From a virus (taxonomy: Duplodnaviria > Caudoviricetes), in the IMG/VR virus record IMGVR_UViG_3300021399_000132, positions 25,746 through 89,745 of that record: a stretch of DNA of 64,000 nucleotides, one strand, 5' to 3'. Under the pieces are notes generated by a model. That model searched no databases and was not told the DNA's origin. It was given only the letters and a program-made list of their open reading frames with translations. How positions within the stretch are numbered: the stretch's first letter is position 1; each line of letters begins with the position of its first letter. Shown one piece after another: positions 1 to 64,000 of the stretch. The translations under genes and the position numbers were made by a program.

Positions 1-111
1 CAACGATCTCTGTACATTTAAGAAAACAGAAGATACGTCGACGATTGTACGCACCGATCCTGATGCGGGCAAGAAACGCACCAAAAGTAAAAAGGAGAAG
101 AAAGAGAAGAT

Positions 112-573
112 ATGTACAAAGGAATCGGATTCAAAAAGCCGTTCAAAGTCGAATACAAAAAACTCGCCGAAAACGCAATCGAACCAAAAAGAGGCTCGTC
201 CGAAGCGGCGGGCTGGGACTTATTCTCAGATGCGGCTTATGATATAGCCCCACATTCAACGGTTAAAGTCCACACCAACATCGCCTTGGCCATACCCAAG
301 GGGGCGTTCGGGGCCATCTATGCGAGATCGGGCATCGCGCTCAAGAAGGGACTTCGTCCCGCAAACTGCGTAGGCATTATTGACTCGGATTATCGGGGCG
401 AGATCATCGTCGCATTACATAACGACACGGACGAACTTATGAGCATTGAAGGAGGCACACGGGTTGCCCAGCTCATCGTACAACCGTACATGCCAATTTG
501 TCTGGAAGAGGTTGAAGATCTTGACGAGACAGATCGCGGAGAAGGCGGCTTCGGAAGCACAGGTGAACACTGA
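112..573 (+). CDS. dut: dUTPase (trimeric)
   Basis: All five motifs visible: AAGWDL, RSG, GIIDSDYRGEI, RVAQL, RGEGGFGSTG. Confidence 0.97.
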   Translation: MYKGIGFKKPFKVEYKKLAENAIEPKRGSSEAAGWDLFSDAAYDIAPHSTVKVHTNIALAIPKGAFGAIYARSGIALKKGLRPANCVGIIDSDYRGEIIVALHNDTDELMSIEGGTRVAQLIVQPYMPICLEEVEDLDETDRGEGGFGSTGEH

Positions 574-661
574 TGCATGCCGGTCTCTATTATGCGGCAG
601 CGATAGCTCTTGCTGTGATCGTATGGAAATACTGTGACATTAGAAATGGTGGTGGAATGCA

Positions 662-871
662 ATGAAAAAATATGATTTGAAGACCGTTATCATATATCTG
701 CTGATTTTCGCGGCAATTATGGCTCTTAGTTACCTCATAACAGCTGGAACATTCTATCTGATCTGTAAATGCTTCGACCTCGACATCTGGTCGTGGAAAA
801 CTTCACTCGGCTTATGGCTCGCACTCTTCTTAGTCAGCGGCATCCATGTAGCCCGAGAGGATAAGTACTGA
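662..871 (+). CDS. small membrane protein
   Basis: 69 aa with two hydrophobic stretches; abuts the next gene. Confidence 0.7.
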   Translation: MKKYDLKTVIIYLLIFAAIMALSYLITAGTFYLICKCFDLDIWSWKTSLGLWLALFLVSGIHVAREDKY

Positions 872-1071
872 TGTTCGAATGCTTCCATTGTTTGCACAGA
901 AGTGTCATATGGGGCTGCGACTTCACATTTGAAGACTACGGTCTCGAAGGTGAAGGGTTGATCCACGAATTGACCTGCTCAAATTGCGGCGCGTCAATCA
1001 CTTATTACATAAGATTTGATGAAGATGAAGATGCGGAGTTGGCTTCGCCAGAGGATAAAAATGCAGACTGA
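871..1071 (+). CDS. small Cys-containing hypothetical protein
   Basis: CxxC...CxxC; coupled to neighbours. Confidence 0.65.
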   Translation: MFECFHCLHRSVIWGCDFTFEDYGLEGEGLIHELTCSNCGASITYYIRFDEDEDAELASPEDKNAD

Positions 1072-1261
1072 TTACAACTACAGGCTCGGCGACAGGTATG
1101 CGCTCAGGATTAAAGACGCAGCCGCCTACTTCTCAATTGGGGAAAATAAGATCCGTCAGATTGTAAAAGAAAACCCGGAACTTTGTATCACATCCGGGAA
1201 CAGAACATTGATCAAGAGAAAGCTCTTCGAGGAGTTTCTGGACAAGGCTGAATGTGTATGA
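1061..1261 (+). CDS. xis: Tn916-type excisionase
   Basis: Start reassigned to ATG 1061; RYALRIKDAAAYFSIGENKIR...GNRTLIKRKLFE closely matches the Tn916 Xis pattern. Confidence 0.85.
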   Translation: MQTDYNYRLGDRYALRIKDAAAYFSIGENKIRQIVKENPELCITSGNRTLIKRKLFEEFLDKAECV

Positions 1262-1608
1262 CAAATGAGATGCCTGGATGTTTGCAGTGTAAGCGCTGCG
1301 TCATATCAGAACGCGAAGATGGTCTCTACGGATTGTACTGCGAAAGATACTTAGATAACGTACCGCCTGTCTATCAGGTTGTACGGGCTCGCTGTCATAG
1401 CTTCGAATATGATCCCGAGGAGATTGATGAACGGAAGCTAAGTACTAAAAAAGCGTATAAAAACACCGAAAACGATACCAAAAAAGAGTACACAATCACA
1501 ACCGAATGCAAGGAATGTGTCTACCATAGCAACCGGACTGGTATGTGCCACATCTGGTTCAGGAATACAGACCCAAACGGATATTGTTATCGGGGCAAAA
1601 AGAAATGA
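1252..1608 (+). CDS. Cys-rich hypothetical protein
   Basis: Two CxxC-led modules (CLQCKRC, CKECVY...MC...YC). Confidence 0.7.
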   Translation: MCMTNEMPGCLQCKRCVISEREDGLYGLYCERYLDNVPPVYQVVRARCHSFEYDPEEIDERKLSTKKAYKNTENDTKKEYTITTECKECVYHSNRTGMCHIWFRNTDPNGYCYRGKKK

Positions 1609-1620
1609 GAGGTAATCTGA

Positions 1621-2016
1621 ATGGCTGAACTTGAGCTTGGAAATCTTCTATGGAATGTCGGCAATGCTAACCAAGTATACAATTGCCCACGCTGGGTGGT
1701 CGCATTACTTGCTGACATCGAGAAAGAAATCTCCAGAATCTACTGGAACAAAAACCAGACCGAATGGAGTTCAGCCTTCAGAAATACTGGGGCTGAATAC
1801 AAAGGCAACTGCTTCGAAGTGCATGCCTATAGTTGGAACGATGATGATGACCAACCATGCAACTTCCAATGCGATGATATAAAAATCTCGTGGTACAAGC
1901 ACTTATTCCGTAATCCAACTATCAATATTAACCCTGCCAGTCCGGGTTTCGACACAAAGATCATCTGCATGTATGAAAAGATTATGGATGAGCTGGGGAG
2001 TAGCGAAAAATGGTGA
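1621..2016 (+). CDS. hypothetical protein
   Basis: 131-aa ORF with GAGGT RBS; overlaps next start. Confidence 0.7.
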   Translation: MAELELGNLLWNVGNANQVYNCPRWVVALLADIEKEISRIYWNKNQTEWSSAFRNTGAEYKGNCFEVHAYSWNDDDDQPCNFQCDDIKISWYKHLFRNPTININPASPGFDTKIICMYEKIMDELGSSEKW

Positions 2017-2312
2017 GACCGATTGATGCGAATGCGCTTTTGATACAAATGAAAGAGTATCTTGAGAGACGAGAAGAAGAAGCAAATACGACAGGTAACA
2101 GGTCGGCATGTGTTACTTGGAATGATGCGGTTATGTTAATAAAGAATGCACCGACCGTTGAGACGCAGCCGGTCAGACGTGGAGAATGGGAACTGTCAAG
2201 ATACGCGTCAAAATGGAGATGCGATAATTGCGGTCGGACTGTTGATGAAGATGAAGCAAACACAGAATACGACTATTGCCCGCACTGCGGAGCAAGGATG
2301 AGTGGTGAATGA
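2010..2312 (+). CDS. small zinc-ribbon protein (RPIDANAL...PTV...CxxC...CPHCGARM)
   Basis: Modules typical of small Bacillota-phage genes; overlapping stop/start. Confidence 0.75.
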   Translation: MVRPIDANALLIQMKEYLERREEEANTTGNRSACVTWNDAVMLIKNAPTVETQPVRRGEWELSRYASKWRCDNCGRTVDEDEANTEYDYCPHCGARMSGE

Positions 2313-2653
2313 TGGTTAGAGTGATTGATGCGGATGCGCTGGTACATGATCTTGAGTATGATGTGGAACTATGTGCAATGGCGCTCGATGATATGAATCT
2401 GGTCGGAAAGGAAAGAGAGGATATGCAGTGGCAGAAAGACTGCAAGCAGAACTGCATATGGTACATTTCAGAACAGCCTACAGTTGATGCAGAGCGAGTA
2501 ATTAGATGTAAGGACTGTGAATATTTCGATGTCAAATGGGAAGAGGATAAGTTCGGATTCCTGAAGTACGAAAACGTCTGCAATTTGAGAGGTCGCGACT
2601 TCATAGTGGATGTAAATGATTATTGCTCATGGGCTGAGGAAAAAGAAAAATGA
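2309..2653 (+). CDS. small Cys-rich protein (IDADAL...PTV...RCKDC...YCSWAEEKEK)
   Basis: Shares modules with neighbours; ATGA overlap. Confidence 0.75.
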   Translation: MMVRVIDADALVHDLEYDVELCAMALDDMNLVGKEREDMQWQKDCKQNCIWYISEQPTVDAERVIRCKDCEYFDVKWEEDKFGFLKYENVCNLRGRDFIVDVNDYCSWAEEKEK

Positions 2654-2886
2654 GTCAGCTAACACTCACAGATAAAATCCTTCAGATGATAAGCAATGGA
2701 TATCGCATTGAATTTGATAGCCGATTGGGTTATCGAGATGGTCTAAACGTAGTTGTTTCCAAGGGAGATTATCACACAAGTCACTTCATCGACGGATTAC
2801 CCTTCCGCGATACCGAGCATATGATTATTGTCATTTTAGAAAATAACGAAAGACGCATCCGTGAAATGCAAAAGGGGGATGACTAA
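2650..2886 (+). CDS. hypothetical protein
   Basis: 78-aa ORF, ATGA overlap. Confidence 0.65.
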   Translation: MSQLTLTDKILQMISNGYRIEFDSRLGYRDGLNVVVSKGDYHTSHFIDGLPFRDTEHMIIVILENNERRIREMQKGDD

Positions 2887-2889
2887 AAA

Positions 2890-3129
2890 ATGAACTGGCG
2901 TCTGAAAAGAAACACGGGAACAAATGTCCCTCCGCCCACAATAATCCCACATGCGCCGAAACGGATACGTTGTCCATACTGCGACGCCCCGTTGCGACCC
3001 GGACAACCCCAGTGTGAGTACTGTGGTATGTGGGTCGGTACGCTCTCAAGTATCGACTGCCGGACTTACACTCATGGTGTTGCAACATATGGAGTTCGTG
3101 ATGCGGTGAATGGGAGAAAAGAAGGATGA
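2890..3129 (+). CDS. small zinc-ribbon protein
   Basis: CPYC...CEYC. Confidence 0.6.
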   Translation: MNWRLKRNTGTNVPPPTIIPHAPKRIRCPYCDAPLRPGQPQCEYCGMWVGTLSSIDCRTYTHGVATYGVRDAVNGRKEG

Positions 3130-3512
3130 CAAAGGAAGAAGCGATTTTGATACTCGAAGAAGTAAAAATGTTCGATGATTCAATGTATCAATATAACCAA
3201 AGCTACATGGATGCATTGAATATGGCGATTGAAGCGTTGCAAACAGCAACAATTCATATGACAGGACAGAGCGAATTAATCAGATGTAAAGACTGCAAGT
3301 ATTTCAATGGCAACGATGACTGGTGCGATTATTACAGGCACGTTTACAACGAAGATTATTGCAGCGCGGCAGTTCATGTCGTCAGATGCAAAAACTGCAC
3401 GCACTGGATTAATGGATATTGTGCAGGTATTCCGTTCAGTTGTGATGATTCTTCCTATATCGAAACAAATGAAAATGATTACTGCGATTATGCGGAGAGA
3501 AAAGAAGAATGA
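3126..3512 (+). CDS. small Cys-rich protein with two tandem RCKxC modules
   Basis: ELIRCKDCKYF...YCS and VVRCKNCTHW...YCDYAERKEE. Confidence 0.75.
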   Translation: MTKEEAILILEEVKMFDDSMYQYNQSYMDALNMAIEALQTATIHMTGQSELIRCKDCKYFNGNDDWCDYYRHVYNEDYCSAAVHVVRCKNCTHWINGYCAGIPFSCDDSSYIETNENDYCDYAERKEE

Positions 3513-3886
3513 CAAAGGATGAAGTAGCCAAATATCTGATTAAACCGATTTGCACAAGCACTATTGAAAGCGAAGAGTATTGTAAACAACTTGAAGCATA
3601 CACAACGGCTGTTGAATCATTGAATGGCAGAGATGAAAGAAGAATGAAAGAATATATTGTACATCCACCGAAAGACAATCTGCTTGTGGTCGAAGAATAT
3701 TCAACATTCTACGGCGAGCCTGTGAAAGAACTGATCAGATGCAAGGATTGTAAGCATATGATCAATTGCTATCGGGCGGTATTGATGTATGGAAAAGACG
3801 GATCTGTTGAGCCTAGACGTTTAGATAGCTTTGAAAATCGATTCGGGATGGGATTCTGCTCACTGGCGGAGAGGAAAGAGGAATGA
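3509..3886 (+). CDS. small Cys-rich protein
   Basis: ELIRCKDCKHM...FCSLAERKEE. Confidence 0.75.
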   Translation: MTKDEVAKYLIKPICTSTIESEEYCKQLEAYTTAVESLNGRDERRMKEYIVHPPKDNLLVVEEYSTFYGEPVKELIRCKDCKHMINCYRAVLMYGKDGSVEPRRLDSFENRFGMGFCSLAERKEE

Positions 3887-4284
3887 AAAAGATAATATAT
3901 GCTGTCTTGTTGATGTTTTGTCTCGTTGGCTGTGAAAAGTCCGACCGGGTGAACTTCAACATCAGAAGAGAGGCAAATAACTTCAACATTTACAGACGAG
4001 TAGTCGCAATCAACACCCGTTTGAATGAAACGCTGTTTGCGGTAGAAGGGTACATATCCGTTAATGTTGACTCTGACGGCGATCTGAATGTGACGATTCA
4101 GACAGGAGCAGAAGAATTCAAACTGTTCTATGCACATCTCGGAAACGATGTCACATATACGGTTATTCAGACAGAGCCAGCGAGTGTGACACCATACGCA
4201 TACAATATCAGCTTCTTTCCGGCAAAAGAGGTGCTTGAACATGGGCTGATCGATGTGGTTTCCAGCGAGAGGAAAGAAGAATAA
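3883..4284 (+). CDS. phage lipoprotein
   Basis: Signal peptide with lipobox LVGC. Confidence 0.75.
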   Translation: MKKIIYAVLLMFCLVGCEKSDRVNFNIRREANNFNIYRRVVAINTRLNETLFAVEGYISVNVDSDGDLNVTIQTGAEEFKLFYAHLGNDVTYTVIQTEPASVTPYAYNISFFPAKEVLEHGLIDVVSSERKEE

Positions 4285-4329
4285 AAGAAAGACTGATTGA
4301 TGCTGATATTTTGATGGAGGTATTTAAAG

Positions 4330-4590
4330 ATGACACTGAATGAGTTTTTTGAGTGGCTAAAGACGCAGACTATTGAAACGATGATTGTGTCCTTGAGATA
4401 CAAATATTCTTGGGAAGAAGAATGGACTTATTCAAATGAAATCCTCGAAATTGATTTCTCTGTTGACAGCATTTATATTTGGCTGAATGACTGGAATGAA
4501 GGTCAGACGGATGTTGAAGTTCTTGGATGCATTCCTCTGAGTGAGGTAGTTGTCATGCCATTGGATATGAGAGGTGAAGACAGTGAGTGA
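4330..4590 (+). CDS. hypothetical protein
   Basis: 86-aa acidic ORF with GGAGG upstream. Confidence 0.65.
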   Translation: MTLNEFFEWLKTQTIETMIVSLRYKYSWEEEWTYSNEILEIDFSVDSIYIWLNDWNEGQTDVEVLGCIPLSEVVVMPLDMRGEDSE

Positions 4591-4642
4591 TTTAATCAGC
4601 AACTGTGGAGCGAGGACGGGTGCAGAGGAGAAAGAAAAATGA
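4583..4642 (+). pseudogene. 19-codon relic or minigene MSDLISNCGARTGAEEKEK
   Basis: GTG start, GAGGTG RBS, TGA overlapping next ATG; made of start/end motifs of this gene class. Confidence 0.45.
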
Positions 4643-4872
4643 ATCATGATTATGCTCATTGCCTTGATTTGAAAAAGAGCTGTCCGAAATCGTGCTTCAG
4701 AGCGCAGCTCACAAGGGAAGTTGAAGAGCGGGATGACCTAAAAGAGGTTCCGATGACATGGGCTCGTTTCAAAGGCACAGATGAGTGCCCGAAGAAAAAG
4801 AAAAACCATGCGGCCGATTGCGCGACTTTTGTTCATGGGGAGAAAGGTGGGGAGAAAGGTGGGGGAGAATGA
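4639..4872 (+). CDS. hypothetical protein
   Basis: 77 aa, HC...CPKSC.RA motif; ends in a 12-nt tandem duplication. Confidence 0.65.
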   Translation: MNHDYAHCLDLKKSCPKSCFRAQLTREVEERDDLKEVPMTWARFKGTDECPKKKKNHAADCATFVHGEKGGEKGGGE

Positions 4873-5021
4873 GATTGATTGATCTCGATGACGATCGCCA
4901 CGTGTATACAGGGGACATGGGGGATTATGAAAACTGGAACATTGACCCTGATGCAGTGGTAGATGTCGAATCTTTGAAAAGAGCCATTGAAGAACTGGGA
5001 GGGAAGAAAAATGAAGACTGA
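4869..5021 (+). CDS. hypothetical protein (MRLID... start)
   Basis: Start reassigned to ATG 4869, overlapping the upstream stop. Confidence 0.6.
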   Translation: MRLIDLDDDRHVYTGDMGDYENWNIDPDAVVDVESLKRAIEELGGKKNED

Positions 5022-5223
5022 AGATATTTTAAAAATCATCCTTGATGCTGGATATGAAGGCAGCATCAACCTGCAGTATGACTCCATATCGTTCTGGGCG
5101 CCTAAGAAAACGGATGCAATCCCGGTTTCCAAACTTAGGGAGCTCAAAGAAGAATCAGTTGATGAGAACATGAAAGATTACATTGATATCATTCTCGCCT
5201 TATGGGAGGATGAGTCGGAATGA
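5011..5223 (+). CDS. hypothetical protein
   Basis: Start reassigned to ATG 5011 after GGGAGGGA. Confidence 0.6.
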   Translation: MKTEDILKIILDAGYEGSINLQYDSISFWAPKKTDAIPVSKLRELKEESVDENMKDYIDIILALWEDESE

Positions 5224-5501
5224 TCCATATCAAAGGCGACTGGTATATTGATGTTGACGAGCGCACGTATAATCTGATGAAGTTCATGGGCACATATCAA
5301 GACAAGGATGGGAAGGAGTGTAAAACATTTGCCAACACAACGTACCATCGCACACTTGCGGAAGCCCTTCAGAGATACATGACCTATGTTGTTAGAGACG
5401 CGCTCGAACCGGACATGGAGATCAAAGAAGCCGTACAGACTCTCTGGGATGCCGTAGCCCAGGCAAAGGAAGATATCACTGGTATTACTGGTGGGTTATG
5501 A
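5220..5501 (+). CDS. hypothetical protein
   Basis: 93-aa ORF, ATGA overlap. Confidence 0.65.
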   Translation: MIHIKGDWYIDVDERTYNLMKFMGTYQDKDGKECKTFANTTYHRTLAEALQRYMTYVVRDALEPDMEIKEAVQTLWDAVAQAKEDITGITGGL

Positions 5502-5545
5502 TATCATTCCAATACATAGCGGCTCTTCTCAGAGAGGAGATGTAG

Positions 5546-6808
5546 ATGTCTGAAAAAAGAAAAGACAAGAAGGGCAGGTTGTTGCGCCAGAATGAAAGAC
5601 AGCGCAGCAACGGAATGTACGAATATAGGTACATTGACGGCGGTGGCACCAAGCACAGTGTATACAGTTGGCGGCTGGTGCCCACCGACCGGGTTCCATC
5701 GGGCAAAGACGATAAAAAACCGTCATTACGGGAGCTTGAGGACGATATTCTAAGAGAAATCTCGTCAGGCATTAATCCCAGTTCATCAGCACTCACACTC
5801 AATGAGTGCTTTGACTTGTACATGCAGTCGACTAAGCTGCTTCAAAGGAAGACCAGAGACGAGAAAGCCAGAATATATAAAGATAAGATCAAAGACGTTT
5901 TCGGGAAGAAAAAGATCTCCAAGATAGCCAGAAACGACGTCAGAAACTTATATATCGCCATCCTCGAATCTGGCGGGTCAATGGATTCAGTCACAAAAGC
6001 CGATCAAACGTTGAGCTGTGTGTTCGAAAATGCCATTGCAAACAGGGCAATCAACTACAATCCATGCAATGGCGTTGTAGCAGAACTGAAAAGAGTACTT
6101 CGCTACACCCGCGAGCGCAAGCACAGTTTGACTATAGCTGAGCAAAATGCCTTCCTTAATTATATATCGGGGAGTAATAAGCACAGCCACTGGTACCCGT
6201 TCTTCAAGTTCATGCTTGGTACTGGGTGCCGTATCGGCGAGGCTCTCGGTCTCACTTGGGACAATTGTGACTTTGAAAACGGTGTGATTAGTATTGACCA
6301 CGCCATTCGTTATTACAAGCTCGGCGACTCGGACGATTATGGGCTGGAGATCACAAAGCCTAAGACAAACGCTGGCGTTCGCACTATACCCATGCTCGAT
6401 GCGGTTAAAGAATTATTACTTGCCGAACGTGATAAACAATCGCGGATGCTGCTTAAAGATGTGGTAGTAGACGGAATGACCGGATTTGTGTGGAGAACAA
6501 CACGCGGAACTCTCCCAATCCCTGGGACAATTAACGCAGCGCTCTACACCATCCAAAAAGATTACAACTTGGAAGAGGAATCTACGGCAAAGAGAGATGG
6601 GCGCGAACCTTTATATCTTCCCAAGTTCTCGGTGCATGTCCTGAGGCATACATTCTGCACCAGATTGTGCGAGAATGAATCGAATGTAAAAGTTATCCAA
6701 GAAGTAATGGGGCACGCTTCGATCATCACAACGATGAACATTTATAATGAGGCTACGATGGATGCGAAACGCGAATCGTTCGAAAAGTTGAATGGAAAAA
6801 TTGTTTAA
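5546..6808 (+). CDS. int: tyrosine integrase with Tn916-type N-terminal arm-binding domain
   Basis: MSEKRKDKKGRLL...QR.NG.YEYRY N-terminus; catalytic R (GCRIGE), K, HVLRH, MGH, Y. Confidence 0.95.
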   Translation: MSEKRKDKKGRLLRQNERQRSNGMYEYRYIDGGGTKHSVYSWRLVPTDRVPSGKDDKKPSLRELEDDILREISSGINPSSSALTLNECFDLYMQSTKLLQRKTRDEKARIYKDKIKDVFGKKKISKIARNDVRNLYIAILESGGSMDSVTKADQTLSCVFENAIANRAINYNPCNGVVAELKRVLRYTRERKHSLTIAEQNAFLNYISGSNKHSHWYPFFKFMLGTGCRIGEALGLTWDNCDFENGVISIDHAIRYYKLGDSDDYGLEITKPKTNAGVRTIPMLDAVKELLLAERDKQSRMLLKDVVVDGMTGFVWRTTRGTLPIPGTINAALYTIQKDYNLEEESTAKRDGREPLYLPKFSVHVLRHTFCTRLCENESNVKVIQEVMGHASIITTMNIYNEATMDAKRESFEKLNGKIV

Positions 6809-6815
6809 ACAGGTT

Positions 6816-7090
6816 GTACCACCGAAGGCTGTACCACTCAGCAAGCACGCATGTCAGAAATACCACAAAGTTTACCACTTTTGACGGCAACGATTTAAGA
6901 AGATACGTGACGGTCTGTGAAGTCACGAATTGTGACAATAACGATATATAACGATTCGTGAAGATACGTGAAGAATTTAGCACACAGCTATTGACAGTGC
7001 TAATGATTTGCGAAAACATCAGTAAACATCGGCATTTAGACGGTGTTTAACCAAGTGATTTACCACCTTTTTACCACTTTTCAAGATACG
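6816..7090. other. putative attP
   Basis: TACCAC repeats at 6817, 6832, 6861, 6873, 7061, 7072; tandem TTTACCACYTT pair at 7059-7081; GAAGATACGT at 6899 and 6960; directly after int. Confidence 0.7.
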
Positions 7091-7342
7091 GAGAGCCGCT
7101 ATGATTATATCCGTAACAAAATAGAAATCGAAATATCACATTTGTTATCAAACAATTGATAGTAAATGTTATATCTCGATTCGAAACACGCTTATATTAC
7201 CTTCTGCAGCTTCCTGGAGGCTCTACGGAGCGATTTAACGCGAAGCTTGAAGAAGTAATCAAAGAATTATTATGGCTCTCAGAATGGCTGAAATAAGCTC
7301 TAGGAAGGAGGCGGATGCAATGTCATAACGGGAGGTGATGTT

Positions 7343-7594
7343 GTGTCTTACCAGCGCAAGCAAGAAGATAAAAGAAGGCTCGCTAAACTCTATAACGATG
7401 TATTCCAGCACCGCAGGTGGATCTGCTCCGGTGTGTGCCCGCATTGGAAGGATGATCGCCTATGCAAAATTTACAGGGGCAGGCGAAGCAGAGAGTTTAA
7501 ACAAATCTGCAACAGGAAGCTTCGGCATGTTGAAGAGATCCCCAATTATGGAGGATATAAAAAATGTTCTGAGTTCTGGTGGAGCATCTGGTAA
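7343..7594 (+). CDS. small basic hypothetical protein
   Basis: 83 aa, GGAGGTG RBS, followed by a terminator. Confidence 0.7.
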   Translation: MSYQRKQEDKRRLAKLYNDVFQHRRWICSGVCPHWKDDRLCKIYRGRRSREFKQICNRKLRHVEEIPNYGGYKKCSEFWWSIW

Positions 7595-7598
7595 AAAG

Positions 7599-7634
7599 AA
7601 GGCAGACTGACAATTAAGTCAATCTGCCTTTTCT
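7599..7634. terminator. bidirectional intrinsic terminator
   Basis: AAGGCAGA.TGAC / GTCA.TCTGCCTT stem with A-run before and T-run after. Confidence 0.75.
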
Positions 7635-7941
7635 ATTTTTCAAACTAACAATTTTATAGCTGTGATAAATGACATATAGCGTATAAATGTCATTTAAATT
7701 GCTGACAAAAACCTTGTTTTATTCAGTGTGTTTTTACAGGCCGGGCGTGCAGTTTCAATCACGCGCATCCCACATGGAGTTACACAACGTTGTTGACGGA
7801 GTTCGCCCTCCGAGTGTTCCATTTACTGGGCAGCTATTGTCTTACCGTCTTTTAATGCTTGACTACCGACCTTTGCTTTATTTATCCTGCGTTAGGAAAG
7901 ATTGTCATTGCCAGGGTTGTCGACCATCGGCTCAGTGCCTG

Positions 7942-8154
7942 TTACAATTCTGGTTCTTCATTGGTGACTGCTTCGGCAATTTTGGCGAGGAACCACTCTT
8001 TGCGTGTCTTCGGGTTCACGGAGATTTTTTCTTTGTATATAATGGCGTCGAGCAGTTTCTCCTCAGCGTTTGTCGGGGTGAGATCAACAGTCTCACCATT
8101 TGCGATAGCGTAAAGATACTTCTCCTCTCTTGTAACGGGTGTTAAATTTTTCAT
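7942..8154 (-). CDS. hypothetical protein with three P.T.EE.YL-like repeats
   Basis: LTPVTREEKYL / LTPTNAEEKLL / VNPKTRKEWFL; GGAGGAG RBS. Confidence 0.7.
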   Translation of the reverse strand: MKNLTPVTREEKYLYAIANGETVDLTPTNAEEKLLDAIIYKEKISVNPKTRKEWFLAKIAEAVTNEEPEL

Positions 8155-8167
8155 ATTCTCTCCTCCT

Positions 8168-8195
8168 AAAAAGAAGGGGCTGCTTAGGCAGCCCC
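8168..8195 (-). terminator. intrinsic terminator after lysis genes
   Basis: GGGGCTGC-4-GCAGCCCC followed by TTCTTTTT on the - strand. Confidence 0.8.
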
Positions 8196-8201
8196 GATGT
8201 G

Positions 8202-8576
8202 TTATCTGTCAATGAACCATTCTGTTAAATCGTCTGCTTCGTCTGCCATTTCTTTCTGACCGTTACCGGTCACAAAGTGGCGCAAGAGCGAAATCTGAGA
8301 TTTCCCAATTCGTTGAATGCCTTCATTAACTTCTTTGATCTGAAGCTGGGTGTCGTCTGACTTTCTTTCCAGATGTTCGATCTTCTCATCGATCGCCTTC
8401 AAATGCTCGTAATCATTCCTTACTTTCTTCTCAACATCCTCGACACGAATTTCCAGCTTGGCAGTAGGGGTGAGTGAGTTGAGAAACTGAAGTCCTTTGA
8501 TAGCTGCGACAATCACACCAATGACTGCCGCGACCTTACCAAGTAATGACCAGACTGCCTCAATCTCACTCACCAT
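8202..8576 (-). CDS. lysis-module protein with N-terminal TM and coiled coil
   Basis: One hydrophobic helix then heptads; follows the holin. Confidence 0.65.
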   Translation of the reverse strand: MVSEIEAVWSLLGKVAAVIGVIVAAIKGLQFLNSLTPTAKLEIRVEDVEKKVRNDYEHLKAIDEKIEHLERKSDDTQLQIKEVNEGIQRIGKSQISLLRHFVTGNGQKEMADEADDLTEWFIDR

Positions 8577-8799
8577 CGTCTGCTACCGGCCCCTCTGAAT
8601 ACTCGTATCCAGCATTGGCGGAGTCGATTAATCCTTCAGAGATGATGTAGGAGATAACTGACGCCGCTGACATAATCAGGGCGCTCACCTGTGTCGCTTC
8701 TGACTCTGTTCTGCCAAAAAATACCATCAAGCCAGAAACGAATCCGGCGATTGCCAGCCAGAGTTTACGGCTGGACAACTTTCTTTTCCAATCAATCAT
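8566..8799 (-). CDS. holin
   Basis: MIDWKRKLSSRKLW start, two TM helices, adjacent to the lysin. Confidence 0.85.
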   Translation of the reverse strand: MIDWKRKLSSRKLWLAIAGFVSGLMVFFGRTESEATQVSALIMSAASVISYIISEGLIDSANAGYEYSEGPVADDGE

Positions 8800-8827
8800 G
8801 TTCTTTTCCTCCTGTCATTTAGGTAAA

Positions 8828-9847
8828 TCATTTGATGTATCCGATGAACTTCCCGTCCTTGTCGAATGTGACAGGGACGTTATGCAAACCGGTGAACATT
8901 TCACCGTTTTTGCCAAGGAAATACCATTCGTTGTTATATTTAAGCCATCTGCTTGCAGCCATGGTGCCATCCTTCATAAGGTAGTACCATGTGCCATTCG
9001 ATTTGAGCCACCCGGTTTTCATACGGCAGTTTTCATCGAAGTAATACCACTTGTCGCCGATCTGTTTCCATCCAGTTACCGCCGCACCATCAGTGCCGAG
9101 ATAGTATTTTCCATCTTCGAGCGTGAGCCAGCCTGTCTGCATGTATCCTTCGGCGTTGAAGTGATACCATTTGCCGTCGATCTTTGACCATCTATCAGCC
9201 GGGTATGAGCCGTCCACATTCTTGTACCACCAGCCTTTGGCGTCTTTCTGCCAGCCGCCGGAAAGGTACGGATTATAGATAAATCCGATAAAAGTCTGTC
9301 CAAGAATGTTATACGGCGGTTTGTGTTTTGTCAGGAAGAAACGAGTTCCCCCATAATTTGATTGTGATACGGTGATTGTGCCGTCAACGGCAACATCCTC
9401 AACCGTGCCAACATGTCCGCATCCGTCTAAGCCATTCCAAAGATTACCTGACTTCCACACAATGGTCGCTCCGATCTTCGGAGTGTTCCCCGTGTTGAGT
9501 CCGTTCTTCTTTGCAACGGCAAGCCAGTCTTCTGCGTTGCATGTGGGCAGCTTTGCATTTGCTGTTGCGCCGCCGATCTCAAGAGCCCTGCCGTATACGT
9601 ACCCAACGCAGTTGGGAAGGCATGAGTTACCAGAAATCAAGATGCAGCGATTGTAACCGCCCTTGCCATACTTAAGGTAGTAGGGGTTGGTTGTTGATGG
9701 GGCTGTCAGTCTGGCTGTGTATCCAATAGCCCCGATGCCTTCTGGCTTCTCCTCGTCTTCCTCTGGATAGATAATTTCAATACCATCCTCCTTCAGAGAC
9801 TGTTCGAAGTCATCGTAAGTAATTGTCTGAAGTTCCTGCTCAGGCAT
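8828..9847 (-). CDS. endolysin, CHAP domain plus cell-wall-binding repeats
   Basis: NCVGY (Cys), GHVGTVE (His); GW...WYY repeats; acidic N-terminal extension. Confidence 0.9.
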   Translation of the reverse strand: MPEQELQTITYDDFEQSLKEDGIEIIYPEEDEEKPEGIGAIGYTARLTAPSTTNPYYLKYGKGGYNRCILISGNSCLPNCVGYVYGRALEIGGATANAKLPTCNAEDWLAVAKKNGLNTGNTPKIGATIVWKSGNLWNGLDGCGHVGTVEDVAVDGTITVSQSNYGGTRFFLTKHKPPYNILGQTFIGFIYNPYLSGGWQKDAKGWWYKNVDGSYPADRWSKIDGKWYHFNAEGYMQTGWLTLEDGKYYLGTDGAAVTGWKQIGDKWYYFDENCRMKTGWLKSNGTWYYLMKDGTMAASRWLKYNNEWYFLGKNGEMFTGLHNVPVTFDKDGKFIGYIK

Positions 9848-9937
9848 AGTTAAATCTCCTTGTTAATACGAATTTGGAGTGTAACTCAAAACAAGTTACA
9901 ACCCAAAATAAAGTTAAATCCTCGAATGTGATAAAAA

Positions 9938-9962
9938 TTAAAAAGGCCGCTGCGAGAGCGGC
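9938..9962 (-). terminator. intrinsic terminator (- strand)
   Basis: GCCGCT...AGCGGC stem followed by a T-rich tail on the - strand. Confidence 0.65.
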
Positions 9963-10103
9963 TCGTAATTGGGACACAGCGAAACTTGTTATCTCCCGCG
10001 CTATGACGTGGCACAGAAGGGGAGACGGCGGTTTGCTGTGGTGCCTGAAGACATCATACGATCTTCATGTCATCCATGAATTTGAGTTGTATAAAGACAG
10101 ATA

Positions 10104-10127
10104 GGGGCGCTTAATGCGCCCCGTTTT
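10104..10127 (+). terminator. intrinsic terminator with T-run on the + strand
   Basis: GGGGCGC-TTAAT-GCGCCCC-GTTTT. Confidence 0.65.
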
Positions 10128-10169
10128 ATGATTAACCCGTAAATGCAGATTGTGATTTAAAGTTTCCTT

Positions 10170-10382
10170 TTATTTAGAAGCATACTTCATCATATTTATC
10201 ATTCTGGTTTTTGCAGGCTTCGGTAACTCCATCCATGCATACGGCTTCTTTGCATATTTTCCATGCATTTTCCAAAGTCCATGTCCGAGATAGTTGCCAG
10301 TGCAGATGTAACCACCTTGGTAACAGCAGAGATATTTGCCCTTTTCTTCAGGCTTTGCATCCTCTAAGTAAGTCCATTCCAT
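10170..10382 (-). CDS. DUF551-like small protein
   Basis: MEW......KP...YL.......G......W......AWMELPKP pattern. Confidence 0.65.
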   Translation of the reverse strand: MEWTYLEDAKPEEKGKYLCCYQGGYICTGNYLGHGLWKMHGKYAKKPYAWMELPKPAKTRMINMMKYASK

Positions 10383-10446
10383 TGTGATTTTCTCCCTTCT
10401 CTAAATGTAATATAGCCGATTTCGAGAAGGGTTTAAAGGATGACAT

Positions 10447-10587
10447 TTAAACTTCAATTCTTCTGAAGTCTTTTCGTGCTTTACGTTTCCAGAATCGCCA
10501 TGCTTTGCGATTGTTCTTTACCCAACATGCATGCTGTCTCCCGAAGTGATCTTCAAAAGTCAGCTTTTTATGGATATTGCTTTTCAT
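10447..10587 (-). CDS. 46-aa basic peptide (not in ORF track)
   Basis: Translated by hand: MKSNIHKKLTFEDHFGRQHACWVKNNRKAWRFWKRKARKDFRRIEV. Confidence 0.5.
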   Translation of the reverse strand: MKSNIHKKLTFEDHFGRQHACWVKNNRKAWRFWKRKARKDFRRIEV

Positions 10588-10592
10588 GCCCT

Positions 10593-11666
10593 TTAACTGC
10601 TTGTGACGGTCACTTTACAGAGAGCAGTATATCCGTGCTTGGAAATTGCCTGTACAAATGTTGTACCTGCGCTAACTCCAATTAACATGCCACCGTTGCA
10701 TGTCACAATGTCATCGTTATGAGAAAGCCAACGAACTGTCATGTCTGAAGGGTTAGAAGGTGTAAATGTCGGTGTGCCAAGCCACTTTCTTTCGCCAACT
10801 GCCAGTGTTTCCGTTGCTTTGATACTGATCGCCGTTTCTACTACCTTTTCAGTAACACCGACAGGAGCATAAACTCTCACCCATGCCACTTGTGTTTCGG
10901 CAATATCCCATTGCGGTGCACCTGCTGTTGCAGACACACAATTTAAAATAATGAAATGCGGATGCATAAACGGATTATAACCATTCACAGTCGCTCCTGG
11001 TAATCTGAAGCTGGTTTTGCGAACACCATCGACATAGAAACCAATTGACTCTTCTGTCCATTCGCAAGCATAAATGTGCCAATCTGACGGTGTTGAGGTA
11101 ATATCGGCAATATTCCCACCTGTCGAATAGTTTGTGGTTGCATCGAGTCCGTCACTGCTCCAGTGAGTCCGACATCCTACCGTACCGTTATGAAACTCTG
11201 CAATATCAATTTCTCCACAAGAAGGGAACAGAACGCCTTTCGTTTCGTCATACGCAACTCCGTCACCATTTGAAAGACGCTCAAAATTTGCTCCAAGTGT
11301 CCAAAAAGTAGAATGATGAACTGCTTCACTTGTAAATTTAATCTTTGCTTCAAGTCTGCCGTATTTAAATTCAAACAGATTGCTTGTACTCAGATACGCA
11401 GATGACCACGGTTTGTTATTGTTGCCTTTTCTGTAGTCTTTAATCGCTCTATACTGCAAACCGTGATTTGAATTTGCAACAAGGTCTAAATCCTCAGCAT
11501 AATCAACAGAGCCGATGTTATTCCACTTTGTTATATCAATCTCAGGCTTATTAAATTCATCGTGCCAAATCAGAAGTCTGTCTGTCAGTAAATCCTCAAG
11601 ACCCTCTGTTGATTCGCCACCACCAGTTACTAATGGATTCCCATCAATATCATATACAATGCTCAT
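10593..11666 (-). CDS. GH16 glycoside hydrolase with C-terminal Ig-like domain
   Basis: WHDEF, KYGRLEAKIK, catalytic EIDIAE (ExDxxE), WHIYACEW. Confidence 0.85.
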   Translation of the reverse strand: MSIVYDIDGNPLVTGGGESTEGLEDLLTDRLLIWHDEFNKPEIDITKWNNIGSVDYAEDLDLVANSNHGLQYRAIKDYRKGNNNKPWSSAYLSTSNLFEFKYGRLEAKIKFTSEAVHHSTFWTLGANFERLSNGDGVAYDETKGVLFPSCGEIDIAEFHNGTVGCRTHWSSDGLDATTNYSTGGNIADITSTPSDWHIYACEWTEESIGFYVDGVRKTSFRLPGATVNGYNPFMHPHFIILNCVSATAGAPQWDIAETQVAWVRVYAPVGVTEKVVETAISIKATETLAVGERKWLGTPTFTPSNPSDMTVRWLSHNDDIVTCNGGMLIGVSAGTTFVQAISKHGYTALCKVTVTSS

Positions 11667-11674
11667 ATCTTACC

Positions 11675-13030
11675 TCACTGTTCATATCTGAGTTTCATGG
11701 ATTTATGAAGTGTTGACCCACCGTTCAGCTGATAGATTTTTGTCTGAGCCGATGTCGTTGACGCAATTCCGAATGTAGTAATGAGTGAACCGTCAAGATA
11801 AAGAGTTGCGGTATCGGATGTATCATCGACTTCCAACCTAACTGTATATTCTGTTTCTGTTGCGATAGAAACATCAGCAAAATGCCATCCTTTTGTAGCC
11901 GTGTCTTTGCCTTCATAATAACCAAGACCGCCCGAATTCACCGCAACGTTAATGCCTTTCCCATTGTTAACAAACAACACATAATACCCACATCCCTTCG
12001 GAGTTGAAGGAAGGGTTGCTAATGTTTGTGGGCTGAACACTGATTCAAAAATCAGCCGTTTACAAGGAACAGGTTCGTTTGTGACTCCATAAGAAATGTT
12101 TCCCGTGCTTCCAGTGTTTGCAAGAAGTAAACCATCTTCTCTAAGTGTTTTTGCTGAAGCGTTGGTTGACAATAAAGTGAATCCGTTGTTTTCAGGTAAC
12201 CCATCTGTATATGACCAGTTGATATCCCACTGCTCATAATGGGTTACTGTAACATCGAATGTCGCGGATTTTCCACCATATGTAACTGTAATCGTACTCG
12301 TTCCTTCAGTAAGCGTTCCACTCAGTACATACGCAGAAACAACTTCGCTTGATTCATCGTCATAATATGCCGTAACAACAAGATTCTCCTTTAACGAATC
12401 GAGGGAATCAGTATCATACACAGTACCACCCTGTGTATACACAGCCGTAATTCTCGTCAAATTTGCGGGTGGGAATAAAGCACTTCTGAAGTTTTCGACA
12501 TATGTCCGTCCGTTTCCGTCAGTCCATGCACCGATATGTTCAACTACTGCCATCAGCGTTGTTTTAATTTCTTCCGAAAGTCCGCTTTTAGAGCTTATTT
12601 GGCTCTTTAACTCTGAAAGTTCTGTATCAAATTCTGTTTTTGTAACAATCTCCAACTCGCTAGTAGTAGGGGAGACCAACATCTGCGTGTGGCTGTCCTG
12701 TACTTCTGAACCTACGTAAACGATGTTATTAATTGCGTCGCCAGTTGCTTTTGAATCGGCTGCGGCTCCGCTAACAGCCAGCGTTGTATCGGTTTCGATA
12801 CCTGAGCTCTGGTAAATACCACCACTCACCCAAGAGGTACCGTCATAGTAGTACCAGTTACCTGCTGTGTAACCTGTCTCAGAGCCAGTGTATACATAAA
12901 TCTTGGATGTATCTGTCATACCGGCGGCAGTTGAAGCAACAGCAGGTGAACTGCCGGAACCTCTTCTGGCGACCGTATCCTTAATGTCATATAAAGTGCC
13001 TCTAACTCTGATTTGTGACACTTCTGCCAT
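11675..13030 (-). CDS. tail fibre/spike-like protein with Ig-like domain
   Basis: DTTLAVSGAAADSKATG anchor motif, ITAVY...LVVTAYY Ig-like repeat, beta-rich C-terminus. Confidence 0.7.
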   Translation of the reverse strand: MAEVSQIRVRGTLYDIKDTVARRGSGSSPAVASTAAGMTDTSKIYVYTGSETGYTAGNWYYYDGTSWVSGGIYQSSGIETDTTLAVSGAAADSKATGDAINNIVYVGSEVQDSHTQMLVSPTTSELEIVTKTEFDTELSELKSQISSKSGLSEEIKTTLMAVVEHIGAWTDGNGRTYVENFRSALFPPANLTRITAVYTQGGTVYDTDSLDSLKENLVVTAYYDDESSEVVSAYVLSGTLTEGTSTITVTYGGKSATFDVTVTHYEQWDINWSYTDGLPENNGFTLLSTNASAKTLREDGLLLANTGSTGNISYGVTNEPVPCKRLIFESVFSPQTLATLPSTPKGCGYYVLFVNNGKGINVAVNSGGLGYYEGKDTATKGWHFADVSIATETEYTVRLEVDDTSDTATLYLDGSLITTFGIASTTSAQTKIYQLNGGSTLHKSMKLRYEQ

Positions 13031-13046
13031 AGTCGTACCTCCTTAT

Positions 13047-14390
13047 TCAAGACCTATGCACATATGCATAGGACGTATTAAAAACTGACGCCAGGTCTGT
13101 CTGCTCGACCCAAGCGCCGTTAACTTTCTTATATACTTTGTCAACGGCAGTCCACGCACCATTGACTTTTAAATACATTTTTTCCTGTGCCCCAACTGTG
13201 ACAACGATTGCCGCATCGCCGCTTACCGTGTACGTATAGGTATAATGGTCTATAGTGCCGGTACCAGTTGAATACGCGATTGTTACCGTAATACCAAGAA
13301 CCAATCCACCATAATAGCCGACCGTGTGTCGGATGGCTAAATTGTCGAGCTGTGACCTTGTAACCGTTCCAGTCGGTTCTACTGTAATCGTGGTGTTACT
13401 GGTTGACGGAAAGTCGACATCTTCACTGATAGCGGTACCGTTGACCACAATAGCTACGCTCGAAATGTGAGTTGAATCAATCGTTGCGTTTTCTCTATGC
13501 CCATAACATTTAACTGACATTTCTTCGATGACCGCATTACTTGGGATTGAGCTGAAATTAAATGTATAATCCGCATACCCAGTATCAGAAGCATACATAT
13601 TAGATGATGTGCCGGAAGTTGACGGATCTTCAGCGCTATTCCCAACCGCATACTCTGCATAACTGGAACCGCTCTGTATATCGGTTAATGTTACATCGGC
13701 AGGGACGAAACTTACTGTTTGACCTGGTGCGTGAACAACTAACTCCGCAGTCACATCGACTCCGTCTTTGGTGATAGTAACTTCTTCCGTTACATCATCA
13801 GGAGTAATGGTTAACTCATATGTTTCGCCCTCATATGTCTGATAAGCGCCGCTTGGTGTAATTGTTCCATTTCCAACGAGTGTTGATGTGATCGTTGCAG
13901 GATTCGGAACGGTATAATTAACTTCGATCTCGGCGCCGTAAATATACACGTACCCAGTAGTATTTCTTGACGCTCTTCGGCAGTTAATACGAATGCCGAA
14001 ATCACTTCCATAGCCAACGATTGTTTCCCAGTCAGCTGACAAACCATCAAATTCAAGCACATGAGCAGTAGTGGTGATTGGATCGCATGTTCCATTAATA
14101 GCGGATGTTCCGTTTGCCAAATATGGTTTGTACGACGTTGATGTACTAACACCACTTTCACTTGCTTTCAGCTTGACCGTAAATGAACTGACTACCGCTG
14201 CACTCGGGATAGCGTCGAAATTAAACCCGCGCAAATAGATATAGTAAGAGGTAGTGTTTGTTCTTGAGTTTGTTACAGTAGCATAGGTTGTACTGTCTGT
14301 ATTTGCATACATGTTGTCTTCACTGGAAACGGATAGATACGATGTGCTACTAAGATAATAATCACTTGGAACTAATCTTGCTGTCGGCAT
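13047..14390 (-). CDS. putative virion fibre/adhesin protein
   Basis: Ser/Thr-rich beta protein with two related domains and a YLKVNGAW C-terminal motif. Confidence 0.6.
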   Translation of the reverse strand: MPTARLVPSDYYLSSTSYLSVSSEDNMYANTDSTTYATVTNSRTNTTSYYIYLRGFNFDAIPSAAVVSSFTVKLKASESGVSTSTSYKPYLANGTSAINGTCDPITTTAHVLEFDGLSADWETIVGYGSDFGIRINCRRASRNTTGYVYIYGAEIEVNYTVPNPATITSTLVGNGTITPSGAYQTYEGETYELTITPDDVTEEVTITKDGVDVTAELVVHAPGQTVSFVPADVTLTDIQSGSSYAEYAVGNSAEDPSTSGTSSNMYASDTGYADYTFNFSSIPSNAVIEEMSVKCYGHRENATIDSTHISSVAIVVNGTAISEDVDFPSTSNTTITVEPTGTVTRSQLDNLAIRHTVGYYGGLVLGITVTIAYSTGTGTIDHYTYTYTVSGDAAIVVTVGAQEKMYLKVNGAWTAVDKVYKKVNGAWVEQTDLASVFNTSYAYVHRS

Positions 14391-15649
14391 TAGCTACTCA
14401 CCTTTAGGTACAAGTCCCCATTACTTCCCGTGGCAGAAGATGGGTCGCTCGTGCCAGTATAACAATTATGAATCTCCAAAGAACCGGTGACCTTCGCCCC
14501 GTTAACATATGCGGTCTCACCTGAGACAATATCTCCTGAGGTAGCCGTTGCATCTGTGGTAGTAATATACTGAGCTGGTATAGCCGCGACTGTGACAGCG
14601 CCCGTTGTATATCTTCCAGCGGCTACTGCTGTCTGAGAAGACTTTGTTGGTGTAATCGTAGTTGCCGCTTGCGTTGTTAACTGCTGTGTCTTTGAGCCAC
14701 TGACAGTTATTGCACCAGCGGTGCCAGCGGACACATATCCTGCGCTGACTGTTGGTGTGACGTTCTGCGTTGCACTTGCAGCTGCGGTAATCAATCCAGC
14801 AGAGCTGACCGTGATTGACGGATTTGCTGTGATGGTTGTGGCTGGAGTAGTTGCCGATCCCGAGGAAACAGCCTTGCTTGCCTGTTCTGAATAATAACCA
14901 GCAGGAACTGTAACCGTAGCACCAGATGCAGTTAAGTCACTTGACGATCTACTTGTAATGTCAGAACCTACATAAGTTGAGCTAATCGCCCCGACAGTAA
15001 CAGAACTTAACCCATTATGACTTGAATCTGGCACAACGACCTGTTCACTTTCAGACGGAGTAACGGTCTTTTCCTGTAGATTTGGAATAACGTATTCACT
15101 TGGAATCGGATTGACCACTACGTTACCTGTCATATATTTTCCAGACACAGAGACTGTCTGGGACGAGGCTGAAGGTGTTACCGTTGATCCGGCATCGGTT
15201 GTTAGTTGGAGAGTCTTATTTGTTGTGCCCGCAGCCACGTAACCCGCAGCCTGTGTGTGGCTGGCTGTAACAAGCCCCGTTGTACTATTAAGACTAACTG
15301 TTGGGTCTGCATGCGTAGCTGTTGCTACAGATTTTGAAGCTGCGACTTCATAATAACCGGCCGGAGCTGTGACAGATGCGCCGGAGACAGTAAGATTAGT
15401 AGAAGAGCGTCTAGCGACCGTAGAACCCACATAGTCCGAGTCAATAGCACCTACGCTTACAGACGAAAGACCGTCATAGCCGGAGTCAGGCACAATGGTC
15501 TGAGCCGATTCCGTCGGGTTCACAGATTTTGTTTGAAGGACTGTCTCGGCGCCACGAATATACGTCAAAACTTCATCATTTGGAGTTGACGCTTTAATGC
15601 CTGTGACATTCATATATGTCTTTCCAAATATTTTTAATGTATCAGTCAT
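14390..15649 (-). CDS. repeat-rich tail fibre protein
   Basis: Internal duplication LQ.K.V.P.ES.Q..VPDS...GLSSV.VGAI...PAGYY; G.NGDLYLKV end. Confidence 0.65.
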   Translation of the reverse strand: MTDTLKIFGKTYMNVTGIKASTPNDEVLTYIRGAETVLQTKSVNPTESAQTIVPDSGYDGLSSVSVGAIDSDYVGSTVARRSSTNLTVSGASVTAPAGYYEVAASKSVATATHADPTVSLNSTTGLVTASHTQAAGYVAAGTTNKTLQLTTDAGSTVTPSASSQTVSVSGKYMTGNVVVNPIPSEYVIPNLQEKTVTPSESEQVVVPDSSHNGLSSVTVGAISSTYVGSDITSRSSSDLTASGATVTVPAGYYSEQASKAVSSGSATTPATTITANPSITVSSAGLITAAASATQNVTPTVSAGYVSAGTAGAITVSGSKTQQLTTQAATTITPTKSSQTAVAAGRYTTGAVTVAAIPAQYITTTDATATSGDIVSGETAYVNGAKVTGSLEIHNCYTGTSDPSSATGSNGDLYLKVSS

Positions 15650-16443
15650 GAATCAAACCCCACATACATTCTTGCACCCGCGATAACAGTATTCATACAC
15701 GAGTTCCCGGATGAACCAAGATACAAACCGGCACCGGAATAATATGAATGCTGTGTTGTCGGTTTATACCAAAATTCATTATCTATATACCAATAGTCAC
15801 CGTCTGGCCTTATTTCCAGCTTAAGCGTTTTCCCGTTAAGTACCGTTTGCGAACTTACCGATGTATCCGTTGCCCAACCGCTGGAGCCAACGGCGCTTGA
15901 CGTGTAATACGACCACCTGCTATTCGACCTATATATAAGGCCTGAATCGGTGGAGAACATAATAAACCGATGATGAACACCGCCATTAGCCCTTGCAAAT
16001 GACACAATATCAAATTCATATGTTCTATATAATACTCGTCTCATTCCAGTAAAATACATATACTGATTAGCCGCAGAAATGGTGACCCCGTTTTCATCTT
16101 GAACAGCATCGTTATAAAGAATGGCGGTTTTGCCCGAGACTGTATCAGTTAAACTTTGCGTAAAATCCCAGTTTAATACGAGCTGTTTTTCGTCCGGTTT
16201 AATATAACCATTTTCGTCAATCGTGTAACCAGAGGTGCCAGTGCCACCCGACTCCTCGCTACCTAGTACAATGTACCCGTTAGCGTCTTGGTAAATGCCA
16301 CCTGTTCCGCCACCCTCAATACTATCAACGGCAGTTTTCATCTCATCGATTGTGAGGGGAAGGGTTGCGCCGGATTTAGCCGCTATCGAATTGGCCAAGG
16401 CGTCAAGTTTTGATGTTGTAACGATAACTTTCGATGCTGTCAT
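15646..16443 (-). CDS. putative fibre protein with lectin-like C-terminal domain
   Basis: LDALANSIAAKSG N-terminus, aromatic beta-rich C-terminus; in the fibre cluster. Confidence 0.55.
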   Translation of the reverse strand: MTASKVIVTTSKLDALANSIAAKSGATLPLTIDEMKTAVDSIEGGGTGGIYQDANGYIVLGSEESGGTGTSGYTIDENGYIKPDEKQLVLNWDFTQSLTDTVSGKTAILYNDAVQDENGVTISAANQYMYFTGMRRVLYRTYEFDIVSFARANGGVHHRFIMFSTDSGLIYRSNSRWSYYTSSAVGSSGWATDTSVSSQTVLNGKTLKLEIRPDGDYWYIDNEFWYKPTTQHSYYSGAGLYLGSSGNSCMNTVIAGARMYVGFDS

Positions 16444-16787
16444 GCCGAGCTACCCCCATATGAAGCCGTATCGCCATTGCCGTATTGTGCCAGCGCAGTA
16501 TCGATCATTGATTGCACCGTCGCCGATGTAATCGCGCTGATCACACCATCGGTGATGGTGATTCCAGAACCAATCTTTACGCCCCCAAGGGTGGATGCGG
16601 AAGCGGTAGGGAGGACATAGCTTCCACCACCTCCGCCACCTTCGTCTTCTCCAGGTGTGACCTCAGAATCAATAACAAGAACCTCACCCTCAGTCGCGAC
16701 CCCCAATCCCTCTTTGGAGTCTGCATACTGTTTAAGCCTTGCAACAATTTCTCCAGCTCCAGCGAGATTTAGATATTTGTCTGCCAT
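16440..16787 (-). CDS. small fibre-associated protein
   Basis: MADKYLNLAG start resembling the next gene; LPTASASTLGGVKIG motif. Confidence 0.6.
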   Translation of the reverse strand: MADKYLNLAGAGEIVARLKQYADSKEGLGVATEGEVLVIDSEVTPGEDEGGGGGGSYVLPTASASTLGGVKIGSGITITDGVISAITSATVQSMIDTALAQYGNGDTASYGGSSA

Positions 16788-16809
16788 CCTAGAGCCTCCT
16801 TATTATTCT

Positions 16810-17976
16810 TTATGCAAATAATGCATCAATTTCAGATGTTGTGATTGCGACCATATCTGTTTTGAGCATATATCCAGAAAGGTCAATATCTGTGTTGCCG
16901 ATCTTTTCAAAAGAAGATCCTACCCAGATATACTCGTCGTAAACATCACCAGTTCCGTGGCTGTGGGATACGAGATAAATAACTCCATTTTCACCAGAAG
17001 CCGGGAGTGACGCAACGACCCTGTAACTAATTGAAGTTACACCCGCGATAGCGTTAGCAACCGCAGTACTGACAAATTCCGTTGTAGCAATCTGAGTACT
17101 ATTTGTTCCAACTGCGGCCGTCGGCGCTTTCGGTGTTCCTGTGAATGTAGGCGAAGCCAATGGGGCTTTCGCTGCAAGGGCTGTATTGATTACCTTATTC
17201 TGCACAGGATTCGCGCTCGAGTCACTGAGCGCACTATCAACAGTTGTCTTCGTGGCTCCGGCCTCAATGCCATTCAGTTTAGTCAGTAATGTGTCTGTCA
17301 GATTGTTATCTGTGTGTACATATGACGCATCTGTGACATAGTCGGCGTCATTTGTCAAATCAGATAATGCAGTCGGGACTGTAATATTTACAGCTTTGCC
17401 TGTAACAGTCTGAGCGGTGTTATTAACCTTGATTGATTCAATAACGTTAACCTGAGCACCTTCAGCAATGCCGGAAAGCTTTGTCTCAGCTGTGCCAACG
17501 CGTGTTTCCAGGGCGGTAAGATCACTTGCCGCAGCCCTGGATGTGTCTGTCGGGTGGACATGATCGCCTCGTGCGAATCCATTATCTGTACCACGTGCTG
17601 CTGTGCCGTCCATTTTCGGTGTAACACTAGAAGCCGCGGCTCCTTCGGGGACATCCGCGCTTGTAATATAGCCGGTGTCATTTGTAAGCTGTGATACTGC
17701 GGTAGGAACCGAAACATCTACCGCTTTACTCGTAACAGAAAGGGCGGTGCCATTTACTTTTACGCTCTCAATTACGTTGACCTGAGCGCCGGAAGCAATG
17801 TTGCTAAGTTTGTTCTTCTCGGTCGTTGTGTAGTCATTGGTCGATAAGCCTTTACCAGTTTCTTTGTCGACCTTATCAGCCAAAGCTGTATTAACATCGG
17901 ACTTCTTGGCGAACAAACCCAGTAATTTTTCGGTGTAGTAACTAAGACCAGTTAAATTTAAAAAACTGTCAGCCAT
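16810..17976 (-). CDS. head/tail fibre protein with repeats
   Basis: Start reassigned to ATG 17976; GAQVNVIES.KVN repeat x2; SPTFTGTPKAPT...TQIATT motif. Confidence 0.7.
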   Translation of the reverse strand: MADSFLNLTGLSYYTEKLLGLFAKKSDVNTALADKVDKETGKGLSTNDYTTTEKNKLSNIASGAQVNVIESVKVNGTALSVTSKAVDVSVPTAVSQLTNDTGYITSADVPEGAAASSVTPKMDGTAARGTDNGFARGDHVHPTDTSRAAASDLTALETRVGTAETKLSGIAEGAQVNVIESIKVNNTAQTVTGKAVNITVPTALSDLTNDADYVTDASYVHTDNNLTDTLLTKLNGIEAGATKTTVDSALSDSSANPVQNKVINTALAAKAPLASPTFTGTPKAPTAAVGTNSTQIATTEFVSTAVANAIAGVTSISYRVVASLPASGENGVIYLVSHSHGTGDVYDEYIWVGSSFEKIGNTDIDLSGYMLKTDMVAITTSEIDALFA

Positions 17977-17992
17977 GTTATTATCCTCCTGT

Positions 17993-18253
17993 TTAACCGA
18001 ACAGCAATTCATCAATGTCTTGATATGTAATTGCGTTCATTTCGTGCTGAACATGAAGCTCAGCCGAAAGCTTGTTTCCCTTTAAAGTCACGCTGTTGAT
18101 TTGAGGAAGCGTATCCTCTTTTAATTTGTTGTAATCATTATTGGAGACTGTATTAACCGCCATTGAGAGTGAACCGGACAACGTATTACCTAACGATAAT
18201 GTCCCGCTAAGCTCTCCAGCGGATGACAAAGTTCCATTAAGTTCATGGGGCAT
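17993..18253 (-). CDS. hypothetical structural protein
   Basis: L.GTL repeats; coupled to neighbours. Confidence 0.55.
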   Translation of the reverse strand: MPHELNGTLSSAGELSGTLSLGNTLSGSLSMAVNTVSNNDYNKLKEDTLPQINSVTLKGNKLSAELHVQHEMNAITYQDIDELLFG

Positions 18254-18588
18254 CAGTCAACCTCCTCGGTGATTCTGAACGTTCCATTTGCAATGAACGT
18301 ATCGATGTCGCCATTAATATGTGTTAACTGAATATCGTATACATATTCGCCCGGCTGTTTAAGTCCTTTTGTATCTTCTGGATTGATCTCCAAAAGTCTG
18401 GTGTCGAGCGGAATATCTTTTTGAATTTTGATTTCGTTTGAATTATAGTTTTGCTTCATAGCAAATCTAACGCTGTCGCCTTCAATAGGCTCATACGCCG
18501 TGCCGTCTGGATTGAATATATCGACAGTCGCTTTAAATGTGTCACCACGCGTAAGCGTGATTGTCTTTCCGCTAATACGTGCTGTCAT
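18253..18588 (-). CDS. BppU N-terminal-like baseplate protein
   Basis: ITLTRGDT, DT..L....YVYDIQL motifs. Confidence 0.65.
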   Translation of the reverse strand: MTARISGKTITLTRGDTFKATVDIFNPDGTAYEPIEGDSVRFAMKQNYNSNEIKIQKDIPLDTRLLEINPEDTKGLKQPGEYVYDIQLTHINGDIDTFIANGTFRITEEVD

Positions 18589-18797
18589 AATTCAAGCACC
18601 TCACCGGCAACAGTAGGGGACGTCGCCACATCCGCCCACTCGGCGCCATCATCCGTCTTGGTCAGAACCTGACCGGTAAGACCCTGATTATCTGGAAGAA
18701 TTTCATTGGCAGATTCAATTCCTTCTTCCATGTTGTTCAGCCTTTCGGCTGTGATTGCGGTCGTATTATCGACCCAAGATGTCTTTTTATATGCCAT
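18585..18797 (-). CDS. small baseplate/fibre protein
   Basis: W....T.ITAERLNNMEEGI motif. Confidence 0.6.
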   Translation of the reverse strand: MAYKKTSWVDNTTAITAERLNNMEEGIESANEILPDNQGLTGQVLTKTDDGAEWADVATSPTVAGEVLEL

Positions 18798-18808
18798 GCT
18801 ATTCCTCC

Positions 18809-20689
18809 TTATGTACTTGCCGCACTAAAGGTAATCGATAGACTGCTTCCCGGTGTTACGCATACCACTGAATTGTTTGCGTAAGATACCGTCCCCGCCA
18901 ATGTGATTCGCACCCTGACAAAGTTTCCATCATAATCAACCTCAGACGTGCCAAGGTTGCCAATGTTTTGATTAGGCGTGCCAATGTACCCGCCACTTGC
19001 GTGACGAACCGTGATATCTCCAGCCACCGATGCAACCAGTCCGCTGCCGATGTGATATGGCAATGGTATGCTGAATGCAATAACGTTATTCCCGGATGCA
19101 TTCGTAGTTAAAAAGCCGGAGAACGTTGCAACATTCCCTGTGAATGCGTACACGTCGCCAGCAATAAACTCATTACGAAACGAATTGTATGCGTCATATG
19201 TCAAAACTGTAAATTGGTTGGGGTCATCTCTTCTATGGATATGGATGTCACCGAATACGTCAAAGTGATTACTAAACATCGCAAATACAGGCAGATATTC
19301 ATAAATCTGAATTGGCTGGGATCTAACGGTAGTTAACAAATCAGATACAACAAATCTCACCGCACTTGAGGCAGTGTCGGAAAGATTGTTAAACAATTCA
19401 CCAGTGTAATTCCAAACGCCATTCCCAACAACACTACTCGGAAGGACGGTCGGCCCCGTGTTAGGGTTGGTGTAATACACAGAAACGCTCAGTGTATTGT
19501 TCATCGCTCCCAGCGATGCGTTATACCATGTACCGCTCGTCGTTCCTACGACAGTCTCTGATGCATCCGCCGCGGTGCTTCTGTCGGCTGCTGACTGAGT
19601 AATCACAGGCGGATAATATCCGATAGTACGTATCTGTACAGGAATTGTTGTTTCATAACCACGGTTATCGCGTGTAGAAACATACAAGTCTTGTGTGCCG
19701 TCGCCGAAATCACCTGTAAGTATCATCTCAATCTCACCCTGTTGATTGATCTCGGCTTTCGCCGTTTGATCGTTTAGCACGGCCACAGTGCGGCGTCTGG
19801 TAGTTCCATATCTACCTTCCGCTTCAACGATGACATGAATTTCTGATACGTTTGAAATGAATGCCCCACCTGTAATATCATCTAACGTATACTGCCCGTA
19901 TTGATCATTTGCCTTTGCATCATAAATTCTCGTAATGGTAAGCGTAGGCCCGTGTACCTCGTAATCAGTTACGGCTGTAAATGTCGCGGTCGAGGCGCCT
20001 AGCGCGGTCGAGCCTTTATACGTTCGACAAGAAATAGTAACAGTGCCGCTTGTTGCGTAGGGAATTGCGTTCAACACTTCAACCGGAACAACCCAGTCAA
20101 TAGTTGTATTGGTTGTATTGTTGACAATTGTACCGCTGACATTACCAATACTATAAGTAAGAGTATCGGTATAGGTGGAAACCGCACGCCCTATAGTAAT
20201 ACGAATTGAATTCGTACCATCAACAAGTACTGATGTTTTGTCCAGTGTTAACGAAGACCCTCTTGGAATTGATGTCAGGTTCGTGGCAGCAGTCTGGACA
20301 GTAGAATTTGCCGGCGGATTCGACGTTCCGTCAGAAGTCCAATATGACAATGCATAACCAGAAAGCGTCCCATCATTTTTATGCGCGACAGTAAGTGTTC
20401 CACTCACTGTCAAGTTCCCGCCAATTTCTATTGCTTTGGTTGACGTAATCGCGACACGGGTTCCCTTGGAGTTCGCTCCGTCATCAAACCAATAAATACT
20501 TAGCCAGTTGTCGGTTGCGCTTCCGAACCCTGCGCCGTTTGATGTCATACTGGCAGTGAATGTTAAAGACGAGGTGTTGTTTGCTGTATCAGTCGAGTTT
20601 TCTTTGAAATAAACATAATGTGTATATGGATAAGACGATGGATACACCGGTGCATATACACTTCTGCTTTTGCTTGCTTCAGCCGCCAT
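18809..20689 (-). CDS. minor tail / receptor-binding protein
   Basis: NTSSL...; LTSIPRGS motif; directly after the hub gene. Confidence 0.65.
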   Translation of the reverse strand: MAAEASKSRSVYAPVYPSSYPYTHYVYFKENSTDTANNTSSLTFTASMTSNGAGFGSATDNWLSIYWFDDGANSKGTRVAITSTKAIEIGGNLTVSGTLTVAHKNDGTLSGYALSYWTSDGTSNPPANSTVQTAATNLTSIPRGSSLTLDKTSVLVDGTNSIRITIGRAVSTYTDTLTYSIGNVSGTIVNNTTNTTIDWVVPVEVLNAIPYATSGTVTISCRTYKGSTALGASTATFTAVTDYEVHGPTLTITRIYDAKANDQYGQYTLDDITGGAFISNVSEIHVIVEAEGRYGTTRRRTVAVLNDQTAKAEINQQGEIEMILTGDFGDGTQDLYVSTRDNRGYETTIPVQIRTIGYYPPVITQSAADRSTAADASETVVGTTSGTWYNASLGAMNNTLSVSVYYTNPNTGPTVLPSSVVGNGVWNYTGELFNNLSDTASSAVRFVVSDLLTTVRSQPIQIYEYLPVFAMFSNHFDVFGDIHIHRRDDPNQFTVLTYDAYNSFRNEFIAGDVYAFTGNVATFSGFLTTNASGNNVIAFSIPLPYHIGSGLVASVAGDITVRHASGGYIGTPNQNIGNLGTSEVDYDGNFVRVRITLAGTVSYANNSVVCVTPGSSLSITFSAAST

Positions 20690-23600
20690 TAACTACCACT
20701 CCCTTCTTCGCTTGTTGTATTTGTATTAATCCAGTACCATCCGATGCCATGTTCCTGGTCGGCGGAGCTGTAATAAACTTTCATTGTCGAAAGGTACCCT
20801 TGGCCAGAATCGTAGGTGAACAGCTCAGTTGCTTTGAATCTCGCCGCTTCAACCTCGCCGTCTTTGGCTTTCATGACTGTCTTAATTACTTCATTGCCAT
20901 GCTCATCCTCAGTTACCTCACGAACCTCGAGGCCAGTGCCGTCAATAAACGATTCAGTCGTACTCTCGCTTGTCTTAACATGCAGACCATTTTCATCAAG
21001 CCATGTTTTTGCATATTTAATGTCTTCACCGAATTCGTCTCGGACAGTTTCTGTAACTTGTGCGGTGATGGCCTCAGCGTCGATATTAATTGATGCGATC
21101 TTCTCAGTAAGCTCAAGTTCTTTCTGATCAATCTTGCCATCAAGACGTCTAATCTCTTCTACATTGGAAGACACGCTGCTTGCTGTCAGAGTGATTCTGC
21201 TGTCAAGCTGTTCGATGTTGGTTGAGTTCCTTGTTGTCTCGATCCATACACGACTGAGTAATGTATCGACATACGGATCACTGTACACAATTGTTCCGTC
21301 GCTATATTCGGTGCCGACCCGTCTCCAGTAATAATGATCTTCGACGTATTCGGGCGGCGTTTCACTCCAATCAATAGAGATGGACGGATATATACTAGAG
21401 CCCACAATTGTTTCGGTGCTCGGATAAATAATTGGTGTGATTACCTCTGTGGAACCACTAATCGTGTATTCATACCAGACTCTAACGACACTAATCCCGC
21501 TTTCGCCGTCTTTACCTGTCGCTCCAGTGATATCTTCAATGGCCTTGATCTCGGTCTCACCGCTATCATGTGTTACGACTGTTTTGCGCCACACTCTCTG
21601 ACCATCTTCCCAAGAAACGGGGAACGTGCTAGACCAGTCGGCGTCTGAGGCGTTTGGCGATACACCAAAATCACGTACACAGTACGTATATGCCGTGTCA
21701 ACGATTGTGTCTTTGAGTCTTGCGTCAATGCTATCGACCTCGGAAGCAATCTTTCCATCTATGATAGTGAATAGGTCATTTCCGTCATTGTCTTTAATGA
21801 CAAGCTGATTACCGATAATCAGATCACCAATGATTGTCTCAGCATTAATACCGTAAGTCGTTGAGCCGTCGCCGAGCATGATCTCGCCGATTGCAACCTT
21901 ACAGGATTCCCATGCGTCATCTGTAAAGACAAGACTCTTACCAGTTAGTTTTACCTGCCGCGGGTCGTATTCATCTTCGCTGATCTTCTCTCGGCCTGTG
22001 TAACCGGAGCCATCGATCGTTACTTCCTGATTCGTAGACGAAAGGGCGGCATCCATTGTAAGATCGCGTGATGCCTGAATCTGCTCACGCATCTTATTGA
22101 ACTGACCGCTCTTGATTGGATATACAGTATCCTTCAGATAGCTGATCGAATTTGCAGATTTATTAATACCGCCAAGCACATTCTCGAATAACGTTTTGGG
22201 ATCGTATTTGTTAAATCGATTTCCAAAAGTCATTGACAGTGCGTGGTCGTCATAGTTGATTGTTATGTTTGTTAAAAAGAGCTGAGCAACATCATCAGCG
22301 TCCAGCTCGACATTAATCAGGCACCCGGTCTCCAGCTCTTCTGACCATCTCTCGAATTCCTTGGCAAAGACGAAGTTCTCCGCATCAATCGTGAACTGCT
22401 GAGTCGGCTTACATATACGTGCAAGCTGTGACTTGGCACGGTCATACAGAGTCTTCATCTGCTCGAACTGCTCGAGCGGTGTCATGGTCTCTGTAATAAT
22501 TACATACTCATCGCTATAGCTTCCCTCAAAGATGTAATAGTAGAGCTCTTCAAATTCTTCCTGCGTGAAGTAGGTTTCAAAAGAAACCTCGTCGACAATC
22601 GCCTTGATTGAAGTTTCAAGTTCATCAAGCTCTGCATTAGCGTCATCCAGATCTCCGTTCAATTCGTCAATTTGGCTCTGACATTGGATAATAAGCGCAT
22701 CAATCTGATCGAGCATTGACTGGATATTTTCAGTGATGGGTACAGCCGTGCCACCATTCTCCTGAATAACCTTATTGTATTCGTTGAGAGCGTAGCCGCT
22801 GGAACCAGCAACTATATTGTCTCTGAGCCTGCGATAAGCTGTGATCTGAGTCTGTAACTGTTGGACAGAGTGGGACGCGGTCGAACATTCTCCAAGCTTT
22901 GTATAGTACTGCAGGCTTAGGTTGTAGTATTCCTGCTCTTTGTTTGCAACAAGAGCCTGCCATGTTCTTACCTTGGCAGCGAGCGAATCGCTCATCCAGT
23001 CAATATAATATGAGAAGTCGTAGATCGTATTGATACCGAGCGGGTTGACTGCGCCGATAGTGACATTCTCACCGCCGATGACACTGATTGCAGTGTATAC
23101 ATCACCGCCATTTTCTTCGATATTCAATGTATCGATCATGTCATCTTTTGTAAGGTGAATGCTCGTCATCCTTACATAATTATGCTGGTCATATACATTG
23201 ATTACGCGATTGATAATGTCAAAGACAAATATACATTCATAAGCGTCCTGCATGTCCTGCAGCATGAATGACAGAACGTTCGCATCAACAGAGACATCTT
23301 CGAATGTCCTCCATCTTTCTGCGACCGCCTGATCGATAGTTCCAATACTCCAAATCGGGAGCAGTGCGACCAATGTATCGATCAGCCCGGTAGTCTCAGA
23401 TGTTGGCTGAGTCGTGAAGGGGTAGGTGCCGTCTTCAATATATGGGATCTTCTTCTGTTCGATCTCCGACTCGGCAGAGTGGGCAGTGACGTCAATATAA
23501 TCCGTGTGCCCATCAAAGCCGATAGTAATATCAGAGATGACAAAGAAACCAATATTATCAACGAACACCAGCCTTTTGTTCTTAATAGCTCTATATAAAA

Positions 23601-23826
23601 ACGCCGCATGGGCGTTACGTTCACTATCATCGTGTTCTACTTTATAAACACGAAAGTTTAGGTCGGATGTCGAATTGAAATTGAAAACAATTTCTTCTGA
23701 ATCATAATCGGTCAGATACCCGAGGCAGTTGGTTAGACATCCGTTGGAGTCAATTCTCGCCCCGGGATTGCACAATGCCAATTTTGGCTTCTCAAAACGA
23801 TCGAGCGAGTTATAACTTACAATCAC
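20689..23826 (-). CDS. baseplate hub (Tal-like) minor tail protein
   Basis: 1045 aa after Dit; coiled-coil segments. Confidence 0.7.
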   Translation of the reverse strand: MIVSYNSLDRFEKPKLALCNPGARIDSNGCLTNCLGYLTDYDSEEIVFNFNSTSDLNFRVYKVEHDDSERNAHAAFLYRAIKNKRLVFVDNIGFFVISDITIGFDGHTDYIDVTAHSAESEIEQKKIPYIEDGTYPFTTQPTSETTGLIDTLVALLPIWSIGTIDQAVAERWRTFEDVSVDANVLSFMLQDMQDAYECIFVFDIINRVINVYDQHNYVRMTSIHLTKDDMIDTLNIEENGGDVYTAISVIGGENVTIGAVNPLGINTIYDFSYYIDWMSDSLAAKVRTWQALVANKEQEYYNLSLQYYTKLGECSTASHSVQQLQTQITAYRRLRDNIVAGSSGYALNEYNKVIQENGGTAVPITENIQSMLDQIDALIIQCQSQIDELNGDLDDANAELDELETSIKAIVDEVSFETYFTQEEFEELYYYIFEGSYSDEYVIITETMTPLEQFEQMKTLYDRAKSQLARICKPTQQFTIDAENFVFAKEFERWSEELETGCLINVELDADDVAQLFLTNITINYDDHALSMTFGNRFNKYDPKTLFENVLGGINKSANSISYLKDTVYPIKSGQFNKMREQIQASRDLTMDAALSSTNQEVTIDGSGYTGREKISEDEYDPRQVKLTGKSLVFTDDAWESCKVAIGEIMLGDGSTTYGINAETIIGDLIIGNQLVIKDNDGNDLFTIIDGKIASEVDSIDARLKDTIVDTAYTYCVRDFGVSPNASDADWSSTFPVSWEDGQRVWRKTVVTHDSGETEIKAIEDITGATGKDGESGISVVRVWYEYTISGSTEVITPIIYPSTETIVGSSIYPSISIDWSETPPEYVEDHYYWRRVGTEYSDGTIVYSDPYVDTLLSRVWIETTRNSTNIEQLDSRITLTASSVSSNVEEIRRLDGKIDQKELELTEKIASINIDAEAITAQVTETVRDEFGEDIKYAKTWLDENGLHVKTSESTTESFIDGTGLEVREVTEDEHGNEVIKTVMKAKDGEVEAARFKATELFTYDSGQGYLSTMKVYYSSADQEHGIGWYWINTNTTSEEGSGS

Positions 23827-25058
23827 CGGAAGTTCCTCCTGTTATTGTATCTGACTGTAACCGACTGGACATCACCACTTATTGCAAGATCGTTGTTACC
23901 ATTCAATAAGCGGGGGAAATTCTGATTGGAGAACTTAAGGTAATACTGCCCGCTGATATAGTTGTAGCTGCTGTCAATTACGATAGTTGCTCCAGCCGCA
24001 ACATCAACGAAAGAGGTGCGTCTTGTCGTGCTGTCTGTGTAGTTCGTGATAGAGAAATCGCCACCGGTACTGCCTAATACCACAGTAATCTCGGGGTATG
24101 TGTAATCATCAATATCCGTATCAATAGTGACATTAATATGTGTAATGCTTCCCTCGGTTGAGTTATCGACCGCGAACGTTTCGGTGACCTGTTCTTGAAT
24201 CCAGTATCCGCTTGAAGCTTCGAGCGTTGCTCTGTATCCAATAATACCGCCGTTATATTCCAGTACCGTTGGATTGATGAACCTACATTCAAGATAGATA
24301 TCCTTCGGTTCGCCGTTTATATACTCGACGTCTGCTCCGCTGATAAACACCTTATAGACATTAATGGCGTTTCTGATCTGCATTGAGGTAGATGCCTCGT
24401 TTGAAAGAACATCATAAGTATACGAAAGCACCGAACAAGTAATAGACATTGAACTTGATTCGCTTGCCGCTTTGATTACGAATGTCCTGTCAAACGAATT
24501 CGGATTGCACTCCGCAGTTTTGACGAAAAAGCCTCTCGCATTTTCATCAGTAAGTGCTACGTCACCATCAATTGTAAAGGTAAAGTTGCTTGCGCTGTAT
24601 CCATCCTCGAATTCGAAGTAAACATACAAAGCGCTTGGCGGAGTTGATGAACTTAATGCGAGCGAATAGCCCTTGATACCACCAACAGACCCGCTCACAA
24701 TAGCTCGGTAGGGGAACACCTCTCCAACACCGATCGAATCGCAGTCATATGCTGGATTGATATATAGTTTCCTGTAGCGGTGTCTGTTAAACAGCCACCT
24801 TTCAATGTTGTGTCTTTCGGCACGAGAAAGGGTACTGCCGTCGCCGGTAACAATATCTATATCGAATGAAAGAGGAGACTCTGAATAATCATCATCGATA
24901 AGATAATTTCGTTTGCCGTTTTTATTAAAGATCTTCACTCCAGAAATTGTTCCGGCGACTTGGGCGAATCGATCCGTCTCTACGTTTGCAAAAATAAGGT
25001 CGTAGGGCTTGGATGACAGGCCACCATATGTGAAGTGTGATCCATAAATATCTGCCAT
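23823..25058 (-). CDS. distal tail protein (Dit), probably with an inserted domain
   Basis: FTYGGLSS start, FPRLLNGNN end; directly after the tape measure gene. Confidence 0.7.
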   Translation of the reverse strand: MADIYGSHFTYGGLSSKPYDLIFANVETDRFAQVAGTISGVKIFNKNGKRNYLIDDDYSESPLSFDIDIVTGDGSTLSRAERHNIERWLFNRHRYRKLYINPAYDCDSIGVGEVFPYRAIVSGSVGGIKGYSLALSSSTPPSALYVYFEFEDGYSASNFTFTIDGDVALTDENARGFFVKTAECNPNSFDRTFVIKAASESSSMSITCSVLSYTYDVLSNEASTSMQIRNAINVYKVFISGADVEYINGEPKDIYLECRFINPTVLEYNGGIIGYRATLEASSGYWIQEQVTETFAVDNSTEGSITHINVTIDTDIDDYTYPEITVVLGSTGGDFSITNYTDSTTRRTSFVDVAAGATIVIDSSYNYISGQYYLKFSNQNFPRLLNGNNDLAISGDVQSVTVRYNNRRNFR

Positions 25059-25119
25059 AGCTCTTCAGGCTCCTTTCTAAAAGTGTGATTTTAAAAATAA
25101 AAAGTACCCGATAGGGCAT

Positions 25120-25153
25120 AGGTTGTCGGCGGTATTTCTACCACCGACAACCT
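25120..25153 (-). terminator. strong hairpin after the tape measure gene
   Basis: 13-bp stem with a U-G wobble on the - strand. Confidence 0.5.
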
Positions 25154-25164
25154 TTGTTGAATTA

Positions 25165-28100
25165 TTAATGAGCATTCCTGTAAAGAACACCATTGTATCT
25201 GCTGAACGCTTTGAGAACATCGTTGATCTGTTCGCGCTGTGCACGACGAATATCGGAAACCGTCTGCTGATCCGTATTGCCATTGATAATAATATCGCCC
25301 ATTGAAATATCAATTGGCTGATTGACTGTACCAATGTTGCGGAATGTGTCAGACGCGGCGCCTTTCATCTTGTCAAGGATCTCTGCTCCAGCCATCGCGA
25401 AGTCATACAAGAAATTCGTTGCCTTAGCATTGAGAACCTTTTCGCCGCCAGAGAACATACGATACGTATTACCGTCTCCAGATTTGAAGATCGCCTCGTT
25501 ACCTTCTTCGTTAATCCTATGAAGGCCAGGTGTGGCACTCTTTGTTCCTTTCTTATATCCAACGATATCAGACTTGTAGATCCATCCCGTATAAACGCCA
25601 TCACGTCCAATAAGGACTTCGTTGCCGCTTGTCTGATAGACGGTATAACGGCCGCCCGGTACAAATGACGCCATGCGTACACCGCCACTCTTAGGGCTGA
25701 AGTGTGTCGCCGACGGTTTGACCTGCACTGTAGAACCAGACGAAAGAGAAGGGGCAGAAGCGTTGCTCGATTGATTGCTATTGCCACCGCCGTTATTATT
25801 TCCAGCACCAGCGCTGTTCCCGTTGCCGTTTCCAACCTGAGAACCTGCACCAGTCGGAATCTTATATCCGGTATAGTTGCCAATCTTCGCATCGTTATAA
25901 TACGAACCGAAGATAGACTTAAATGCCTCACTGTTCTTGAATGCTTCTTCCCACATCTTGATGATGGTGGCGTCATCGCCGTCACCATACTTACGGTTAA
26001 AGAGAAGGAACGCTTTGAACAAGTCCTCAGTGTTGCCCTTAATATCTTTAAGAGCTTGATTGTAGAGAGTATTAGGATCGTTGATCAACTCGTCGATCGC
26101 ATCGATTTCCTTATTCAGCTTTTCTTCTTCGGCCTTATAAGTATCATCGAGAGCGTTAAGCGCCTGCTCGAGAGCACGTTCATCTTCGAATTCCTGCAGG
26201 TCTTCTTCGGCCTTAGACAGTTCTTCAAGCAATTCCTGCCTACGCTTCTGAGCCCAAGCCGAATTATCAAACTGAAGCTGTGCAAGCTGACTTCTGATAT
26301 CATCAACAGCCTGACGTTTTTCATTCTGTTCCTTGATGTACTTAGTTTCGTCCTGCTGTTTCTGAAGCATTTCTTTCTGCTTGTCATAGAAATCCTTCAG
26401 GTCATCGAGTTGCTTTTTAAGAGAATCTTTCTGATCTTCCTGCTGCTGTTTAAGCATCTTGACTCGATACTCAACCAACGCATCGAATGTAGACTTTGCA
26501 GCCTCTTTGATCTGATTGAAGCCATTATAAACTTCTTCCTCGTATTTATAGAACTCATCAAGGGTGATGATGCCTTCGTTGTACGCCTGCTTATAAGCTT
26601 TGTCTAACCACTTAAGGAAGTCAGCAGTGGTCTCCTTGTCCATATTGACATAGTGCTGATGAAGCTTGTACTGCTTTTCAAACCACGTCTCTTCTTTTTT
26701 GGAAGAATCGGAGCCGGAACCACCGCCACCGCCGCCGCCACCGCCACTAGAACCACCTGACGAACTCGGTTTGTAATTCTTGATACCGCTTAACGCGGAG
26801 TTACGCAAACTCTCCAAAGCACTAATCTGCCCATTAATTGCACCGATTGCACTAGTATAGCCGCTAATGTCGGCTTTGATATTTGAGATCAAGTTTTGAA
26901 GATCGACGTTAGTACGGTTACTTGCTCTGAGCTCCGCATTAACAAGAGCCTTTTTGTTGACCGCTTTATTGAAATTATTCACATGCGCCGATCCGGCTCC
27001 ACCATCATCATAAACATTACCAGCCTCATTTCCACTTCCAATGCCACGCACAGCCTTTGCTGCCTCATGTGCGTGCATTACCACTTTATTAATGTTGGTG
27101 TTCATGAGTTGGGTGTTTGCATCAAGTGAGCTAGCACTACTCTCGGAGGCTGAATCAAAATTGGCTGCGATGCTTTCAGCAGCGTCGCCAACATTACCAT
27201 CGAAAATGTCAGTGTTGTCAGACATCTGTTGCAAAGCCATCTGATAAGCTGTGGCCTCGTCGTAACCCATTTGGATAAGAGCGTTGACAACCTTGTTAGA
27301 ATTATCGATTCTATTTTTTAATTGCGCTACTGTAATAGCATCCTCGCCTTTTGCAACCGATTCAGCCATTTGCAACTGCCCAACCGCAAATGCCTTTTTT
27401 GCTTCCAAGACAGCAGCATCCGCCTTCAGTTCTTCGATCTTAGCATCGATTGAAGAATTGATTTCCTGCTCTTTACCTTCAATAAATGAGTTTACGGTAG
27501 CTTCATTTAACTGAAGTTGGCCTTCTGCTGTAATAGTTGCATTATCGAGAATAGAAGGATAGGCAGCCGCAAGTTCCATGGCCTTCTGAGTGTCGACTAC
27601 AAAGCCATCTGCTATAAGATCCTGTACCGAATTAACCGCCTGTAAGGAGTTTGTGACATCGTCAACAACCTCCTTGACACTTTTAAATGCCTCATGCACC
27701 GAATTCAATGCGTCGGCCCCGCTCGAAATGTTGCTGAAAACTCCTTGGATATTATCGGAGAATCTATCCAATCCATTCTGCTGACTGAGGAAATTGTCAA
27801 CAACGTCTGTTGCCTCAGCCATAGAGCCGGAGAATTCCTTTGAAGACATTACAGTCTCGATCAACTGATTACGAAGATTGTAGTACTCGGCGGCAGTTTG
27901 TGGAATCTGACTGTTTAAATAGTTTTGCTGCAGTTCATTAGTCAGAAGATTTTGAAGCGCTGTATTATAGGCGCTAACAGCCGGCTCCATCTGGGTATAC
28001 AGGTCGTAAATGTCCTGATATACTGCTGTATTGGCGTTCCCGTCGTCAACAAGCAATTGCATCATCGAATGTAATTGCTGATATGCATTAAGAACATCTT

Positions 28101-29403
28101 CGTATGAAGATATGTCACCAAAGTCATACGCAAATGTCCCCGATTTGGCGGTGTTGGAAGCACCCTTAACATAGCCAGCCTTTTGTAGCGCCGCAATCGC
28201 ATCCAAGTTACCCTGCGCGTTATCGTTACCCCAGCTAACCCGCCGCACATCTTGATACCTTCCAAAACTTTCAGTGGTCAAGTTTTCTCTGGAAGCATTG
28301 AGCGCACCTGTCAAAGTATTTTGCTTGGACTTGAGTTGTTCGGTCGTAGCATGTCTAATTGCCTCTTCGTAATTTCCATATTCACGAATCAGCTCCTCGA
28401 CCTCCGATCGTTCTAGCCCAAGACGACTAATGATTTCATCTCTTGCTTCTAAAACTTCACCGTTATCACTACTCACCTGGGCAAGTTCCATATACTTGTC
28501 AACAAGGTCGACCAGTTCATCACCCTCGGTGGCCGCCGCTTCACCAAGTCTTATGGATTCCTCCCGCGCCTCTGCCTGTGCATTTTTGACTTTTGTTATA
28601 ACTGCAACGAGAGCAGAAGCCGCTACTAGCGCAAGTCCAAACGCGCCAGCAGTTGAAGCTACCGCGGTGCCCGTAGATGTGGCCCCGGCTTTAACCATAT
28701 CGAGCGTCGTTACGACGCCAAGGCCGGTTATCTTCATTGTACTAAAAGCCGATGTAATCGAGCCAATAATACCCACTGCCGCGGTGCCAATCGCACTTAA
28801 CGCGCTGGCGAACAAAGCCGGTTTAAAAACAAGTAAAAGCCCAGCCACAGTTGTGAGAATCGGTATCAATCCGCCAGCCGATTTAATGAATTTTGTGATG
28901 GCATTGCCGGCATTGAGTAGGGCGGTGCCGAAGTCAACAACTGATTTAAGCAGGTCGCTGTCAACAATAGTGTGCGATAAATCCTGGAACGCTGATTTAA
29001 ACTGATTTAAATGAGCAGTCGTCGTATCCATGTAAATATTATTTGCACGGGCCGCCGCTCCAGCGGATTCCTGCGCTGTCACAAGAGCGTTCTGTGCATC
29101 TTTCCAGTTGCTGATGATAGATGCAATTACCTGAAGCTGTCTTGTACCACCAAGAATTTCAGCCGTTCGAGCCTGCTGCGTATCAGTAAGGGTACCCCAC
29201 ACCCTGGCTATCTCGTTCATGATGTCGTACAAATCTTTAAACTGATTTGTAGTTCCTTCCACCATGATGTCAACGCCGGTGATTGCCTTCAGTTCTTTAG
29301 CGTATTTAGAGAATCCATCAGCAAGATCTTTTGTGTCCTCGCCCAATTCCTCGAGGTCGGTCTTTGAACCTCTGATTCGGGCGGAGATTGTTTTTAATGC
29401 TGT
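25165..29403 (-). CDS. tape measure protein, exon 2
   Basis: Starts TALKTISARIRG after the intron terminal G; spliced protein 2533 aa. Confidence 0.9.
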   Translation of the reverse strand, partial: TALKTISARIRGSKTDLEELGEDTKDLADGFSKYAKELKAITGVDIMVEGTTNQFKDLYDIMNEIARVWGTLTDTQQARTAEILGGTRQLQVIASIISNWKDAQNALVTAQESAGAAARANNIYMDTTTAHLNQFKSAFQDLSHTIVDSDLLKSVVDFGTALLNAGNAITKFIKSAGGLIPILTTVAGLLLVFKPALFASALSAIGTAAVGIIGSITSAFSTMKITGLGVVTTLDMVKAGATSTGTAVASTAGAFGLALVAASALVAVITKVKNAQAEAREESIRLGEAAATEGDELVDLVDKYMELAQVSSDNGEVLEARDEIISRLGLERSEVEELIREYGNYEEAIRHATTEQLKSKQNTLTGALNASRENLTTESFGRYQDVRRVSWGNDNAQGNLDAIAALQKAGYVKGASNTAKSGTFAYDFGDISSYEDVLNAYQQLHSMMQLLVDDGNANTAVYQDIYDLYTQMEPAVSAYNTALQNLLTNELQQNYLNSQIPQTAAEYYNLRNQLIETVMSSKEFSGSMAEATDVVDNFLSQQNGLDRFSDNIQGVFSNISSGADALNSVHEAFKSVKEVVDDVTNSLQAVNSVQDLIADGFVVDTQKAMELAAAYPSILDNATITAEGQLQLNEATVNSFIEGKEQEINSSIDAKIEELKADAAVLEAKKAFAVGQLQMAESVAKGEDAITVAQLKNRIDNSNKVVNALIQMGYDEATAYQMALQQMSDNTDIFDGNVGDAAESIAANFDSASESSASSLDANTQLMNTNINKVVMHAHEAAKAVRGIGSGNEAGNVYDDGGAGSAHVNNFNKAVNKKALVNAELRASNRTNVDLQNLISNIKADISGYTSAIGAINGQISALESLRNSALSGIKNYKPSSSGGSSGGGGGGGGGSGSDSSKKEETWFEKQYKLHQHYVNMDKETTADFLKWLDKAYKQAYNEGIITLDEFYKYEEEVYNGFNQIKEAAKSTFDALVEYRVKMLKQQQEDQKDSLKKQLDDLKDFYDKQKEMLQKQQDETKYIKEQNEKRQAVDDIRSQLAQLQFDNSAWAQKRRQELLEELSKAEEDLQEFEDERALEQALNALDDTYKAEEEKLNKEIDAIDELINDPNTLYNQALKDIKGNTEDLFKAFLLFNRKYGDGDDATIIKMWEEAFKNSEAFKSIFGSYYNDAKIGNYTGYKIPTGAGSQVGNGNGNSAGAGNNNGGGNSNQSSNASAPSLSSGSTVQVKPSATHFSPKSGGVRMASFVPGGRYTVYQTSGNEVLIGRDGVYTGWIYKSDIVGYKKGTKSATPGLHRINEEGNEAIFKSGDGNTYRMFSGGEKVLNAKATNFLYDFAMAGAEILDKMKGAASDTFRNIGTVNQPIDISMGDIIINGNTDQQTVSDIRRAQREQINDVLKAFSRYNGVLYRNAH

Positions 29404-29685
29404 CAATCTGTTACTTTTATGACCATTACAAAAATGGCGGGCAAGTCTTTCGGCTTGCCTCTCACGTTTCACAATGAGATTATTGCGTGAGTTCAGACTG
29501 TATATTCATCCCCATTAGATAGGGGAGGAGAACTTCAGGATGCACGTCGCCGCGCAACCCCTGCAGTCGTTACGGATACAAAGCTAGAATGTGGCTTTGT
29601 CTTTCCTCGGTCTCCGCTGTCTCCAGCCTTTGACCGATATAGTTCTCAACTAAGCATACATTACTGTATGCATGGGCAAAACTTT
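29404..29685 (-). mobile_element. group I intron, ORF-less, 282 nt, in tape measure gene
   Basis: Exon GUGGGU pairs with IGS GCCCAU; P3 GAGAACU/AGUUCUC; P7 GACUG/CAGUC; terminal G; splicing restores STVG-TALKTIS. Confidence 0.9.
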
Positions 29686-32600
29686 ACCCACTGTACTGCT
29701 ATTCTGAATAGCAGCATTTGCCGCCGCAATAAGGGCGGCCGATTTATCAAATGATGTGTTAGTGGCTGCCAATGCGGCACCAGCACGCTCATACGCTTCC
29801 ATCATTTCGCCAGCCGATACAGCGTACTTCTGACCAATGTCAACAAGGACGTCTGATACATGCTCTGCCTGTTCAACATGCATGTTATAACCCTTGATGA
29901 TTGCGGTCAGACCGGTTGTTGCCTCGTCGGTAGAAACGTTGGCTACATTTGAAAGGGTGGTCGCATATTCTGCGAGCACCGTCGCATCCGGTAAAGAATA
30001 ACCGAGTCTTGAGAACACTTCGATAGAGGCTGCGATATCAGTAATACTCTTACCAAGTTCTGACGCGATTTTTGATGCTGTATCGTAGAACTCTTCAAGC
30101 TCTTTATCGGTTGCACCAGTTACGATCTGTAATTGGGCAAAGGAATCTTCAAGCTCAATGGCAACATTTGCCATCTCCCTAAGAGTCTGCCACGCCTTAC
30201 GAGCAAGATAGAGCGGAGTGATAAAGCGAGTTAGTTGCTGGGCGAGCTCAGAAAACTTACTTGATGTTTTATCTGTGCTATAACCAGCCTCATCTAAAAC
30301 CTTTCTATACTCATTTAGTGACCCAGTTACTTGGGCAACTTTCTTATCATATTCGCCTGTCGTATATTCGCCGGAACGTAATTTCTCTTCAGCATCATCA
30401 AGTTCAAAACCTAATTTCTGAATCTCTTCATAAGCTTTACGAACCTTGTCACTACTATCTTCGGCGGCTTTTTCATACCCAACGCATGCGTCCTCGATAT
30501 CCTTGTATACCTTAGCAGTCTTTTTAATATGACTCTCATGCTGACCGAATTCTTTAGTCAAGCCTTTGACTGACATTTCAGAATCACGATAAATAGCCTT
30601 CATATTAGCCATTATCGTATTGAATTCTTTTTGTGTCAGATTAAGCCCGTCGAGTTCTTCCCCCAATGAGCCAAGAAGGGCAAGGTATGCATTTAACCGC
30701 TGAACATTTGCATTGTCCATCGATACGCCCGCGGCGCCAGCATTATTAATAAGGCTAGAAACTCGACCAAATTCTCCAGCAATGGTACCCTGCGCCTGCG
30801 TTGTGTTGACCCTTGCGGCCTCGGCTTTTGCTGCCTCCCTAGCTGCTGCGGCTTCTTCCCTGTTAAGCTGAATAGCGAATCCAAGCTGTTTGGAATAGAG
30901 CTGAATCTCAGCGACCGAATTTTCGAGTGCAGAATCGTAATTGGCCTGAGACATACCGGCGCGATCGATCTCTTCCTCAAGAAGGCTGAACCAATCACGC
31001 ATATCTACGAGAGCGCGAAGTGCCTCGTTATCATCGGTCACACCATTACCGATTGCCTTGTCGATAACGCCTTGTATTTTTAACTGAGCATTCTGTAATT
31101 CCAAAGCGGCGGCCTTGGAATTTACCATTTCAACTTCTTGTTCTTTTTGTGCGGCCGTCTGCTCTTTGAGAATGCTTATTAATAGGCTACTCTTAGACCT
31201 GGCATTATCCATGAAGAGATTGTAATCCTTCTGGGCAACGCCGCCGTTCTTGATGGCATCTTCTAGCATCTCATATGAACCGATCAGGTTTTTAGTCTGA
31301 GTCAATTCGCCACTCTTAACACCAGCCTCCAAAGCTATGTTGTATTCATCTTGAGCTTTACGTTTAGCCTTCGTTACATCTGCCAAACGCCCATCAATTT
31401 CAACAAGTTTTTCTTCAGACGCGGCCGCCTCGTCAGCAGTCATCTTGAAGTTTTCAGCACCTTGAGCTAACTTTGCAGTCCAAGTGACCTCATCTGTTTC
31501 CTCATTAACATCTCGTGTAAACTGTACAATACGCTGGAATGCGCCGCCAGTTTCATTAAGACCGGAAAGAATAACGGAGGTTACATGTCTACCTTCTTCA
31601 CCATAATTTCGCCAGTTAACTTTGACGTTGTCGATCTTCCCATCAACAGCATCCAGGGCGTTGACGATTGATGCAATGTCTTCTTTAGGGACGGCCCTAG
31701 TCGCTAATGCGTCTGCAACGTCTCCTTTGAGCCCCTTACTTTTTGTTACATCGAAAATTGCTTCCTCGAAATCATTTACACTGGATGTTGCAGTCTCGGT
31801 GGCCTGAGAAACGTTTTGCATCCTGTCGATAATTTTATCGAGCTCTTGTGTGCTGTCGCCCTTGAGCGTAAGGTCAACATTATTCTCTTTAAGTATTTCA
31901 ACAGCTCGTGCAAGATTTTCGACATTTGTAATGGACGCTTTACTTACCTTTAATCCATTGATTCCAGAGGTGTCAACATTAAAAATCTTTTCAAGTTTAT
32001 TTGCGTTAATAGCAGTGATATTAGGAAGGTGTGTGGCAAGGTGCTCTAATGATGCTTTACTGACTTTTAAATTGTTTATGCCATTTACAGGATTTGCTTC
32101 GAAAATTTTTTGAACCTTCTCTGGGTCAACCTTCTCAGAAATTGTAGGTAAAAATTCTGCCATATTTGACAAAGAAGTTTTACTAACCTTTAGTTCATTC
32201 AAGCCCGTTATTTCGAAACGAATAGGCTTACCATTGCCAGCATCCGATATAGTCTGAAGCTGCTTTACCAAACTAACTAGATTATTAGCCGTGCTGCCGC
32301 TCATTGACTCACCACCAATAGTTGCCAGGTTTCTAAATGCCTGCGAAATAGAGGCGAGTTTATTGCCGTCAACATTAGCGTATTCAGTCATAGCGGTAAT
32401 TAGCTTTGTTAGTGGTTCATACGCATCCTTCGCCTCATCAGACATTTCGTCAATAGCTTTATTTAATTCATCAAAAGATTTCTTGACGTCGCCAGAGCCA
32501 CTCGCTTCCGGCATTACAAAATTACCATCCTGAATGAGGTTAATCTTTTTTAAAACCTCGTCTAATGTTGTAGTAATAGTTTTTAATGTGGCGAGCAATG

Positions 32601-33048
32601 TATTAAAAACATCGCTATCGATAGACCCACCGCCGGAGACATCGTCACGCATCAAACCATATTCTTCTTTAAACCTAACAATGGCTTGCGATGCCGTTAA
32701 ATAACCTTCTTCTACTTCTCGAAGAGTATCGTCAAAATTGCCAAGATTCCAACCGTCAGAGCTCAACAATTTCTGGGATTCGAGGAACGCTTCTACTTCA
32801 TTTCTGGCGTTTGCCATTGTGTTTTCGAAACGAGCCAATCTTTCATTCATCTCATCGAATCCAGTCTCTTTTTTTAAGTCTGACAATTCCTCTTTTAAAG
32901 ATTCGATTTGATCTCTTAAGCCGCCAATTTTATCATTTAAACGATCAGTCTCTTCGCCTGATGCTTTTAATTCACCTTCCAGTCGAGTGATGTCTTCTTG
33001 ACCGGAGACTTGTACAATGTTATTAATTACATTTTCAAATTTTGGCAT
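29686..33048 (-). CDS. tape measure protein, exon 1
   Basis: Long helical protein ending in the conserved TMP core (LEDSFAQL...NSSTVG). Confidence 0.9.
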
Positions 33049-33061
33049 TTATCTTCACCCC

Positions 33062-33742
33062 CTACAATTTAGCAATCCTTTCATTGACGCGCTGCATAGC
33101 TTTATTGTTGTGTTCGTTGGATATGCTGCAAAACCTTTCGAACATTTCTCCTTTTTCTGCTTCTTCCAGTTTGCGTCTAAAAATATCTAAAGGAGATTCT
33201 GATTGAAATGCCGGGCTGTCATACCAACGACCAAACCTATGCTTAAACATAGTTCCATCGTCGTCCATGACCCATCCAACCGTTCTCCAATAGGGAGTGC
33301 CCTCCGCCGGGTGATATCCCCATTTCTTCGGGTTTGTCGTAATCTTGGTAGCTCCGCCATGAAATCCCATTTCAAATACGACTTTATACAATTCTTTATT
33401 ATTCCCATGACGATCTGGAGCCATTTTACTCGCATCAATTAGGTCGTCAGCTGTTTCGTAATCAAGTTGCCCAGTAGATTTATCTATATCTAAATCTGCT
33501 AATAAATTATATAAGCTTTCTCTTCGTCTATATCTAACAGGATCATATGCTCCATACCATTCTGCAACGGCGGAATTAAACACATCCCGAACGATTCTTT
33601 TTTGTTCTGGAACAAATTCGTCATTGACTTTTGCCATCTCCTTTGACACTTCTTCATTCATGATATCTTGAACAGCCTTTACACGCTCAGCTATTCTCTT
33701 ATTTACGGCGGAGATTACCTTGTTCACTTCTTCACTGCTCAT
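33062..33742 (-). CDS. hypothetical tail-region protein
   Basis: 226-aa ORF directly before the tape measure gene. Confidence 0.65.
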   Translation of the reverse strand: MSSEEVNKVISAVNKRIAERVKAVQDIMNEEVSKEMAKVNDEFVPEQKRIVRDVFNSAVAEWYGAYDPVRYRRRESLYNLLADLDIDKSTGQLDYETADDLIDASKMAPDRHGNNKELYKVVFEMGFHGGATKITTNPKKWGYHPAEGTPYWRTVGWVMDDDGTMFKHRFGRWYDSPAFQSESPLDIFRRKLEEAEKGEMFERFCSISNEHNNKAMQRVNERIAKL

Positions 33743-34133
33743 CCATCATACTCCCGGTTTGTAATATTAACCTGGCGCTTTCCAAAATTGCATCAATCTG
33801 AGCAGGATTTGTTCTTTTGTAGACAATTTCAAAAAGGTCTGACGCGTAAATTATGTAATATAAAGTGTCGATATCGGTTGGCAAATCAACGTAGGCATAT
33901 GCGTTAATAATATTGACCCTAAAAGAAAAATCTAATAACATGAACGATTTGCTGTAGTCATCTCCAATACAATCTTGCACGATGGCGGACACGACTCCTG
34001 TAAATTCGTCTAGTGTGAGCATACTTTTGACTATTATTTCTGAGGTGTGCCACAATGCCTTTTTACATTGCCTGCCGGACACGCCTGCCAATCTTACAAC
34101 ATCATTCGATGACAATTTCTTAATTTGACCCAT
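33732..34133 (-). CDS. hypothetical tail-region protein
   Basis: 133 aa, partly resembling the upstream gene. Confidence 0.6.
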   Translation of the reverse strand: MGQIKKLSSNDVVRLAGVSGRQCKKALWHTSEIIVKSMLTLDEFTGVVSAIVQDCIGDDYSKSFMLLDFSFRVNIINAYAYVDLPTDIDTLYYIIYASDLFEIVYKRTNPAQIDAILESARLILQTGSMMDEQ

Positions 34134-34175
34134 AATTTCATCGATGCCAATGCGGCACCCTCCTTTCTTAATTGA

Positions 34176-34763
34176 TTATCCTCTCTTTTCTACGAGTTTA
34201 TGATCGCGCTTTTTCCTTTCATCAAGCAACGCAGAAACAATTTTATTTTCATCAATATTTGCATTTGACAGTACTTTGATAAAGTCTTCGAATTGTTCTC
34301 CATCAACTTCTCCAACCGTCTCATTCAAAACATTCGCCAGACTCTTCATCATTGCATAGATGTCTGCCATCTGCTTTTCTGCGGCAGATCTTCTGTCGTA
34401 CTTAATTAAGTTGATATGTTCGTTGATCGCAGACCACAGAGTGTCGAGCTGGTCAGGATCAATTACCTCATATACGGCGTCACACAGATTTGTTCCATAC
34501 AAGATCTTGTATTCAGCCGCAATATCTTCAGGCATTTCGATATTTGTATATCTGCGGATTAACTCCCGACGACGTTCAAAATCAAGAACGGCAGGGTAGT
34601 AATCGCCATTCTCATCAATGCATCCGGCAACCACATCATCGATATATCCCATTGCATCTTCAACCGGGAGGAATCTCTTTACCTCAATTGTGTAACCATT
34701 CCATTCAAAAGTTCTAACATCGTTTTCAACAATCGATTCATTAATAGCAACTTTTTCTGCCAT
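34176..34763 (-). CDS. putative tail assembly chaperone
   Basis: Start reassigned to ATG 34763 (AGGAGA RBS); acidic helical; upstream of the tape measure gene. Confidence 0.5.
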   Translation of the reverse strand: MAEKVAINESIVENDVRTFEWNGYTIEVKRFLPVEDAMGYIDDVVAGCIDENGDYYPAVLDFERRRELIRRYTNIEMPEDIAAEYKILYGTNLCDAVYEVIDPDQLDTLWSAINEHINLIKYDRRSAAEKQMADIYAMMKSLANVLNETVGEVDGEQFEDFIKVLSNANIDENKIVSALLDERKKRDHKLVEKRG

Positions 34764-34764
34764 A

Positions 34765-35286
34765 TTATTCTCCTTCTTTTTCCTTAGCTTTCCATGACGG
34801 CAACTCTTCATCTGCTGCCGCATATTCGTGCACAACTATATCCAAAACAGTCCTCGGATTGTCGTGGTCTGTTGCACACTCCAAAGTAATTTTCGCGATG
34901 TGTTCAGAGTCGTCATCATCAATCATTCCACTCTGCACAAGCCCATCAAGAATGAACTTTGGCACACCGTTGTCGAGATCATGTCTACGATTCGTCTCGT
35001 AAAATATCTTCTGCGAAATCTCACATCGCTTTATGCGCAGGTTAGAATAACCTCGATCTTCGACAAGCCAACATATAAAATCTTTCCATTTTTGTTTCAG
35101 CCCGTTCATCATAGGCCGACGCATAATCATCCATTGATTTATGCTTTCGTGATACGGATGCTTGATAGGACGTACCCGAGCTTTGGGATGTAAAGTAAAA
35201 TATGCTTCGGTATAACGATCCAATAAAGCATTATCAATTACCAACGTAATTTCATCTGATATCTCCTTGTCCAAAATTTGTCTCAC
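34765..35286 (-). CDS. rusA: RusA-like Holliday junction resolvase
   Basis: RRHDLDN...ILDGL...IDDDD motif. Confidence 0.8.
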   Translation of the reverse strand: MRQILDKEISDEITLVIDNALLDRYTEAYFTLHPKARVRPIKHPYHESINQWMIMRRPMMNGLKQKWKDFICWLVEDRGYSNLRIKRCEISQKIFYETNRRHDLDNGVPKFILDGLVQSGMIDDDDSEHIAKITLECATDHDNPRTVLDIVVHEYAAADEELPSWKAKEKEGE

Positions 35287-35422
35287 TTTCGCTTTTAAGC
35301 TAAATAAAGAAAAGAAGGCATCCCATTACGAGATACCTTCTTACACCCTCAAAAATAAAAAATACCAAGATTAAACAAAGTTGTACTTACACATTCTAGG
35401 CCGTTACCACCAGATGTTAGAG

Positions 35423-35821
35423 TTATTCAGCCGCGACCTTAGCAATCCAACCGGCCAGAATGCCACGCTCATATTCTGAGCCAGCATCATCCATCATTCT
35501 TTCCAGCCGATCTACGATCCGATCGTTGATGCTATGACGGCTCTCGCCATGGTCATAGCGCTCATATCGATTTGAATATCTACGGCCTCTGCCTCTTGCA
35601 TAATTGCCACGACGATAAGAAGAGTATGATCCACCGCGTTCGGAATATTCATCCTCATCTTCGTCGACGTCTTCGTTGAATTTGCGAATCTTTTCAAGCA
35701 AACAGACAGCTTCTTTCGCGTTCTGAACTTCAGCAGGGGTGAGGTCTCCTTTTTTGACCATCTTCTCGAGTTCGGTACTGATCGTATCCTCGAGGTTCTC
35801 TAAAACTCTTTCGATCTCCAT
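35423..35821 (-). CDS. five-gene module, gene 5 (helical, with an RG/Y-rich insert)
   Basis: Acidic stretch then SYRRGNYARGRGRRYSNRY. Confidence 0.8.
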   Translation of the reverse strand: MEIERVLENLEDTISTELEKMVKKGDLTPAEVQNAKEAVCLLEKIRKFNEDVDEDEDEYSERGGSYSSYRRGNYARGRGRRYSNRYERYDHGESRHSINDRIVDRLERMMDDAGSEYERGILAGWIAKVAAE

Positions 35822-35829
35822 AATTCACC

Positions 35830-36270
35830 TCACGCCCGCTGAATGACAATATTTGCATTTGTCATTGCAATCGGAATAGTACTTGTATTTGTAATTGTGA
35901 CTGTTTCACAGCAGCCTCTCCATACTTCGACGTTTGCCGCACGGCTCACGTTGAAGAACTCTTCGACAGCTGCCGGAGTTACAATCATCTCTGTAGCAGG
36001 TACGTTTGCCCCGTCAAGTGCAATCGCAACCGAAATCGGCCCGACTGTTTCATTTTCAGGCACTGCGATATTAGCTCCGAAATCAACAAAATAGTTCGCT
36101 GTTTTCTTACATCTGCACGCAGTAGGGGAAACATATCCGCTCAGAAGGAAGTTGCCAGCTCCTTCTCTGTGTCTAACAAAGCCGTATCTGCATGGCTCAA
36201 CAGTGACATTGAACACAGCAGATGCGCCCGGATTGATTACCTGTCTAGCATCATTACTGAATTCAGCCAT
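35830..36270 (-). CDS. five-gene module, gene 4 (beta-sandwich, Cys pairs)
   Basis: Start reassigned to ATG 36270; beta-strand pattern, CRC and CC. Confidence 0.8.
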   Translation of the reverse strand: MAEFSNDARQVINPGASAVFNVTVEPCRYGFVRHREGAGNFLLSGYVSPTACRCKKTANYFVDFGANIAVPENETVGPISVAIALDGANVPATEMIVTPAAVEEFFNVSRAANVEVWRGCCETVTITNTSTIPIAMTNANIVIQRA

Positions 36271-36284
36271 GTCAGCACCTCCCG

Positions 36285-37070
36285 TTAGGCGCCACAACCA
36301 CAGCCGTATCCGTACATGTTGTTAGCACAGCAATTAGGGTTCTGAACCATATACGCAGGAATCGGAGTAGGATTCAGATAGTGCTCAAGTGCAGCTGTCT
36401 GAGCGGCATTATCAGCAATGATCTGTGCCATACGGTTGTTGTTAGCCGCTTCAAGGTTTGCAGCAGCCAGCTGGCTCTGGAGCTCAGCAATCTTTTCGTT
36501 CTTGGCATCAATCTTGTCATTGCACATCTGGTCGAGAATTCTCTGAATACCTGCATTCTGGTTGGCCAGAACATCACGAACCGCATCAGAAACTGCAGCA
36601 CGATCTGCACAATTCTCGCTGAGAATTGTAGAGTTTAAGTTAGCTGTAGCTAACCTATTGTCACAGCAACACTGCGCGAGCTGAGAAGCGAGGCTGCTAA
36701 TTCCGCCGGAAATAGCTGTCTGTGTTGCAAAGGCCTGCTGCATGTTCGCCATCTGGCGAGCGTTGTCAGCGACTTCTGCATTTGCGAAACCTGCATTAAC
36801 TGCAGTTCCAAGGTTGGCAACTGCGGATGATACACCTGTGATTCCGTTCATGACAGCAGACTGGTCGAAGCCACGCTGTACATCATTCTGAACATATCCG
36901 GCGCCACCTCCAAAGCCAGCGCCAAATCCATTTCCACCCCATCCGATGAGAAGAAGTACGATGAGCCACCAAGCTCCATCGCCGCCGAAACCAAAACCGG
37001 AACCGGAATTTCCATACATAGGGGATACGGGCATAATCATACCGCCATTGTTGTCGTAAGAAAGACTCAT
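36285..37070 (-). CDS. five-gene module, gene 3 (Gly-rich N-terminus, CCC, coiled coil, Cys/Gly tail)
   Basis: Start reassigned to ATG 37070 (GGAGG); GFGFGGDGAWW, AQCCCDNR, NCCANNMYGYGCGCGA. Confidence 0.85.
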   Translation of the reverse strand: MSLSYDNNGGMIMPVSPMYGNSGSGFGFGGDGAWWLIVLLLIGWGGNGFGAGFGGGAGYVQNDVQRGFDQSAVMNGITGVSSAVANLGTAVNAGFANAEVADNARQMANMQQAFATQTAISGGISSLASQLAQCCCDNRLATANLNSTILSENCADRAAVSDAVRDVLANQNAGIQRILDQMCNDKIDAKNEKIAELQSQLAAANLEAANNNRMAQIIADNAAQTAALEHYLNPTPIPAYMVQNPNCCANNMYGYGCGCGA

Positions 37071-37110
37071 AATAATATTACCTCCAAGGTTAGCCAACCT
37101 TTTCTAAACT

Positions 37111-37347
37111 TTAAAAAGGATGTCGCCCAGTCAGGTTGTTTGCAATCTGCATTGCTTGATTTAACTGTTCCTGAGTGATCTGGGACGACTGCAGCATAGA
37201 TTGAACTATGCTTTGCGGATTAAAATTCGGTGGTAATATCTTAGCCATTTGCTGTGCTCGCGCAAGGACATTGTTATACATCCCGGCATTATTCATTTGA
37301 GGAGTCGGTATATTTCCCCCAAGTTTTTCAAAAAGGGGGTTAGACAT
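37111..37347 (-). CDS. five-gene module, gene 2 (Q/N/M-rich)
   Basis: MSNPLF...NPQSIVQSMLQSSQITQEQLNQA. Confidence 0.8.
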   Translation of the reverse strand: MSNPLFEKLGGNIPTPQMNNAGMYNNVLARAQQMAKILPPNFNPQSIVQSMLQSSQITQEQLNQAMQIANNLTGRHPF

Positions 37348-37834
37348 TCTTATTATTTCCTTTCGAAGCGTTCGTCTGGTTGCTTCTGTTTGCCATTTGC
37401 TTAATATAATTCATGATCTCATTGAGGTCATCCTTTGTTGCAAAATTACTTGTATCAATTGGCGGCGCCGCCTGTGCGGTTTCGCTCTGCATATTAAGAT
37501 TAAGCGGTTCGTATTTAAATGCCATCAAAGGTTCAGGCCTTCCATCGGGCCCGACGACCTTGATATAAAAAATCTGATCCTTAGAGTCCAGAAGAACTGC
37601 TCTAGAACCAGGTTCCATTTGATATGCTTCAGCACCAGCCTGACCGGCTACCCAAATAATATTCTTATTGTTGACTGCATTTGCATAGCCCTGCATCGGC
37701 TGTTGATACTGGCTGTATTGCTGGGACGTACCATACGGTTGCGTCTGATAATAAGGTATAGTGCCAGCAGACGGGTAAGTCTGCGGCTGCGGTACCGGCT
37801 GGTACATCCCATACGGATAATTATAATTTGCCAC
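37340..37834 (-). CDS. five-gene module, gene 1 (Q/Y/P-rich N-terminus plus globular domain)
   Basis: GTG start, GGAGG RBS; about 55-aa Y/Q/P low-complexity stretch then NIIWVAG...LLDSKDQIFYIK. Confidence 0.8.
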   Translation of the reverse strand: MANYNYPYGMYQPVPQPQTYPSAGTIPYYQTQPYGTSQQYSQYQQPMQGYANAVNNKNIIWVAGQAGAEAYQMEPGSRAVLLDSKDQIFYIKVVGPDGRPEPLMAFKYEPLNLNMQSETAQAAPPIDTSNFATKDDLNEIMNYIKQMANRSNQTNASKGNNKNV

Positions 37835-37978
37835 AGTAAACCTCCTTTAAAATAAAAAAAATAACAACGTTATTAAATTCACTGCACAAAATGATTATTT
37901 CAAGCATACGGAAGGGGATGACAAAACCCCGTTAACTCCGTGACAAAACAACAAGAAGGGGATACCGACCCCTAAAAT

Positions 37979-38134
37979 TTATTTGTCATCTTCCTTATCC
38001 TCGGTGTCCTCAGCATCACGAGGTAGATGAATATGACATGAATTCGCCAATGATTTTAGTTCCCTGCGCTCATTTACAATGACCTCGGGAAAATCGTCAG
38101 CCTTATAAAAATAAGATCTGTTATTTCCGCTCAT
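37979..38134 (-). CDS. 51-aa acidic-tailed peptide (not in ORF track)
   Basis: Open frame MSGNNRSYF...EDKEDDK translated by hand. Confidence 0.4.
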   Translation of the reverse strand: MSGNNRSYFYKADDFPEVIVNERRELKSLANSCHIHLPRDAEDTEDKEDDK

Positions 38135-38162
38135 ACATTACCCAAAATTATAAGTCTTTCTT

Positions 38163-38279
38163 TTATGCGTCATCTTCTGAGCCGATCTTGAGCGCACCCC
38201 ATAATAAGAAAATAAGACCTGTCTGAATTAGACAGAATCCAATAAGTTCTATAATTTCAAATACTTCAAGCGACTTCAT
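38163..38279 (-). CDS. 38-aa hydrophobic peptide
   Basis: Start reassigned to ATG 38279 (GAGG RBS); one TM stretch. Confidence 0.5.
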   Translation of the reverse strand: MKSLEVFEIIELIGFCLIQTGLIFLLWGALKIGSEDDA

Positions 38280-38289
38280 GATTCGCCTC

Positions 38290-38740
38290 AAAAGAGAGAA
38301 TGTATATACATTCGTAATGTTTCTTTCATAATTTATAAATGCTGCCCATGTCTCCCCGAGCTCCATGATTGTCGAGCTTCGGTACTGCATGGGCATGTAT
38401 TAATCAACCTCTGCCTTTCTCATGCTCTTATATAGAGAGAGCTTTCACGGCCACTCCTCGGAGATCCGCGGGCGTAGGTGGGTCACGAACTTAATCTGAC
38501 CCAGTTATTTTGAATAATCACACGGTAAGGATTTGCACCTTACAGCCTTGCTGTGTTTGCAAGCATCGCCAAATGTCAGGCGCTGTGTCTACATATTCCA
38601 CCACGTGTGATAAACCCTGCCCCAACTCTAACAGACAGGTACAGTCCCATATTGTTCATACGGTTCTGCCGTGATCGGTTCCCGTAGGAGTGCCGATAGC
38701 TTTTCCGCATATCCATTGCCTAGGTTGATATGCGGCAATC
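38290..38740 (-). ncRNA. candidate structured RNA cluster
   Basis: At least eight hairpins, including a C(UACG)G tetraloop; no convincing ORF. Confidence 0.45.
38518..38610 (-). tRNA. non-canonical class II tRNA-like element
   Basis: 7-bp acceptor UCACACG/CGUGUGA, Leu-like D arm, long variable arm, T arm UAAGG-UGCAAAU-CCUUA; 8-nt anticodon loop; no CCA. Confidence 0.55.
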
Positions 38741-38743
38741 AAG

Positions 38744-38899
38744 TCAGATTATTAAGATTCGAGCTATAGCCACATACATGAATACGATGAAAACTAAACA
38801 AACCAATCCCTCCGGGATGTCCATCATTCCGTTGTTCATCTCAATAAGGACGAATGCGGCGATGGCTCCGAGGGCGGCTGAGATAGTTCCAATAATCAT
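38744..38899 (-). CDS. 51-aa two-TM peptide (not in ORF track)
   Basis: MIIGTISAALGAIAAFVLI...LVCLVFIVFMYVAIARILII. Confidence 0.55.
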   Translation of the reverse strand: MIIGTISAALGAIAAFVLIEMNNGMMDIPEGLVCLVFIVFMYVAIARILII

Positions 38900-38924
38900 A
38901 CTTGTTGTGATTTAAAGCCCCGTG

Positions 38925-39059
38925 CTAACACTCGCGAATCCACAGAACTGTATAACCTTCAAGTGAGAGCCATGCATACGCATATTCTTCATTTTTAAAA
39001 TACCTGACAATAGGCTTTGTGACTTTACCCTGTTTGACTAGGCATTCAAATTTTTTCAT
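38925..39059 (-). CDS. 44-aa peptide (not in ORF track)
   Basis: MKKFECLVKQGKVTKPIVRYFKNEEYAYAWLSLEGYTVLWIREC. Confidence 0.55.
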   Translation of the reverse strand: MKKFECLVKQGKVTKPIVRYFKNEEYAYAWLSLEGYTVLWIREC

Positions 39060-39077
39060 TTTTCCCATAAAGCTTCA

Positions 39078-39326
39078 TCAGAGCCAATCAGGAATGCATT
39101 TGTTCTCAAACTTCTTGTACGCATCGAGATACCATTCGTGCTTAACGCCGTTGTAAGTAACCTCGTAGTACATACCATCGGTAAGTGTTGATGAGATCAA
39201 GAACTTCCAGTTCTGGAGCGCCTTGCACTTCCATACAGTAAACACGCTAAACGCCGGAATATCATCAGTTTTATCAAGATGGTCAGATACATACTGTCTG
39301 ACAATTTCAAGTGCCTTCTGTTCCAT
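39078..39326 (-). CDS. DUF6275-like phage protein
   Basis: VWKCKALQNWK.LIS....DGMYYEVTYNG...E.YLDAYKK.EN pattern. Confidence 0.7.
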   Translation of the reverse strand: MEQKALEIVRQYVSDHLDKTDDIPAFSVFTVWKCKALQNWKFLISSTLTDGMYYEVTYNGVKHEWYLDAYKKFENKCIPDWL

Positions 39327-39352
39327 ATTTTCTTACCTCATTTTTGTGACTT

Positions 39353-39541
39353 TCATCTCACTTCCAACGTTCCAAGTGTGCAGTGACAAATGCCACTTCC
39401 TCCGTTGCTCGGATGATTTGCACAGTATCGGCATGGTGTTGAAAGTGTAGGGACTTCATGATTGAGTTTTTCCATCGAAGACCGTTCTGCTGTAAGCAGA
39501 TAATCTTTGATTGTCTGTAGTGTTGTTTCGTTTGGTTCCAT
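39353..39541 (-). CDS. small Cys/His protein
   Basis: PCRYCANHP.NGGSGICHC motif; GAGGTG RBS. Confidence 0.6.
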   Translation of the reverse strand: MEPNETTLQTIKDYLLTAERSSMEKLNHEVPTLSTPCRYCANHPSNGGSGICHCTLGTLEVR

Positions 39542-39676
39542 AAGTCACCTCTAGTGATTTAAAGCTCCCGAGTAGACGGTGGATAGCGGAGTAGCCACGA
39601 CACTCCTTCTGAACTTGTGAGATTCATACTCTTTATGGGCATCCGCTGTTTGCACACTTTCCACCGTCACTGTGAT

Positions 39677-39856
39677 TTAAAGCCTCCTTTTATCCTCTGA
39701 ACTTCTGTAAGTAAACGACAACCACGCAAGCGGATTTTCTTTAAGTAAACTTTCTGAAGACTCCCCTTTGTCGTCCCATCTGATCACTGTTTTTGTTTTT
39801 TCAGAAACCTGCTTGCTCAGATATTTGAATGGGTCAATCGGTAACTCCTTTGTCAT
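39677..39856 (-). CDS. 59-aa hypothetical peptide (not in ORF track)
   Basis: Open frame MTKELPIDPF...SEDKRRL; its stop lies inside the repeated 11-mer. Confidence 0.4.
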   Translation of the reverse strand: MTKELPIDPFKYLSKQVSEKTKTVIRWDDKGESSESLLKENPLAWLSFTYRSSEDKRRL

Positions 39857-39870
39857 AATAATTTTCCAAA

Positions 39871-41736
39871 TTAATATACGCTCTCAAGCCAATTCATGAT
39901 TTTGTGATTCATGATTTTATAGGTAACATCTTTGGGATGTAGATACAATCCACTTCCAGTACTTTGCTCATGCAGCATAGATGCATAATTTCTAAAATTG
40001 ATAATACTATTTTTCCGCATATCGTATACAGGGACATTATACTGAGCACCAATTGCTACAAGGGCATCGCAAAAATCACCAAGAGTATTTCCGGCGCTAT
40101 TTTCAACTTCTGTATATGCATTTCCAACGCCACCAGACGATTGGTAGTTGCGGAATGTAGGTGTTACAATGGCAACCTCAACATCTGGGTTTTGGGTGAA
40201 GATGTTGTCAAGCACGTATTTTACGGATGCACAGAATCCGGCACCATCAGCATCACTTGGCGCGTCTGTTGGATTGCCGACAGCCAAATTAGCCCCATAA
40301 TCATTTGTGCCACTAAAAAGCAAAATAAAATCAAATCCGCTAACATCTGTTTGAGGGATCATAACCGCTAAGTCGGAAGTGCGTGTCCCCCTTCGGCACC
40401 ACCCTGATCCGCCGACAGCGTAATTAGTCACATCAATACCCCACCTTGGTGGAATGAGGTCTTGCATCAGATACTGAGTTTTATTGCCGTCAGTTGTTTG
40501 ACCCTGCATGATAGAATCACCAAACATGGCCATACTCTTATAGCTACTGTTGTTTGGCTTCATATAATCGTAAAACATCAGTTGCCGCTTGCCATTTACG
40601 ATAATATCTGCCTCACTATTCAACATAAAGAATCCGTCTGGATAGAGCGTATTACTCGCCCATATACTACCCAAATAAACAGTGTTGTTCACATTCGATA
40701 AGTTAGAATAGCTGTCATAATTTGTTACAAGGATTGTATTTAAATCCGCATCGTAATAAATTGTTTGATGCTTCGTTACATCCAACCCGGATAAATCAAT
40801 GGCTGGTGTATTTTTCCTAAGAGCCCCAGACTTAAGCGTAAACGAATTACCAAGAGACATAGTCTTGTTAACGGTATCAATCTTAACAGGCGAATAAGTT
40901 ACAATTTCTCCGTAATTACCGAGGATTGTTCTTCTGTCATATGAAACGATAGGAAGGTAATAAGGATTTAGTGTTGGAATGCCTTTGTAAATTTTAAAAC
41001 AATTTTGAATATTTGTTCTGTCAGATTCTGTCAAATACCCACTAAACAGACGAACGTGAAGACTTAAGTACTTCACCGCAGCATTTTTTTGCCGACCAAC
41101 AGCCACAGTGTTTTTATAAATTGATGTAACTGTATTACTGTAAACTGACCCGAGATTACTACCCTCAGTGCCATCCTGATCAAGAGCAACCGGGCCACCA
41201 GCACTGACAAATGTACCGCTGTTTTCTTCATTGTCTGAATAGCCGCGAATAACAAATTTATATTTGTCTGGCATTAAATTAACAAACGTAAAAGTATCAT
41301 CGACTGAAACAGGGATTAAAGATGAACATGAAAAAGTTGAACTCTCAACAACATTTACACTTGCGCCGCTTGAACCACCACGAGTTCCAGAGTTCATCGT
41401 TACAGATATTTCGTCACCAAAAAAATGTTCGTTATTAACATTCGCAAAGCCATTGACACACGCTTTTAGACCGGAAATTTCCTCACCAGTCTTCTTTGCG
41501 TCTGCAGCTGCCCCGGTGACAGAAAGGGAGGCGTCAACTGCTGGCTGTGAAGGCTCTGTAATATTTTCGGCGAGCCATGATTCCGTTGCATCAACGACAG
41601 CATCCCCAAGAGCCTGAGGGTTGTTGTCCAGATAATCGACAACTTCATCATGAAGCGATCCATTCGCGATTATGGCCGAGCTCACCATCCGGCCGTTTGA
41701 GTCTCGGAACTGAACGTTCCGTGTTGTAATTTTCAT
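39871..41736 (-). CDS. SGNH/GDSL esterase with fibre-type anchor
   Basis: Start reassigned to ATG 41736; blocks GDS, G, GTND, HP; DASLSVTGAAADAKKTG anchor. Confidence 0.85.
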   Translation of the reverse strand: MKITTRNVQFRDSNGRMVSSAIIANGSLHDEVVDYLDNNPQALGDAVVDATESWLAENITEPSQPAVDASLSVTGAAADAKKTGEEISGLKACVNGFANVNNEHFFGDEISVTMNSGTRGGSSGASVNVVESSTFSCSSLIPVSVDDTFTFVNLMPDKYKFVIRGYSDNEENSGTFVSAGGPVALDQDGTEGSNLGSVYSNTVTSIYKNTVAVGRQKNAAVKYLSLHVRLFSGYLTESDRTNIQNCFKIYKGIPTLNPYYLPIVSYDRRTILGNYGEIVTYSPVKIDTVNKTMSLGNSFTLKSGALRKNTPAIDLSGLDVTKHQTIYYDADLNTILVTNYDSYSNLSNVNNTVYLGSIWASNTLYPDGFFMLNSEADIIVNGKRQLMFYDYMKPNNSSYKSMAMFGDSIMQGQTTDGNKTQYLMQDLIPPRWGIDVTNYAVGGSGWCRRGTRTSDLAVMIPQTDVSGFDFILLFSGTNDYGANLAVGNPTDAPSDADGAGFCASVKYVLDNIFTQNPDVEVAIVTPTFRNYQSSGGVGNAYTEVENSAGNTLGDFCDALVAIGAQYNVPVYDMRKNSIINFRNYASMLHEQSTGSGLYLHPKDVTYKIMNHKIMNWLESVY

Positions 41737-41743
41737 AGCCCTC

Positions 41744-42127
41744 CTATGTTTGGTCTTTGCACCAATAATAAATCGGGATTGCGTCGCCGGAGTCGAATGT
41801 GTCATAGTAGTAGCCATCGACTACAGCGACGACATGATCTCCGGTTGCCAATAAAAAAGTCCCGCGAGGATGATCCTCGCAGAACTCGTAAACTGAATAA
41901 CAATCTGGGCACGTGTTAGGGATCGGATGGCGTGTATATCCGAGTTTGCGCATGTACGCGCCCCAGACAGCATTTGAGTTCGGCATGTCATGCATGTCGA
42001 ATCCCTCGCTTACCAATCCGATATAAGTCGTCTCCCAGCTTTGTCCGGTCACTTTACTGATACCCCTGACTGTACAATCAATGACCAGACGGTTGTCAGG
42101 ATTTGCGTTATAAAATTTAAAAGGCAT
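41744..42127 (-). CDS. hypothetical phage protein (Cys/His, peptidase-like)
   Basis: NP......DCTVR.I...HVVAVVDG.YYDTFDSG pattern. Confidence 0.65.
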   Translation of the reverse strand: MPFKFYNANPDNRLVIDCTVRGISKVTGQSWETTYIGLVSEGFDMHDMPNSNAVWGAYMRKLGYTRHPIPNTCPDCYSVYEFCEDHPRGTFLLATGDHVVAVVDGYYYDTFDSGDAIPIYYWCKDQT

Positions 42128-42684
42128 TACACTACAGCGCCCTTACGGCGCTCGTTCTTCTGATAGTCGCTGATAACGACCTCGCCGCTTTTGATAGAGG
42201 CAGGGACGTCAATGATCCGCTGGTTCGAAGAACCGCGGAAACGAAGAGTAATATCTTTCTTCTCCAGAATAAATTCGCCGTCTACCAGCACGTCGATCAG
42301 CGCGAGAATTTGTTCGGTTTCATCCGAGTAACATCTGGCGTTGACGTCGTGCAACTGCTCCCATGTATAACCGGAATAAATCCAGATCGTCTTATCGGGA
42401 AGCTCGCGGCGGAATCTCTCCAAGAAGGGGAGAAGGGCGGACTGATTCTGGGGCTCCATCGGCTCGCCGCCAAGAATGGTGATACCGTCGATAAAAGATT
42501 TGTTTGATTCAAACATCAGCATGTCTTGAATTTCTTCTGTAAAAGGTTTGCCATAATTGAACGACCAAGCAACCTCATTAAAGCATCCCTTACAATGATG
42601 TGTACAACCTGATACAAACAAAGCAGTTCTACAACCTGCACCATCCGCCATATCAAGCGATTTAATATGTGCGTAGTTCATCAT
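42127..42684 (-). CDS. nrdG: anaerobic RNR activase (radical SAM)
   Basis: LFVSGCTHHCKGC (CxxxCxxC), GGEP, RGSSNQR. Confidence 0.95.
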   Translation of the reverse strand: MMNYAHIKSLDMADGAGCRTALFVSGCTHHCKGCFNEVAWSFNYGKPFTEEIQDMLMFESNKSFIDGITILGGEPMEPQNQSALLPFLERFRRELPDKTIWIYSGYTWEQLHDVNARCYSDETEQILALIDVLVDGEFILEKKDITLRFRGSSNQRIIDVPASIKSGEVVISDYQKNERRKGAVV

Positions 42685-43331
42685 CTGTGCCAGTCATAAA
42701 TATCTTTTGAATGCTTAAAACGCATCTCGACTTCCTGCTGTTTGCCTTTATTGAAAGCAGTAGTATAGTCGCCTGTAAGATAGCCTGTTACTCTGCGCAA
42801 ACGCTGAATGCGCTTGCCATGGCAGACGGGACACTCATCATTCATTTCGTCTGTATACCCACAGTCAAGACACGTATCATTCGGGACATTGATTGCGAAG
42901 TAGGGGATGTCTTTATCCATCGCATAATTAACAATCGCCTCGAGAGCCTCAAGATTGTTCTTTGCGCTTGACTCTAATTCAACATAAGTGATACAGCCAG
43001 CAGAAGAATATCCCGTGAGCTGAGACTCAATATCAATCTTTTCGAACGGGCTCATATCGACCCAAACAGGAACATGAATGCTGTTTGTGAAGAATTCATT
43101 CTCAGAGACATTCGGGATAACACCGTATTTCTTCTTAAACTTCTGCATTGCTGTGAAGCACAGATTCTCAGCAGGTGTATAGTAGACGCCGAAGTTAAGC
43201 TTCTCTTCCTGCTTGAATTGTGCGCAGCGATCTTTGTATAGTTGTTCGATACGCTTCGCAAGTTCCATACCTTTGTCTGTAGTGTGGTCACATCCAATGA
43301 GGATCTGTAATGTCTCCGCTAGACCTAATTG
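42681..43331 (-). CDS. nrdD: class III ribonucleotide reductase, exon 3
   Basis: QLGLAE...; Zn site CLDC...CPVC; glycyl-radical loop RVTGYL. Confidence 0.93.
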   Translation of the reverse strand, partial: QLGLAETLQILIGCDHTTDKGMELAKRIEQLYKDRCAQFKQEEKLNFGVYYTPAENLCFTAMQKFKKKYGVIPNVSENEFFTNSIHVPVWVDMSPFEKIDIESQLTGYSSAGCITYVELESSAKNNLEALEAIVNYAMDKDIPYFAINVPNDTCLDCGYTDEMNDECPVCHGKRIQRLRRVTGYLTGDYTTAFNKGKQQEVEMRFKHSKDIYDWHR

Positions 43332-44591
43332 CTTACCTACCCTCGGTTTCCCGATATTTAATAAGGGGAGTAGACTATTCATTCAGGATTAGATTTTGTT
43401 TGTTATTTCGTCTAATCGGAAACTTTTCATTTGTGACCAATGACCATTGTTTGCCCTGGTTTATTCTATCAATTGTCGTCCTCGAGACAGCGAACCGCTT
43501 TGCGATTTCTTCTATACTGACATTTGTATTTTTTAACATATCCGCCACCGACAATATATCTTTATCGTCTAATTTGCGGCAGAGTCTTCTTGGGGCGTCG
43601 CTGTTCCGGTGGCTCTTTTTTCTTATCGGATACGTTTCATCGAGCACTTTACACCACGCACTTTTCCCTCTGTTAATCTGACCGACAGTATACCCCGGGA
43701 TGCCCAGCTTCTCCCCGATCTGATCTGCAGACATGTCGCTATCCTTCAGCATCTTAACGATCATTTTGACGATGTCCTCGTCGAGCACAGCTCTCTGAGC
43801 CGACGGATTTCGTAGCGGATAATTACTGTTACTGTCGCGTCTTCTCTTACCGGCGTTGATATCGCAAACGGCATAAAAATCAACGCCAACAAGCTCGGCT
43901 ATTTTGCTAAAAGAGTAATCGCTCTTCAGTAAATATTCTTTAACCAGGTCAACCTGTTCTTCAGTATATTTTGCTGTGATCCTTTCTGACCGCAACGGAT
44001 AGCGATAGCCGTCAAGCCTATATCCGCCATTACCAAGATTCGCTTCCGAGACCTGATAAATAGAGCAATCACACTTTTTACCTATCTCTTTAAACGTCAA
44101 GTCCGTGTTCAAGATTAGGTCGGCAATCTTGGAGGCTAGCATTGGATTTACTGCCCTTCGAGTACGCCCCTGACCACCAAGCGTCAAATTGTATCCATTT
44201 ACGTAACTCTTGTATTTGTCTATATAGTATATTTCTCTTTCATCAAGCAGCTCTTGTGTTTGAATGTTGTCTTCCAAAATCTTCAACTCAAAGTTATTCT
44301 CACCATACTTTTTTAACGCCCTATCAAAATATGAATCTTGGTGTAAATGATCGTAGTGACGTTTTTTTATTGGGCAAATTGTCTGACCAACATAGCATTT
44401 ACCATTCACCAAGTTTCGATATAAATATATACATCCGTTCATCCTAGAACCTCTATTTTTTTAATTTCTAATCCTGCCCCAATTGTAGTCGTTGAACCTT
44501 CTTCATTTTTTTTGATGAAGCTTGGCTGCAGATTGCCCGCGTGGGGTGTCCCTGCAATTTATGGGGTTTATAGTGAGCCAATTTGTTAAAA
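43332..44591 (-). mobile_element. group I intron nrdD-I2, 1260 nt, with GIY-YIG ORF
   Basis: GUGGGU pairs with GCUCAC; P10 AAUUG/CAAUU; P7 GACUA/UAGUC; terminal G; restores TLAVG-QLGLAE. Confidence 0.93.
43375..44442 (-). CDS. intron-encoded GIY-YIG endonuclease with four HTH repeats
   Basis: CIYLYRNLVNGKCYVGQT; stop codon lies in the P7 3' strand. Confidence 0.9.
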   Translation of the reverse strand: MNGCIYLYRNLVNGKCYVGQTICPIKKRHYDHLHQDSYFDRALKKYGENNFELKILEDNIQTQELLDEREIYYIDKYKSYVNGYNLTLGGQGRTRRAVNPMLASKIADLILNTDLTFKEIGKKCDCSIYQVSEANLGNGGYRLDGYRYPLRSERITAKYTEEQVDLVKEYLLKSDYSFSKIAELVGVDFYAVCDINAGKRRRDSNSNYPLRNPSAQRAVLDEDIVKMIVKMLKDSDMSADQIGEKLGIPGYTVGQINRGKSAWCKVLDETYPIRKKSHRNSDAPRRLCRKLDDKDILSVADMLKNTNVSIEEIAKRFAVSRTTIDRINQGKQWSLVTNEKFPIRRNNKQNLILNE

Positions 44592-45240
44592 ACCCACTGC
44601 GAGCGTGCCGTGTTTGAGCGCGCTACGAATACCTTCTTCTGGGTGATAACCCATCATTGTACCGTTTTCATACATGAACTTTGCGGAATCGGGTGACTGC
44701 CCGGCAATCCAGTTGAAACGCTCAATGAGCATGTCTCTGGCCTCGAACAGTTTCTTGTCCAGAATCGCCATAAACTCTTCGACGATATCTGTGCCATTCT
44801 CCTCTGCCTTTTCCTTCGCATCCATGGCAAGGAAGGGGAGGAGGATTGTGACAGGGGCGATATTACCTCTGCCATCCTTTGTCTGAGGGTTAACCCCAGG
44901 CTCGTGGTTAATGTCATACCCGTTTGCTGTACGGCAGCCCATGGTGCTGAAGTAAGTCGATGGATCGTTTGGATCATATCCAGCGTTGCCAGACCAATCT
45001 ACGTTTGCATAGTTCGGATAGAGACGCTGCGCAGTAGACTTAAGAGCAAGCTGGAACAGATCGTAGTTCGGATCGCCAGGCTTACGGTTGACACCCTTCA
45101 TGCACTGGAAGATGCCGCATGGGAAGATTGATGTTTTATGAAGTCTTCCAAGACCTTCAATGGAGACTTTAAGGATCTCCTCGGTTACCATGCGTCCCTC
45201 GGCAAGGGTGCAGGTGCCGTAGTTAATAGATGTAAAGGGT
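44592..45240 (-). CDS. nrdD: class III ribonucleotide reductase, exon 2
   Basis: PFTSINYG...MGCRT (catalytic Cys loop)...KHGTLAVG. Confidence 0.93.
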
Positions 45241-45521
45241 CATACATCATGTTATCGTGCGAGCTTTTTATCTCGCACATCTTGTAATTTCTTACAAGTT
45301 CAGCGTACGTTTTCACCTTCGTCATTACACGTTAAGGGCGGACACTCTTGGGCGGATTATATTTATTCACCGCCTACGCGTTACGATACTAAACAGCCTT
45401 TCGCGATCTGTTTAGTTATCTCGGCGTTACCATACTTTATGGGTAACAATAAAGTTTAGGGTTCGCCGATTTTGCCCGGATTTCGCTAACGATTTCGCGT
45501 TAGCCAGCCACCCTGTAATTT
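45241..45521 (-). mobile_element. group I intron nrdD-I1, ORF-less, 281 nt
   Basis: UCAGCU pairs with GGCUGG; P10 AGGGU/ACCCU; P7 GCGUA/UACGC; terminal G; restores SGNQL-PFTSINYG. Confidence 0.93.
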
Positions 45522-46459
45522 AGCTGATTTCCACTTCTACTCTGTAAGGTATTCAGGTTGTGATACATTCCCTCAACACCCTGATGAATCTCTTTGCGGG
45601 TCTGATCAATCGCATACTGATAAGCCCTTGGATATTTAAAATAAACCTCGTCTTCAATGGTAACCTTCGTCGGGTCTTCAAGTTCAAAATGCGCATCGTT
45701 CTGTGCGAGATACCTTACACCATCCTTGTAATGTTTATAGAAACTTTTCCGGACATACGGAACCATCGTCCAATCAATGTGGCTGGCAGACACACCGCCA
45801 AACTGCTGGAGAGACTGCAACTGGAAAATAACAGCAACCAGTTGGAATGCAGTATTAACCGAATTGGCGGGACGAACATCTGTCTGTCGCGTGTTAAATC
45901 CTTCGGCAAGCAATTTGTCGAACGGAATAGTCAGACAGTTATGGTTCCCGACTGCGTACGAATCCAAATCATGAATATAAATGTAATTGTCGAGATGGTT
46001 GTTACGAGCCATCTCTGACATACAGTTGTCGAGTGCGAATTTCTTTGTAAGGGCGCGATTTGCTTCGCCCATTCGACCACCAAATGATCGTTCATCAACA
46101 TTAGCGTTCTGGTTCTGTACATCACTCGCATCAAGCTTTCTAGCAACCTCACGCATGAACGCAGTATTATATTCGCGGACTCTTGTTCGCTCATAGCGAT
46201 ACTTAATGTAAGCCTTAGCCACGTCCTTACGCTTGCAAGACATCAGTCCATGTTCAACCAAGTCCTGAATCTCTTCTACATCAAACTCATGATCTGCCTT
46301 CTTGACAGCATCTTCAATATAGTTTGCGATGTTCTCGGCTTTAGTCTGTGCATATTCTGTTACTTCGCCGTCAACATCCTTGAACGCAGCCAAAACTGCA
46401 TTGACAATTTTGGTCTTGTCGAATTCGCGCTTCGCGCCATCCCGTTTTAAAATTCGCAT
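45522..46459 (-). CDS. nrdD: class III ribonucleotide reductase, exon 1 (ATP cone)
   Basis: ILKRDG...FDKTKI ATP cone; IYIHDLD; spliced protein 745 aa. Confidence 0.95.
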
Positions 46460-46499
46460 TTCGTACCTCCTAATTAATCAAATATGTCTAGGTAATTAA

Positions 46500-46529
46500 A
46501 AAAAGAGCGTGCCATCATTGACACGCTCG
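46500..46529 (-). terminator. intrinsic terminator
   Basis: GAGCGTG...CACGCTC followed by a T-run on the - strand. Confidence 0.75.
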
Positions 46530-46532
46530 AAG

Positions 46533-46799
46533 TTAGTCTTCGGTTTTCCTTTTACGCTGTTTTACTGTTTTCTTTTTTGGTGCTTCCACACTTGTGGCAG
46601 GCTGTACCTCAGCGGATTCAGCCTTGGACGGCTCTTCTACGAGCTCGCCTCTTGAAATAGCGATCCTTCTAAAGTATTCGTTGCCACACTCCGGGGAGCA
46701 GGCGACGTCCTGCCACCTAAACAAACCCGAAGGTCTGTTAGTATGGCAGTATTCATACTCCTTACCACAGACCTTGCAGGTTTTAATTACTTTTGCCAC
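46533..46799 (-). CDS. small zinc-finger hypothetical protein
   Basis: CKVCGK.Y.YC...CSPEC. Confidence 0.7.
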   Translation of the reverse strand: MAKVIKTCKVCGKEYEYCHTNRPSGLFRWQDVACSPECGNEYFRRIAISRGELVEEPSKAESAEVQPATSVEAPKKKTVKQRKRKTED

Positions 46800-46805
46800 C
46801 GAATA

Positions 46806-47588
46806 TTATTCAGCGTCTTCAGTGTTTTCACCGAAGACAGTGTATGTCCACAGGACGCCTGCAACACCGCAAGCACCTGCGAGAGCTTCTGCTTCGAAGT
46901 TCTGAACAACCTGGTCATCGCCGAGATCGATTGAGTATTCGCCGTTGAAGTCAGCCTTCGGAACGAAGAACTGGATTCTGTAAACGTTAGCACATCTGTC
47001 TTCACCGATTGCATCGATGTAGAGCATTGCCTTCTTGGAATACTTATCAGATTCGTTAGCCAGAACGTCAGCAGTGATCTTTCTTTCGTAGTAAACTACG
47101 ATTTCTGTGCCATCTGCCAGACCGGTGAATGTCAGCTGCTTTGTTGCCGGAGCATAAGCAAACTTGCCAGCAGCAGCTGTATCAGCCTGCTCGAGAGCAT
47201 CGCCGAGAGTACCGTCAGCGTTTCTTACATACAGACCCTTGATTTCAGCGCCGGTTGTTCCGACTGCCTTGTATGTAGTTGTGGCCTTGTTGCTTGCAAC
47301 TGAGACATAGTCTGTCCACATGACATTTGTTGCCTTGTTCTCGAACTTACCACCAGACTGGAGTTCCATCAGGCCGCCAGAAAGCAGACCGTTAGCGCCA
47401 CTGATTGTAACGCCCTTATTTCTCTTCAGGGAGCTCAGCTTACGTCCCTGCTTACCAGTGATATCAACTTTCTCTTCAGTATTTGCAATGGAAGCGTTCT
47501 GCAGTTCATCAAGCGTGAAGAGATAATTTCCTGATGCAGGATCAAAAGCTGTGATTGTCTCAAGAGAGGTAATGATGAGATCTTTCAT
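46806..47588 (-). CDS. major tail (tube) protein
   Basis: 260 aa, beta-rich, after neck/terminator genes. Confidence 0.65.
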   Translation of the reverse strand: MKDLIITSLETITAFDPASGNYLFTLDELQNASIANTEEKVDITGKQGRKLSSLKRNKGVTISGANGLLSGGLMELQSGGKFENKATNVMWTDYVSVASNKATTTYKAVGTTGAEIKGLYVRNADGTLGDALEQADTAAAGKFAYAPATKQLTFTGLADGTEIVVYYERKITADVLANESDKYSKKAMLYIDAIGEDRCANVYRIQFFVPKADFNGEYSIDLGDDQVVQNFEAEALAGACGVAGVLWTYTVFGENTEDAE

Positions 47589-47602
47589 TAAGTTTCATCC
47601 TC

Positions 47603-48331
47603 CTATTTTTGTTTTTCACTTGGGCCGATCCATTTGAGATCATCTGGGTCGACCTTCGATGCATCAACCGTGCCGGCATATACGCCGATCATACGGTTGT
47701 CGAAATCAATCTTGCGAATAATTTGTCGAACACTTTCATTGAACTGATAAATCGACAGACCTAACGTGCTGTCGAAATCATACTTATATTGTTCAGTGTT
47801 GACCATCGCGATAATCATAGACTCGAGAGCCGAGTCCTGATGCCTGTTGCGTCGACGCTTCTGTTTGATGCGTGCACGTTCAAGCATATATTCTCTTGCG
47901 GCTTCGTTGCCGGGCCGCTTAATATTTTTTTCAAGGTGGTGTATTTTACGTAGCGCCGCTTGAATCTGACCGTGGATGGCACGGTCGATTATTATATCGT
48001 TAACAGGATCAACCAAGACTGGAAGGCCATTCTTCTCATTAATCATCTTGGTGAAATGCTCCAAGCTTAAGTCTTTAAAAATCAACGAAGTGTCCTGATT
48101 CTGAATGACAGGGAAGAGGAGCAAGAACAGGTCGTAAGCGTTCATGTTTGAAAAGTCTAACCCCATATCATCCAGAAGAACCATATAGTCAATCGGCATA
48201 GCCGTTAACATGGATACAAGTCCGTAATAACCATCCTCGTCGCTTAAGATGTCACGGATCGTAGGAACCACAATGCTGATCTTGTCGTTGATCGGCAACG
48301 TATCGGCGTACAATAAATTACGAGTCGGCAT
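47603..48331 (-). CDS. hypothetical virion-module protein
   Basis: Start reassigned to ATG 48331. Confidence 0.65.
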   Translation of the reverse strand: MPTRNLLYADTLPINDKISIVVPTIRDILSDEDGYYGLVSMLTAMPIDYMVLLDDMGLDFSNMNAYDLFLLLFPVIQNQDTSLIFKDLSLEHFTKMINEKNGLPVLVDPVNDIIIDRAIHGQIQAALRKIHHLEKNIKRPGNEAAREYMLERARIKQKRRRNRHQDSALESMIIAMVNTEQYKYDFDSTLGLSIYQFNESVRQIIRKIDFDNRMIGVYAGTVDASKVDPDDLKWIGPSEKQK

Positions 48332-48833
48332 AAACTGACTCTTTTCTGTTCGTCGGAATAGGCCGCTTTGGATCGCGGAATTTGTTGACCTCACTTGTAT
48401 GGAAGATCAACATCTTTCCAATATGATCGGTCTGCGGTGCGAACCTTTTGCAACCATAAATCTCGAGAGGGCCGAGGCCGTAGAATCTACTGCCGTTAAT
48501 CTTCTCGCAGATCTTATTGCATAAAGCATCAACCCGGACACCACCCTCGGGCAGACGCATTTGCGATCTATGCGCAAAAACCCAGATGTATAAGACAGGA
48601 GTGAGGAATGTCTTATTTGCCGCGGCGTAAATATCTACGTCACAACAAATATAAGTGAGACCTCGCTCGGTTGTATCTGGAACGTATTCGTATGGAAAGA
48701 CCTGCGTATACGCAAGTGACTTACCATCTTCAACGGAAACAGAATCGTTGATCAAATGAACGATCTCACTATCTGTAAGTAGATCCTTCATGAGCCGATT
48801 CTTATAATCGAAGTAATCTGCAAGCTGTGCCAT
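48318..48833 (-). CDS. putative tail terminator / completion protein
   Basis: Start reassigned to ATG 48833; synteny only. Confidence 0.5.
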   Translation of the reverse strand: MAQLADYFDYKNRLMKDLLTDSEIVHLINDSVSVEDGKSLAYTQVFPYEYVPDTTERGLTYICCDVDIYAAANKTFLTPVLYIWVFAHRSQMRLPEGGVRVDALCNKICEKINGSRFYGLGPLEIYGCKRFAPQTDHIGKMLIFHTSEVNKFRDPKRPIPTNRKESVYADS

Positions 48834-49164
48834 TACAACCACACTCCTTCCGCCGGGGTAACCGGAGTTTCTTTGGGGAAGTACTTATAATAATCAGCAA
48901 TCATGAGATCCTGATTATCATCTTTGGTTGTTTGCACTTCCTGTAAGACCCACTTAAATGCGCCTTCTCCGGCATAAATGCCGTTGAACTTAAGTGGCTT
49001 CGATAATGTATATGCTAACTTAACTGGAGACGCTGGGTCGTCAATCAAAAATCTTGTTGTACGACCAAGGCATGATGTTTCATCGTTCTTTGCAATTGTA
49101 ATTGCAATACGCGAGTCACCACGGCTGACCGCAAAGTTACGATCTTCAAATTCGCCGGTAAGAT
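48833..49164 (-). CDS. putative head-closure/neck protein, exon 2
   Basis: (Y)LTGEFEDRNFAVSRGDSRIAITI; spliced protein 258 aa. Confidence 0.8.
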
Positions 49165-50158
49165 CCGTATTGTTCAGTATGTTATTATGCAAAACGCCAG
49201 ACATAACCGCCAGCGCTATTTCGTTTACCATGACAGCATTGAGAAATATGGGAATGTGATATACCGCACTCTAATTCGGCATCACGCGCCGCTCTAAATG
49301 AACGAATGAATTCGCCATCTTTTGTAAACATATTTATCTGCTTGCTGTTGCCATCGCCAATTTTACGCTTATGCTCGTCAGAAAACTTGCGACCGCGCAA
49401 ACCCTCCGAACGTCTCCTAAGAGTCTCTTCCGAAAGATTCTCACGGCGACGTGCATTAGATAACTTGGCTCTTGTCTCTGCGGAAGGGTGGTAATCTGGT
49501 GTCCCATCTCCGCCTGACGTCATGTTATAACCGTATGCTGAATCTTGCGTGTGCCAAAGACTGATTAACATACGCTCAGCCATCTTTGCTTCTTTTTCGC
49601 CGACGTCTGTGAGTATAACTTTGTGTTCGAATCCGTCCCATCCGTACTTCTCAATCGCAGAATAAAAATGCGGGTTCTCTTTGTACCCGCGTCCACCACT
49701 CCAACGATGCTCGATTTTTGGTTTAGACGTAATGCCAACATAACGTTTGCCATTTGTTTTGTTTACATGAACGTAAACTTTCCACTTCTTTTCCAAAGTT
49801 ACTCTCCTTCTTTGCATAATAAAAACAGGGTCGCTAACCCTGACTGGTATCTAAATACTCCTCTATATTTCTATAGAGCGCAGATCATATCTTCACCTTG
49901 CCACATTGTGGTTTAGGGCTCCCCACTTCGAAGCGCTTGCTTCTACGCCAAATTTAGGGCTGATCGTTGAACGTTCTCCTATTCGGAGCTTCGCTGCTGA
50001 TTGTCCAATTCTTATTCTTTTCCCGCATTCGCGCCTAGCCGTTTCATGCTTACGCTGTAGCGAATAAGACTCTAAGGAGTTTCCAGCAATTAAGGGAGTA
50101 GTTTTTACGCAACGTTTCCATTGCGCCAAGCTGTGTCGTGTGCGGTCACACACGATCA
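49165..50158 (-). mobile_element. group I intron, 994 nt, with GIY-YIG ORF 3' of P7
   Basis: CAAAGU pairs with GCUUGG (one mismatch); AAUUGCUGGAAAC core; P7 GAUCA/UGAUC; terminal G; restores EDGTK-Y-LTGE. Confidence 0.88.
49185..49796 (-). CDS. intron-encoded GIY-YIG endonuclease with NUMOD3/NUMOD1-like tail
   Basis: KVYVHVNKTNGKRYVGIT; HSAETRAKLS-type repeats; TTG start after AAGGAG. Confidence 0.88.
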   Translation of the reverse strand: MEKKWKVYVHVNKTNGKRYVGITSKPKIEHRWSGGRGYKENPHFYSAIEKYGWDGFEHKVILTDVGEKEAKMAERMLISLWHTQDSAYGYNMTSGGDGTPDYHPSAETRAKLSNARRRENLSEETLRRRSEGLRGRKFSDEHKRKIGDGNSKQINMFTKDGEFIRSFRAARDAELECGISHSHISQCCHGKRNSAGGYVWRFA

Positions 50159-50603
50159 ACTTTGTTCCGTCTTCTACAACGCACCACTGCTCAATAATGC
50201 GCTTATCTGCCGACACCCACTTCAGCAGAAAGTTACACTGCAAGAGCTTTGCTCTGGTGTATACCGTTGTATTAGCGTCACGTTCAGTAACAAGCCAGTA
50301 CTGATCCATCCAATGAACCAGCGACCCATTCTGAATATCATCACCGGGAAGTGAGAAGATGTACTTCTCGTTCAAGTTATCCGAGTTAATAATAGCCACA
50401 TTCTGTTCGAACATATATTTGGACTGCACCTGTCGGTCATCAATGTTGTAACCGTGGAAGCAGTCAAACATTTCTACCTGATGGTAGGAGAGTGTGTCCG
50501 GCACCCTCTTGTTAAGGTCATGAATCTCTCGGCGGAGAGCCGTCTGCCTTCGAGTTCTGCCATGGACGTCAGCGCGTGCTTCATAAGCCGACCACGCTGT
50601 CAT
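50159..50603 (-). CDS. putative head-closure/neck protein, exon 1
   Basis: The last 88 aa of the track ORF read into the intron; function from synteny. Confidence 0.8.
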
Positions 50604-50937
50604 CGCCGGCGACCTCCATATACTTAGTCTTCAGCTGATTGCAGATTGAAATTGCCTTGAATACTTCGCGGCGTACTTTCTTCACCGGCTCTTCGGGGTT
50701 GTCCATAATATACTGGAGAATTGCAATGAGACTCAGAAACTGAGGTTCTCTTTCCAGTTCGGGAATAAACGAACCACACCCGAGCAATTCCGACTGGAGA
50801 CTGTCAAGATAAGTTGGCAATGAGCTTTCGCCGTTCTCGAACATCGGGAGTACTTTAAAAAAACTGTTTACGAGTGATTTAAAGTAAGAATGGACGAGCT
50901 CATTGTTAATTTCGGTGTTCATGCGAGTTTCGATCAT
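50581..50937 (-). CDS. hypothetical neck-region protein
   Basis: 118-aa ORF coupled to neighbours. Confidence 0.65.
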   Translation of the reverse strand: MIETRMNTEINNELVHSYFKSLVNSFFKVLPMFENGESSLPTYLDSLQSELLGCGSFIPELEREPQFLSLIAILQYIMDNPEEPVKKVRREVFKAISICNQLKTKYMEVAGDDSVVGL

Positions 50938-51389
50938 CAGTTGATATGCAACCTCGTGAGATCGCCGTGATTGTAACTGTACTCCCGAACAGCCTGAATA
51001 TATTCCTTTTTCACGCGATCATATGCATCCCCAACGCGCCGAAGAAGTTCGGCAGGGGAGTAGGCGGTGAAGTCTCTGGTGTTAAGACCCATCTCAAGCA
51101 GTTCCTGCTTGTTCAGATAAATCTTGAGCCACTGCATCACCATTCCCTCTGAGATGATATCAACGAGTTCATCCTGGTCGAATTCGTTAATCTCGATATT
51201 GAACACCCTCTCAGCCTTGTCCATATTCGCACCTAAATCGTATTTGCAGACATGCTTGAACTGAGCAACCGCACGTTGAAGATATTCATCTACAGTTGCC
51301 TCACGTTCAGCGTCATCGAATTCCAGAAAGTCATATTCTGAAATCTTGGACAAGAATGCTGCAGTGAATACATCAAAGCTCAAGCTCAT
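50937..51389 (-). CDS. putative head-tail adaptor
   Basis: Helical 150 aa in the adaptor position. Confidence 0.55.
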   Translation of the reverse strand: MSLSFDVFTAAFLSKISEYDFLEFDDAEREATVDEYLQRAVAQFKHVCKYDLGANMDKAERVFNIEINEFDQDELVDIISEGMVMQWLKIYLNKQELLEMGLNTRDFTAYSPAELLRRVGDAYDRVKKEYIQAVREYSYNHGDLTRLHIN

Positions 51390-51406
51390 GTAAAATACCT
51401 CTTTTG

Positions 51407-51967
51407 TTATTTCTCAATGAGCTGAACACCGAGTGCCTCTTCCAGCATTGCGATAGTCTTTCTTGAGTCGATCTCGCCGTCAGCGATCTTCTCACGAGCC
51501 ATATAATTGATGGCCTTCTTCTGGCCATCGTTCAGCTTTGAAATCCTATCTCTCAGCTTCTCTGCAGGCATGTTAAACAGGTCTTCAAATTCGTCCGGCT
51601 TGATGGAGTTCTTATAATACTTAGCCATACCGAGGTAGGCCGGTACCCATTCAAACTCGGGGCCGAACATAAAGTAGTTATTTACAAAGAATGATTTGGC
51701 GGCAGACTTCGCATTGCGGAGTTCACGCAGTTCAATTTCCTGCTCATCTCCGAAACCGTCAAACACATAACGCTCACGCGTTCTTGCACTGACGTATACA
51801 AGCTTGCCGTTATAACCATTCTTAACGGTGATCAGTTCACCTAAATCAACCTCTTTAGGAATGATGGGCTCATCATCCTTAGCGGCTGATGCTTTACGGG
51901 CAGCAGCGGGTGTTACCTCTTCGGCCTCATCGACTGCCGTCTTTCGTGTAGTGCTTCTTGTTGCCAC
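51407..51967 (-). CDS. hypothetical protein after major capsid gene
   Basis: 186-aa ORF, GGAGG RBS. Confidence 0.7.
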   Translation of the reverse strand: MATRSTTRKTAVDEAEEVTPAAARKASAAKDDEPIIPKEVDLGELITVKNGYNGKLVYVSARTRERYVFDGFGDEQEIELRELRNAKSAAKSFFVNNYFMFGPEFEWVPAYLGMAKYYKNSIKPDEFEDLFNMPAEKLRDRISKLNDGQKKAINYMAREKIADGEIDSRKTIAMLEEALGVQLIEK

Positions 51968-51989
51968 GCAACGTTCCTCCTTTTACTCA

Positions 51990-52024
51990 AAAAAAATAAT
52001 AAGGGGCGTCATTGCTGACGCCCC
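51990..52024 (-). terminator. terminator after major capsid gene
   Basis: GGGGCGTC...GACGCCCC followed by a T-rich tail on the - strand. Confidence 0.8.
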
Positions 52025-52046
52025 GTGAAATCAGATCAGTCGCTGA

Positions 52047-53072
52047 TTAGTTCGGGATTTCGTAACGGCCAAGACCGGAGTTAGCGGCTGTGACCAGACC
52101 AACACCGTATGCTTCGCCATAGAAATATGTCTGAGTCAGATCAGCGTTCAGCATCGGATCGCCCATAATAACGAGCGGTTCGCCACGTCTGACAACCTTA
52201 ATCGGCTTCTCATCGCCAGCAACGATTGTGATAACATCATCCGGGAATGCGAATGTTGTTGTACCAACCTTATGGCGCTGCGGCAGAGCAAGAACAGGGG
52301 AACCATAGAATCTGCCAGCGTAGCCCATGTTGTAGTTGTCATCCTTATATCCATCACCCTGGATGGACGGGATCAGCTTGCGGAGAGCCTTCTTTGTGCC
52401 GACGATTGTAGCTGTCTTTCCACCAGCAGCTGCTTCAACGTGAGCGATGACATCGAGGACATCTTCTTCATCGTAAGCATTTGCAAGAGTCGGGAAGTAA
52501 GCAACACCACCGAGCTGATCAGAAGTCAGACCGGAATACAGTGTGAAGACGTCGTTGAGGATCTTCTGCTGGAAGGATTCAGCGACCTTGTCAATCATAT
52601 GATTGAAATCTACACGACCTGCGAGGATTCTGTTCAGTTCCTCATAAATCTTGACAGCCTTCATGGTTGTCGGGATGGTGACCTTTGTCAGTTCACCAAG
52701 TCTCTGTCTGCGGATACCCTGAGTACCGTCAGCAATTTCGTCGACGAAGAACAGTGTGCTGTCTTCAACGTCGAATTCTGCTTCGTCGCCTTCAGCAACA
52801 TTTCTGTAGTCGACAAAGTTTGTGAAGAAGTCATTCGCAGCGAGGCCTTCGGAAACTGTAGCTTCAAGCAGTTCTTCAACAAGTGTGAAGAGTCCGTTGC
52901 ACTTGCCATCGCGAATGGCTCTATAATCCAGAACGGTGCTTCCACCGTTCAGCTCGATCAGTGCTTCTCTGAGAGCGTCCTGAGACTGCTTAACAGAGTA
53001 CTTTTCTACAGATCCCTTATGAGCGTCCATAGCGAGCTTCACGAGTTCTTTTACTTCTGTCATTTCGTGCAC
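52047..53072 (-). CDS. major capsid protein
   Basis: 341 aa after protease and decoration genes; followed by a terminator. Confidence 0.75.
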   Translation of the reverse strand: MHEMTEVKELVKLAMDAHKGSVEKYSVKQSQDALREALIELNGGSTVLDYRAIRDGKCNGLFTLVEELLEATVSEGLAANDFFTNFVDYRNVAEGDEAEFDVEDSTLFFVDEIADGTQGIRRQRLGELTKVTIPTTMKAVKIYEELNRILAGRVDFNHMIDKVAESFQQKILNDVFTLYSGLTSDQLGGVAYFPTLANAYDEEDVLDVIAHVEAAAGGKTATIVGTKKALRKLIPSIQGDGYKDDNYNMGYAGRFYGSPVLALPQRHKVGTTTFAFPDDVITIVAGDEKPIKVVRRGEPLVIMGDPMLNADLTQTYFYGEAYGVGLVTAANSGLGRYEIPN

Positions 53073-53078
53073 CTCCTA

Positions 53079-53615
53079 TTAAGCAACCTTGATAACGTTG
53101 AACTTCTTAGAGCCAACTGTTTCAATCTGAATAATCTTACCGATGGTTGTTGAACCGTTTGTGGCAGAAGCAACGACCTTCAGTTTTGTGCCAGCCTGGA
53201 GCTCAACGATGGAGCCAACTGCAGGTGTGCCATCAAGAGCTTCATCTGTAACGGAGAAGATATCGTTTTCGTGCAGATGATATCCGCGAACGGGCATATC
53301 TGCTTTGTTGATATATTCATCCAGAGCGTTGTATTTAACTGTGCGATCCAGTTCAGGATTCGCAACGAGCAGGACATCCTTCAGCTTTGTTGAAGCTGTC
53401 GGAGCAACTGCCTTATATTCTTCACGGTTAATAATTGCCGGTACATTTGCACCGTCTGTCAGCAGACCAGCGCTGATGTCAACAACGTTACCGTTTTCGA
53501 TTTCCGCCGGAGCTTCTTTGCTATTGACTGTAGCGAAGAATCTAAAAGAAGCAATCTGCGGGAAACCCTGCGTACCGAGCAGCTTATCAGTACGCACTAC
53601 TGCATGTTTAGCCAT
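53079..53615 (-). CDS. putative capsid decoration protein
   Basis: 178 aa beta-rich between protease and capsid genes. Confidence 0.55.
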   Translation of the reverse strand: MAKHAVVRTDKLLGTQGFPQIASFRFFATVNSKEAPAEIENGNVVDISAGLLTDGANVPAIINREEYKAVAPTASTKLKDVLLVANPELDRTVKYNALDEYINKADMPVRGYHLHENDIFSVTDEALDGTPAVGSIVELQAGTKLKVVASATNGSTTIGKIIQIETVGSKKFNVIKVA

Positions 53616-53642
53616 TAAGTGTTTTCCTCCTTATAAAGTGGA

Positions 53643-55289
53643 TTAATCAATTTCCCCGAGGTAGTGTTCAACTACACCGCCATAAGGCTTGGGGGAGTTA
53701 CTGCGTTTAGTGTCTAATTTGATCTTCGGGGAAGATGAATTCTCATGAAGGGAGAAATTCACACTAACACCCTGTCTGCCTCGGATTGCGAAGCACTTTT
53801 CTTCCAGTGTCGCCAGATCGTACTGGTCAGCATTAGCCTGGAGTTCTTTGAATGCATCAACATCAGCGAGGTCTTCGAACTTACTGAAGAGTTCATTTCT
53901 TTCCTGCTCCGCAGCGGCAGACTCTACGCTTGCCTTGAAGTTGCGCAGCTCTTCGCATGTTGCTTCGAGGGCGTTGAACTTCTCGTTCAGTTCCGCGTAA
54001 GCAGATTCTGCACTTTCTTTTGCGGCAAACTTTTCGTCAAGCGCTTCGAACATGGAGACCATTGCCGGGTCGACGGACTGCTCTGAACCTTCAACAAAAT
54101 CGACAAATGAAATAAGCACGCGCTTCTTGGAGCCGAAGTCAACGATGCACTTGTCATTATCGAATCTGTAAGAGAGGGCGTAGTAGAGGAAGTCAACGGG
54201 GTCCTGTACATAAAGTTCTGACTTATCCGCGTCAAAGTCCTCGTACCAATAAGGGCACTTCTCTCCCCAGCGGTTCATGACCGGATGAGTTTCGAGTTCT
54301 CTACGGAACTCTTCTACCATGTTCCTGACGAGAACAAACTCTTCTGTGGAAGCTTCTTCCTCGGCTTCCTCAACCTCGGATTCAGATTCTTCAACAGCAG
54401 ACTCTGTCTCTTCTTCAACCTCAGCGAATGTTTCTTCCTGAGGTGCGCTTTCCGCGTCGGAGTCGTTGACACTTTCGGACGTCTGCATAGCTTCGAACTT
54501 CTCTGTCAGCTCTTCAATAGAAAGATCTTCGATGGAGAAATCCAGAGCTTCGACATCGATGCCGTATTTCTCGGCGAGCTCAATCTTGTCTTTCAATGTC
54601 TCTACGTCTCCTTTCGTAAAATAGTGTGGGTGTATATCATCAACATCCTCATCGGATGATGTGACCAAATTAAAAGATGCCCTCAGATCATTCATCATCT
54701 CTGAGAGCTGTTCCTTATATGCCCGCTGTGAGAATACCTCAATTGCAGCATCCTCGAAGCAGGGCTCGACTCCGATAGCAGTAAATGCCGTAAACTCGAA
54801 GTCTTTAATGTAGTACAGTCCATCTTTTGTCTCCATATCATTTACAGAGATTTCCATAGACTGGTTAGTAATGCCGTCCTTTTTTACCTTCTGATACGCA
54901 GCCTGTCTCTTCCAGAAAAGAGCTTCGGCGTACAAATACTCACGTTCAACACCGTCCTCACCGGTATAGTTCTCAAACCATACCTTGGCGCTCTCGGGGA
55001 TAACACCAATCGGATCAGTTGTGTTAATAATCCGTAATGCGCCTTCGGAATCTCTCACGAGCTCAATGTCGTGACCGCCGAGCTCATCAGTGCTGATATC
55101 GTAATTGCACACGATGGGGCAGTTGTAAATTGACGGCAATGCCTTTTCAAAGCTAGCCTTTGAAATAAATGATTTGTTTCTATTCTCACCGGTGTACGCG
55201 ATTCGAATAACACCGGCATCAAAAGATTTATTTACTTCCGTAAGCTTTGAAACATTGGAATCGAACGTGAGGTTCATAACATTTGGCAT
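53643..55289 (-). CDS. prohead protease-scaffold fusion
   Basis: N-terminal domain with NQSMEI, then an acidic coiled coil. Confidence 0.7.
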   Translation of the reverse strand: MPNVMNLTFDSNVSKLTEVNKSFDAGVIRIAYTGENRNKSFISKASFEKALPSIYNCPIVCNYDISTDELGGHDIELVRDSEGALRIINTTDPIGVIPESAKVWFENYTGEDGVEREYLYAEALFWKRQAAYQKVKKDGITNQSMEISVNDMETKDGLYYIKDFEFTAFTAIGVEPCFEDAAIEVFSQRAYKEQLSEMMNDLRASFNLVTSSDEDVDDIHPHYFTKGDVETLKDKIELAEKYGIDVEALDFSIEDLSIEELTEKFEAMQTSESVNDSDAESAPQEETFAEVEEETESAVEESESEVEEAEEEASTEEFVLVRNMVEEFRRELETHPVMNRWGEKCPYWYEDFDADKSELYVQDPVDFLYYALSYRFDNDKCIVDFGSKKRVLISFVDFVEGSEQSVDPAMVSMFEALDEKFAAKESAESAYAELNEKFNALEATCEELRNFKASVESAAAEQERNELFSKFEDLADVDAFKELQANADQYDLATLEEKCFAIRGRQGVSVNFSLHENSSSPKIKLDTKRSNSPKPYGGVVEHYLGEID

Positions 55290-55307
55290 GTGTTCACCTC
55301 CGTGTTC

Positions 55308-55499
55308 CTAGTTACCGTTCTGACTCACAAATGACATGATACTTGTCATGGCATACTGGTCAGAAGGCAAATCTATATCGAGCAACACATCGTTTTCAAA
55401 TAGGTAATAGTTTGTGTTGCCGTATATTAAATTGAATCCTTGTTTAATGAGGGCGTCCCTTGCCTCATCAGTAAACACTACGATAAATGGTTCCGTCAT
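55308..55499 (-). CDS. small hypothetical protein
   Basis: 63-aa ORF overlapping the portal stop. Confidence 0.55.
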   Translation of the reverse strand: MTEPFIVVFTDEARDALIKQGFNLIYGNTNYYLFENDVLLDIDLPSDQYAMTSIMSFVSQNGN

Positions 55500-57037
55500 T
55501 GCTCGGCCTCGATGTTCGCTTCACGCGAATCACTGACCTCGCCAACGCCCAACGTAGGACGTCCTGCTTCACCGTCAGTAGGGCTGTCGATGCTGGAAGC
55601 AGAAGTATTGTCGCTGCCCATCTGAGTCGAACTCATTAACGGTTTGAAACGCTTCTGTAAATTCAAGACGGTAGTCTCAAGATATGACATAGAGTCCATA
55701 GCCATCTGATCAAGACCCGAAGCAACACAATAATAGGAAACCATCGGGATACCGAACTGACATGCCTTTAAATAAGTGCCAAGCATCTCTTCTCTGTTGA
55801 AAGGGGAGATGTCAAGAATATTAAGTCTGAAGAAATGAGCATATGGACGCGTAGCCAAATATCTGTTAATTGCATCAGTGATTGAAAGAATGATGCCATA
55901 TGTAATAGCCTGGTCTGCCTTGATAGAAAGCAGCAACGCGTTTGAGCTTGCTTTGGCGTTGTTAAATAAAAGGGACGAAACACCTGAGGCTGTAAATAAA
56001 CTTTCCTCAGCTTCCGTGACAGTCTGAGTGTCGCCGGTGTTCGAACGCTCAAATGAAATCTTATTGATCGGCATCGGTGTGAGAACTGATCCTATTTCTT
56101 CAGGCAAAACAGCATCGAGGTTTTTCCAGAAAGCTTCAGCCTTATCCAGGTCAATGCCCCAGTTGCCTTCGGCGTCAAGGGGAATTGTCATAGACACAAG
56201 TGCGTAGTTCTCTAACGCCGCCCGCTCTAGTTTAAGGTCTTTGAACTCCTCGATATCGAAGACCTCTCTGAGCACTCCAGCGAATGGCGGAATCGCGTAT
56301 TCGATAATATCTGTATTACACTTGATCGCAAACGCCTTTGGAGAATCGAGTGTAATCCATCGATTACGGATGGATCTACCGCTCCGTTTGTATTCTTCGT
56401 ACTTAATACGGAACTCTTCGGGATATGTCTCAAGCAGGTCTTCACGATTTGTGAAATAACTAAAATTAAAAGTAACGTTAAACACGTTACCCTCAATTTC
56501 ACTGATCGCACAATAATCGGATGGAAGCTGCAAGATCGTTAACGTATCGCCAAGCTCCCACAAATATCCATAGAAAACGTCCTCACGAAGAACAACTGTC
56601 AGGATCTTTTTAAGCTGCGTTTTAAGATTCATTCCTTCAAGAATCTTTAACGTACGGCGATAGTTCAGATTAACAATGTTCGCACTGGCGTTCTTTGGAT
56701 CAATTCCATACGGCTCGATGAGATAGTCGATATCACTCAGCCCAACGAAGTACTGAATGATTCTCCTAAAGTGCGAACTAACCTGATAAATATAGCGTAC
56801 AGCTTCACGAAGCTGCCGTTCAAATCTGTATGGATTGGCAAGCCACATTGCAATATCATGCTTCTTGTATCGCATGAAGAAATGTGGGTACTGTTGTTTA
56901 TAATTGTTCAAGTCACGCAACAGAAGCGCCGTGACAGGACTTGAAAATTTAAATTCTGGAGAGGACGACTTGCCCGAACCGAGCGGGATGAAAGAACTGT
57001 CAGTCGTCGTCTTTACATCTTTTTCCATGGTTACCAC
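55496..57037 (-). CDS. portal protein
   Basis: 513 aa directly after terL. Confidence 0.75.
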   Translation of the reverse strand: MVTMEKDVKTTTDSSFIPLGSGKSSSPEFKFSSPVTALLLRDLNNYKQQYPHFFMRYKKHDIAMWLANPYRFERQLREAVRYIYQVSSHFRRIIQYFVGLSDIDYLIEPYGIDPKNASANIVNLNYRRTLKILEGMNLKTQLKKILTVVLREDVFYGYLWELGDTLTILQLPSDYCAISEIEGNVFNVTFNFSYFTNREDLLETYPEEFRIKYEEYKRSGRSIRNRWITLDSPKAFAIKCNTDIIEYAIPPFAGVLREVFDIEEFKDLKLERAALENYALVSMTIPLDAEGNWGIDLDKAEAFWKNLDAVLPEEIGSVLTPMPINKISFERSNTGDTQTVTEAEESLFTASGVSSLLFNNAKASSNALLLSIKADQAITYGIILSITDAINRYLATRPYAHFFRLNILDISPFNREEMLGTYLKACQFGIPMVSYYCVASGLDQMAMDSMSYLETTVLNLQKRFKPLMSSTQMGSDNTSASSIDSPTDGEAGRPTLGVGEVSDSREANIEAEQ

Positions 57038-58614
57038 GACCCTCCTCTGTCTATATGTCTTCTTGGGGCTCGAATTTGATACATCGAAGCCTCGGCAACA
57101 CCCTTGTTTTGACGACGAGATTCTTTAATGTCTATCTGCGTCGCAACGTAGTAACAGTAGGCAAGGGAAGAATATCTATCCTTGCGCATGCCAGTCTGTT
57201 CAAAAACACGGATGCGTGAACCAGTCTGCTCATGCCTAAGCTTTGTTAGCTCGTCGATGAGTAGGGTGGTATGAATATAAGGTAACTGCAGAGACATCTT
57301 CTCTGCGGGATTCAAACTGTTGTAGCCTTTTAACGATTTGAGATTTTCTTCCCCATCAGATTCGTTCATAAGCAAACGAATACGTCCGTTGTTCAAGGCA
57401 TCTCTTAAAAGGATCGCGCTGTCTGAGTTAAATTGCGCAGACCCCTTGATAGACCATATGCACTTTCTGGCACCCGGCACTGTGCATCTGGCCGCCATAT
57501 TATCGTCATTACAACAAGACAGCGCCGGATATATTTCACCAGTCTCTGGGTCGTCTAGATCCTTCGATAGAGCATCATAAACACCAAGACCAATTCCATT
57601 AGTGTCGAGGACTAGATAATCACATTGGAACTCGTCAAACAACCTTCTAATTACAAGAGCCTGGTCTTCTGTTCGGAGACCTTCATAGGCATTACCATAA
57701 ACAATATTGTTTGAATATCGCCCAGCCTTTGTTGGGAGCATTTGATCTATCCACACAGCCGTGGCATCGTTCTTGTGCTTCGTTGACGCCATGAGCGCGA
57801 TATCAGCGGACAGAATTCGTTTCTCACCATTTACTTTTGGTGGGATACGGATGTTTGCGTTATCTTTTAACTTTCGCGAAAGCTTGTCCGGCAACATCGG
57901 ATACCTGATTCGTCTGTTGCGCACAATCAAATCATAATTGAAGAAGGCGTTATCTGAGGCACCCCAGAACAACGCACCCATTTCTTGGCTAAACTTGATT
58001 TCACTGAAATCAGAATCGGCCATTTCGTCGGCGACAAATTCTGGGTCGAGCATGCCTTCTGCAATAGGTAATTGATAGGGGAAGCTGCATACAAACTGCT
58101 TTCTGCTTGGATTAACCATTGCATGCAATGTATCTATGCATTTCTGATAAGACCAGTTCTCTTTCCAGTAAGCGCTACTGAGGTACATTGTTAAGTTCTT
58201 TTCTTTACGCCACTCCTTCTTACGCTCCTCTAGCGATAAGGCGTTATAATCCGGTTGCCTTGTTAGCGTCAAGAACTTTCGAAGGATGGTATCAATCGTA
58301 TCCTTTGGAACAAGCCTAAATTCATCAACGAGAACAACATTTGCGCGGTTGCCACGTGCTGATTCGCCAGCCGTGACAACTTTAATTACACTTGAATTCT
58401 TAAATGTAATAATCGCGTTCGTTGGATTAATCTTAGTCTCCTTCCAATCGATCTCGGCCTTGAGCTCTGGCGACCTCGGGACTAGTTCTTGTGTGATCTT
58501 TTCGAGCACGTTGATCGATTGCGACCGAACAGACGACGCAACACAAACACGTGTGCCCGGGTAGAGTATGCATCTTACTACACAATAGATGGCGCTTAAG
58601 AATGTCTTTCCAAG
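57031..58614 (-). CDS. terL: terminase large subunit, exon 2
   Basis: LGKTFLS; Walker B VLVDEFR; nuclease ADIA...KDRYSSL; spliced protein 585 aa. Confidence 0.92.
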   Translation of the reverse strand, partial: LGKTFLSAIYCVVRCILYPGTRVCVASSVRSQSINVLEKITQELVPRSPELKAEIDWKETKINPTNAIITFKNSSVIKVVTAGESARGNRANVVLVDEFRLVPKDTIDTILRKFLTLTRQPDYNALSLEERKKEWRKEKNLTMYLSSAYWKENWSYQKCIDTLHAMVNPSRKQFVCSFPYQLPIAEGMLDPEFVADEMADSDFSEIKFSQEMGALFWGASDNAFFNYDLIVRNRRIRYPMLPDKLSRKLKDNANIRIPPKVNGEKRILSADIALMASTKHKNDATAVWIDQMLPTKAGRYSNNIVYGNAYEGLRTEDQALVIRRLFDEFQCDYLVLDTNGIGLGVYDALSKDLDDPETGEIYPALSCCNDDNMAARCTVPGARKCIWSIKGSAQFNSDSAILLRDALNNGRIRLLMNESDGEENLKSLKGYNSLNPAEKMSLQLPYIHTTLLIDELTKLRHEQTGSRIRVFEQTGMRKDRYSSLAYCYYVATQIDIKESRRQNKGVAEASMYQIRAPRRHIDRGGSW

Positions 58615-59853
58615 CACTTGTTAACCTAAGAGCTTTTTATCTCTTAGCTCTTATACTTTCGTATAAGCTCAGCATATATCTTCACCCGCATTGGGCGGCG
58701 GACACTCGTGGCGATATTATTGCTCCCAAATCACGCTCAATCGCTATGCGTTACGATACCAACAGGTAATTGGTTATCTCGGTGTTGGCATATCTAAAGA
58801 CTTAGCGTTCACCGATATTGCCCGCTTTCTACTACGTATTGCTACGCAGCAAGGCCATAGAAATTTTCAAAGATCGAATACTTGCGATTTAGTTTAATCG
58901 CTTTTTTGTCTGCGTATAGATGTTTAAACAATGCGGCAACAGAATCCTTCCTGTAACACCTCAGTGTGTACTTTGGCATATACTGCCCGCGCTGTTCACG
59001 ATAAATTGAGGTATGTATTCCATAATCATCTAAAAGTTTAGATTGTATGTATTTAAGAACGCAATCGCTAGCACTTGCGATGCCGACGTCGAGGTACTTC
59101 CGTTGTTTTGTTACCCATCCGTCGCCATCAATATACCCGCGCAAAAAATCGAAGAATAGACTATCGTCTACAACCGGGAACCTGTCACTATGGCTCTTTC
59201 GCAGATCAATTCCATTAGCCATCAAATCAGTTACCATCTTCTTTGAATAAACGCGCAACACGCTCGAGTCAGTTTCTGATTCATTGCGGTTATTTGCGAT
59301 CAGTAGCTTGTTATGATACTGCTTAATTACATGTTGACCACCCAACGCATTGTTGAGCATGTGAAGAATATATTCATCACATCGTTGCAACTCCATCCCA
59401 AATTCATAACTCAGGCGGCTGTTTGGGTCACTGCTATCTCTCTTATGAACCGAAATCCAACCGTCTGCATAAATAAAACCGAGCCAATAAGCTCGGTCTG
59501 GTGTATTTATTTTCTCGAAATAATCTTCGTTGAATACACGTGTTTTTAAAACGCGATCCTTAATGTGGTTGCGAACCCAAGCCTCGACTTGTTTGCTTGT
59601 CAGCCCGAGATGCTCACCGATCTCCGGATAGGTCATAGTTTGGTAGTTGGCAATGATATATTTTGAAGCCTCATCGTCGAGATCCAGCCTCACACGCTTT
59701 CTCTTTGTAGGCCAACCACTTCGACGAACTAACATTTGCACAGAACTTTTATTTATTCCCAAATGTTCAGCAATCAAACTATATGGCTGCTCCATATAAT
59801 GATCTTTAATATATTCCTTTTGTTCCGTATTCATCTTTTATTTTTCCTGTTTA
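58615..59853 (-). mobile_element. group I intron in the terL Walker A motif, 1239 nt, LAGLIDADG ORF in the P1 loop
   Basis: CGUGGU pairs with GCCUUG; P10 UUUCUAUG/CUUGGAAA; P7 GCAUA/UAUGC; terminal G; restores CRG-LGKT. Confidence 0.9.
58842..59834 (-). CDS. intron-encoded two-motif LAGLIDADG endonuclease
   Basis: YWLGFIYADG and FLRGYIDGDG; two N-terminal HTH-like repeats. Confidence 0.88.
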   Translation of the reverse strand: MNTEQKEYIKDHYMEQPYSLIAEHLGINKSSVQMLVRRSGWPTKRKRVRLDLDDEASKYIIANYQTMTYPEIGEHLGLTSKQVEAWVRNHIKDRVLKTRVFNEDYFEKINTPDRAYWLGFIYADGWISVHKRDSSDPNSRLSYEFGMELQRCDEYILHMLNNALGGQHVIKQYHNKLLIANNRNESETDSSVLRVYSKKMVTDLMANGIDLRKSHSDRFPVVDDSLFFDFLRGYIDGDGWVTKQRKYLDVGIASASDCVLKYIQSKLLDDYGIHTSIYREQRGQYMPKYTLRCYRKDSVAALFKHLYADKKAIKLNRKYSIFENFYGLAA

Positions 59854-60027
59854 ACCACGACATGCTATAAATACCATCGTTGTGCTCCAGAACATCATCA
59901 CCAAGACAATGCGCTGGAATAAATGCAGTCGAACGTGTAAGTAGTCTTCGACAAACTTATCGACGTTCTCACGATAAAAAGCGCCCCATGCTGCGGCGCC
60001 GTTCAATACGTTCTCATATCTACTCAT
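59854..60027 (-). CDS. terL: terminase large subunit, exon 1
   Basis: Start reassigned to ATG 60027; LHLFQRIVL...FIACRG. Confidence 0.88.
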
Positions 60028-61039
60028 TCTCGGTAGCCCCCGCCGAAGACAGGATGTCTTCATCATCGTCGCCCTCGTACTCCGGCTTTTGCACAGAGTA
60101 CTTTGCGATAGCCTCATCGTATAAATCTGAGTACGCATTCTTGATGTCGAGCATCTTGCATAGATGCCCCATCCACGTAAATACATATTTACGAATATGA
60201 TTCACGTCCTTCAACTGTTCGTCCACCTCGGGCAGCGGTCGTTGATTCTCGTATTTATACAGCCAGACGCCGAGCGGTACCTCCGCCAAAGCCTGCGCCT
60301 CGTCAGTTTTCTGCTGTTGGGCAGGCTTTAAATTCGCCGAGCCCATCAGGCTATTCAATATCTGGATATCTTTTTCCGGTGATCGTCCATCTGCACGATC
60401 TCTGGCAATATCCAATTCAGTCAAGCAAATCTGCTTGACAAGCATCTCTGTAGCAATATCGAAAGTTCCGTCACCGCGCCACTCTTCATATCTCTTCTGG
60501 AGAGCTTCATATGATTCAGCGTCAAGTCCATCGCCCCAGAAATCGATCAATGCCTGATCAACTTCAATAGGGGGGTCTACGGGATCTGGCTCAGGTTCAG
60601 TAACAGGTTCCGGCTCTTCCAAACCAACCGGCTCCTGTTTCTCTTCGGCAATACCGAACTGCCACATTGTATTCTCTTTAATCAGTGTATCGTCGTAGCT
60701 CATTCCGTTGTAACGCTGTTGGCTGAGCTTCTGCAGGTACTGATCGATTAATGTTCTTGGAACAGATTTTGCGACAACAGACTGATATATTGCATCATCA
60801 TAGTATAGGTCTAATTTCCTACAGACCTGTCTAATCGCATCTTCTGGTTTGCGTGCTTGCTGGAAGTATTGAGTATACATTGCATCAACGCAATTTTTAC
60901 ATACGCTTAATGTACCAATACCCCTATACATGGCGGCATAACTTACAGCAAAGTTGCCTTTACGTTTTGGATATCGTGTGCCGCAACGCGTGCAGACAGC
61001 ACCTTCACCGTTGCTGACACTCGAGATATCAAGAGCCAT
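60020..61039 (-). CDS. putative terminase small subunit / zinc-finger protein
   Basis: CTRC...CKNC; directly upstream of terL. Confidence 0.55.
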   Translation of the reverse strand: MALDISSVSNGEGAVCTRCGTRYPKRKGNFAVSYAAMYRGIGTLSVCKNCVDAMYTQYFQQARKPEDAIRQVCRKLDLYYDDAIYQSVVAKSVPRTLIDQYLQKLSQQRYNGMSYDDTLIKENTMWQFGIAEEKQEPVGLEEPEPVTEPEPDPVDPPIEVDQALIDFWGDGLDAESYEALQKRYEEWRGDGTFDIATEMLVKQICLTELDIARDRADGRSPEKDIQILNSLMGSANLKPAQQQKTDEAQALAEVPLGVWLYKYENQRPLPEVDEQLKDVNHIRKYVFTWMGHLCKMLDIKNAYSDLYDEAIAKYSVQKPEYEGDDDEDILSSAGATENE

Positions 61040-61524
61040 TACTCTTCGCCGTCCTCATCTTCGTCATCATCTTCTTCTGCAAAACCAAGCGGGAGAGTGA
61101 TAGCACGCATATCTTCAACTGAAGTCCCATAGACGGCCGCGCTGTTCTTAAGATCAGCCCCAGGCACGAACTTCACTGTGTATCTGTCAGGAATATCAAT
61201 CATGCCATCGCTGTTGAAATCCCGAACAGAAATATGTTTCAGATGCCTCAGTTTAAATGAACCAAAGCCCTGCAAATTGATTTGCTCACCACGCTTAATC
61301 GCCTCACTGACAACGAACATGAAAGCTTCAATGACGGCGTCGACATCTTCTGCGTTGAAATGTACTCCGCGAGCCTGCTGAGTCACAGAAAACTTCTTCG
61401 CGTTGCCTTCGTCGTCAGAAATATAAAAGACATGCTTCTTTGACGGCATGTCCTTGCGAACATCGTTGCGCTTTAAAACAGCGGCAATGTCGCGTACTAA
61501 TCCATTCTTATTCATACCTTTCAC
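61039..61524 (-). CDS. HU/IHF-like DNA-binding protein
   Basis: GEQINLQGFGSFK...VKFVPG..LK. Confidence 0.85.
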   Translation of the reverse strand: MKGMNKNGLVRDIAAVLKRNDVRKDMPSKKHVFYISDDEGNAKKFSVTQQARGVHFNAEDVDAVIEAFMFVVSEAIKRGEQINLQGFGSFKLRHLKHISVRDFNSDGMIDIPDRYTVKFVPGADLKNSAAVYGTSVEDMRAITLPLGFAEEDDDEDEDGEE

Positions 61525-61533
61525 TCCTGAAAA

Positions 61534-62559
61534 TTAAATTTCATCAAACCCACGCTGCTTCGGTGCAGTAATTCCTTCGGCAGTAAAATACATGCCGAGC
61601 TCCTCGTCAGCGCCTAAATCGTTATATACAGAGACCATGGAGATATCTTCCCACCCTATGTACTGCTGAATAACAGAATCCGGGATGCCAGCCCGCTTAA
61701 ACCTCGAGACTGCCGCATGACGGAATGCATGCATGTAGACTGGAACATCGAGGTATCTGTTTATTGACTCTACCCAAGAGTTAACCCGCGGAACCCCCAT
61801 GTGCTCTTCGGGATTGTTTGAATCTGGGAACAGCCACTGGCTTTCAATACCTTTGCGCTTGCGGTCTTCCATCCAGTTGTCAAAATATGGTTTAAACTGT
61901 TTTGCAAGCGTAAAGCAATTGAGCATCTTACCATTGACTCCACGTCCCTTAGTTTTAATTGGGTCGCTTTTATACAAAGCGCCGTCACAGACAAGATGAT
62001 CATCTCCAAAATCAGAGACCTTAAATCTGATTAGCTCTGCTTTTCTTCTGCCGGAACAGTACGCCAAAGCAATCAAGCATGCTTTGTCATACTGCTTAGT
62101 TTCGGTTAGCTTATCAAGCAATGGGAGAATCTCATCGTCGCCGAGAACAGATTTCTCCCTGACTGGCTGATTGACCGGGCTCTCGATTTTGTTAATAATG
62201 TTACGGAACTGGGGGAACTCGTCGTCCATTACGTTTTCGATAAAGTTGCTCAGCGATGACAGCGCCGCCTTAAGTCTTCTGACTCGTGCCGGGCTGTTGC
62301 CGTTTGTATTTAGTAACCAATTCTGATATGCCACCACATTGCGCTTCGTCCATTCCACAAAGAACTTGTTTCCATTGAACTGCAAGTTCCAAACAAACGC
62401 GATATGGATGTCATACACATACTGTTCAATCGTCGCATTACTTCTCTGGAGAGATTTAAGATAATCGACGAACTCATTAAGTAACTGTATATTCTCGGAG
62501 TTGACCTGTGCTAACAACTCCGGTGTCACAATTTCATTGTGTCTTGTCTTTCTAGCCAC
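61534..62559 (-). CDS. second tyrosine recombinase (XerC/D-like)
   Basis: SGRRKAE, KTK, HAFRH, GW, VY; no arm-binding domain. Confidence 0.88.
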   Translation of the reverse strand: MARKTRHNEIVTPELLAQVNSENIQLLNEFVDYLKSLQRSNATIEQYVYDIHIAFVWNLQFNGNKFFVEWTKRNVVAYQNWLLNTNGNSPARVRRLKAALSSLSNFIENVMDDEFPQFRNIINKIESPVNQPVREKSVLGDDEILPLLDKLTETKQYDKACLIALAYCSGRRKAELIRFKVSDFGDDHLVCDGALYKSDPIKTKGRGVNGKMLNCFTLAKQFKPYFDNWMEDRKRKGIESQWLFPDSNNPEEHMGVPRVNSWVESINRYLDVPVYMHAFRHAAVSRFKRAGIPDSVIQQYIGWEDISMVSVYNDLGADEELGMYFTAEGITAPKQRGFDEI

Positions 62560-62581
62560 AGATACACCTCCGTTATTCTAA

Positions 62582-62656
62582 TGGTTGCAGGGGTTGGAAT
62601 TGAACCAACGGCCGCCGGGGTATGAACCCGGAAATCTACCACTGATATACCCTGCC
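62582..62656 (-). tRNA. tRNA-Met(CAU), initiator-like
   Basis: Full cloverleaf with CCA; three G-C pairs in the anticodon stem; unpaired 1:72 (G:A). Confidence 0.9.
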
Positions 62657-62659
62657 ATA

Positions 62660-62684
62660 TAAAAAGCAGACCAAAGTCTGCTTA
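62660..62684. terminator. terminator-like hairpin
   Basis: AAGCAGAC/GTCTGCTT with A-run before. Confidence 0.6.
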
Positions 62685-63911
62685 TTTAACTTCTATTCTA
62701 TATTCCGCGTCAACGCCATGAACTGGGTTGACAATTAACAGCAGCTGAGAAGGTGTGGAATACAATCTCTTCCCATTTGCATAGTCATCCGCCCCACAAA
62801 GAGAACCACAGATCATGGATGTTACCCCGAGCTCTTCAAAGCTCTCCCTGTGATGTTTATCTCCAAGGATGATATATTCTATATTCCTGCCAAACTGTTT
62901 ATTAAACAGCGTTGCAAGAAGCCTAGGGGCCTGCTTAACATTATCAAGATCGCCATGCGTTGCAGCAATGTCGTGTCCGGCAGCCGAGAAGACGACAAAC
63001 TCATTACCCATATCCTGCACAATCTCAATATCTGCATGATCGGAAAGCCTTTCTGTAACCCACCAAGGAATAAGTCTCTCCATATTATCACGATGAATAG
63101 ACTCATCTTTCTTTTGGACAGACCGGCCATGATTACCATATGTCATATAGACATACGTCTTATCTACGACCGTCGACAATTTACTGATTGTCTGTGCGAG
63201 AATCTCTGACACCTGCATAATTTGGTCACACGCTAATTCATCCGAGGCAACACGTGTTCCAACGTGGATGCACCCATTCACGAGATCGCCCAGGCACACA
63301 ATGTGTAGAGTAGAACAATTATGCAGTGCAATACGCTCTGCGGCACGCATAATAAGTTCCTTTACTCTCTTTTTACAGATATCTCTGTTATATACATTAA
63401 ATACATTGTCGGCGATCATTCCGTAATGCCAGTCGCTCAGGACGAGCACAGCCTCGTTGTTGCCATACTCTTCCAATGGAAGATCCGGCCCGAACAATGT
63501 ACCGACCGTCTCGTTCAAATTGTCAGCCGCAGTTCGCAACGTCTCGAACAGATGTTCCATACGACCTTCTTTATTGACAAGCTTATTGAACTCGCGCCTC
63601 TGATCACTAAACCGCTGGCGCTCCTTCTGAAGCTCAATCTGTTTCATGTCAATTTCATTCAGAATTTGACTGGACGCGCTCTCTGAAGCAATGCGTTCCA
63701 AATCTTCTTCCATTAACTTAAGCGTACGGGCAGAGCCATACGCCATCCTCCGCGCCACGTCCGGCGCATATGCTTTCCCATATAAATATGGCGACAATGT
63801 CGCGTAATCAAGGTCAAGCGTCTTGTCGACAAGCTTAGCGTTGATCAGTCTTTTGTGGTAGTCGAAGTCTGATTCACCATCGCGCCTGTCGAGCATTTTG
63901 TCTGTATCCAT
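62682..63911 (-). CDS. calcineurin-like metallophosphoesterase
   Basis: Start reassigned to ATG 63911; SDWHYG, GDLVNG, GNHG, HGD, GDKHH. Confidence 0.85.
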   Translation of the reverse strand: MDTDKMLDRRDGESDFDYHKRLINAKLVDKTLDLDYATLSPYLYGKAYAPDVARRMAYGSARTLKLMEEDLERIASESASSQILNEIDMKQIELQKERQRFSDQRREFNKLVNKEGRMEHLFETLRTAADNLNETVGTLFGPDLPLEEYGNNEAVLVLSDWHYGMIADNVFNVYNRDICKKRVKELIMRAAERIALHNCSTLHIVCLGDLVNGCIHVGTRVASDELACDQIMQVSEILAQTISKLSTVVDKTYVYMTYGNHGRSVQKKDESIHRDNMERLIPWWVTERLSDHADIEIVQDMGNEFVVFSAAGHDIAATHGDLDNVKQAPRLLATLFNKQFGRNIEYIILGDKHHRESFEELGVTSMICGSLCGADDYANGKRLYSTPSQLLLIVNPVHGVDAEYRIEVK

Positions 63912-64000
63912 TCGCTCAAATCTCCTTTGTCTCAAAACGCAAATAAAAATAGAGAGCGCCCAAGGAAGGAAGAACGCTCTCGGTCAAAGCTAATCTCTGG

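Follow-up and report, generated by a model that had tools for sequence, protein, structure and literature searches.

What interrupts four minus-strand genes of an uncultured phage, and do the interruptions serve the phage or only themselves? These are the questions raised by the stretch of viral DNA analysed here (the window: 64,000 nt, positions 25,746 to 89,745 of IMG/VR record IMGVR_UViG_3300021399_000132), whose owner is an SPbeta-like phage of gut or rumen Clostridia, a group that has been little studied. A first-pass annotation made from the letters alone had read five intervals as group I introns that interrupt virion-assembly genes in three cases and nrdD in two. We conclude that they are very probably just that: five independent group I introns, predicted to be self-splicing.

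Exact insertions in four genes

The five intervals are exact insertions, with every coordinate verified (Table 1), and the genes hit are indeed the tape measure gene (TMP), a neck gene and terL, with one intron each, and nrdD with two (I1 and I2). Each interval is preceded by an exon U and has G as its last base. On excision all frames are open with a single terminal stop, restoring a TMP of 2533 aa, a NrdD of 745 aa, a TerL of 638 aa and a YomX-family neck protein of 258 aa. The junction peptides would be STVG/TALK in TMP, SGNQ-L-PFTS and LAVG/QLGL in NrdD, DGTK-Y-LTGE in the neck protein and ACRG/LGKT, the Walker A motif, in TerL; the predicted ligated sequences read ...CAGTGGGT/ACAGCATT... 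for TMP and ...TGTCGTGGT/CTTGGAAAG... for terL. PHROG profiles run unbroken over the junctions (phrog_4211 from 770 to 772, phrog_15503 from 95 to 96, phrog_16444 from 126 to 135), and the Pfam NRDD domain is shared out among the three nrdD pieces (2-158, 180-361, 362-562).

Table 1. Exons, introns and intron-borne reading frames of the four genes (positions in the window)
Feature	Position	Strand	Basis
TMP exon 1, 1121 codons	29686..33048	-	PHROG tape-measure families
TMP group I intron, ORF-less, 282 nt	29404..29685	-	U/..G boundaries, restored frame, intron-free alleles
TMP exon 2	25165..29403	-	phrog_4211 restarts at profile position 772, T of TALK
nrdD exon 1 (ATP-cone and start of NRDD)	45522..46459	-	Pfam
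nrdD intron 1 (I1), ORF-less, 281 nt	45241..45521	-	RF00028 25.2 bits, P1-P9 aligned
nrdD exon 2	44592..45240	-	Pfam NRDD 180-361
nrdD intron 2 (I2), 1260 nt, GIY-YIG ORF in P8 loop	43332..44591	-	RF00028 45.8 bits
GIY-YIG homing endonuclease ORF, 355 aa	43375..44442	-	Pfam PF01541 and HTH domains
nrdD exon 3 (glycyl-radical domain)	42681..43331	-	Pfam NRDD 362-562 and Gly_radical
Neck gene exon 1 (stopper-like domain)	50159..50603	-	phrog_16444, fold matches
Neck-gene group I intron, 994 nt	49165..50158	-	RF00028 59.9 bits, above gathering
GIY-YIG/NUMOD endonuclease ORF, 210 aa, 3' of P9	49185..49817	-	Pfam, BLASTP
Neck gene exon 2	48833..49164	-	phrog_16444 135-212, junction confirmed
terL exon 1	59854..60186	-	phrog_15503 17-95
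terL group I intron, 1239 nt, splits Walker A motif	58615..59853	-	RF00028 40.9 bits (58650-58900 searched)
Double-motif LAGLIDADG homing endonuclease ORF, 330 aa	58842..59834	-	Pfam
terL exon 2	57031..58614	-	phrog_15503 96-241, terminase PHROGs, Pfam TerL_ATPase

Left unspliced, the frames terminate 0-11 codons inside four of the five introns, and frame analysis indicates that full-length TerL, TMP and neck protein would be obtained only after the predicted splicing. Inteins and fractured genes were rejected as explanations because stops come directly after four junctions and because the intervals contain ribozyme cores.

Related viral contigs with intron-free alleles bear out the boundaries: at the protein level all five junctions are read through without an indel, and at four of them (TMP, nrdD-I1, neck gene, terL) the DNA alignment is ungapped. 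For nrdD-I2, blastn found no match in the intron-free contig L010, so this boundary is based on protein alignment. Alleles free of the intron were found for TMP in L103-L108, for terL in L005, L006, L007 and L008, and for the neck gene in L089, L092, L094-97 and L100-101; nrdD-I2 is absent from L010 and many others. In all five cases the insertion site lies in the most conserved motif of the host gene, as homing targets would predict. No match was obtained when the nrdD and terL regions were compared by megablast with 50,697 GenBank phages.

Ribozyme cores and endonuclease genes

A covariance search with Rfam model RF00028 matched four of the five cores (scores in Table 1) and missed the TMP intron; only the neck-gene intron exceeds the gathering score of 50 bits, the other three matches falling below it. 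When given a slice of 400 nt spanning the TMP intron, Rfam returned no group I match, even at E<=10. We therefore rest the case for this intron on other evidence: a covariance model (R1) trained on the nrdD-I1/terL lineage, with the TMP intron left out, gave that intron as its best non-training match (29492-29612; 25.6 bits, E≈7e-4; next match 13.6 bits), with filters off, the default filters missing it. Over 100 related loci R1 found training members only, and a search of IMG/VR for the P7/J8-7 core pattern of the TMP intron gave no match. The minimum free energy of the TMP intron is -104.6 kcal/mol (z -6.3, compared with -4.8 for nrdD-I1), and the fold contains P1-P6, P7.1, P8 and P9-P9.2.

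The P7 strands are as originally quoted, with all five base pairs Watson-Crick and G-C first in every intron: GACUG (29564-29568) with CAGUC (29496-29500) in TMP, GCGUA (45375-45379) with UACGC (45303-45307) in nrdD-I1, GACUA (44486-44490) with UAGUC (43373-43377) in nrdD-I2, GAUCA (49961-49965) with UGAUC (49883-49887) in the neck gene, and GCAUA (58745-58749) with UAUGC (58672-58676) in terL. That the helix differs yet always pairs is a generic group I property, not one special to these introns. Covariation measured across lineage A is located in P6, P7 and P7.1: 95.9% of cells are paired, against 28-45% in slid controls, and 12 of 19 pairs show changes on both sides, a figure matched by none of 500 shuffles. 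The proposed division of the cores into two lineages held for TMP, nrdD-I1 and terL (terL against nrdD-I1, blastn E 4e-9), while the placing of nrdD-I2 with the neck-gene intron found loose support.

Pairing of the exon U with a G of the internal guide sequence (IGS), which had been claimed for every intron, stands for four. The guide sequences are GCCCAU at 29672-29677 in TMP (P1); GGCUGG at 45504-45509 in nrdD-I1, with a P10 of 5 bp adjacent; GCUCACU from 44578 in nrdD-I2 (intron positions 14-20), with a 5-bp P10; and GCUU at 50128-50131 in the neck gene, forming a 4-bp P1. In the last of these the helix shows a compensatory change: exon AAGU faces IGS GCUU here, compared with exon AAAU and IGS GUUU in the homologous introns at the same site (L090, L091 and L098). 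In terL, whose core lies at ~58615-58845, the claim yielded weak distal candidates only, GCUGCG and GCCUUG at 58845-58856; these are some 1 kb away from the 5' splice site, in the last part of the LAGLIDADG ORF, which lies between that splice site and the core and fills the P1 loop region. Folding in silico of the terL exon and intron ends with the ORF removed formed neither candidate P1. Relatives of the ORF have only 25-34% identity to it and are therefore unusable for terL P1 covariation.

Endonuclease genes are present in three of the five introns, GIY-YIG in nrdD-I2 and the neck gene and LAGLIDADG in terL. The terL enzyme matches PF00961 over residues 117-184 (32.5 bits) and PF14528 over residues 230-304 (54.8 bits), and has N-terminal HTH repeats. 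That of nrdD-I2 scores 35.5 bits with PF01541 (cut-off 22.6) and carries several HTH repeats, and the stop codon of this ORF overlaps P7'. The neck-intron ORF reaches 20.0 bits with the same GIY-YIG family, below the cut-off, together with NUMOD1/3 and an I-HmuI NUMOD-like match, and aligns with the nrdD-I2 enzyme at a BLASTP E of 3e-10.

The neck gene and its intron

The neck gene had been labelled "head-closure". Structural comparison gives this label moderate support, through the N-terminal domain, which resembles stopper and neck proteins at Z 8-9.6. An initial AF2 model built from 5 sequences (pLDDT 38) was set aside; the one used has a pLDDT of 78, and the matched region is residues ~20-125. 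Nearly all its top structural matches are neck proteins—the Pam3 neck (Z 9.6), XkdH (Z 9.3, rmsd 2.3 A over 76 residues), the phage 812 stopper (Z 8.3) and the lambda neck (Z 8.2)—and the gene order is consistent with that of a stopper, whose gene is expected between the head-tail adaptor and tail genes. Foldseek with the model against the PDB found no match at E<=1e-3. At the sequence level the protein is assigned to YomX_N/YomX_C and to no other family. The intact protein had no match in the Pfam set without PF27289, and the literature on YomX held nothing informative that we could find.

The core of the neck-gene intron (~49861-50158) has a peculiarity: within it the exon frame runs on for 88 codons before a stop, a feature kept in three of four same-site homologs, and a terminator-like hairpin lies inside the intron. 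The open frame could let ribosomes disturb folding of the intron. Unspliced RNA might then yield an alternative isoform of 236 aa, the stopper domain with an intron-encoded tail, or ribosome entry might tune the level of the full-length protein, so that splicing efficiency would set the stoichiometry or timing of virion completion; we think such a role very doubtful.

Mobility, competing explanations and known systems

The closest full-length relative, IMGVR_UViG_3300021431_000089, has terL, nrdD, the neck gene and TMP without any of the five introns, and the 99-100% identical fragment L009 lacks nrdD-I1 only; in this comparison of alleles the introns thus behave as dispensable, polymorphic selfish elements. 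nrdD is an intron hotspot in this phage group: at least six different sites are occupied among relatives. The 3' module of nrdD-I2 shares 93% identity with introns inserted elsewhere in nrdD. L010 lacks nrdD-I1, as L009 does. The way exon identity is distributed about the insertion sites is compatible with conversion tracts. Each intron RNA would fold as a P1-P9 ribozyme, with P1 holding the exon U, 3' of which exogenous guanosine would attack; the last G of the intron would then enter the P7 site, and ligation of the exons would produce the full-length mRNA. The three endonucleases presumably cleave intron-free alleles during co-infection, recombinational repair copying the intron in, and the ORF-less introns of TMP and nrdD-I1 would be passengers or degenerate derivatives.

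The first-pass annotation had proposed that splicing forms a GTP/Mg-sensitive assembly checkpoint. Broadened to include sensitivity to translation, the idea is that splicing gates packaging, neck closure and tail length and that the introns are kept for this purpose. It draws on the need for splicing to obtain full-length TerL, TMP and neck protein, on the unusual read-through and the hairpin in the neck intron, and on T4, whose intron splicing is known to depend both on translation and on the state of growth (Sandegren & Sjoberg 2007, as cited in PMC8541194). The closest full-length relative, however, has all four genes free of introns, which leaves the checkpoint unsupported, and the absence of nrdD-I1 from a 99%-identical fragment likewise speaks for dispensability. 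The introns moreover are of different lineages, sit at conserved sites of the classic homing type and in three cases bring endonuclease genes, and we found no conserved regulatory feature; we regard a checkpoint as most improbable. A role as competitive weapon, also suggested earlier, has better prospects, though it is still only a tentative possibility: the three endonuclease introns would in addition give the phage an advantage by cleaving terL, nrdD and the neck gene in co-infecting relatives that lack the introns, a form of interference competition or marker exclusion. The GIY-YIG and LAGLIDADG ORFs are intact, close intron-free alleles occur in the same sample series (e.g. 3300021431), exon identity around the insertion sites is conversion-like and PhiPA3 offers a published precedent (PMC11620839), but for the two ORF-less introns such a function is impossible.

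Selfish introns that still splice must also be set against the chance that at least one insertion, likeliest that of terL or TMP, splices no longer, leaving a gene that is dead or makes separate polypeptides, the phage being in decay or the gene fractured. The weak P1 candidates of terL, the missing Rfam match of the TMP intron and the estimated completeness of the contig (76%) would fit such a loss, but every exon is intact, free of frameshifts and highly conserved, and the TMP intron core is full and stable. Separate TerL halves would be non-functional, since the break falls within Walker A, and an identical copy of nrdD-I2 in L009, from a second sample, implies that the intron-bearing phage circulates. 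Loss of splicing is thus very unlikely. Two points are practical: Rfam at its gathering threshold recovers one of the five introns, and standard gene callers would shorten or break up terL, TMP, nrdD and the neck gene, so metagenomic phages need intron-aware annotation. L009, L010, L089 and L006 provide natural intron-plus/intron-minus pairs suited to work on homing and competition.

Since TMP, terL, capsid, tail and nrdD genes are all published hosts of group I introns, those described here belong to a known kind. Introns IVS1-3 in the tape-measure genes of Bacillus cereus-group prophages (Tourasse & Kolsto 2008, PMC2504315) likewise occupy a conserved TMP region in phages of Bacillota; the likeness is at gene level, the host here being of a different phage group, and no sequence copy of the present TMP intron was found elsewhere. 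Introns in the capsid gene of mycobacteriophage LittleE and the minor tail gene of BAKA (PMC3706429), in Twort orf142 (tail tube, three introns) and in the Tuc2009 capsid gene share with ours their location in late, highly expressed structural genes; there efficient splicing was seen by RT-PCR. The target in the present case is different, a YomX-family stopper-like neck gene, in which we found no published intron; it may be a new group I intron target and so join the list. The T4 nrdD (sunY) intron and the introns in ribonucleotide reductase genes of SPbeta, Twort and Bastillevirinae (PMC3984707, PMC11878797) are likewise of group I, self-splicing as ours are predicted to be, with or without GIY-YIG genes and with several introns per gene, again a likeness at gene level; here the two nrdD introns are of different lineages. 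In terL, the introns of Bastillevirinae such as SIOphi and of Shewanella phage KASIA (PMC11878797, PMC8541194) also enclose a homing endonuclease gene, but it is reported as HNH there and is double-motif LAGLIDADG here, where it is placed 5' of the core in an intron that splits Walker A. The phage is intron-dense: its five introns, spread over four genes, represent two or more ribozyme lineages and bring three endonuclease genes.

Predicted splice junctions and ribozyme cores

At each of the five intervals taken by the first-pass annotation for group I introns (Table), an exon U precedes and a terminal G closes the interval at exactly the coordinates it had given, and joining the flanks restores single open frames for the tape measure protein (TMP, 2533 aa), NrdD (745 aa), TerL (638 aa) and a neck protein (258 aa). 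PHROG profiles run continuously over the junctions in TMP (phrog_4211, 770 to 772), terL (phrog_15503, 95 to 96) and the neck gene (phrog_16444, 126 to 135), and Pfam NRDD is found in three nrdD pieces (2-158/180-361/362-562). The survey for intron-free alleles that had been proposed, made by tblastn of the spliced proteins against about 100 related IMG/VR loci, found uninterrupted alleles of every host gene. Protein alignment to these shows no indel at any of the five junctions. DNA alignment is ungapped at the TMP, nrdD-I1, neck-gene and terL junctions, making these boundaries unambiguous; the nrdD-I2 junction region had no blastn match in L010, a related locus, and this junction therefore rests on the protein alignment. 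Every intron interrupts the best-conserved motif of the gene that hosts it.

Introns and other features of the window and of related loci (L-numbers); a slash in a motif marks the insertion point
Feature	Sequence	Positions	Strand	Insertion motif	RF00028 bits	Content
TMP intron	window	29404-29685	-	NSSTVG/TALKTISARIRG		no ORF
nrdD-I2	window	43332-44591	-	GTLAVG/QLGLAE	45.8	355-aa GIY-YIG protein with HTH repeats, ORF in P8 loop, stop codon overlapping P7'
nrdD-I1	window	45241-45521	-	SRSGNQLPFTSINYG	25.2	no ORF
neck-gene intron	window	49165-50158	-	VEDGTKYLTGE	59.9	210-aa GIY-YIG/NUMOD protein, ORF 3' of P9
terL intron	window	58615-59853	-	ACRG/LGKT (Walker A)	40.9	330-aa double-motif LAGLIDADG protein
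TMP core	window	29492-29612	-			R1 match
nrdD-nrdG cassette	window	42127-46528	-
terminator-like hairpin, strong	window	46505-46528
neck exon-1 frame	window	49893-50603	-
terminator-like hairpin	window	49826-49842	-			CAGGGTTAGCGACCCTG then TTTTTATT
tRNA gene	window	62585-62656	-			Rfam tRNA, 53.2 bits
nrdD compared with L009	window	42681-46459
nrdD	L009	1446-4486
terL, intron-free	L006	3665-5575
nrdD	L087	100-4852				with L086, L088, L083 and L082: up to five insertions per gene, at ~166, 303, 312, 414, 529, 582
group I match	L087	1120-1346			85.3
group I match	L087	1416-1658			35.5
related group I intron, downstream neck-gene site	L093	4442-4751			93.5
related group I intron in L102, downstream neck-gene site	L102	4397 onward
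group I match in another gene	L093	7129-7445			64.9
terL	L122	2525-5122

The search with group I models recovered four of the cores with RF00028, the Rfam group I intron model, but only the neck-gene core exceeds its gathering score of 50, and the TMP interval has no Rfam match. By hand the TMP intron could be folded into P1 (UGGGU/GCCCA), P2 with a GUAA loop, P3 (GAGAAC/GUUCUC), P4 (UCGGUC/GACCGA), P5 with a GAGA loop, P6, P7 (GACUG/CAGUC), P7.1, P8 and P9-P9.2. This model is supported by two independent computational tests. R1, a covariance model trained on the P4'-P7' core of nrdD-I1, terL and five homologs from relatives, with TMP excluded, ranked the TMP core as its best non-training match in the whole window (filters off; 25.6 bits, E ~7e-4), the next scoring 13.6 bits; and thermodynamic folding (z = -6.3) recovered all nested helices of the manual model. 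In the alignment of this lineage, A, pairing is canonical in 95.9% of pair cells, compared with 28-45% once the partners are slid, and both sides have changed in 12 of the 19 pairs, a level reached by none of 500 shuffles. P7 differs from intron to intron yet is in all five a perfect 5-bp duplex with G-C first, its strands exactly as first listed; a perfectly paired P7 is a generic property of group I introns. Identification of the five as group I introns is well supported.

Guide pairing and lineages

Pairing of the exon U to a G of the internal guide sequence (IGS), claimed for all five, is found in four and is insecure for terL. Both nrdD introns have a canonical P1 (IGS GGCUGG in nrdD-I1, GCUCACU in nrdD-I2) with a contiguous 5-bp P10, and the TMP P1 is of 6 bp. 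That of the neck-gene intron, placed after an L1 hairpin, has only 4 bp (exon AAGU with IGS GCUU); same-site homologs in L091 and L098 show a compensatory change (AAAU with GUUU) and keep the IGS where it is here, directly 5' of P2. The terL intron has no IGS near its 5' splice site, and its LAGLIDADG ORF begins 20 nt into the intron; the sole candidates, GCUGCG and GCCUUG, are weak and lie in the final codons of that ORF, ~1 kb away, and neither P1 forms in a minimal in-silico construct. We consider it highly probable that all five introns splice in vivo, the terL P1 being the weakest point.

The division into two core lineages is supported on one side: nrdD-I1 and terL introns are detectably similar (blastn E 4e-9), R1 ties the TMP intron to them, and all three share a P7.1 hairpin between P7 and P3'. 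For nrdD-I2 and the neck-gene intron it is reasonable but loose, since the two resemble each other weakly when compared directly (E 0.18) and are linked through relatives, neck-type introns of L093 and L102 matching nrdD-I2 at E 2e-4 and nrdD site-221 introns matching the neck-gene core at E 9e-20. These two share a P4-P6 pattern well modelled by Rfam, and R1 matches neither. The GIY-YIG proteins that they encode share 30% of residues in the catalytic domain (E 3e-10).

The neck gene and the late module

The parent contig is of 89,745 bp (IMG/VR; estimated completeness 76%), the window being bases 25746-89745. All relevant genes lie on the minus strand as a late module: a terS-like gene, terL, portal, scaffold/protease, capsid, adaptor-like genes, the neck gene and tail genes, then the nrdD-nrdG cassette and, further downstream, the tape measure gene. 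The cassette comes directly after a strong terminator-like hairpin and sits within the virion module, flanked by tail-region genes and the TMP region; the packaging module has a tRNA gene just upstream of it. A megablast search gave no relative among GenBank phages; Lachnospiraceae and Oscillospiraceae MAGs contain neck-gene and terL homologs.

Neither the split neck exons nor an intact homolog matched a family in the local Pfam copy; homologs carry PF27289/PF27197 (YomX_N/YomX_C), and the gene is a member of this SPbeta-named YomX family. In an AF2 model (45 sequences, pLDDT 78) the N-terminal domain (residues ~20-125) has structural matches almost exclusively among phage stopper/neck proteins (Pam3, Z 9.6; PBSX XkdH, 9.3; phage 812 stopper, 8.3; lambda neck, 8.2; T1 stopper, SPP1 gp16 and T4 gp14, 6.4-7.6), and the original label "head-closure" is therefore moderately supported. 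The intron position falls in an invariant, low-confidence loop joining two domains.

The exon-1 frame stays open 88 codons into this intron, across P1-P8 to a stop in J8/7; only 17 of 5000 shuffled cores stay open for at least 88 codons. Same-site homologs read through 92 (L090), 88 (L091) and 11 (L098) codons, and in the other four introns the exon frame closes after 0-11. Past the ribozyme core and ahead of the GIY-YIG ORF, this intron contains a terminator-like hairpin.

Probable intron mobility and known phage introns

The closest full-length relative, IMGVR_UViG_3300021431_000089 (identity: terL 87%, nrdD 94%, neck gene 93-97%, TMP 75%), has none of the five introns. L009, from another record and 99-100% identical in nrdD, retains nrdD-I2 (99-100% identical) and lacks nrdD-I1; exon identity is 97-100% throughout, dropping to 87-92% only over ~80 nt just 3' of the nrdD-I1 site, a dip that is likely a co-conversion tract. 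In L006, whose terL lacks the intron, identity to the window reaches 95-100% within ~60 nt of the insertion site and is 72-85% elsewhere, as if a conversion patch were centred on the homing site or the intron had been lost precisely. The L009 and L006 patterns both resemble conversion tracts with the insertion site at their centre.

Among relatives nrdD is interrupted near residues 166, 221, 303, 312, 414, 529 and 582, up to five times per gene, several insertions being RF00028 matches. Multiple insertions occur in L087, where a mini-exon of ~8 codons separates two such matches, and in L086, L088, L083 and L082. L090, L091, L098 and L099 also have an insertion at the neck-gene site; L093 and L102 carry a related group I intron at a second site 8 codons downstream of it. 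The terL of L122 (Oscillospiraceae MAG contig CANQKZ010000001.1; 56% identical) reads through the Walker A site and has a separate ~860-nt insertion near residue 257.

These population data are those expected of mobile, dispensable selfish elements, not of an obligatory regulatory device; the GTP/Mg-sensitive assembly checkpoint once proposed is unsupported, and unlikely because close relatives carry intron-free alleles. That the intron endonucleases might act as a weapon against co-infecting relatives is plausible; in PhiPA3 an intron endonuclease was shown to act in phage-phage competition (PMC11620839).

Group I introns are known from RNR genes, T4 nrdD among them (PMC3984707), from three positions in the TMP genes of prophages of the B. 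cereus group (PMC2504315), from the Twort tail-tube gene (PMC11878797), and from terL, both in Bastillevirinae and in Shewanella phages (PMC11878797, PMC8541194); capsid and minor-tail gene introns of Cluster J mycobacteriophages were proved by RT-PCR (PMC3706429). We found no report of a stopper/neck gene intron in the open-access literature searched, and this gene is probably a new intron target; together with the density of introns and the intron-rich nrdD of this phage group, it is the main point of interest.

Follow-up and report, generated by a model that had tools for sequence, protein, structure and literature searches.

Group I introns in the terminase gene terL of phages have been described before (PMC2504315, PMC11878797), and several of the B. 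cereus and Bastillevirinae terminase introns have been shown to splice (PMC2504315, PMC11878797). Also described are the stop codon at the start of the intron, which is common in bacterial and phage group I introns (PMC2504315, PMC3073962), ORFs placed in P1, overlap between the ORF and the ribozyme core, and interference of translation with splicing. For the last of these, Gibb and Edgell 2010, cited in PMC3073962, provide an experimental precedent in td, where splicing suffers when ribosomes occupy the I-TevI ORF; precedent for competition between translation and splicing is also given in PMC3984707. Overlap between ORF and ribozyme has been framed as ‘core creep’, the idea that an ORF first inserts into a loop and later grows into the ribozyme (PMC3073962), and reviews emphasise GIY-YIG and HNH enzymes for phage introns (PMC3984707).

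Here we analyse a terL locus in a 64,000-nt stretch (the window) of an 89.7-kb IMG/VR contig from an uncultured virus, for which we computed the intron boundaries, the core structure, the protein fold, the intron-less alleles and, by homology, the position of the guide. The observation that the Walker A loop of this terL is split by a 1,239-nt group I intron is confirmed. As an overall explanation of the locus, we consider it highly probable that the intron carries its homing endonuclease gene (HEG) in L1 and has a distal guide sequence. Our current understanding of such elements is unchanged by these findings; what they usefully add is an insertion site within Walker A, an enzyme of the HTH-LAGLIDADG type, and a set of relatives in which ORF placement can be compared.

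The interrupted terminase gene and its ribozyme

All genes at the locus lie on the minus strand, and based on the synteny integrase-HU-YonG-terL we read the phage as SPbeta-like, of Bacillota. The insertion point falls between the Walker A codons for Gly58 and Leu59 (ACRG/LGKT), and the joined exons encode ACRGLGKT, a canonical Walker A motif. The intron begins with UAAACAGG and ends with CAAGUG, with a U (59854) preceding the 5′ splice site and a G (58615) as its last nucleotide (Table 1). The PHROG 15503 profile is continuous across the junction (95/96), exon 1 covering positions 35-95 and exon 2 positions 96-241, and exon 2, which matches terminase PHROGs, is 42% identical to the SPbeta terminase YonF over 97% of the length. 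With exon 2 alone, the Pfam TerL_ATPase profile scores 21.9, slightly below its cut-off of 23.7.

Scanning viral contigs with exon 2 yielded intron-less terL relatives in four related phage contigs (L008-L011, 62-87% amino acid identity). In each of these the homologue of exon 1 abuts the homologue of exon 2 exactly, and L009 is identical to the exon junction at 59 of 60 nt around the site, which in its intron-less form reads TGTCGTGGT/CTTGGAAAG. Because the exons are contiguous in these relatives, the intervening segment of the window is an insertion that requires in-frame removal.

Table 1. Features of the terL intron locus, with positions counted from the first nucleotide of the window
Feature	Position	Strand	Basis and remarks
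terL exon 1	59854-60027	-	58 aa ending in FIACRG, with the N-terminal part of Walker A; ORF list, PHROG 15503, abuts exon 2 in L008-L011
P1 5′ strand, exon GGU / intron UA	59852-59856	-	Pairs with UGGCC 58857-58853
Group I intron	58615-59853	-	1,239 nt; boundaries from intron-less alleles, Rfam RF00028, core covariation
UAA stop in frame with exon 1	59851-59853	-	Intron positions +1 to +3; read from sequence
Homing endonuclease ORF	58842-59834	-	330 aa; Pfam, PHROG 4645, dN/dS
Two N-terminal HTH domains, predicted (residues 3-39, 54-90)	59565-59828	-	AF2 three-helix units; weak Pfam HTH and Sigma70_r4 matches
LAGLIDADG half 1, predicted (residues 112-206)	59217-59501	-	Catalytic Asp124 at 59463-59465; AF2, Foldseek
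LAGLIDADG half 2, predicted (residues 224-327)	58854-59165	-	Catalytic Asp238 at 59121-59123; AF2, Foldseek
Candidate P10 strand UUUCUAUG	58856-58863	-	Pairs with exon 2 CUUGGAAA at 7 of 8 positions
Probable internal guide / P1 3′ strand (UG-G-CCUUG)	58850-58857	-	G58855 invariant, directly 5′ of P2; compact-P1 relatives agree
P2 hairpin CUGCGUA-GCAA-UACGUAG	58832-58849	-	Preferred over a shorter hairpin drawing; ORF stop UAG 58842-58844 spans 5′ strand and loop
P3	58819-58825/58698-58704	-	100% paired, 6 of 7 pairs changed on both sides; encloses P4-P7.1
P4	58810-58815/58779-58784	-	Inside P3; family alignment
P5	within 58698-58825	-	Inside P3; family alignment
P6	58770-58774/58758-58762	-	Inside P3; family alignment
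P7	5′ strand 58745-58749, 3′ strand 58672-58676	-	100% paired; pseudoknot with P3
P7.1	58740-58744/58711-58715	-	4 of 5 pairs changed on both sides
P8	58693-58697/58683-58687	-	Followed by J8/7 and P7 3′ strand; family alignment
P9	58650-58667	-	GAAA loop; 5 of 7 pairs changed on both sides
P9.1	58626-58647	-	6 of 7 pairs changed on both sides
AACA tail and terminal G (58615)	within 58615-58667	-	Tail conserved
terL exon 2	57031-58614	-	527 aa, begins LGKTF; PHROG terminase families, 42% identity to SPbeta YonF

Rfam scans of the whole window and of a 1.7-kb stretch missed the intron, the whole-window miss being due to the 1-kb ORF; a per-genome search or a 321-nt stretch finds it. In the 321-nt stretch RF00028 scores 40.9 bits on 58650-58900 (E 2.7e-9), short of its curated gathering threshold of 50 bits. 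The RF00028 alignment misplaces P1 and P2, and those placements were not used. The core (P2-P9.1) forms the last ~240 nt of the intron, 58615-58857, and includes the P3/P7 pseudoknot. Covariation was counted in a family alignment of 14 sequences for helices P3, P4, P5, P6, P7, P7.1, P8, P9 and P9.1. Across the 49 core pairs 96.5% of cells are paired, and 29 pairs have changed on both sides; in P7, for example, an A-U pair is replaced by G-C in L063 and L065. When the 3′ partners were slid by 1-3 columns as a control, 28-42% of cells were paired, and none of 500 shuffles reached the observed values for core pairing and covariation. The helix between P7 and the P3 3′ strand suggests subgroup IA, with one covarying helix resolved in the interval that holds the IA hallmark helices P7.1/P7.2.

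The original prediction of a group I intron in the Walker A loop is thus borne out by the intron-less alleles, the RF00028 match and the covariation of the core. Gene callers annotate three separate ORFs at the locus, which, together with an Rfam score below cut-off, would also fit a split terL gene or pseudogene with a free-standing endonuclease gene between its two pieces. We judge this to be extremely improbable, as the covarying P3-P9.1 core exactly fills the gap from the ORF to exon 2, the boundaries carry the U before the 5′ end and the terminal G at the 3′ end, excision keeps the reading frame and regenerates a canonical Walker A motif, and the arrangement is kept across divergent phages. 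As a group I intron, the RNA would fold after transcription and excise itself with a guanosine cofactor, leaving a message for an intact terminase ATPase.

Position of the internal guide sequence

The last codons of the ORF, UUC UAU GGC CUU GCU GCG UAG (FYGLAA and the stop), contain the candidate P10 strand, the putative guide GCCUUG (58855-58850) and the 5′ strand of P2. In this register P1 consists of five contiguous pairs (A+2-U, U+1-G, U-1-G, G-C and G-C), two of which are G-U, followed by a U-U mismatch. The guide nucleotide G58855, whose wobble partner is U59854, is invariant across the ribozyme family alignment. Its distance to the 5′ splice site is 998 nt, which would leave the whole endonuclease gene looped out of P1, in L1. 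This five-pair core is kept in eight of the nine introns at the terL site, L067 being without the +2 pair, and terL-site introns in which exon position -4 is A or G have additional P1 pairs on the exon side (L018, with no assignable 5′ splice site, was left out of the P1 comparison). True covariation is scarce in P1, since its exon strand ends in an unvarying glycine codon, GGU, and its guide strand doubles as coding sequence.

About 12 sites within the ORF pair with the exon end by chance as well as or better than P1 does, which is why we place the guide by homology rather than by pairing strength. P1 was not picked out when the splice site and the guide region were folded or cofolded thermodynamically, an uninformative outcome because the helices are too short. 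The comparison draws on relatives with a compact P1. The L043 intron, at another terL site, has a compact P1 hairpin (GGU/UA-AGUU-UAGCC) with P2 immediately after it, and a protein alignment with the window terL independently defines the junction of this intron (88/89). The DnaE intron of phage MMB025 also has a compact P1 with the guide at the equivalent place, and its junction matches the DnaE motif. In eight of the terL-site introns 98.2% of the P2 cells are paired, and two pairs have changed on both sides, these compensatory changes standing opposite the final codons of the ORF. The stop codon falls partly in the stem and partly in the loop of P2, in identical register in the window intron and in L061-L067. 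On this comparative basis we consider that the guide is very likely the sequence immediately 5′ of P2, within the closing codons of the ORF, which agrees with the earlier proposal of a distal guide and an ORF in L1.

That proposal also had the last codons encode the P10 strand and P2 along with the guide. Homology and the compensatory changes uphold the guide and P2; P10 is good only in the clade of the window intron and is weak or absent in L063-L067, and being unconserved it can be assigned only tentatively.

The guide could alternatively sit at the same distal end in another register, GCUGCG (58850-58845, in the P2 5′ strand) pairing with exon CGUGGU, which would make P1 and P2 mutually exclusive. 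Its six contiguous pairs are stronger than those of the GCCUUG register, and it recurs in the window intron, L061, L062 and L065. However, it breaks down in L064 and L067, whose exon ends in AGAGGU and in which the GCC register gains pairs instead; it also conflicts with P2 and its compensatory changes, and in the compact relatives it is the G just before P2 that is used. This register is in our view highly improbable.

A local guide would instead leave the ORF between P1 and P2, outside L1. The candidate is GCCAU at 59787-59783, 66 nt into the intron and inside the ORF, which forms five contiguous pairs with exon GUGGU; the pairing at this place is retained in L061 and L062 as GCCGU. GCCAU is nevertheless one of 12 equally good chance sites within the ORF and has no P10 partner, and the homologous place in L063-L067 and L030 shows no GCCAU-like site. 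It would also impose a 1-kb J1/2 between P1 and the core, whereas the guide abuts P2 in every compact relative. We give this arrangement only a very slight chance. More generally, a guide near the 5′ end of the intron was rejected as chance-level and unconserved, no conserved one being found there. The GCCAC/GCCGC of the L063-L067 leader was considered as a covarying complement of the exon; it is better explained by a leader helix with GGGGGU or GGAGGU, the complement failing in L064 and L066 and not applying to the window intron, which is without that leader.

The endonuclease, its proposed mobility and its expression

Reading of the sequence bears out that the ORF begins 19 nt past the 5′ splice site (AUG at intron +20, 59834), out of frame with exon 1. 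Its product matches Pfam LAGLIDADG_1 (PF00961; residues 117-184, E 1.6e-7, 32.5 bits, cut-off 23.1) and LAGLIDADG_3 (PF14528; residues 230-304, E 1.1e-14, 54.8 bits, cut-off 22.5), as well as PHROG 4645 (4.4e-47). An AF2 model built on 34 homologues has a pLDDT of 91.4 and shows two alpha-beta-beta-alpha-beta-beta-alpha halves, that is, a double LAGLIDADG fold, for which the top Foldseek matches are I-OnuI, bI3 maturase, I-AniI and I-SmaMI (E about 1e-9, probability 1.0). The catalytic residues D124 (YADG) and D238 (DGDG) are invariant in the 34 homologous sequences, and dN/dS against the 81%-identical L061 copy is about 0.06. The ORF product is thus predicted to be a monomeric two-motif LAGLIDADG nuclease with two HTH domains, and the two-motif assignment of the original prediction holds at the level of both profile and modelled fold. 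Its further point, that a LAGLIDADG enzyme is unusual in a phage intron, was overstated: the HTH+LAGLIDADG family has 427 relatives at E<=1e-5, forms its own PHROG (4645) and is present in many phage introns, and such enzymes are therefore not rare in the sequence databases.

The structural matches include bI3 maturase and the bifunctional I-AniI, P1 is weak, and some Bastillevirinae introns are spliced in vivo and not in vitro (PMC11878797). It is conceivable on these grounds that self-splicing is inefficient and that closing P1 over ~1 kb needs protein assistance, perhaps from host factors or from the LAGLIDADG protein in the role of a maturase. Fold similarity is uninformative on RNA binding, though, and the invariance of both catalytic Asp residues fits a nuclease. 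Members of the ribozyme family also occur with GIY-YIG ORFs in L1 or with no L1 ORF, so the RNA is not dependent on the LAGLIDADG protein family. A need for a helper seems to us improbable, and we retain self-splicing as the preferred reading.

By BLAST, matching cores were found in two other introns, one in the helicase gene of Bacillus phage PJN02 and one in the DNA polymerase gene of Alicyclobacillus phage MMB025, and a search with a conserved 22-nt J8/7-P7-P9 pattern added 36 viral loci; the relatives of the window locus collected number roughly 45. The same intron occupies the identical terL site in L061-L067, all arranged YonG-exon 1-HEG-exon 2 with HEGs 46-81% identical, and is also found in the distant terL of L030. 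The site is polymorphic, L061-L067 and L030 containing the intron and L008-L011 being without it. Exon 1, the core and the opening 100 nt of exon 2 are 88-97% identical to their L061 counterparts, compared with 55-82% for sequence further out. This peak of identity is compatible with co-conversion, and conservation of the P-loop could also contribute. From family membership, and from the presence of the intron in some relatives but not in others, we infer that the intron self-splices, that the enzyme cleaves the intron-less P-loop site and that the element homes. In this process the ORF product would cut within the conserved sequence that encodes the P-loop in intron-less terL genes of co-infecting relatives, and repair of the cut gene would copy the intron in.

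ORF placement varies within the family. In L038 and L041 the ORFs in L1 are of the GIY-YIG type, and the L038 ORF shares with the LAGLIDADG ORF of PJN02 the frame in which it crosses the guide and P2, so that both have the tail ...AVLDRNV. In MMB025 a homologous HTH+LAGLIDADG ORF is located in the P5 loop. ORF ends that read through the guide and P2, once in one frame for both enzyme families, provide direct comparative support for core creep.

This overlap between ORF and ribozyme bears on how the endonuclease is expressed. A ribosome completing the ORF would have to unwind the guide and P2, and one stopping at the UAA at +1 to +3 would sit on the 5′ splice site. Since the terminating ribosome would cover the guide and P2, and the ribosome at the UAA the 5′ splice site, antagonism between translation and splicing is plausible, as is the inverse coupling of endonuclease translation to terminase splicing that the original prediction proposed. 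Each transcript is probably either translated for the endonuclease or spliced, not both at once.

The 19-nt leader of the window intron is unstructured and has a weak Shine-Dalgarno sequence (AGGA, 10 nt upstream of the AUG), and the L061 leader has none. In scans for promoters and terminators nothing rose above chance, promoter-like sites being no commoner than expected by chance. Given such leaders, reinitiation after the exon 1 stop is possible: ribosomes would stop at the UAA, restart at the AUG 16 nt on and, on finishing the ORF, meet the guide and P2. The deeper-branching L063-L067 would exert control differently, by a leader hairpin that hides the Shine-Dalgarno sequence, as in their leaders of 57-62 nt CCUCC pairs with the GGAGG. 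That the endonuclease is made by termination-reinitiation on the unspliced terL message, with each precursor going either to endonuclease or to splicing, is a possibility that we regard as unlikely; if true, this wiring would constitute a built-in kinetic partition between the selfish and the host-serving fates of the transcript.

For annotation, TerL of this SPbeta-like group should be recorded as one 585-aa protein, not as ORFs of 58 aa and 527 aa, and the ‘hypothetical’ middle gene as a homing endonuclease. The relatives form a natural series in which one ribozyme family occurs with LAGLIDADG or GIY-YIG in L1, with LAGLIDADG in L1 or in the P5 loop, or with a compact P1 and an L1 free of any ORF. 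The locus also offers a system for studying how a 1-kb P1 loop and ribosomes affect splice-site recognition, and the enzyme is a candidate meganuclease scaffold with accessory HTH domains.

Comparison with known systems

The introns B. cereus term-IVS1/2 (PMC2504315) and those of Bastillevirinae TerL (PMC11878797) are, like the window intron, group I introns interrupting terL in Bacillota phages; they are of IA type, to which the window intron may also belong. The endonucleases they carry, where there are any, are of the GIY-YIG, HNH or VSR-like types, unlike the LAGLIDADG enzyme here. A literature search combining terL, group I intron and Walker A returned no paper linking them, which, as its coverage is incomplete, is weak evidence of absence.

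Sister introns within the ribozyme family interrupt the PJN02 RecD-like helicase and MMB025 DNA polymerase genes, with cores 66-72% identical, an exon end of GGU and a GCC guide adjoining P2. The PJN02 intron also has its LAGLIDADG ORF in L1 and, as in the window, splits a Walker A loop (GGGGMG/KS). The host genes of both differ from terL, and MMB025 differs further in its P5-loop ORF and compact P1. Among enzymes of known structure, I-OnuI, I-AniI, I-SmaMI and bI3 maturase (PDB) share with the window enzyme the double fold with one catalytic Asp per motif. The window enzyme is 12-20% identical to these and has ~95 extra N-terminal residues, predicted to form the two HTH domains; they are organellar, whereas it comes from a phage.

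The T4 td intron with I-TevI (Gibb and Edgell 2010, cited in PMC3073962) is a mobile phage intron of subgroup IA, as the window intron may be, and in both the 3′ end of the ORF supplies ribozyme nucleotides and a stop codon follows the 5′ splice site. I-TevI is a GIY-YIG enzyme encoded in P6, with an ORF overlapping P6a/P7 and a ribosome binding site hidden in a hairpin. The window ORF, in contrast, is assigned to L1, its overlap is with the guide and P2, and the 19-nt leader before it is unstructured; a hairpin that sequesters the Shine-Dalgarno sequence does occur in the relatives L063-L067.

In ORF placement the window intron is like the tRNA-fMet intron of Synechocystis PCC 6803 with I-Ssp6803I, where the ORF also lies in P1 and its end overlaps P1/P2. 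The overlap is 61 nt in I-Ssp6803I (PMC3073962, Table 1) and about 22-27 nt in the window intron. I-Ssp6803I is a PD-(D/E)xK enzyme in a bacterial tRNA gene, whereas the window enzyme is of the HTH+LAGLIDADG type and is encoded within a translated phage protein gene. Because this host gene is translated, ribosomes would act on both exon and ORF, unlike in the tRNA gene that holds I-Ssp6803I.

Insertion sites and possible spread of the ribozyme family

Members of the ribozyme family reside in different host genes, among them DnaE, a RecD-like helicase and terL, which is interrupted at either of two sites (loci L001, L002, L012, L023 and L043, and the window). Across the members compared, almost every 5′ exon has the glycine codon GGU at its end, and a conserved GCC guide pairs with it; L014 is the exception observed (exon end GGCU, guide GGUC). 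The pattern suggests that the family has spread into new sites through a minimal exon match of 3 nt. Several of the insertions lie in P-loops (ACRG/LGKT and GGGGMG/KS, split at the slash). The phage is intron-rich, in agreement with the original prediction, and has three Rfam group I matches besides the terL intron (see table).

Between window positions 57900 and 61000, nucleotide identity to the sister phage L061, which has the intron at the same terL site, is highest (88–97%) in exon 1, in the ribozyme core and for 100 nt into exon 2, compared with 70–84% within the endonuclease ORF and 55–82% beyond the peak region. This pattern resembles the co-conversion tracts that flank a homing site.

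Coordinates of features in the window and related viral loci
Feature	Location	Strand	Remark
GIY-YIG ORF in L1	L038:3500-4312	(-)	
GIY-YIG ORF in L1	L041:240-1061	(-)	
GIY-YIG ORF in L1	L002:2410-2994		
Endonuclease leader, terL intron	L063:1444-1500		
Endonuclease leader, terL intron	L064:608-669		
Endonuclease leader, terL intron	L065:1439-1500		
Endonuclease leader, terL intron	L066:1444-1500		
Endonuclease leader, terL intron	L067:1442-1500		
Rfam group I intron match	window 49861-50205	(-)	59.9 bits
Rfam group I intron match	window 44321-44640	(-)	45.8 bits
Rfam group I intron match	window 45281-45531	(-)	25.2 bits
Gene just upstream of terL	window 60020-61039	(-)	overlaps terL start
Terminator-like element	window 59476-59499	(-)	10-bp hairpin then U-rich run; inside endonuclease ORF

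Endonuclease leader, reading frame and neighboring gene

In the deeper-branching terL intron copies (L063–L067), the endonuclease start is preceded by a leader of 57–62 nt, in which a small covarying hairpin is followed by a CCUCC...GGAGG helix masking the Shine-Dalgarno sequence. A competing partner for the CCUCC could be a GGGGGU or GGAGGU that lies upstream, and the arrangement resembles a translational switch. The window intron, L061 and L062 lack this leader. In L061 (2501-2524) the endonuclease frame stays open upstream, up to a GUG across the 5′ splice site, and a 338-aa product is therefore called, whereas the same frame is shut by a UAA in the window.

The hairpin within the window ORF coincides exactly with the codons of LAGLIDADG motif 1 (DRAYWLGFIY). 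It may act as a pause site or terminator, or may simply follow from those codons. A comparable hairpin occurs in L066 and several other copies, with a G-C to A-U change, and is absent from some.

The gene upstream of terL has a Cys4 motif at its N-terminus and relatives with Pfam YonG_N and YonG_C domains; its product may be the small terminase or a different packaging partner.

ORFs sharing the L1 position

Where sister introns hold LAGLIDADG ORFs in L1, three loci (L038, L041 and L002) hold GIY-YIG ORFs. The L038 GIY-YIG ORF shares an ...AVLDRNV tail with the LAGLIDADG ORF of PJN02, a Bacillus phage whose sister intron interrupts a RecD-like helicase gene, and both ORFs read through the guide and P2 in one frame.
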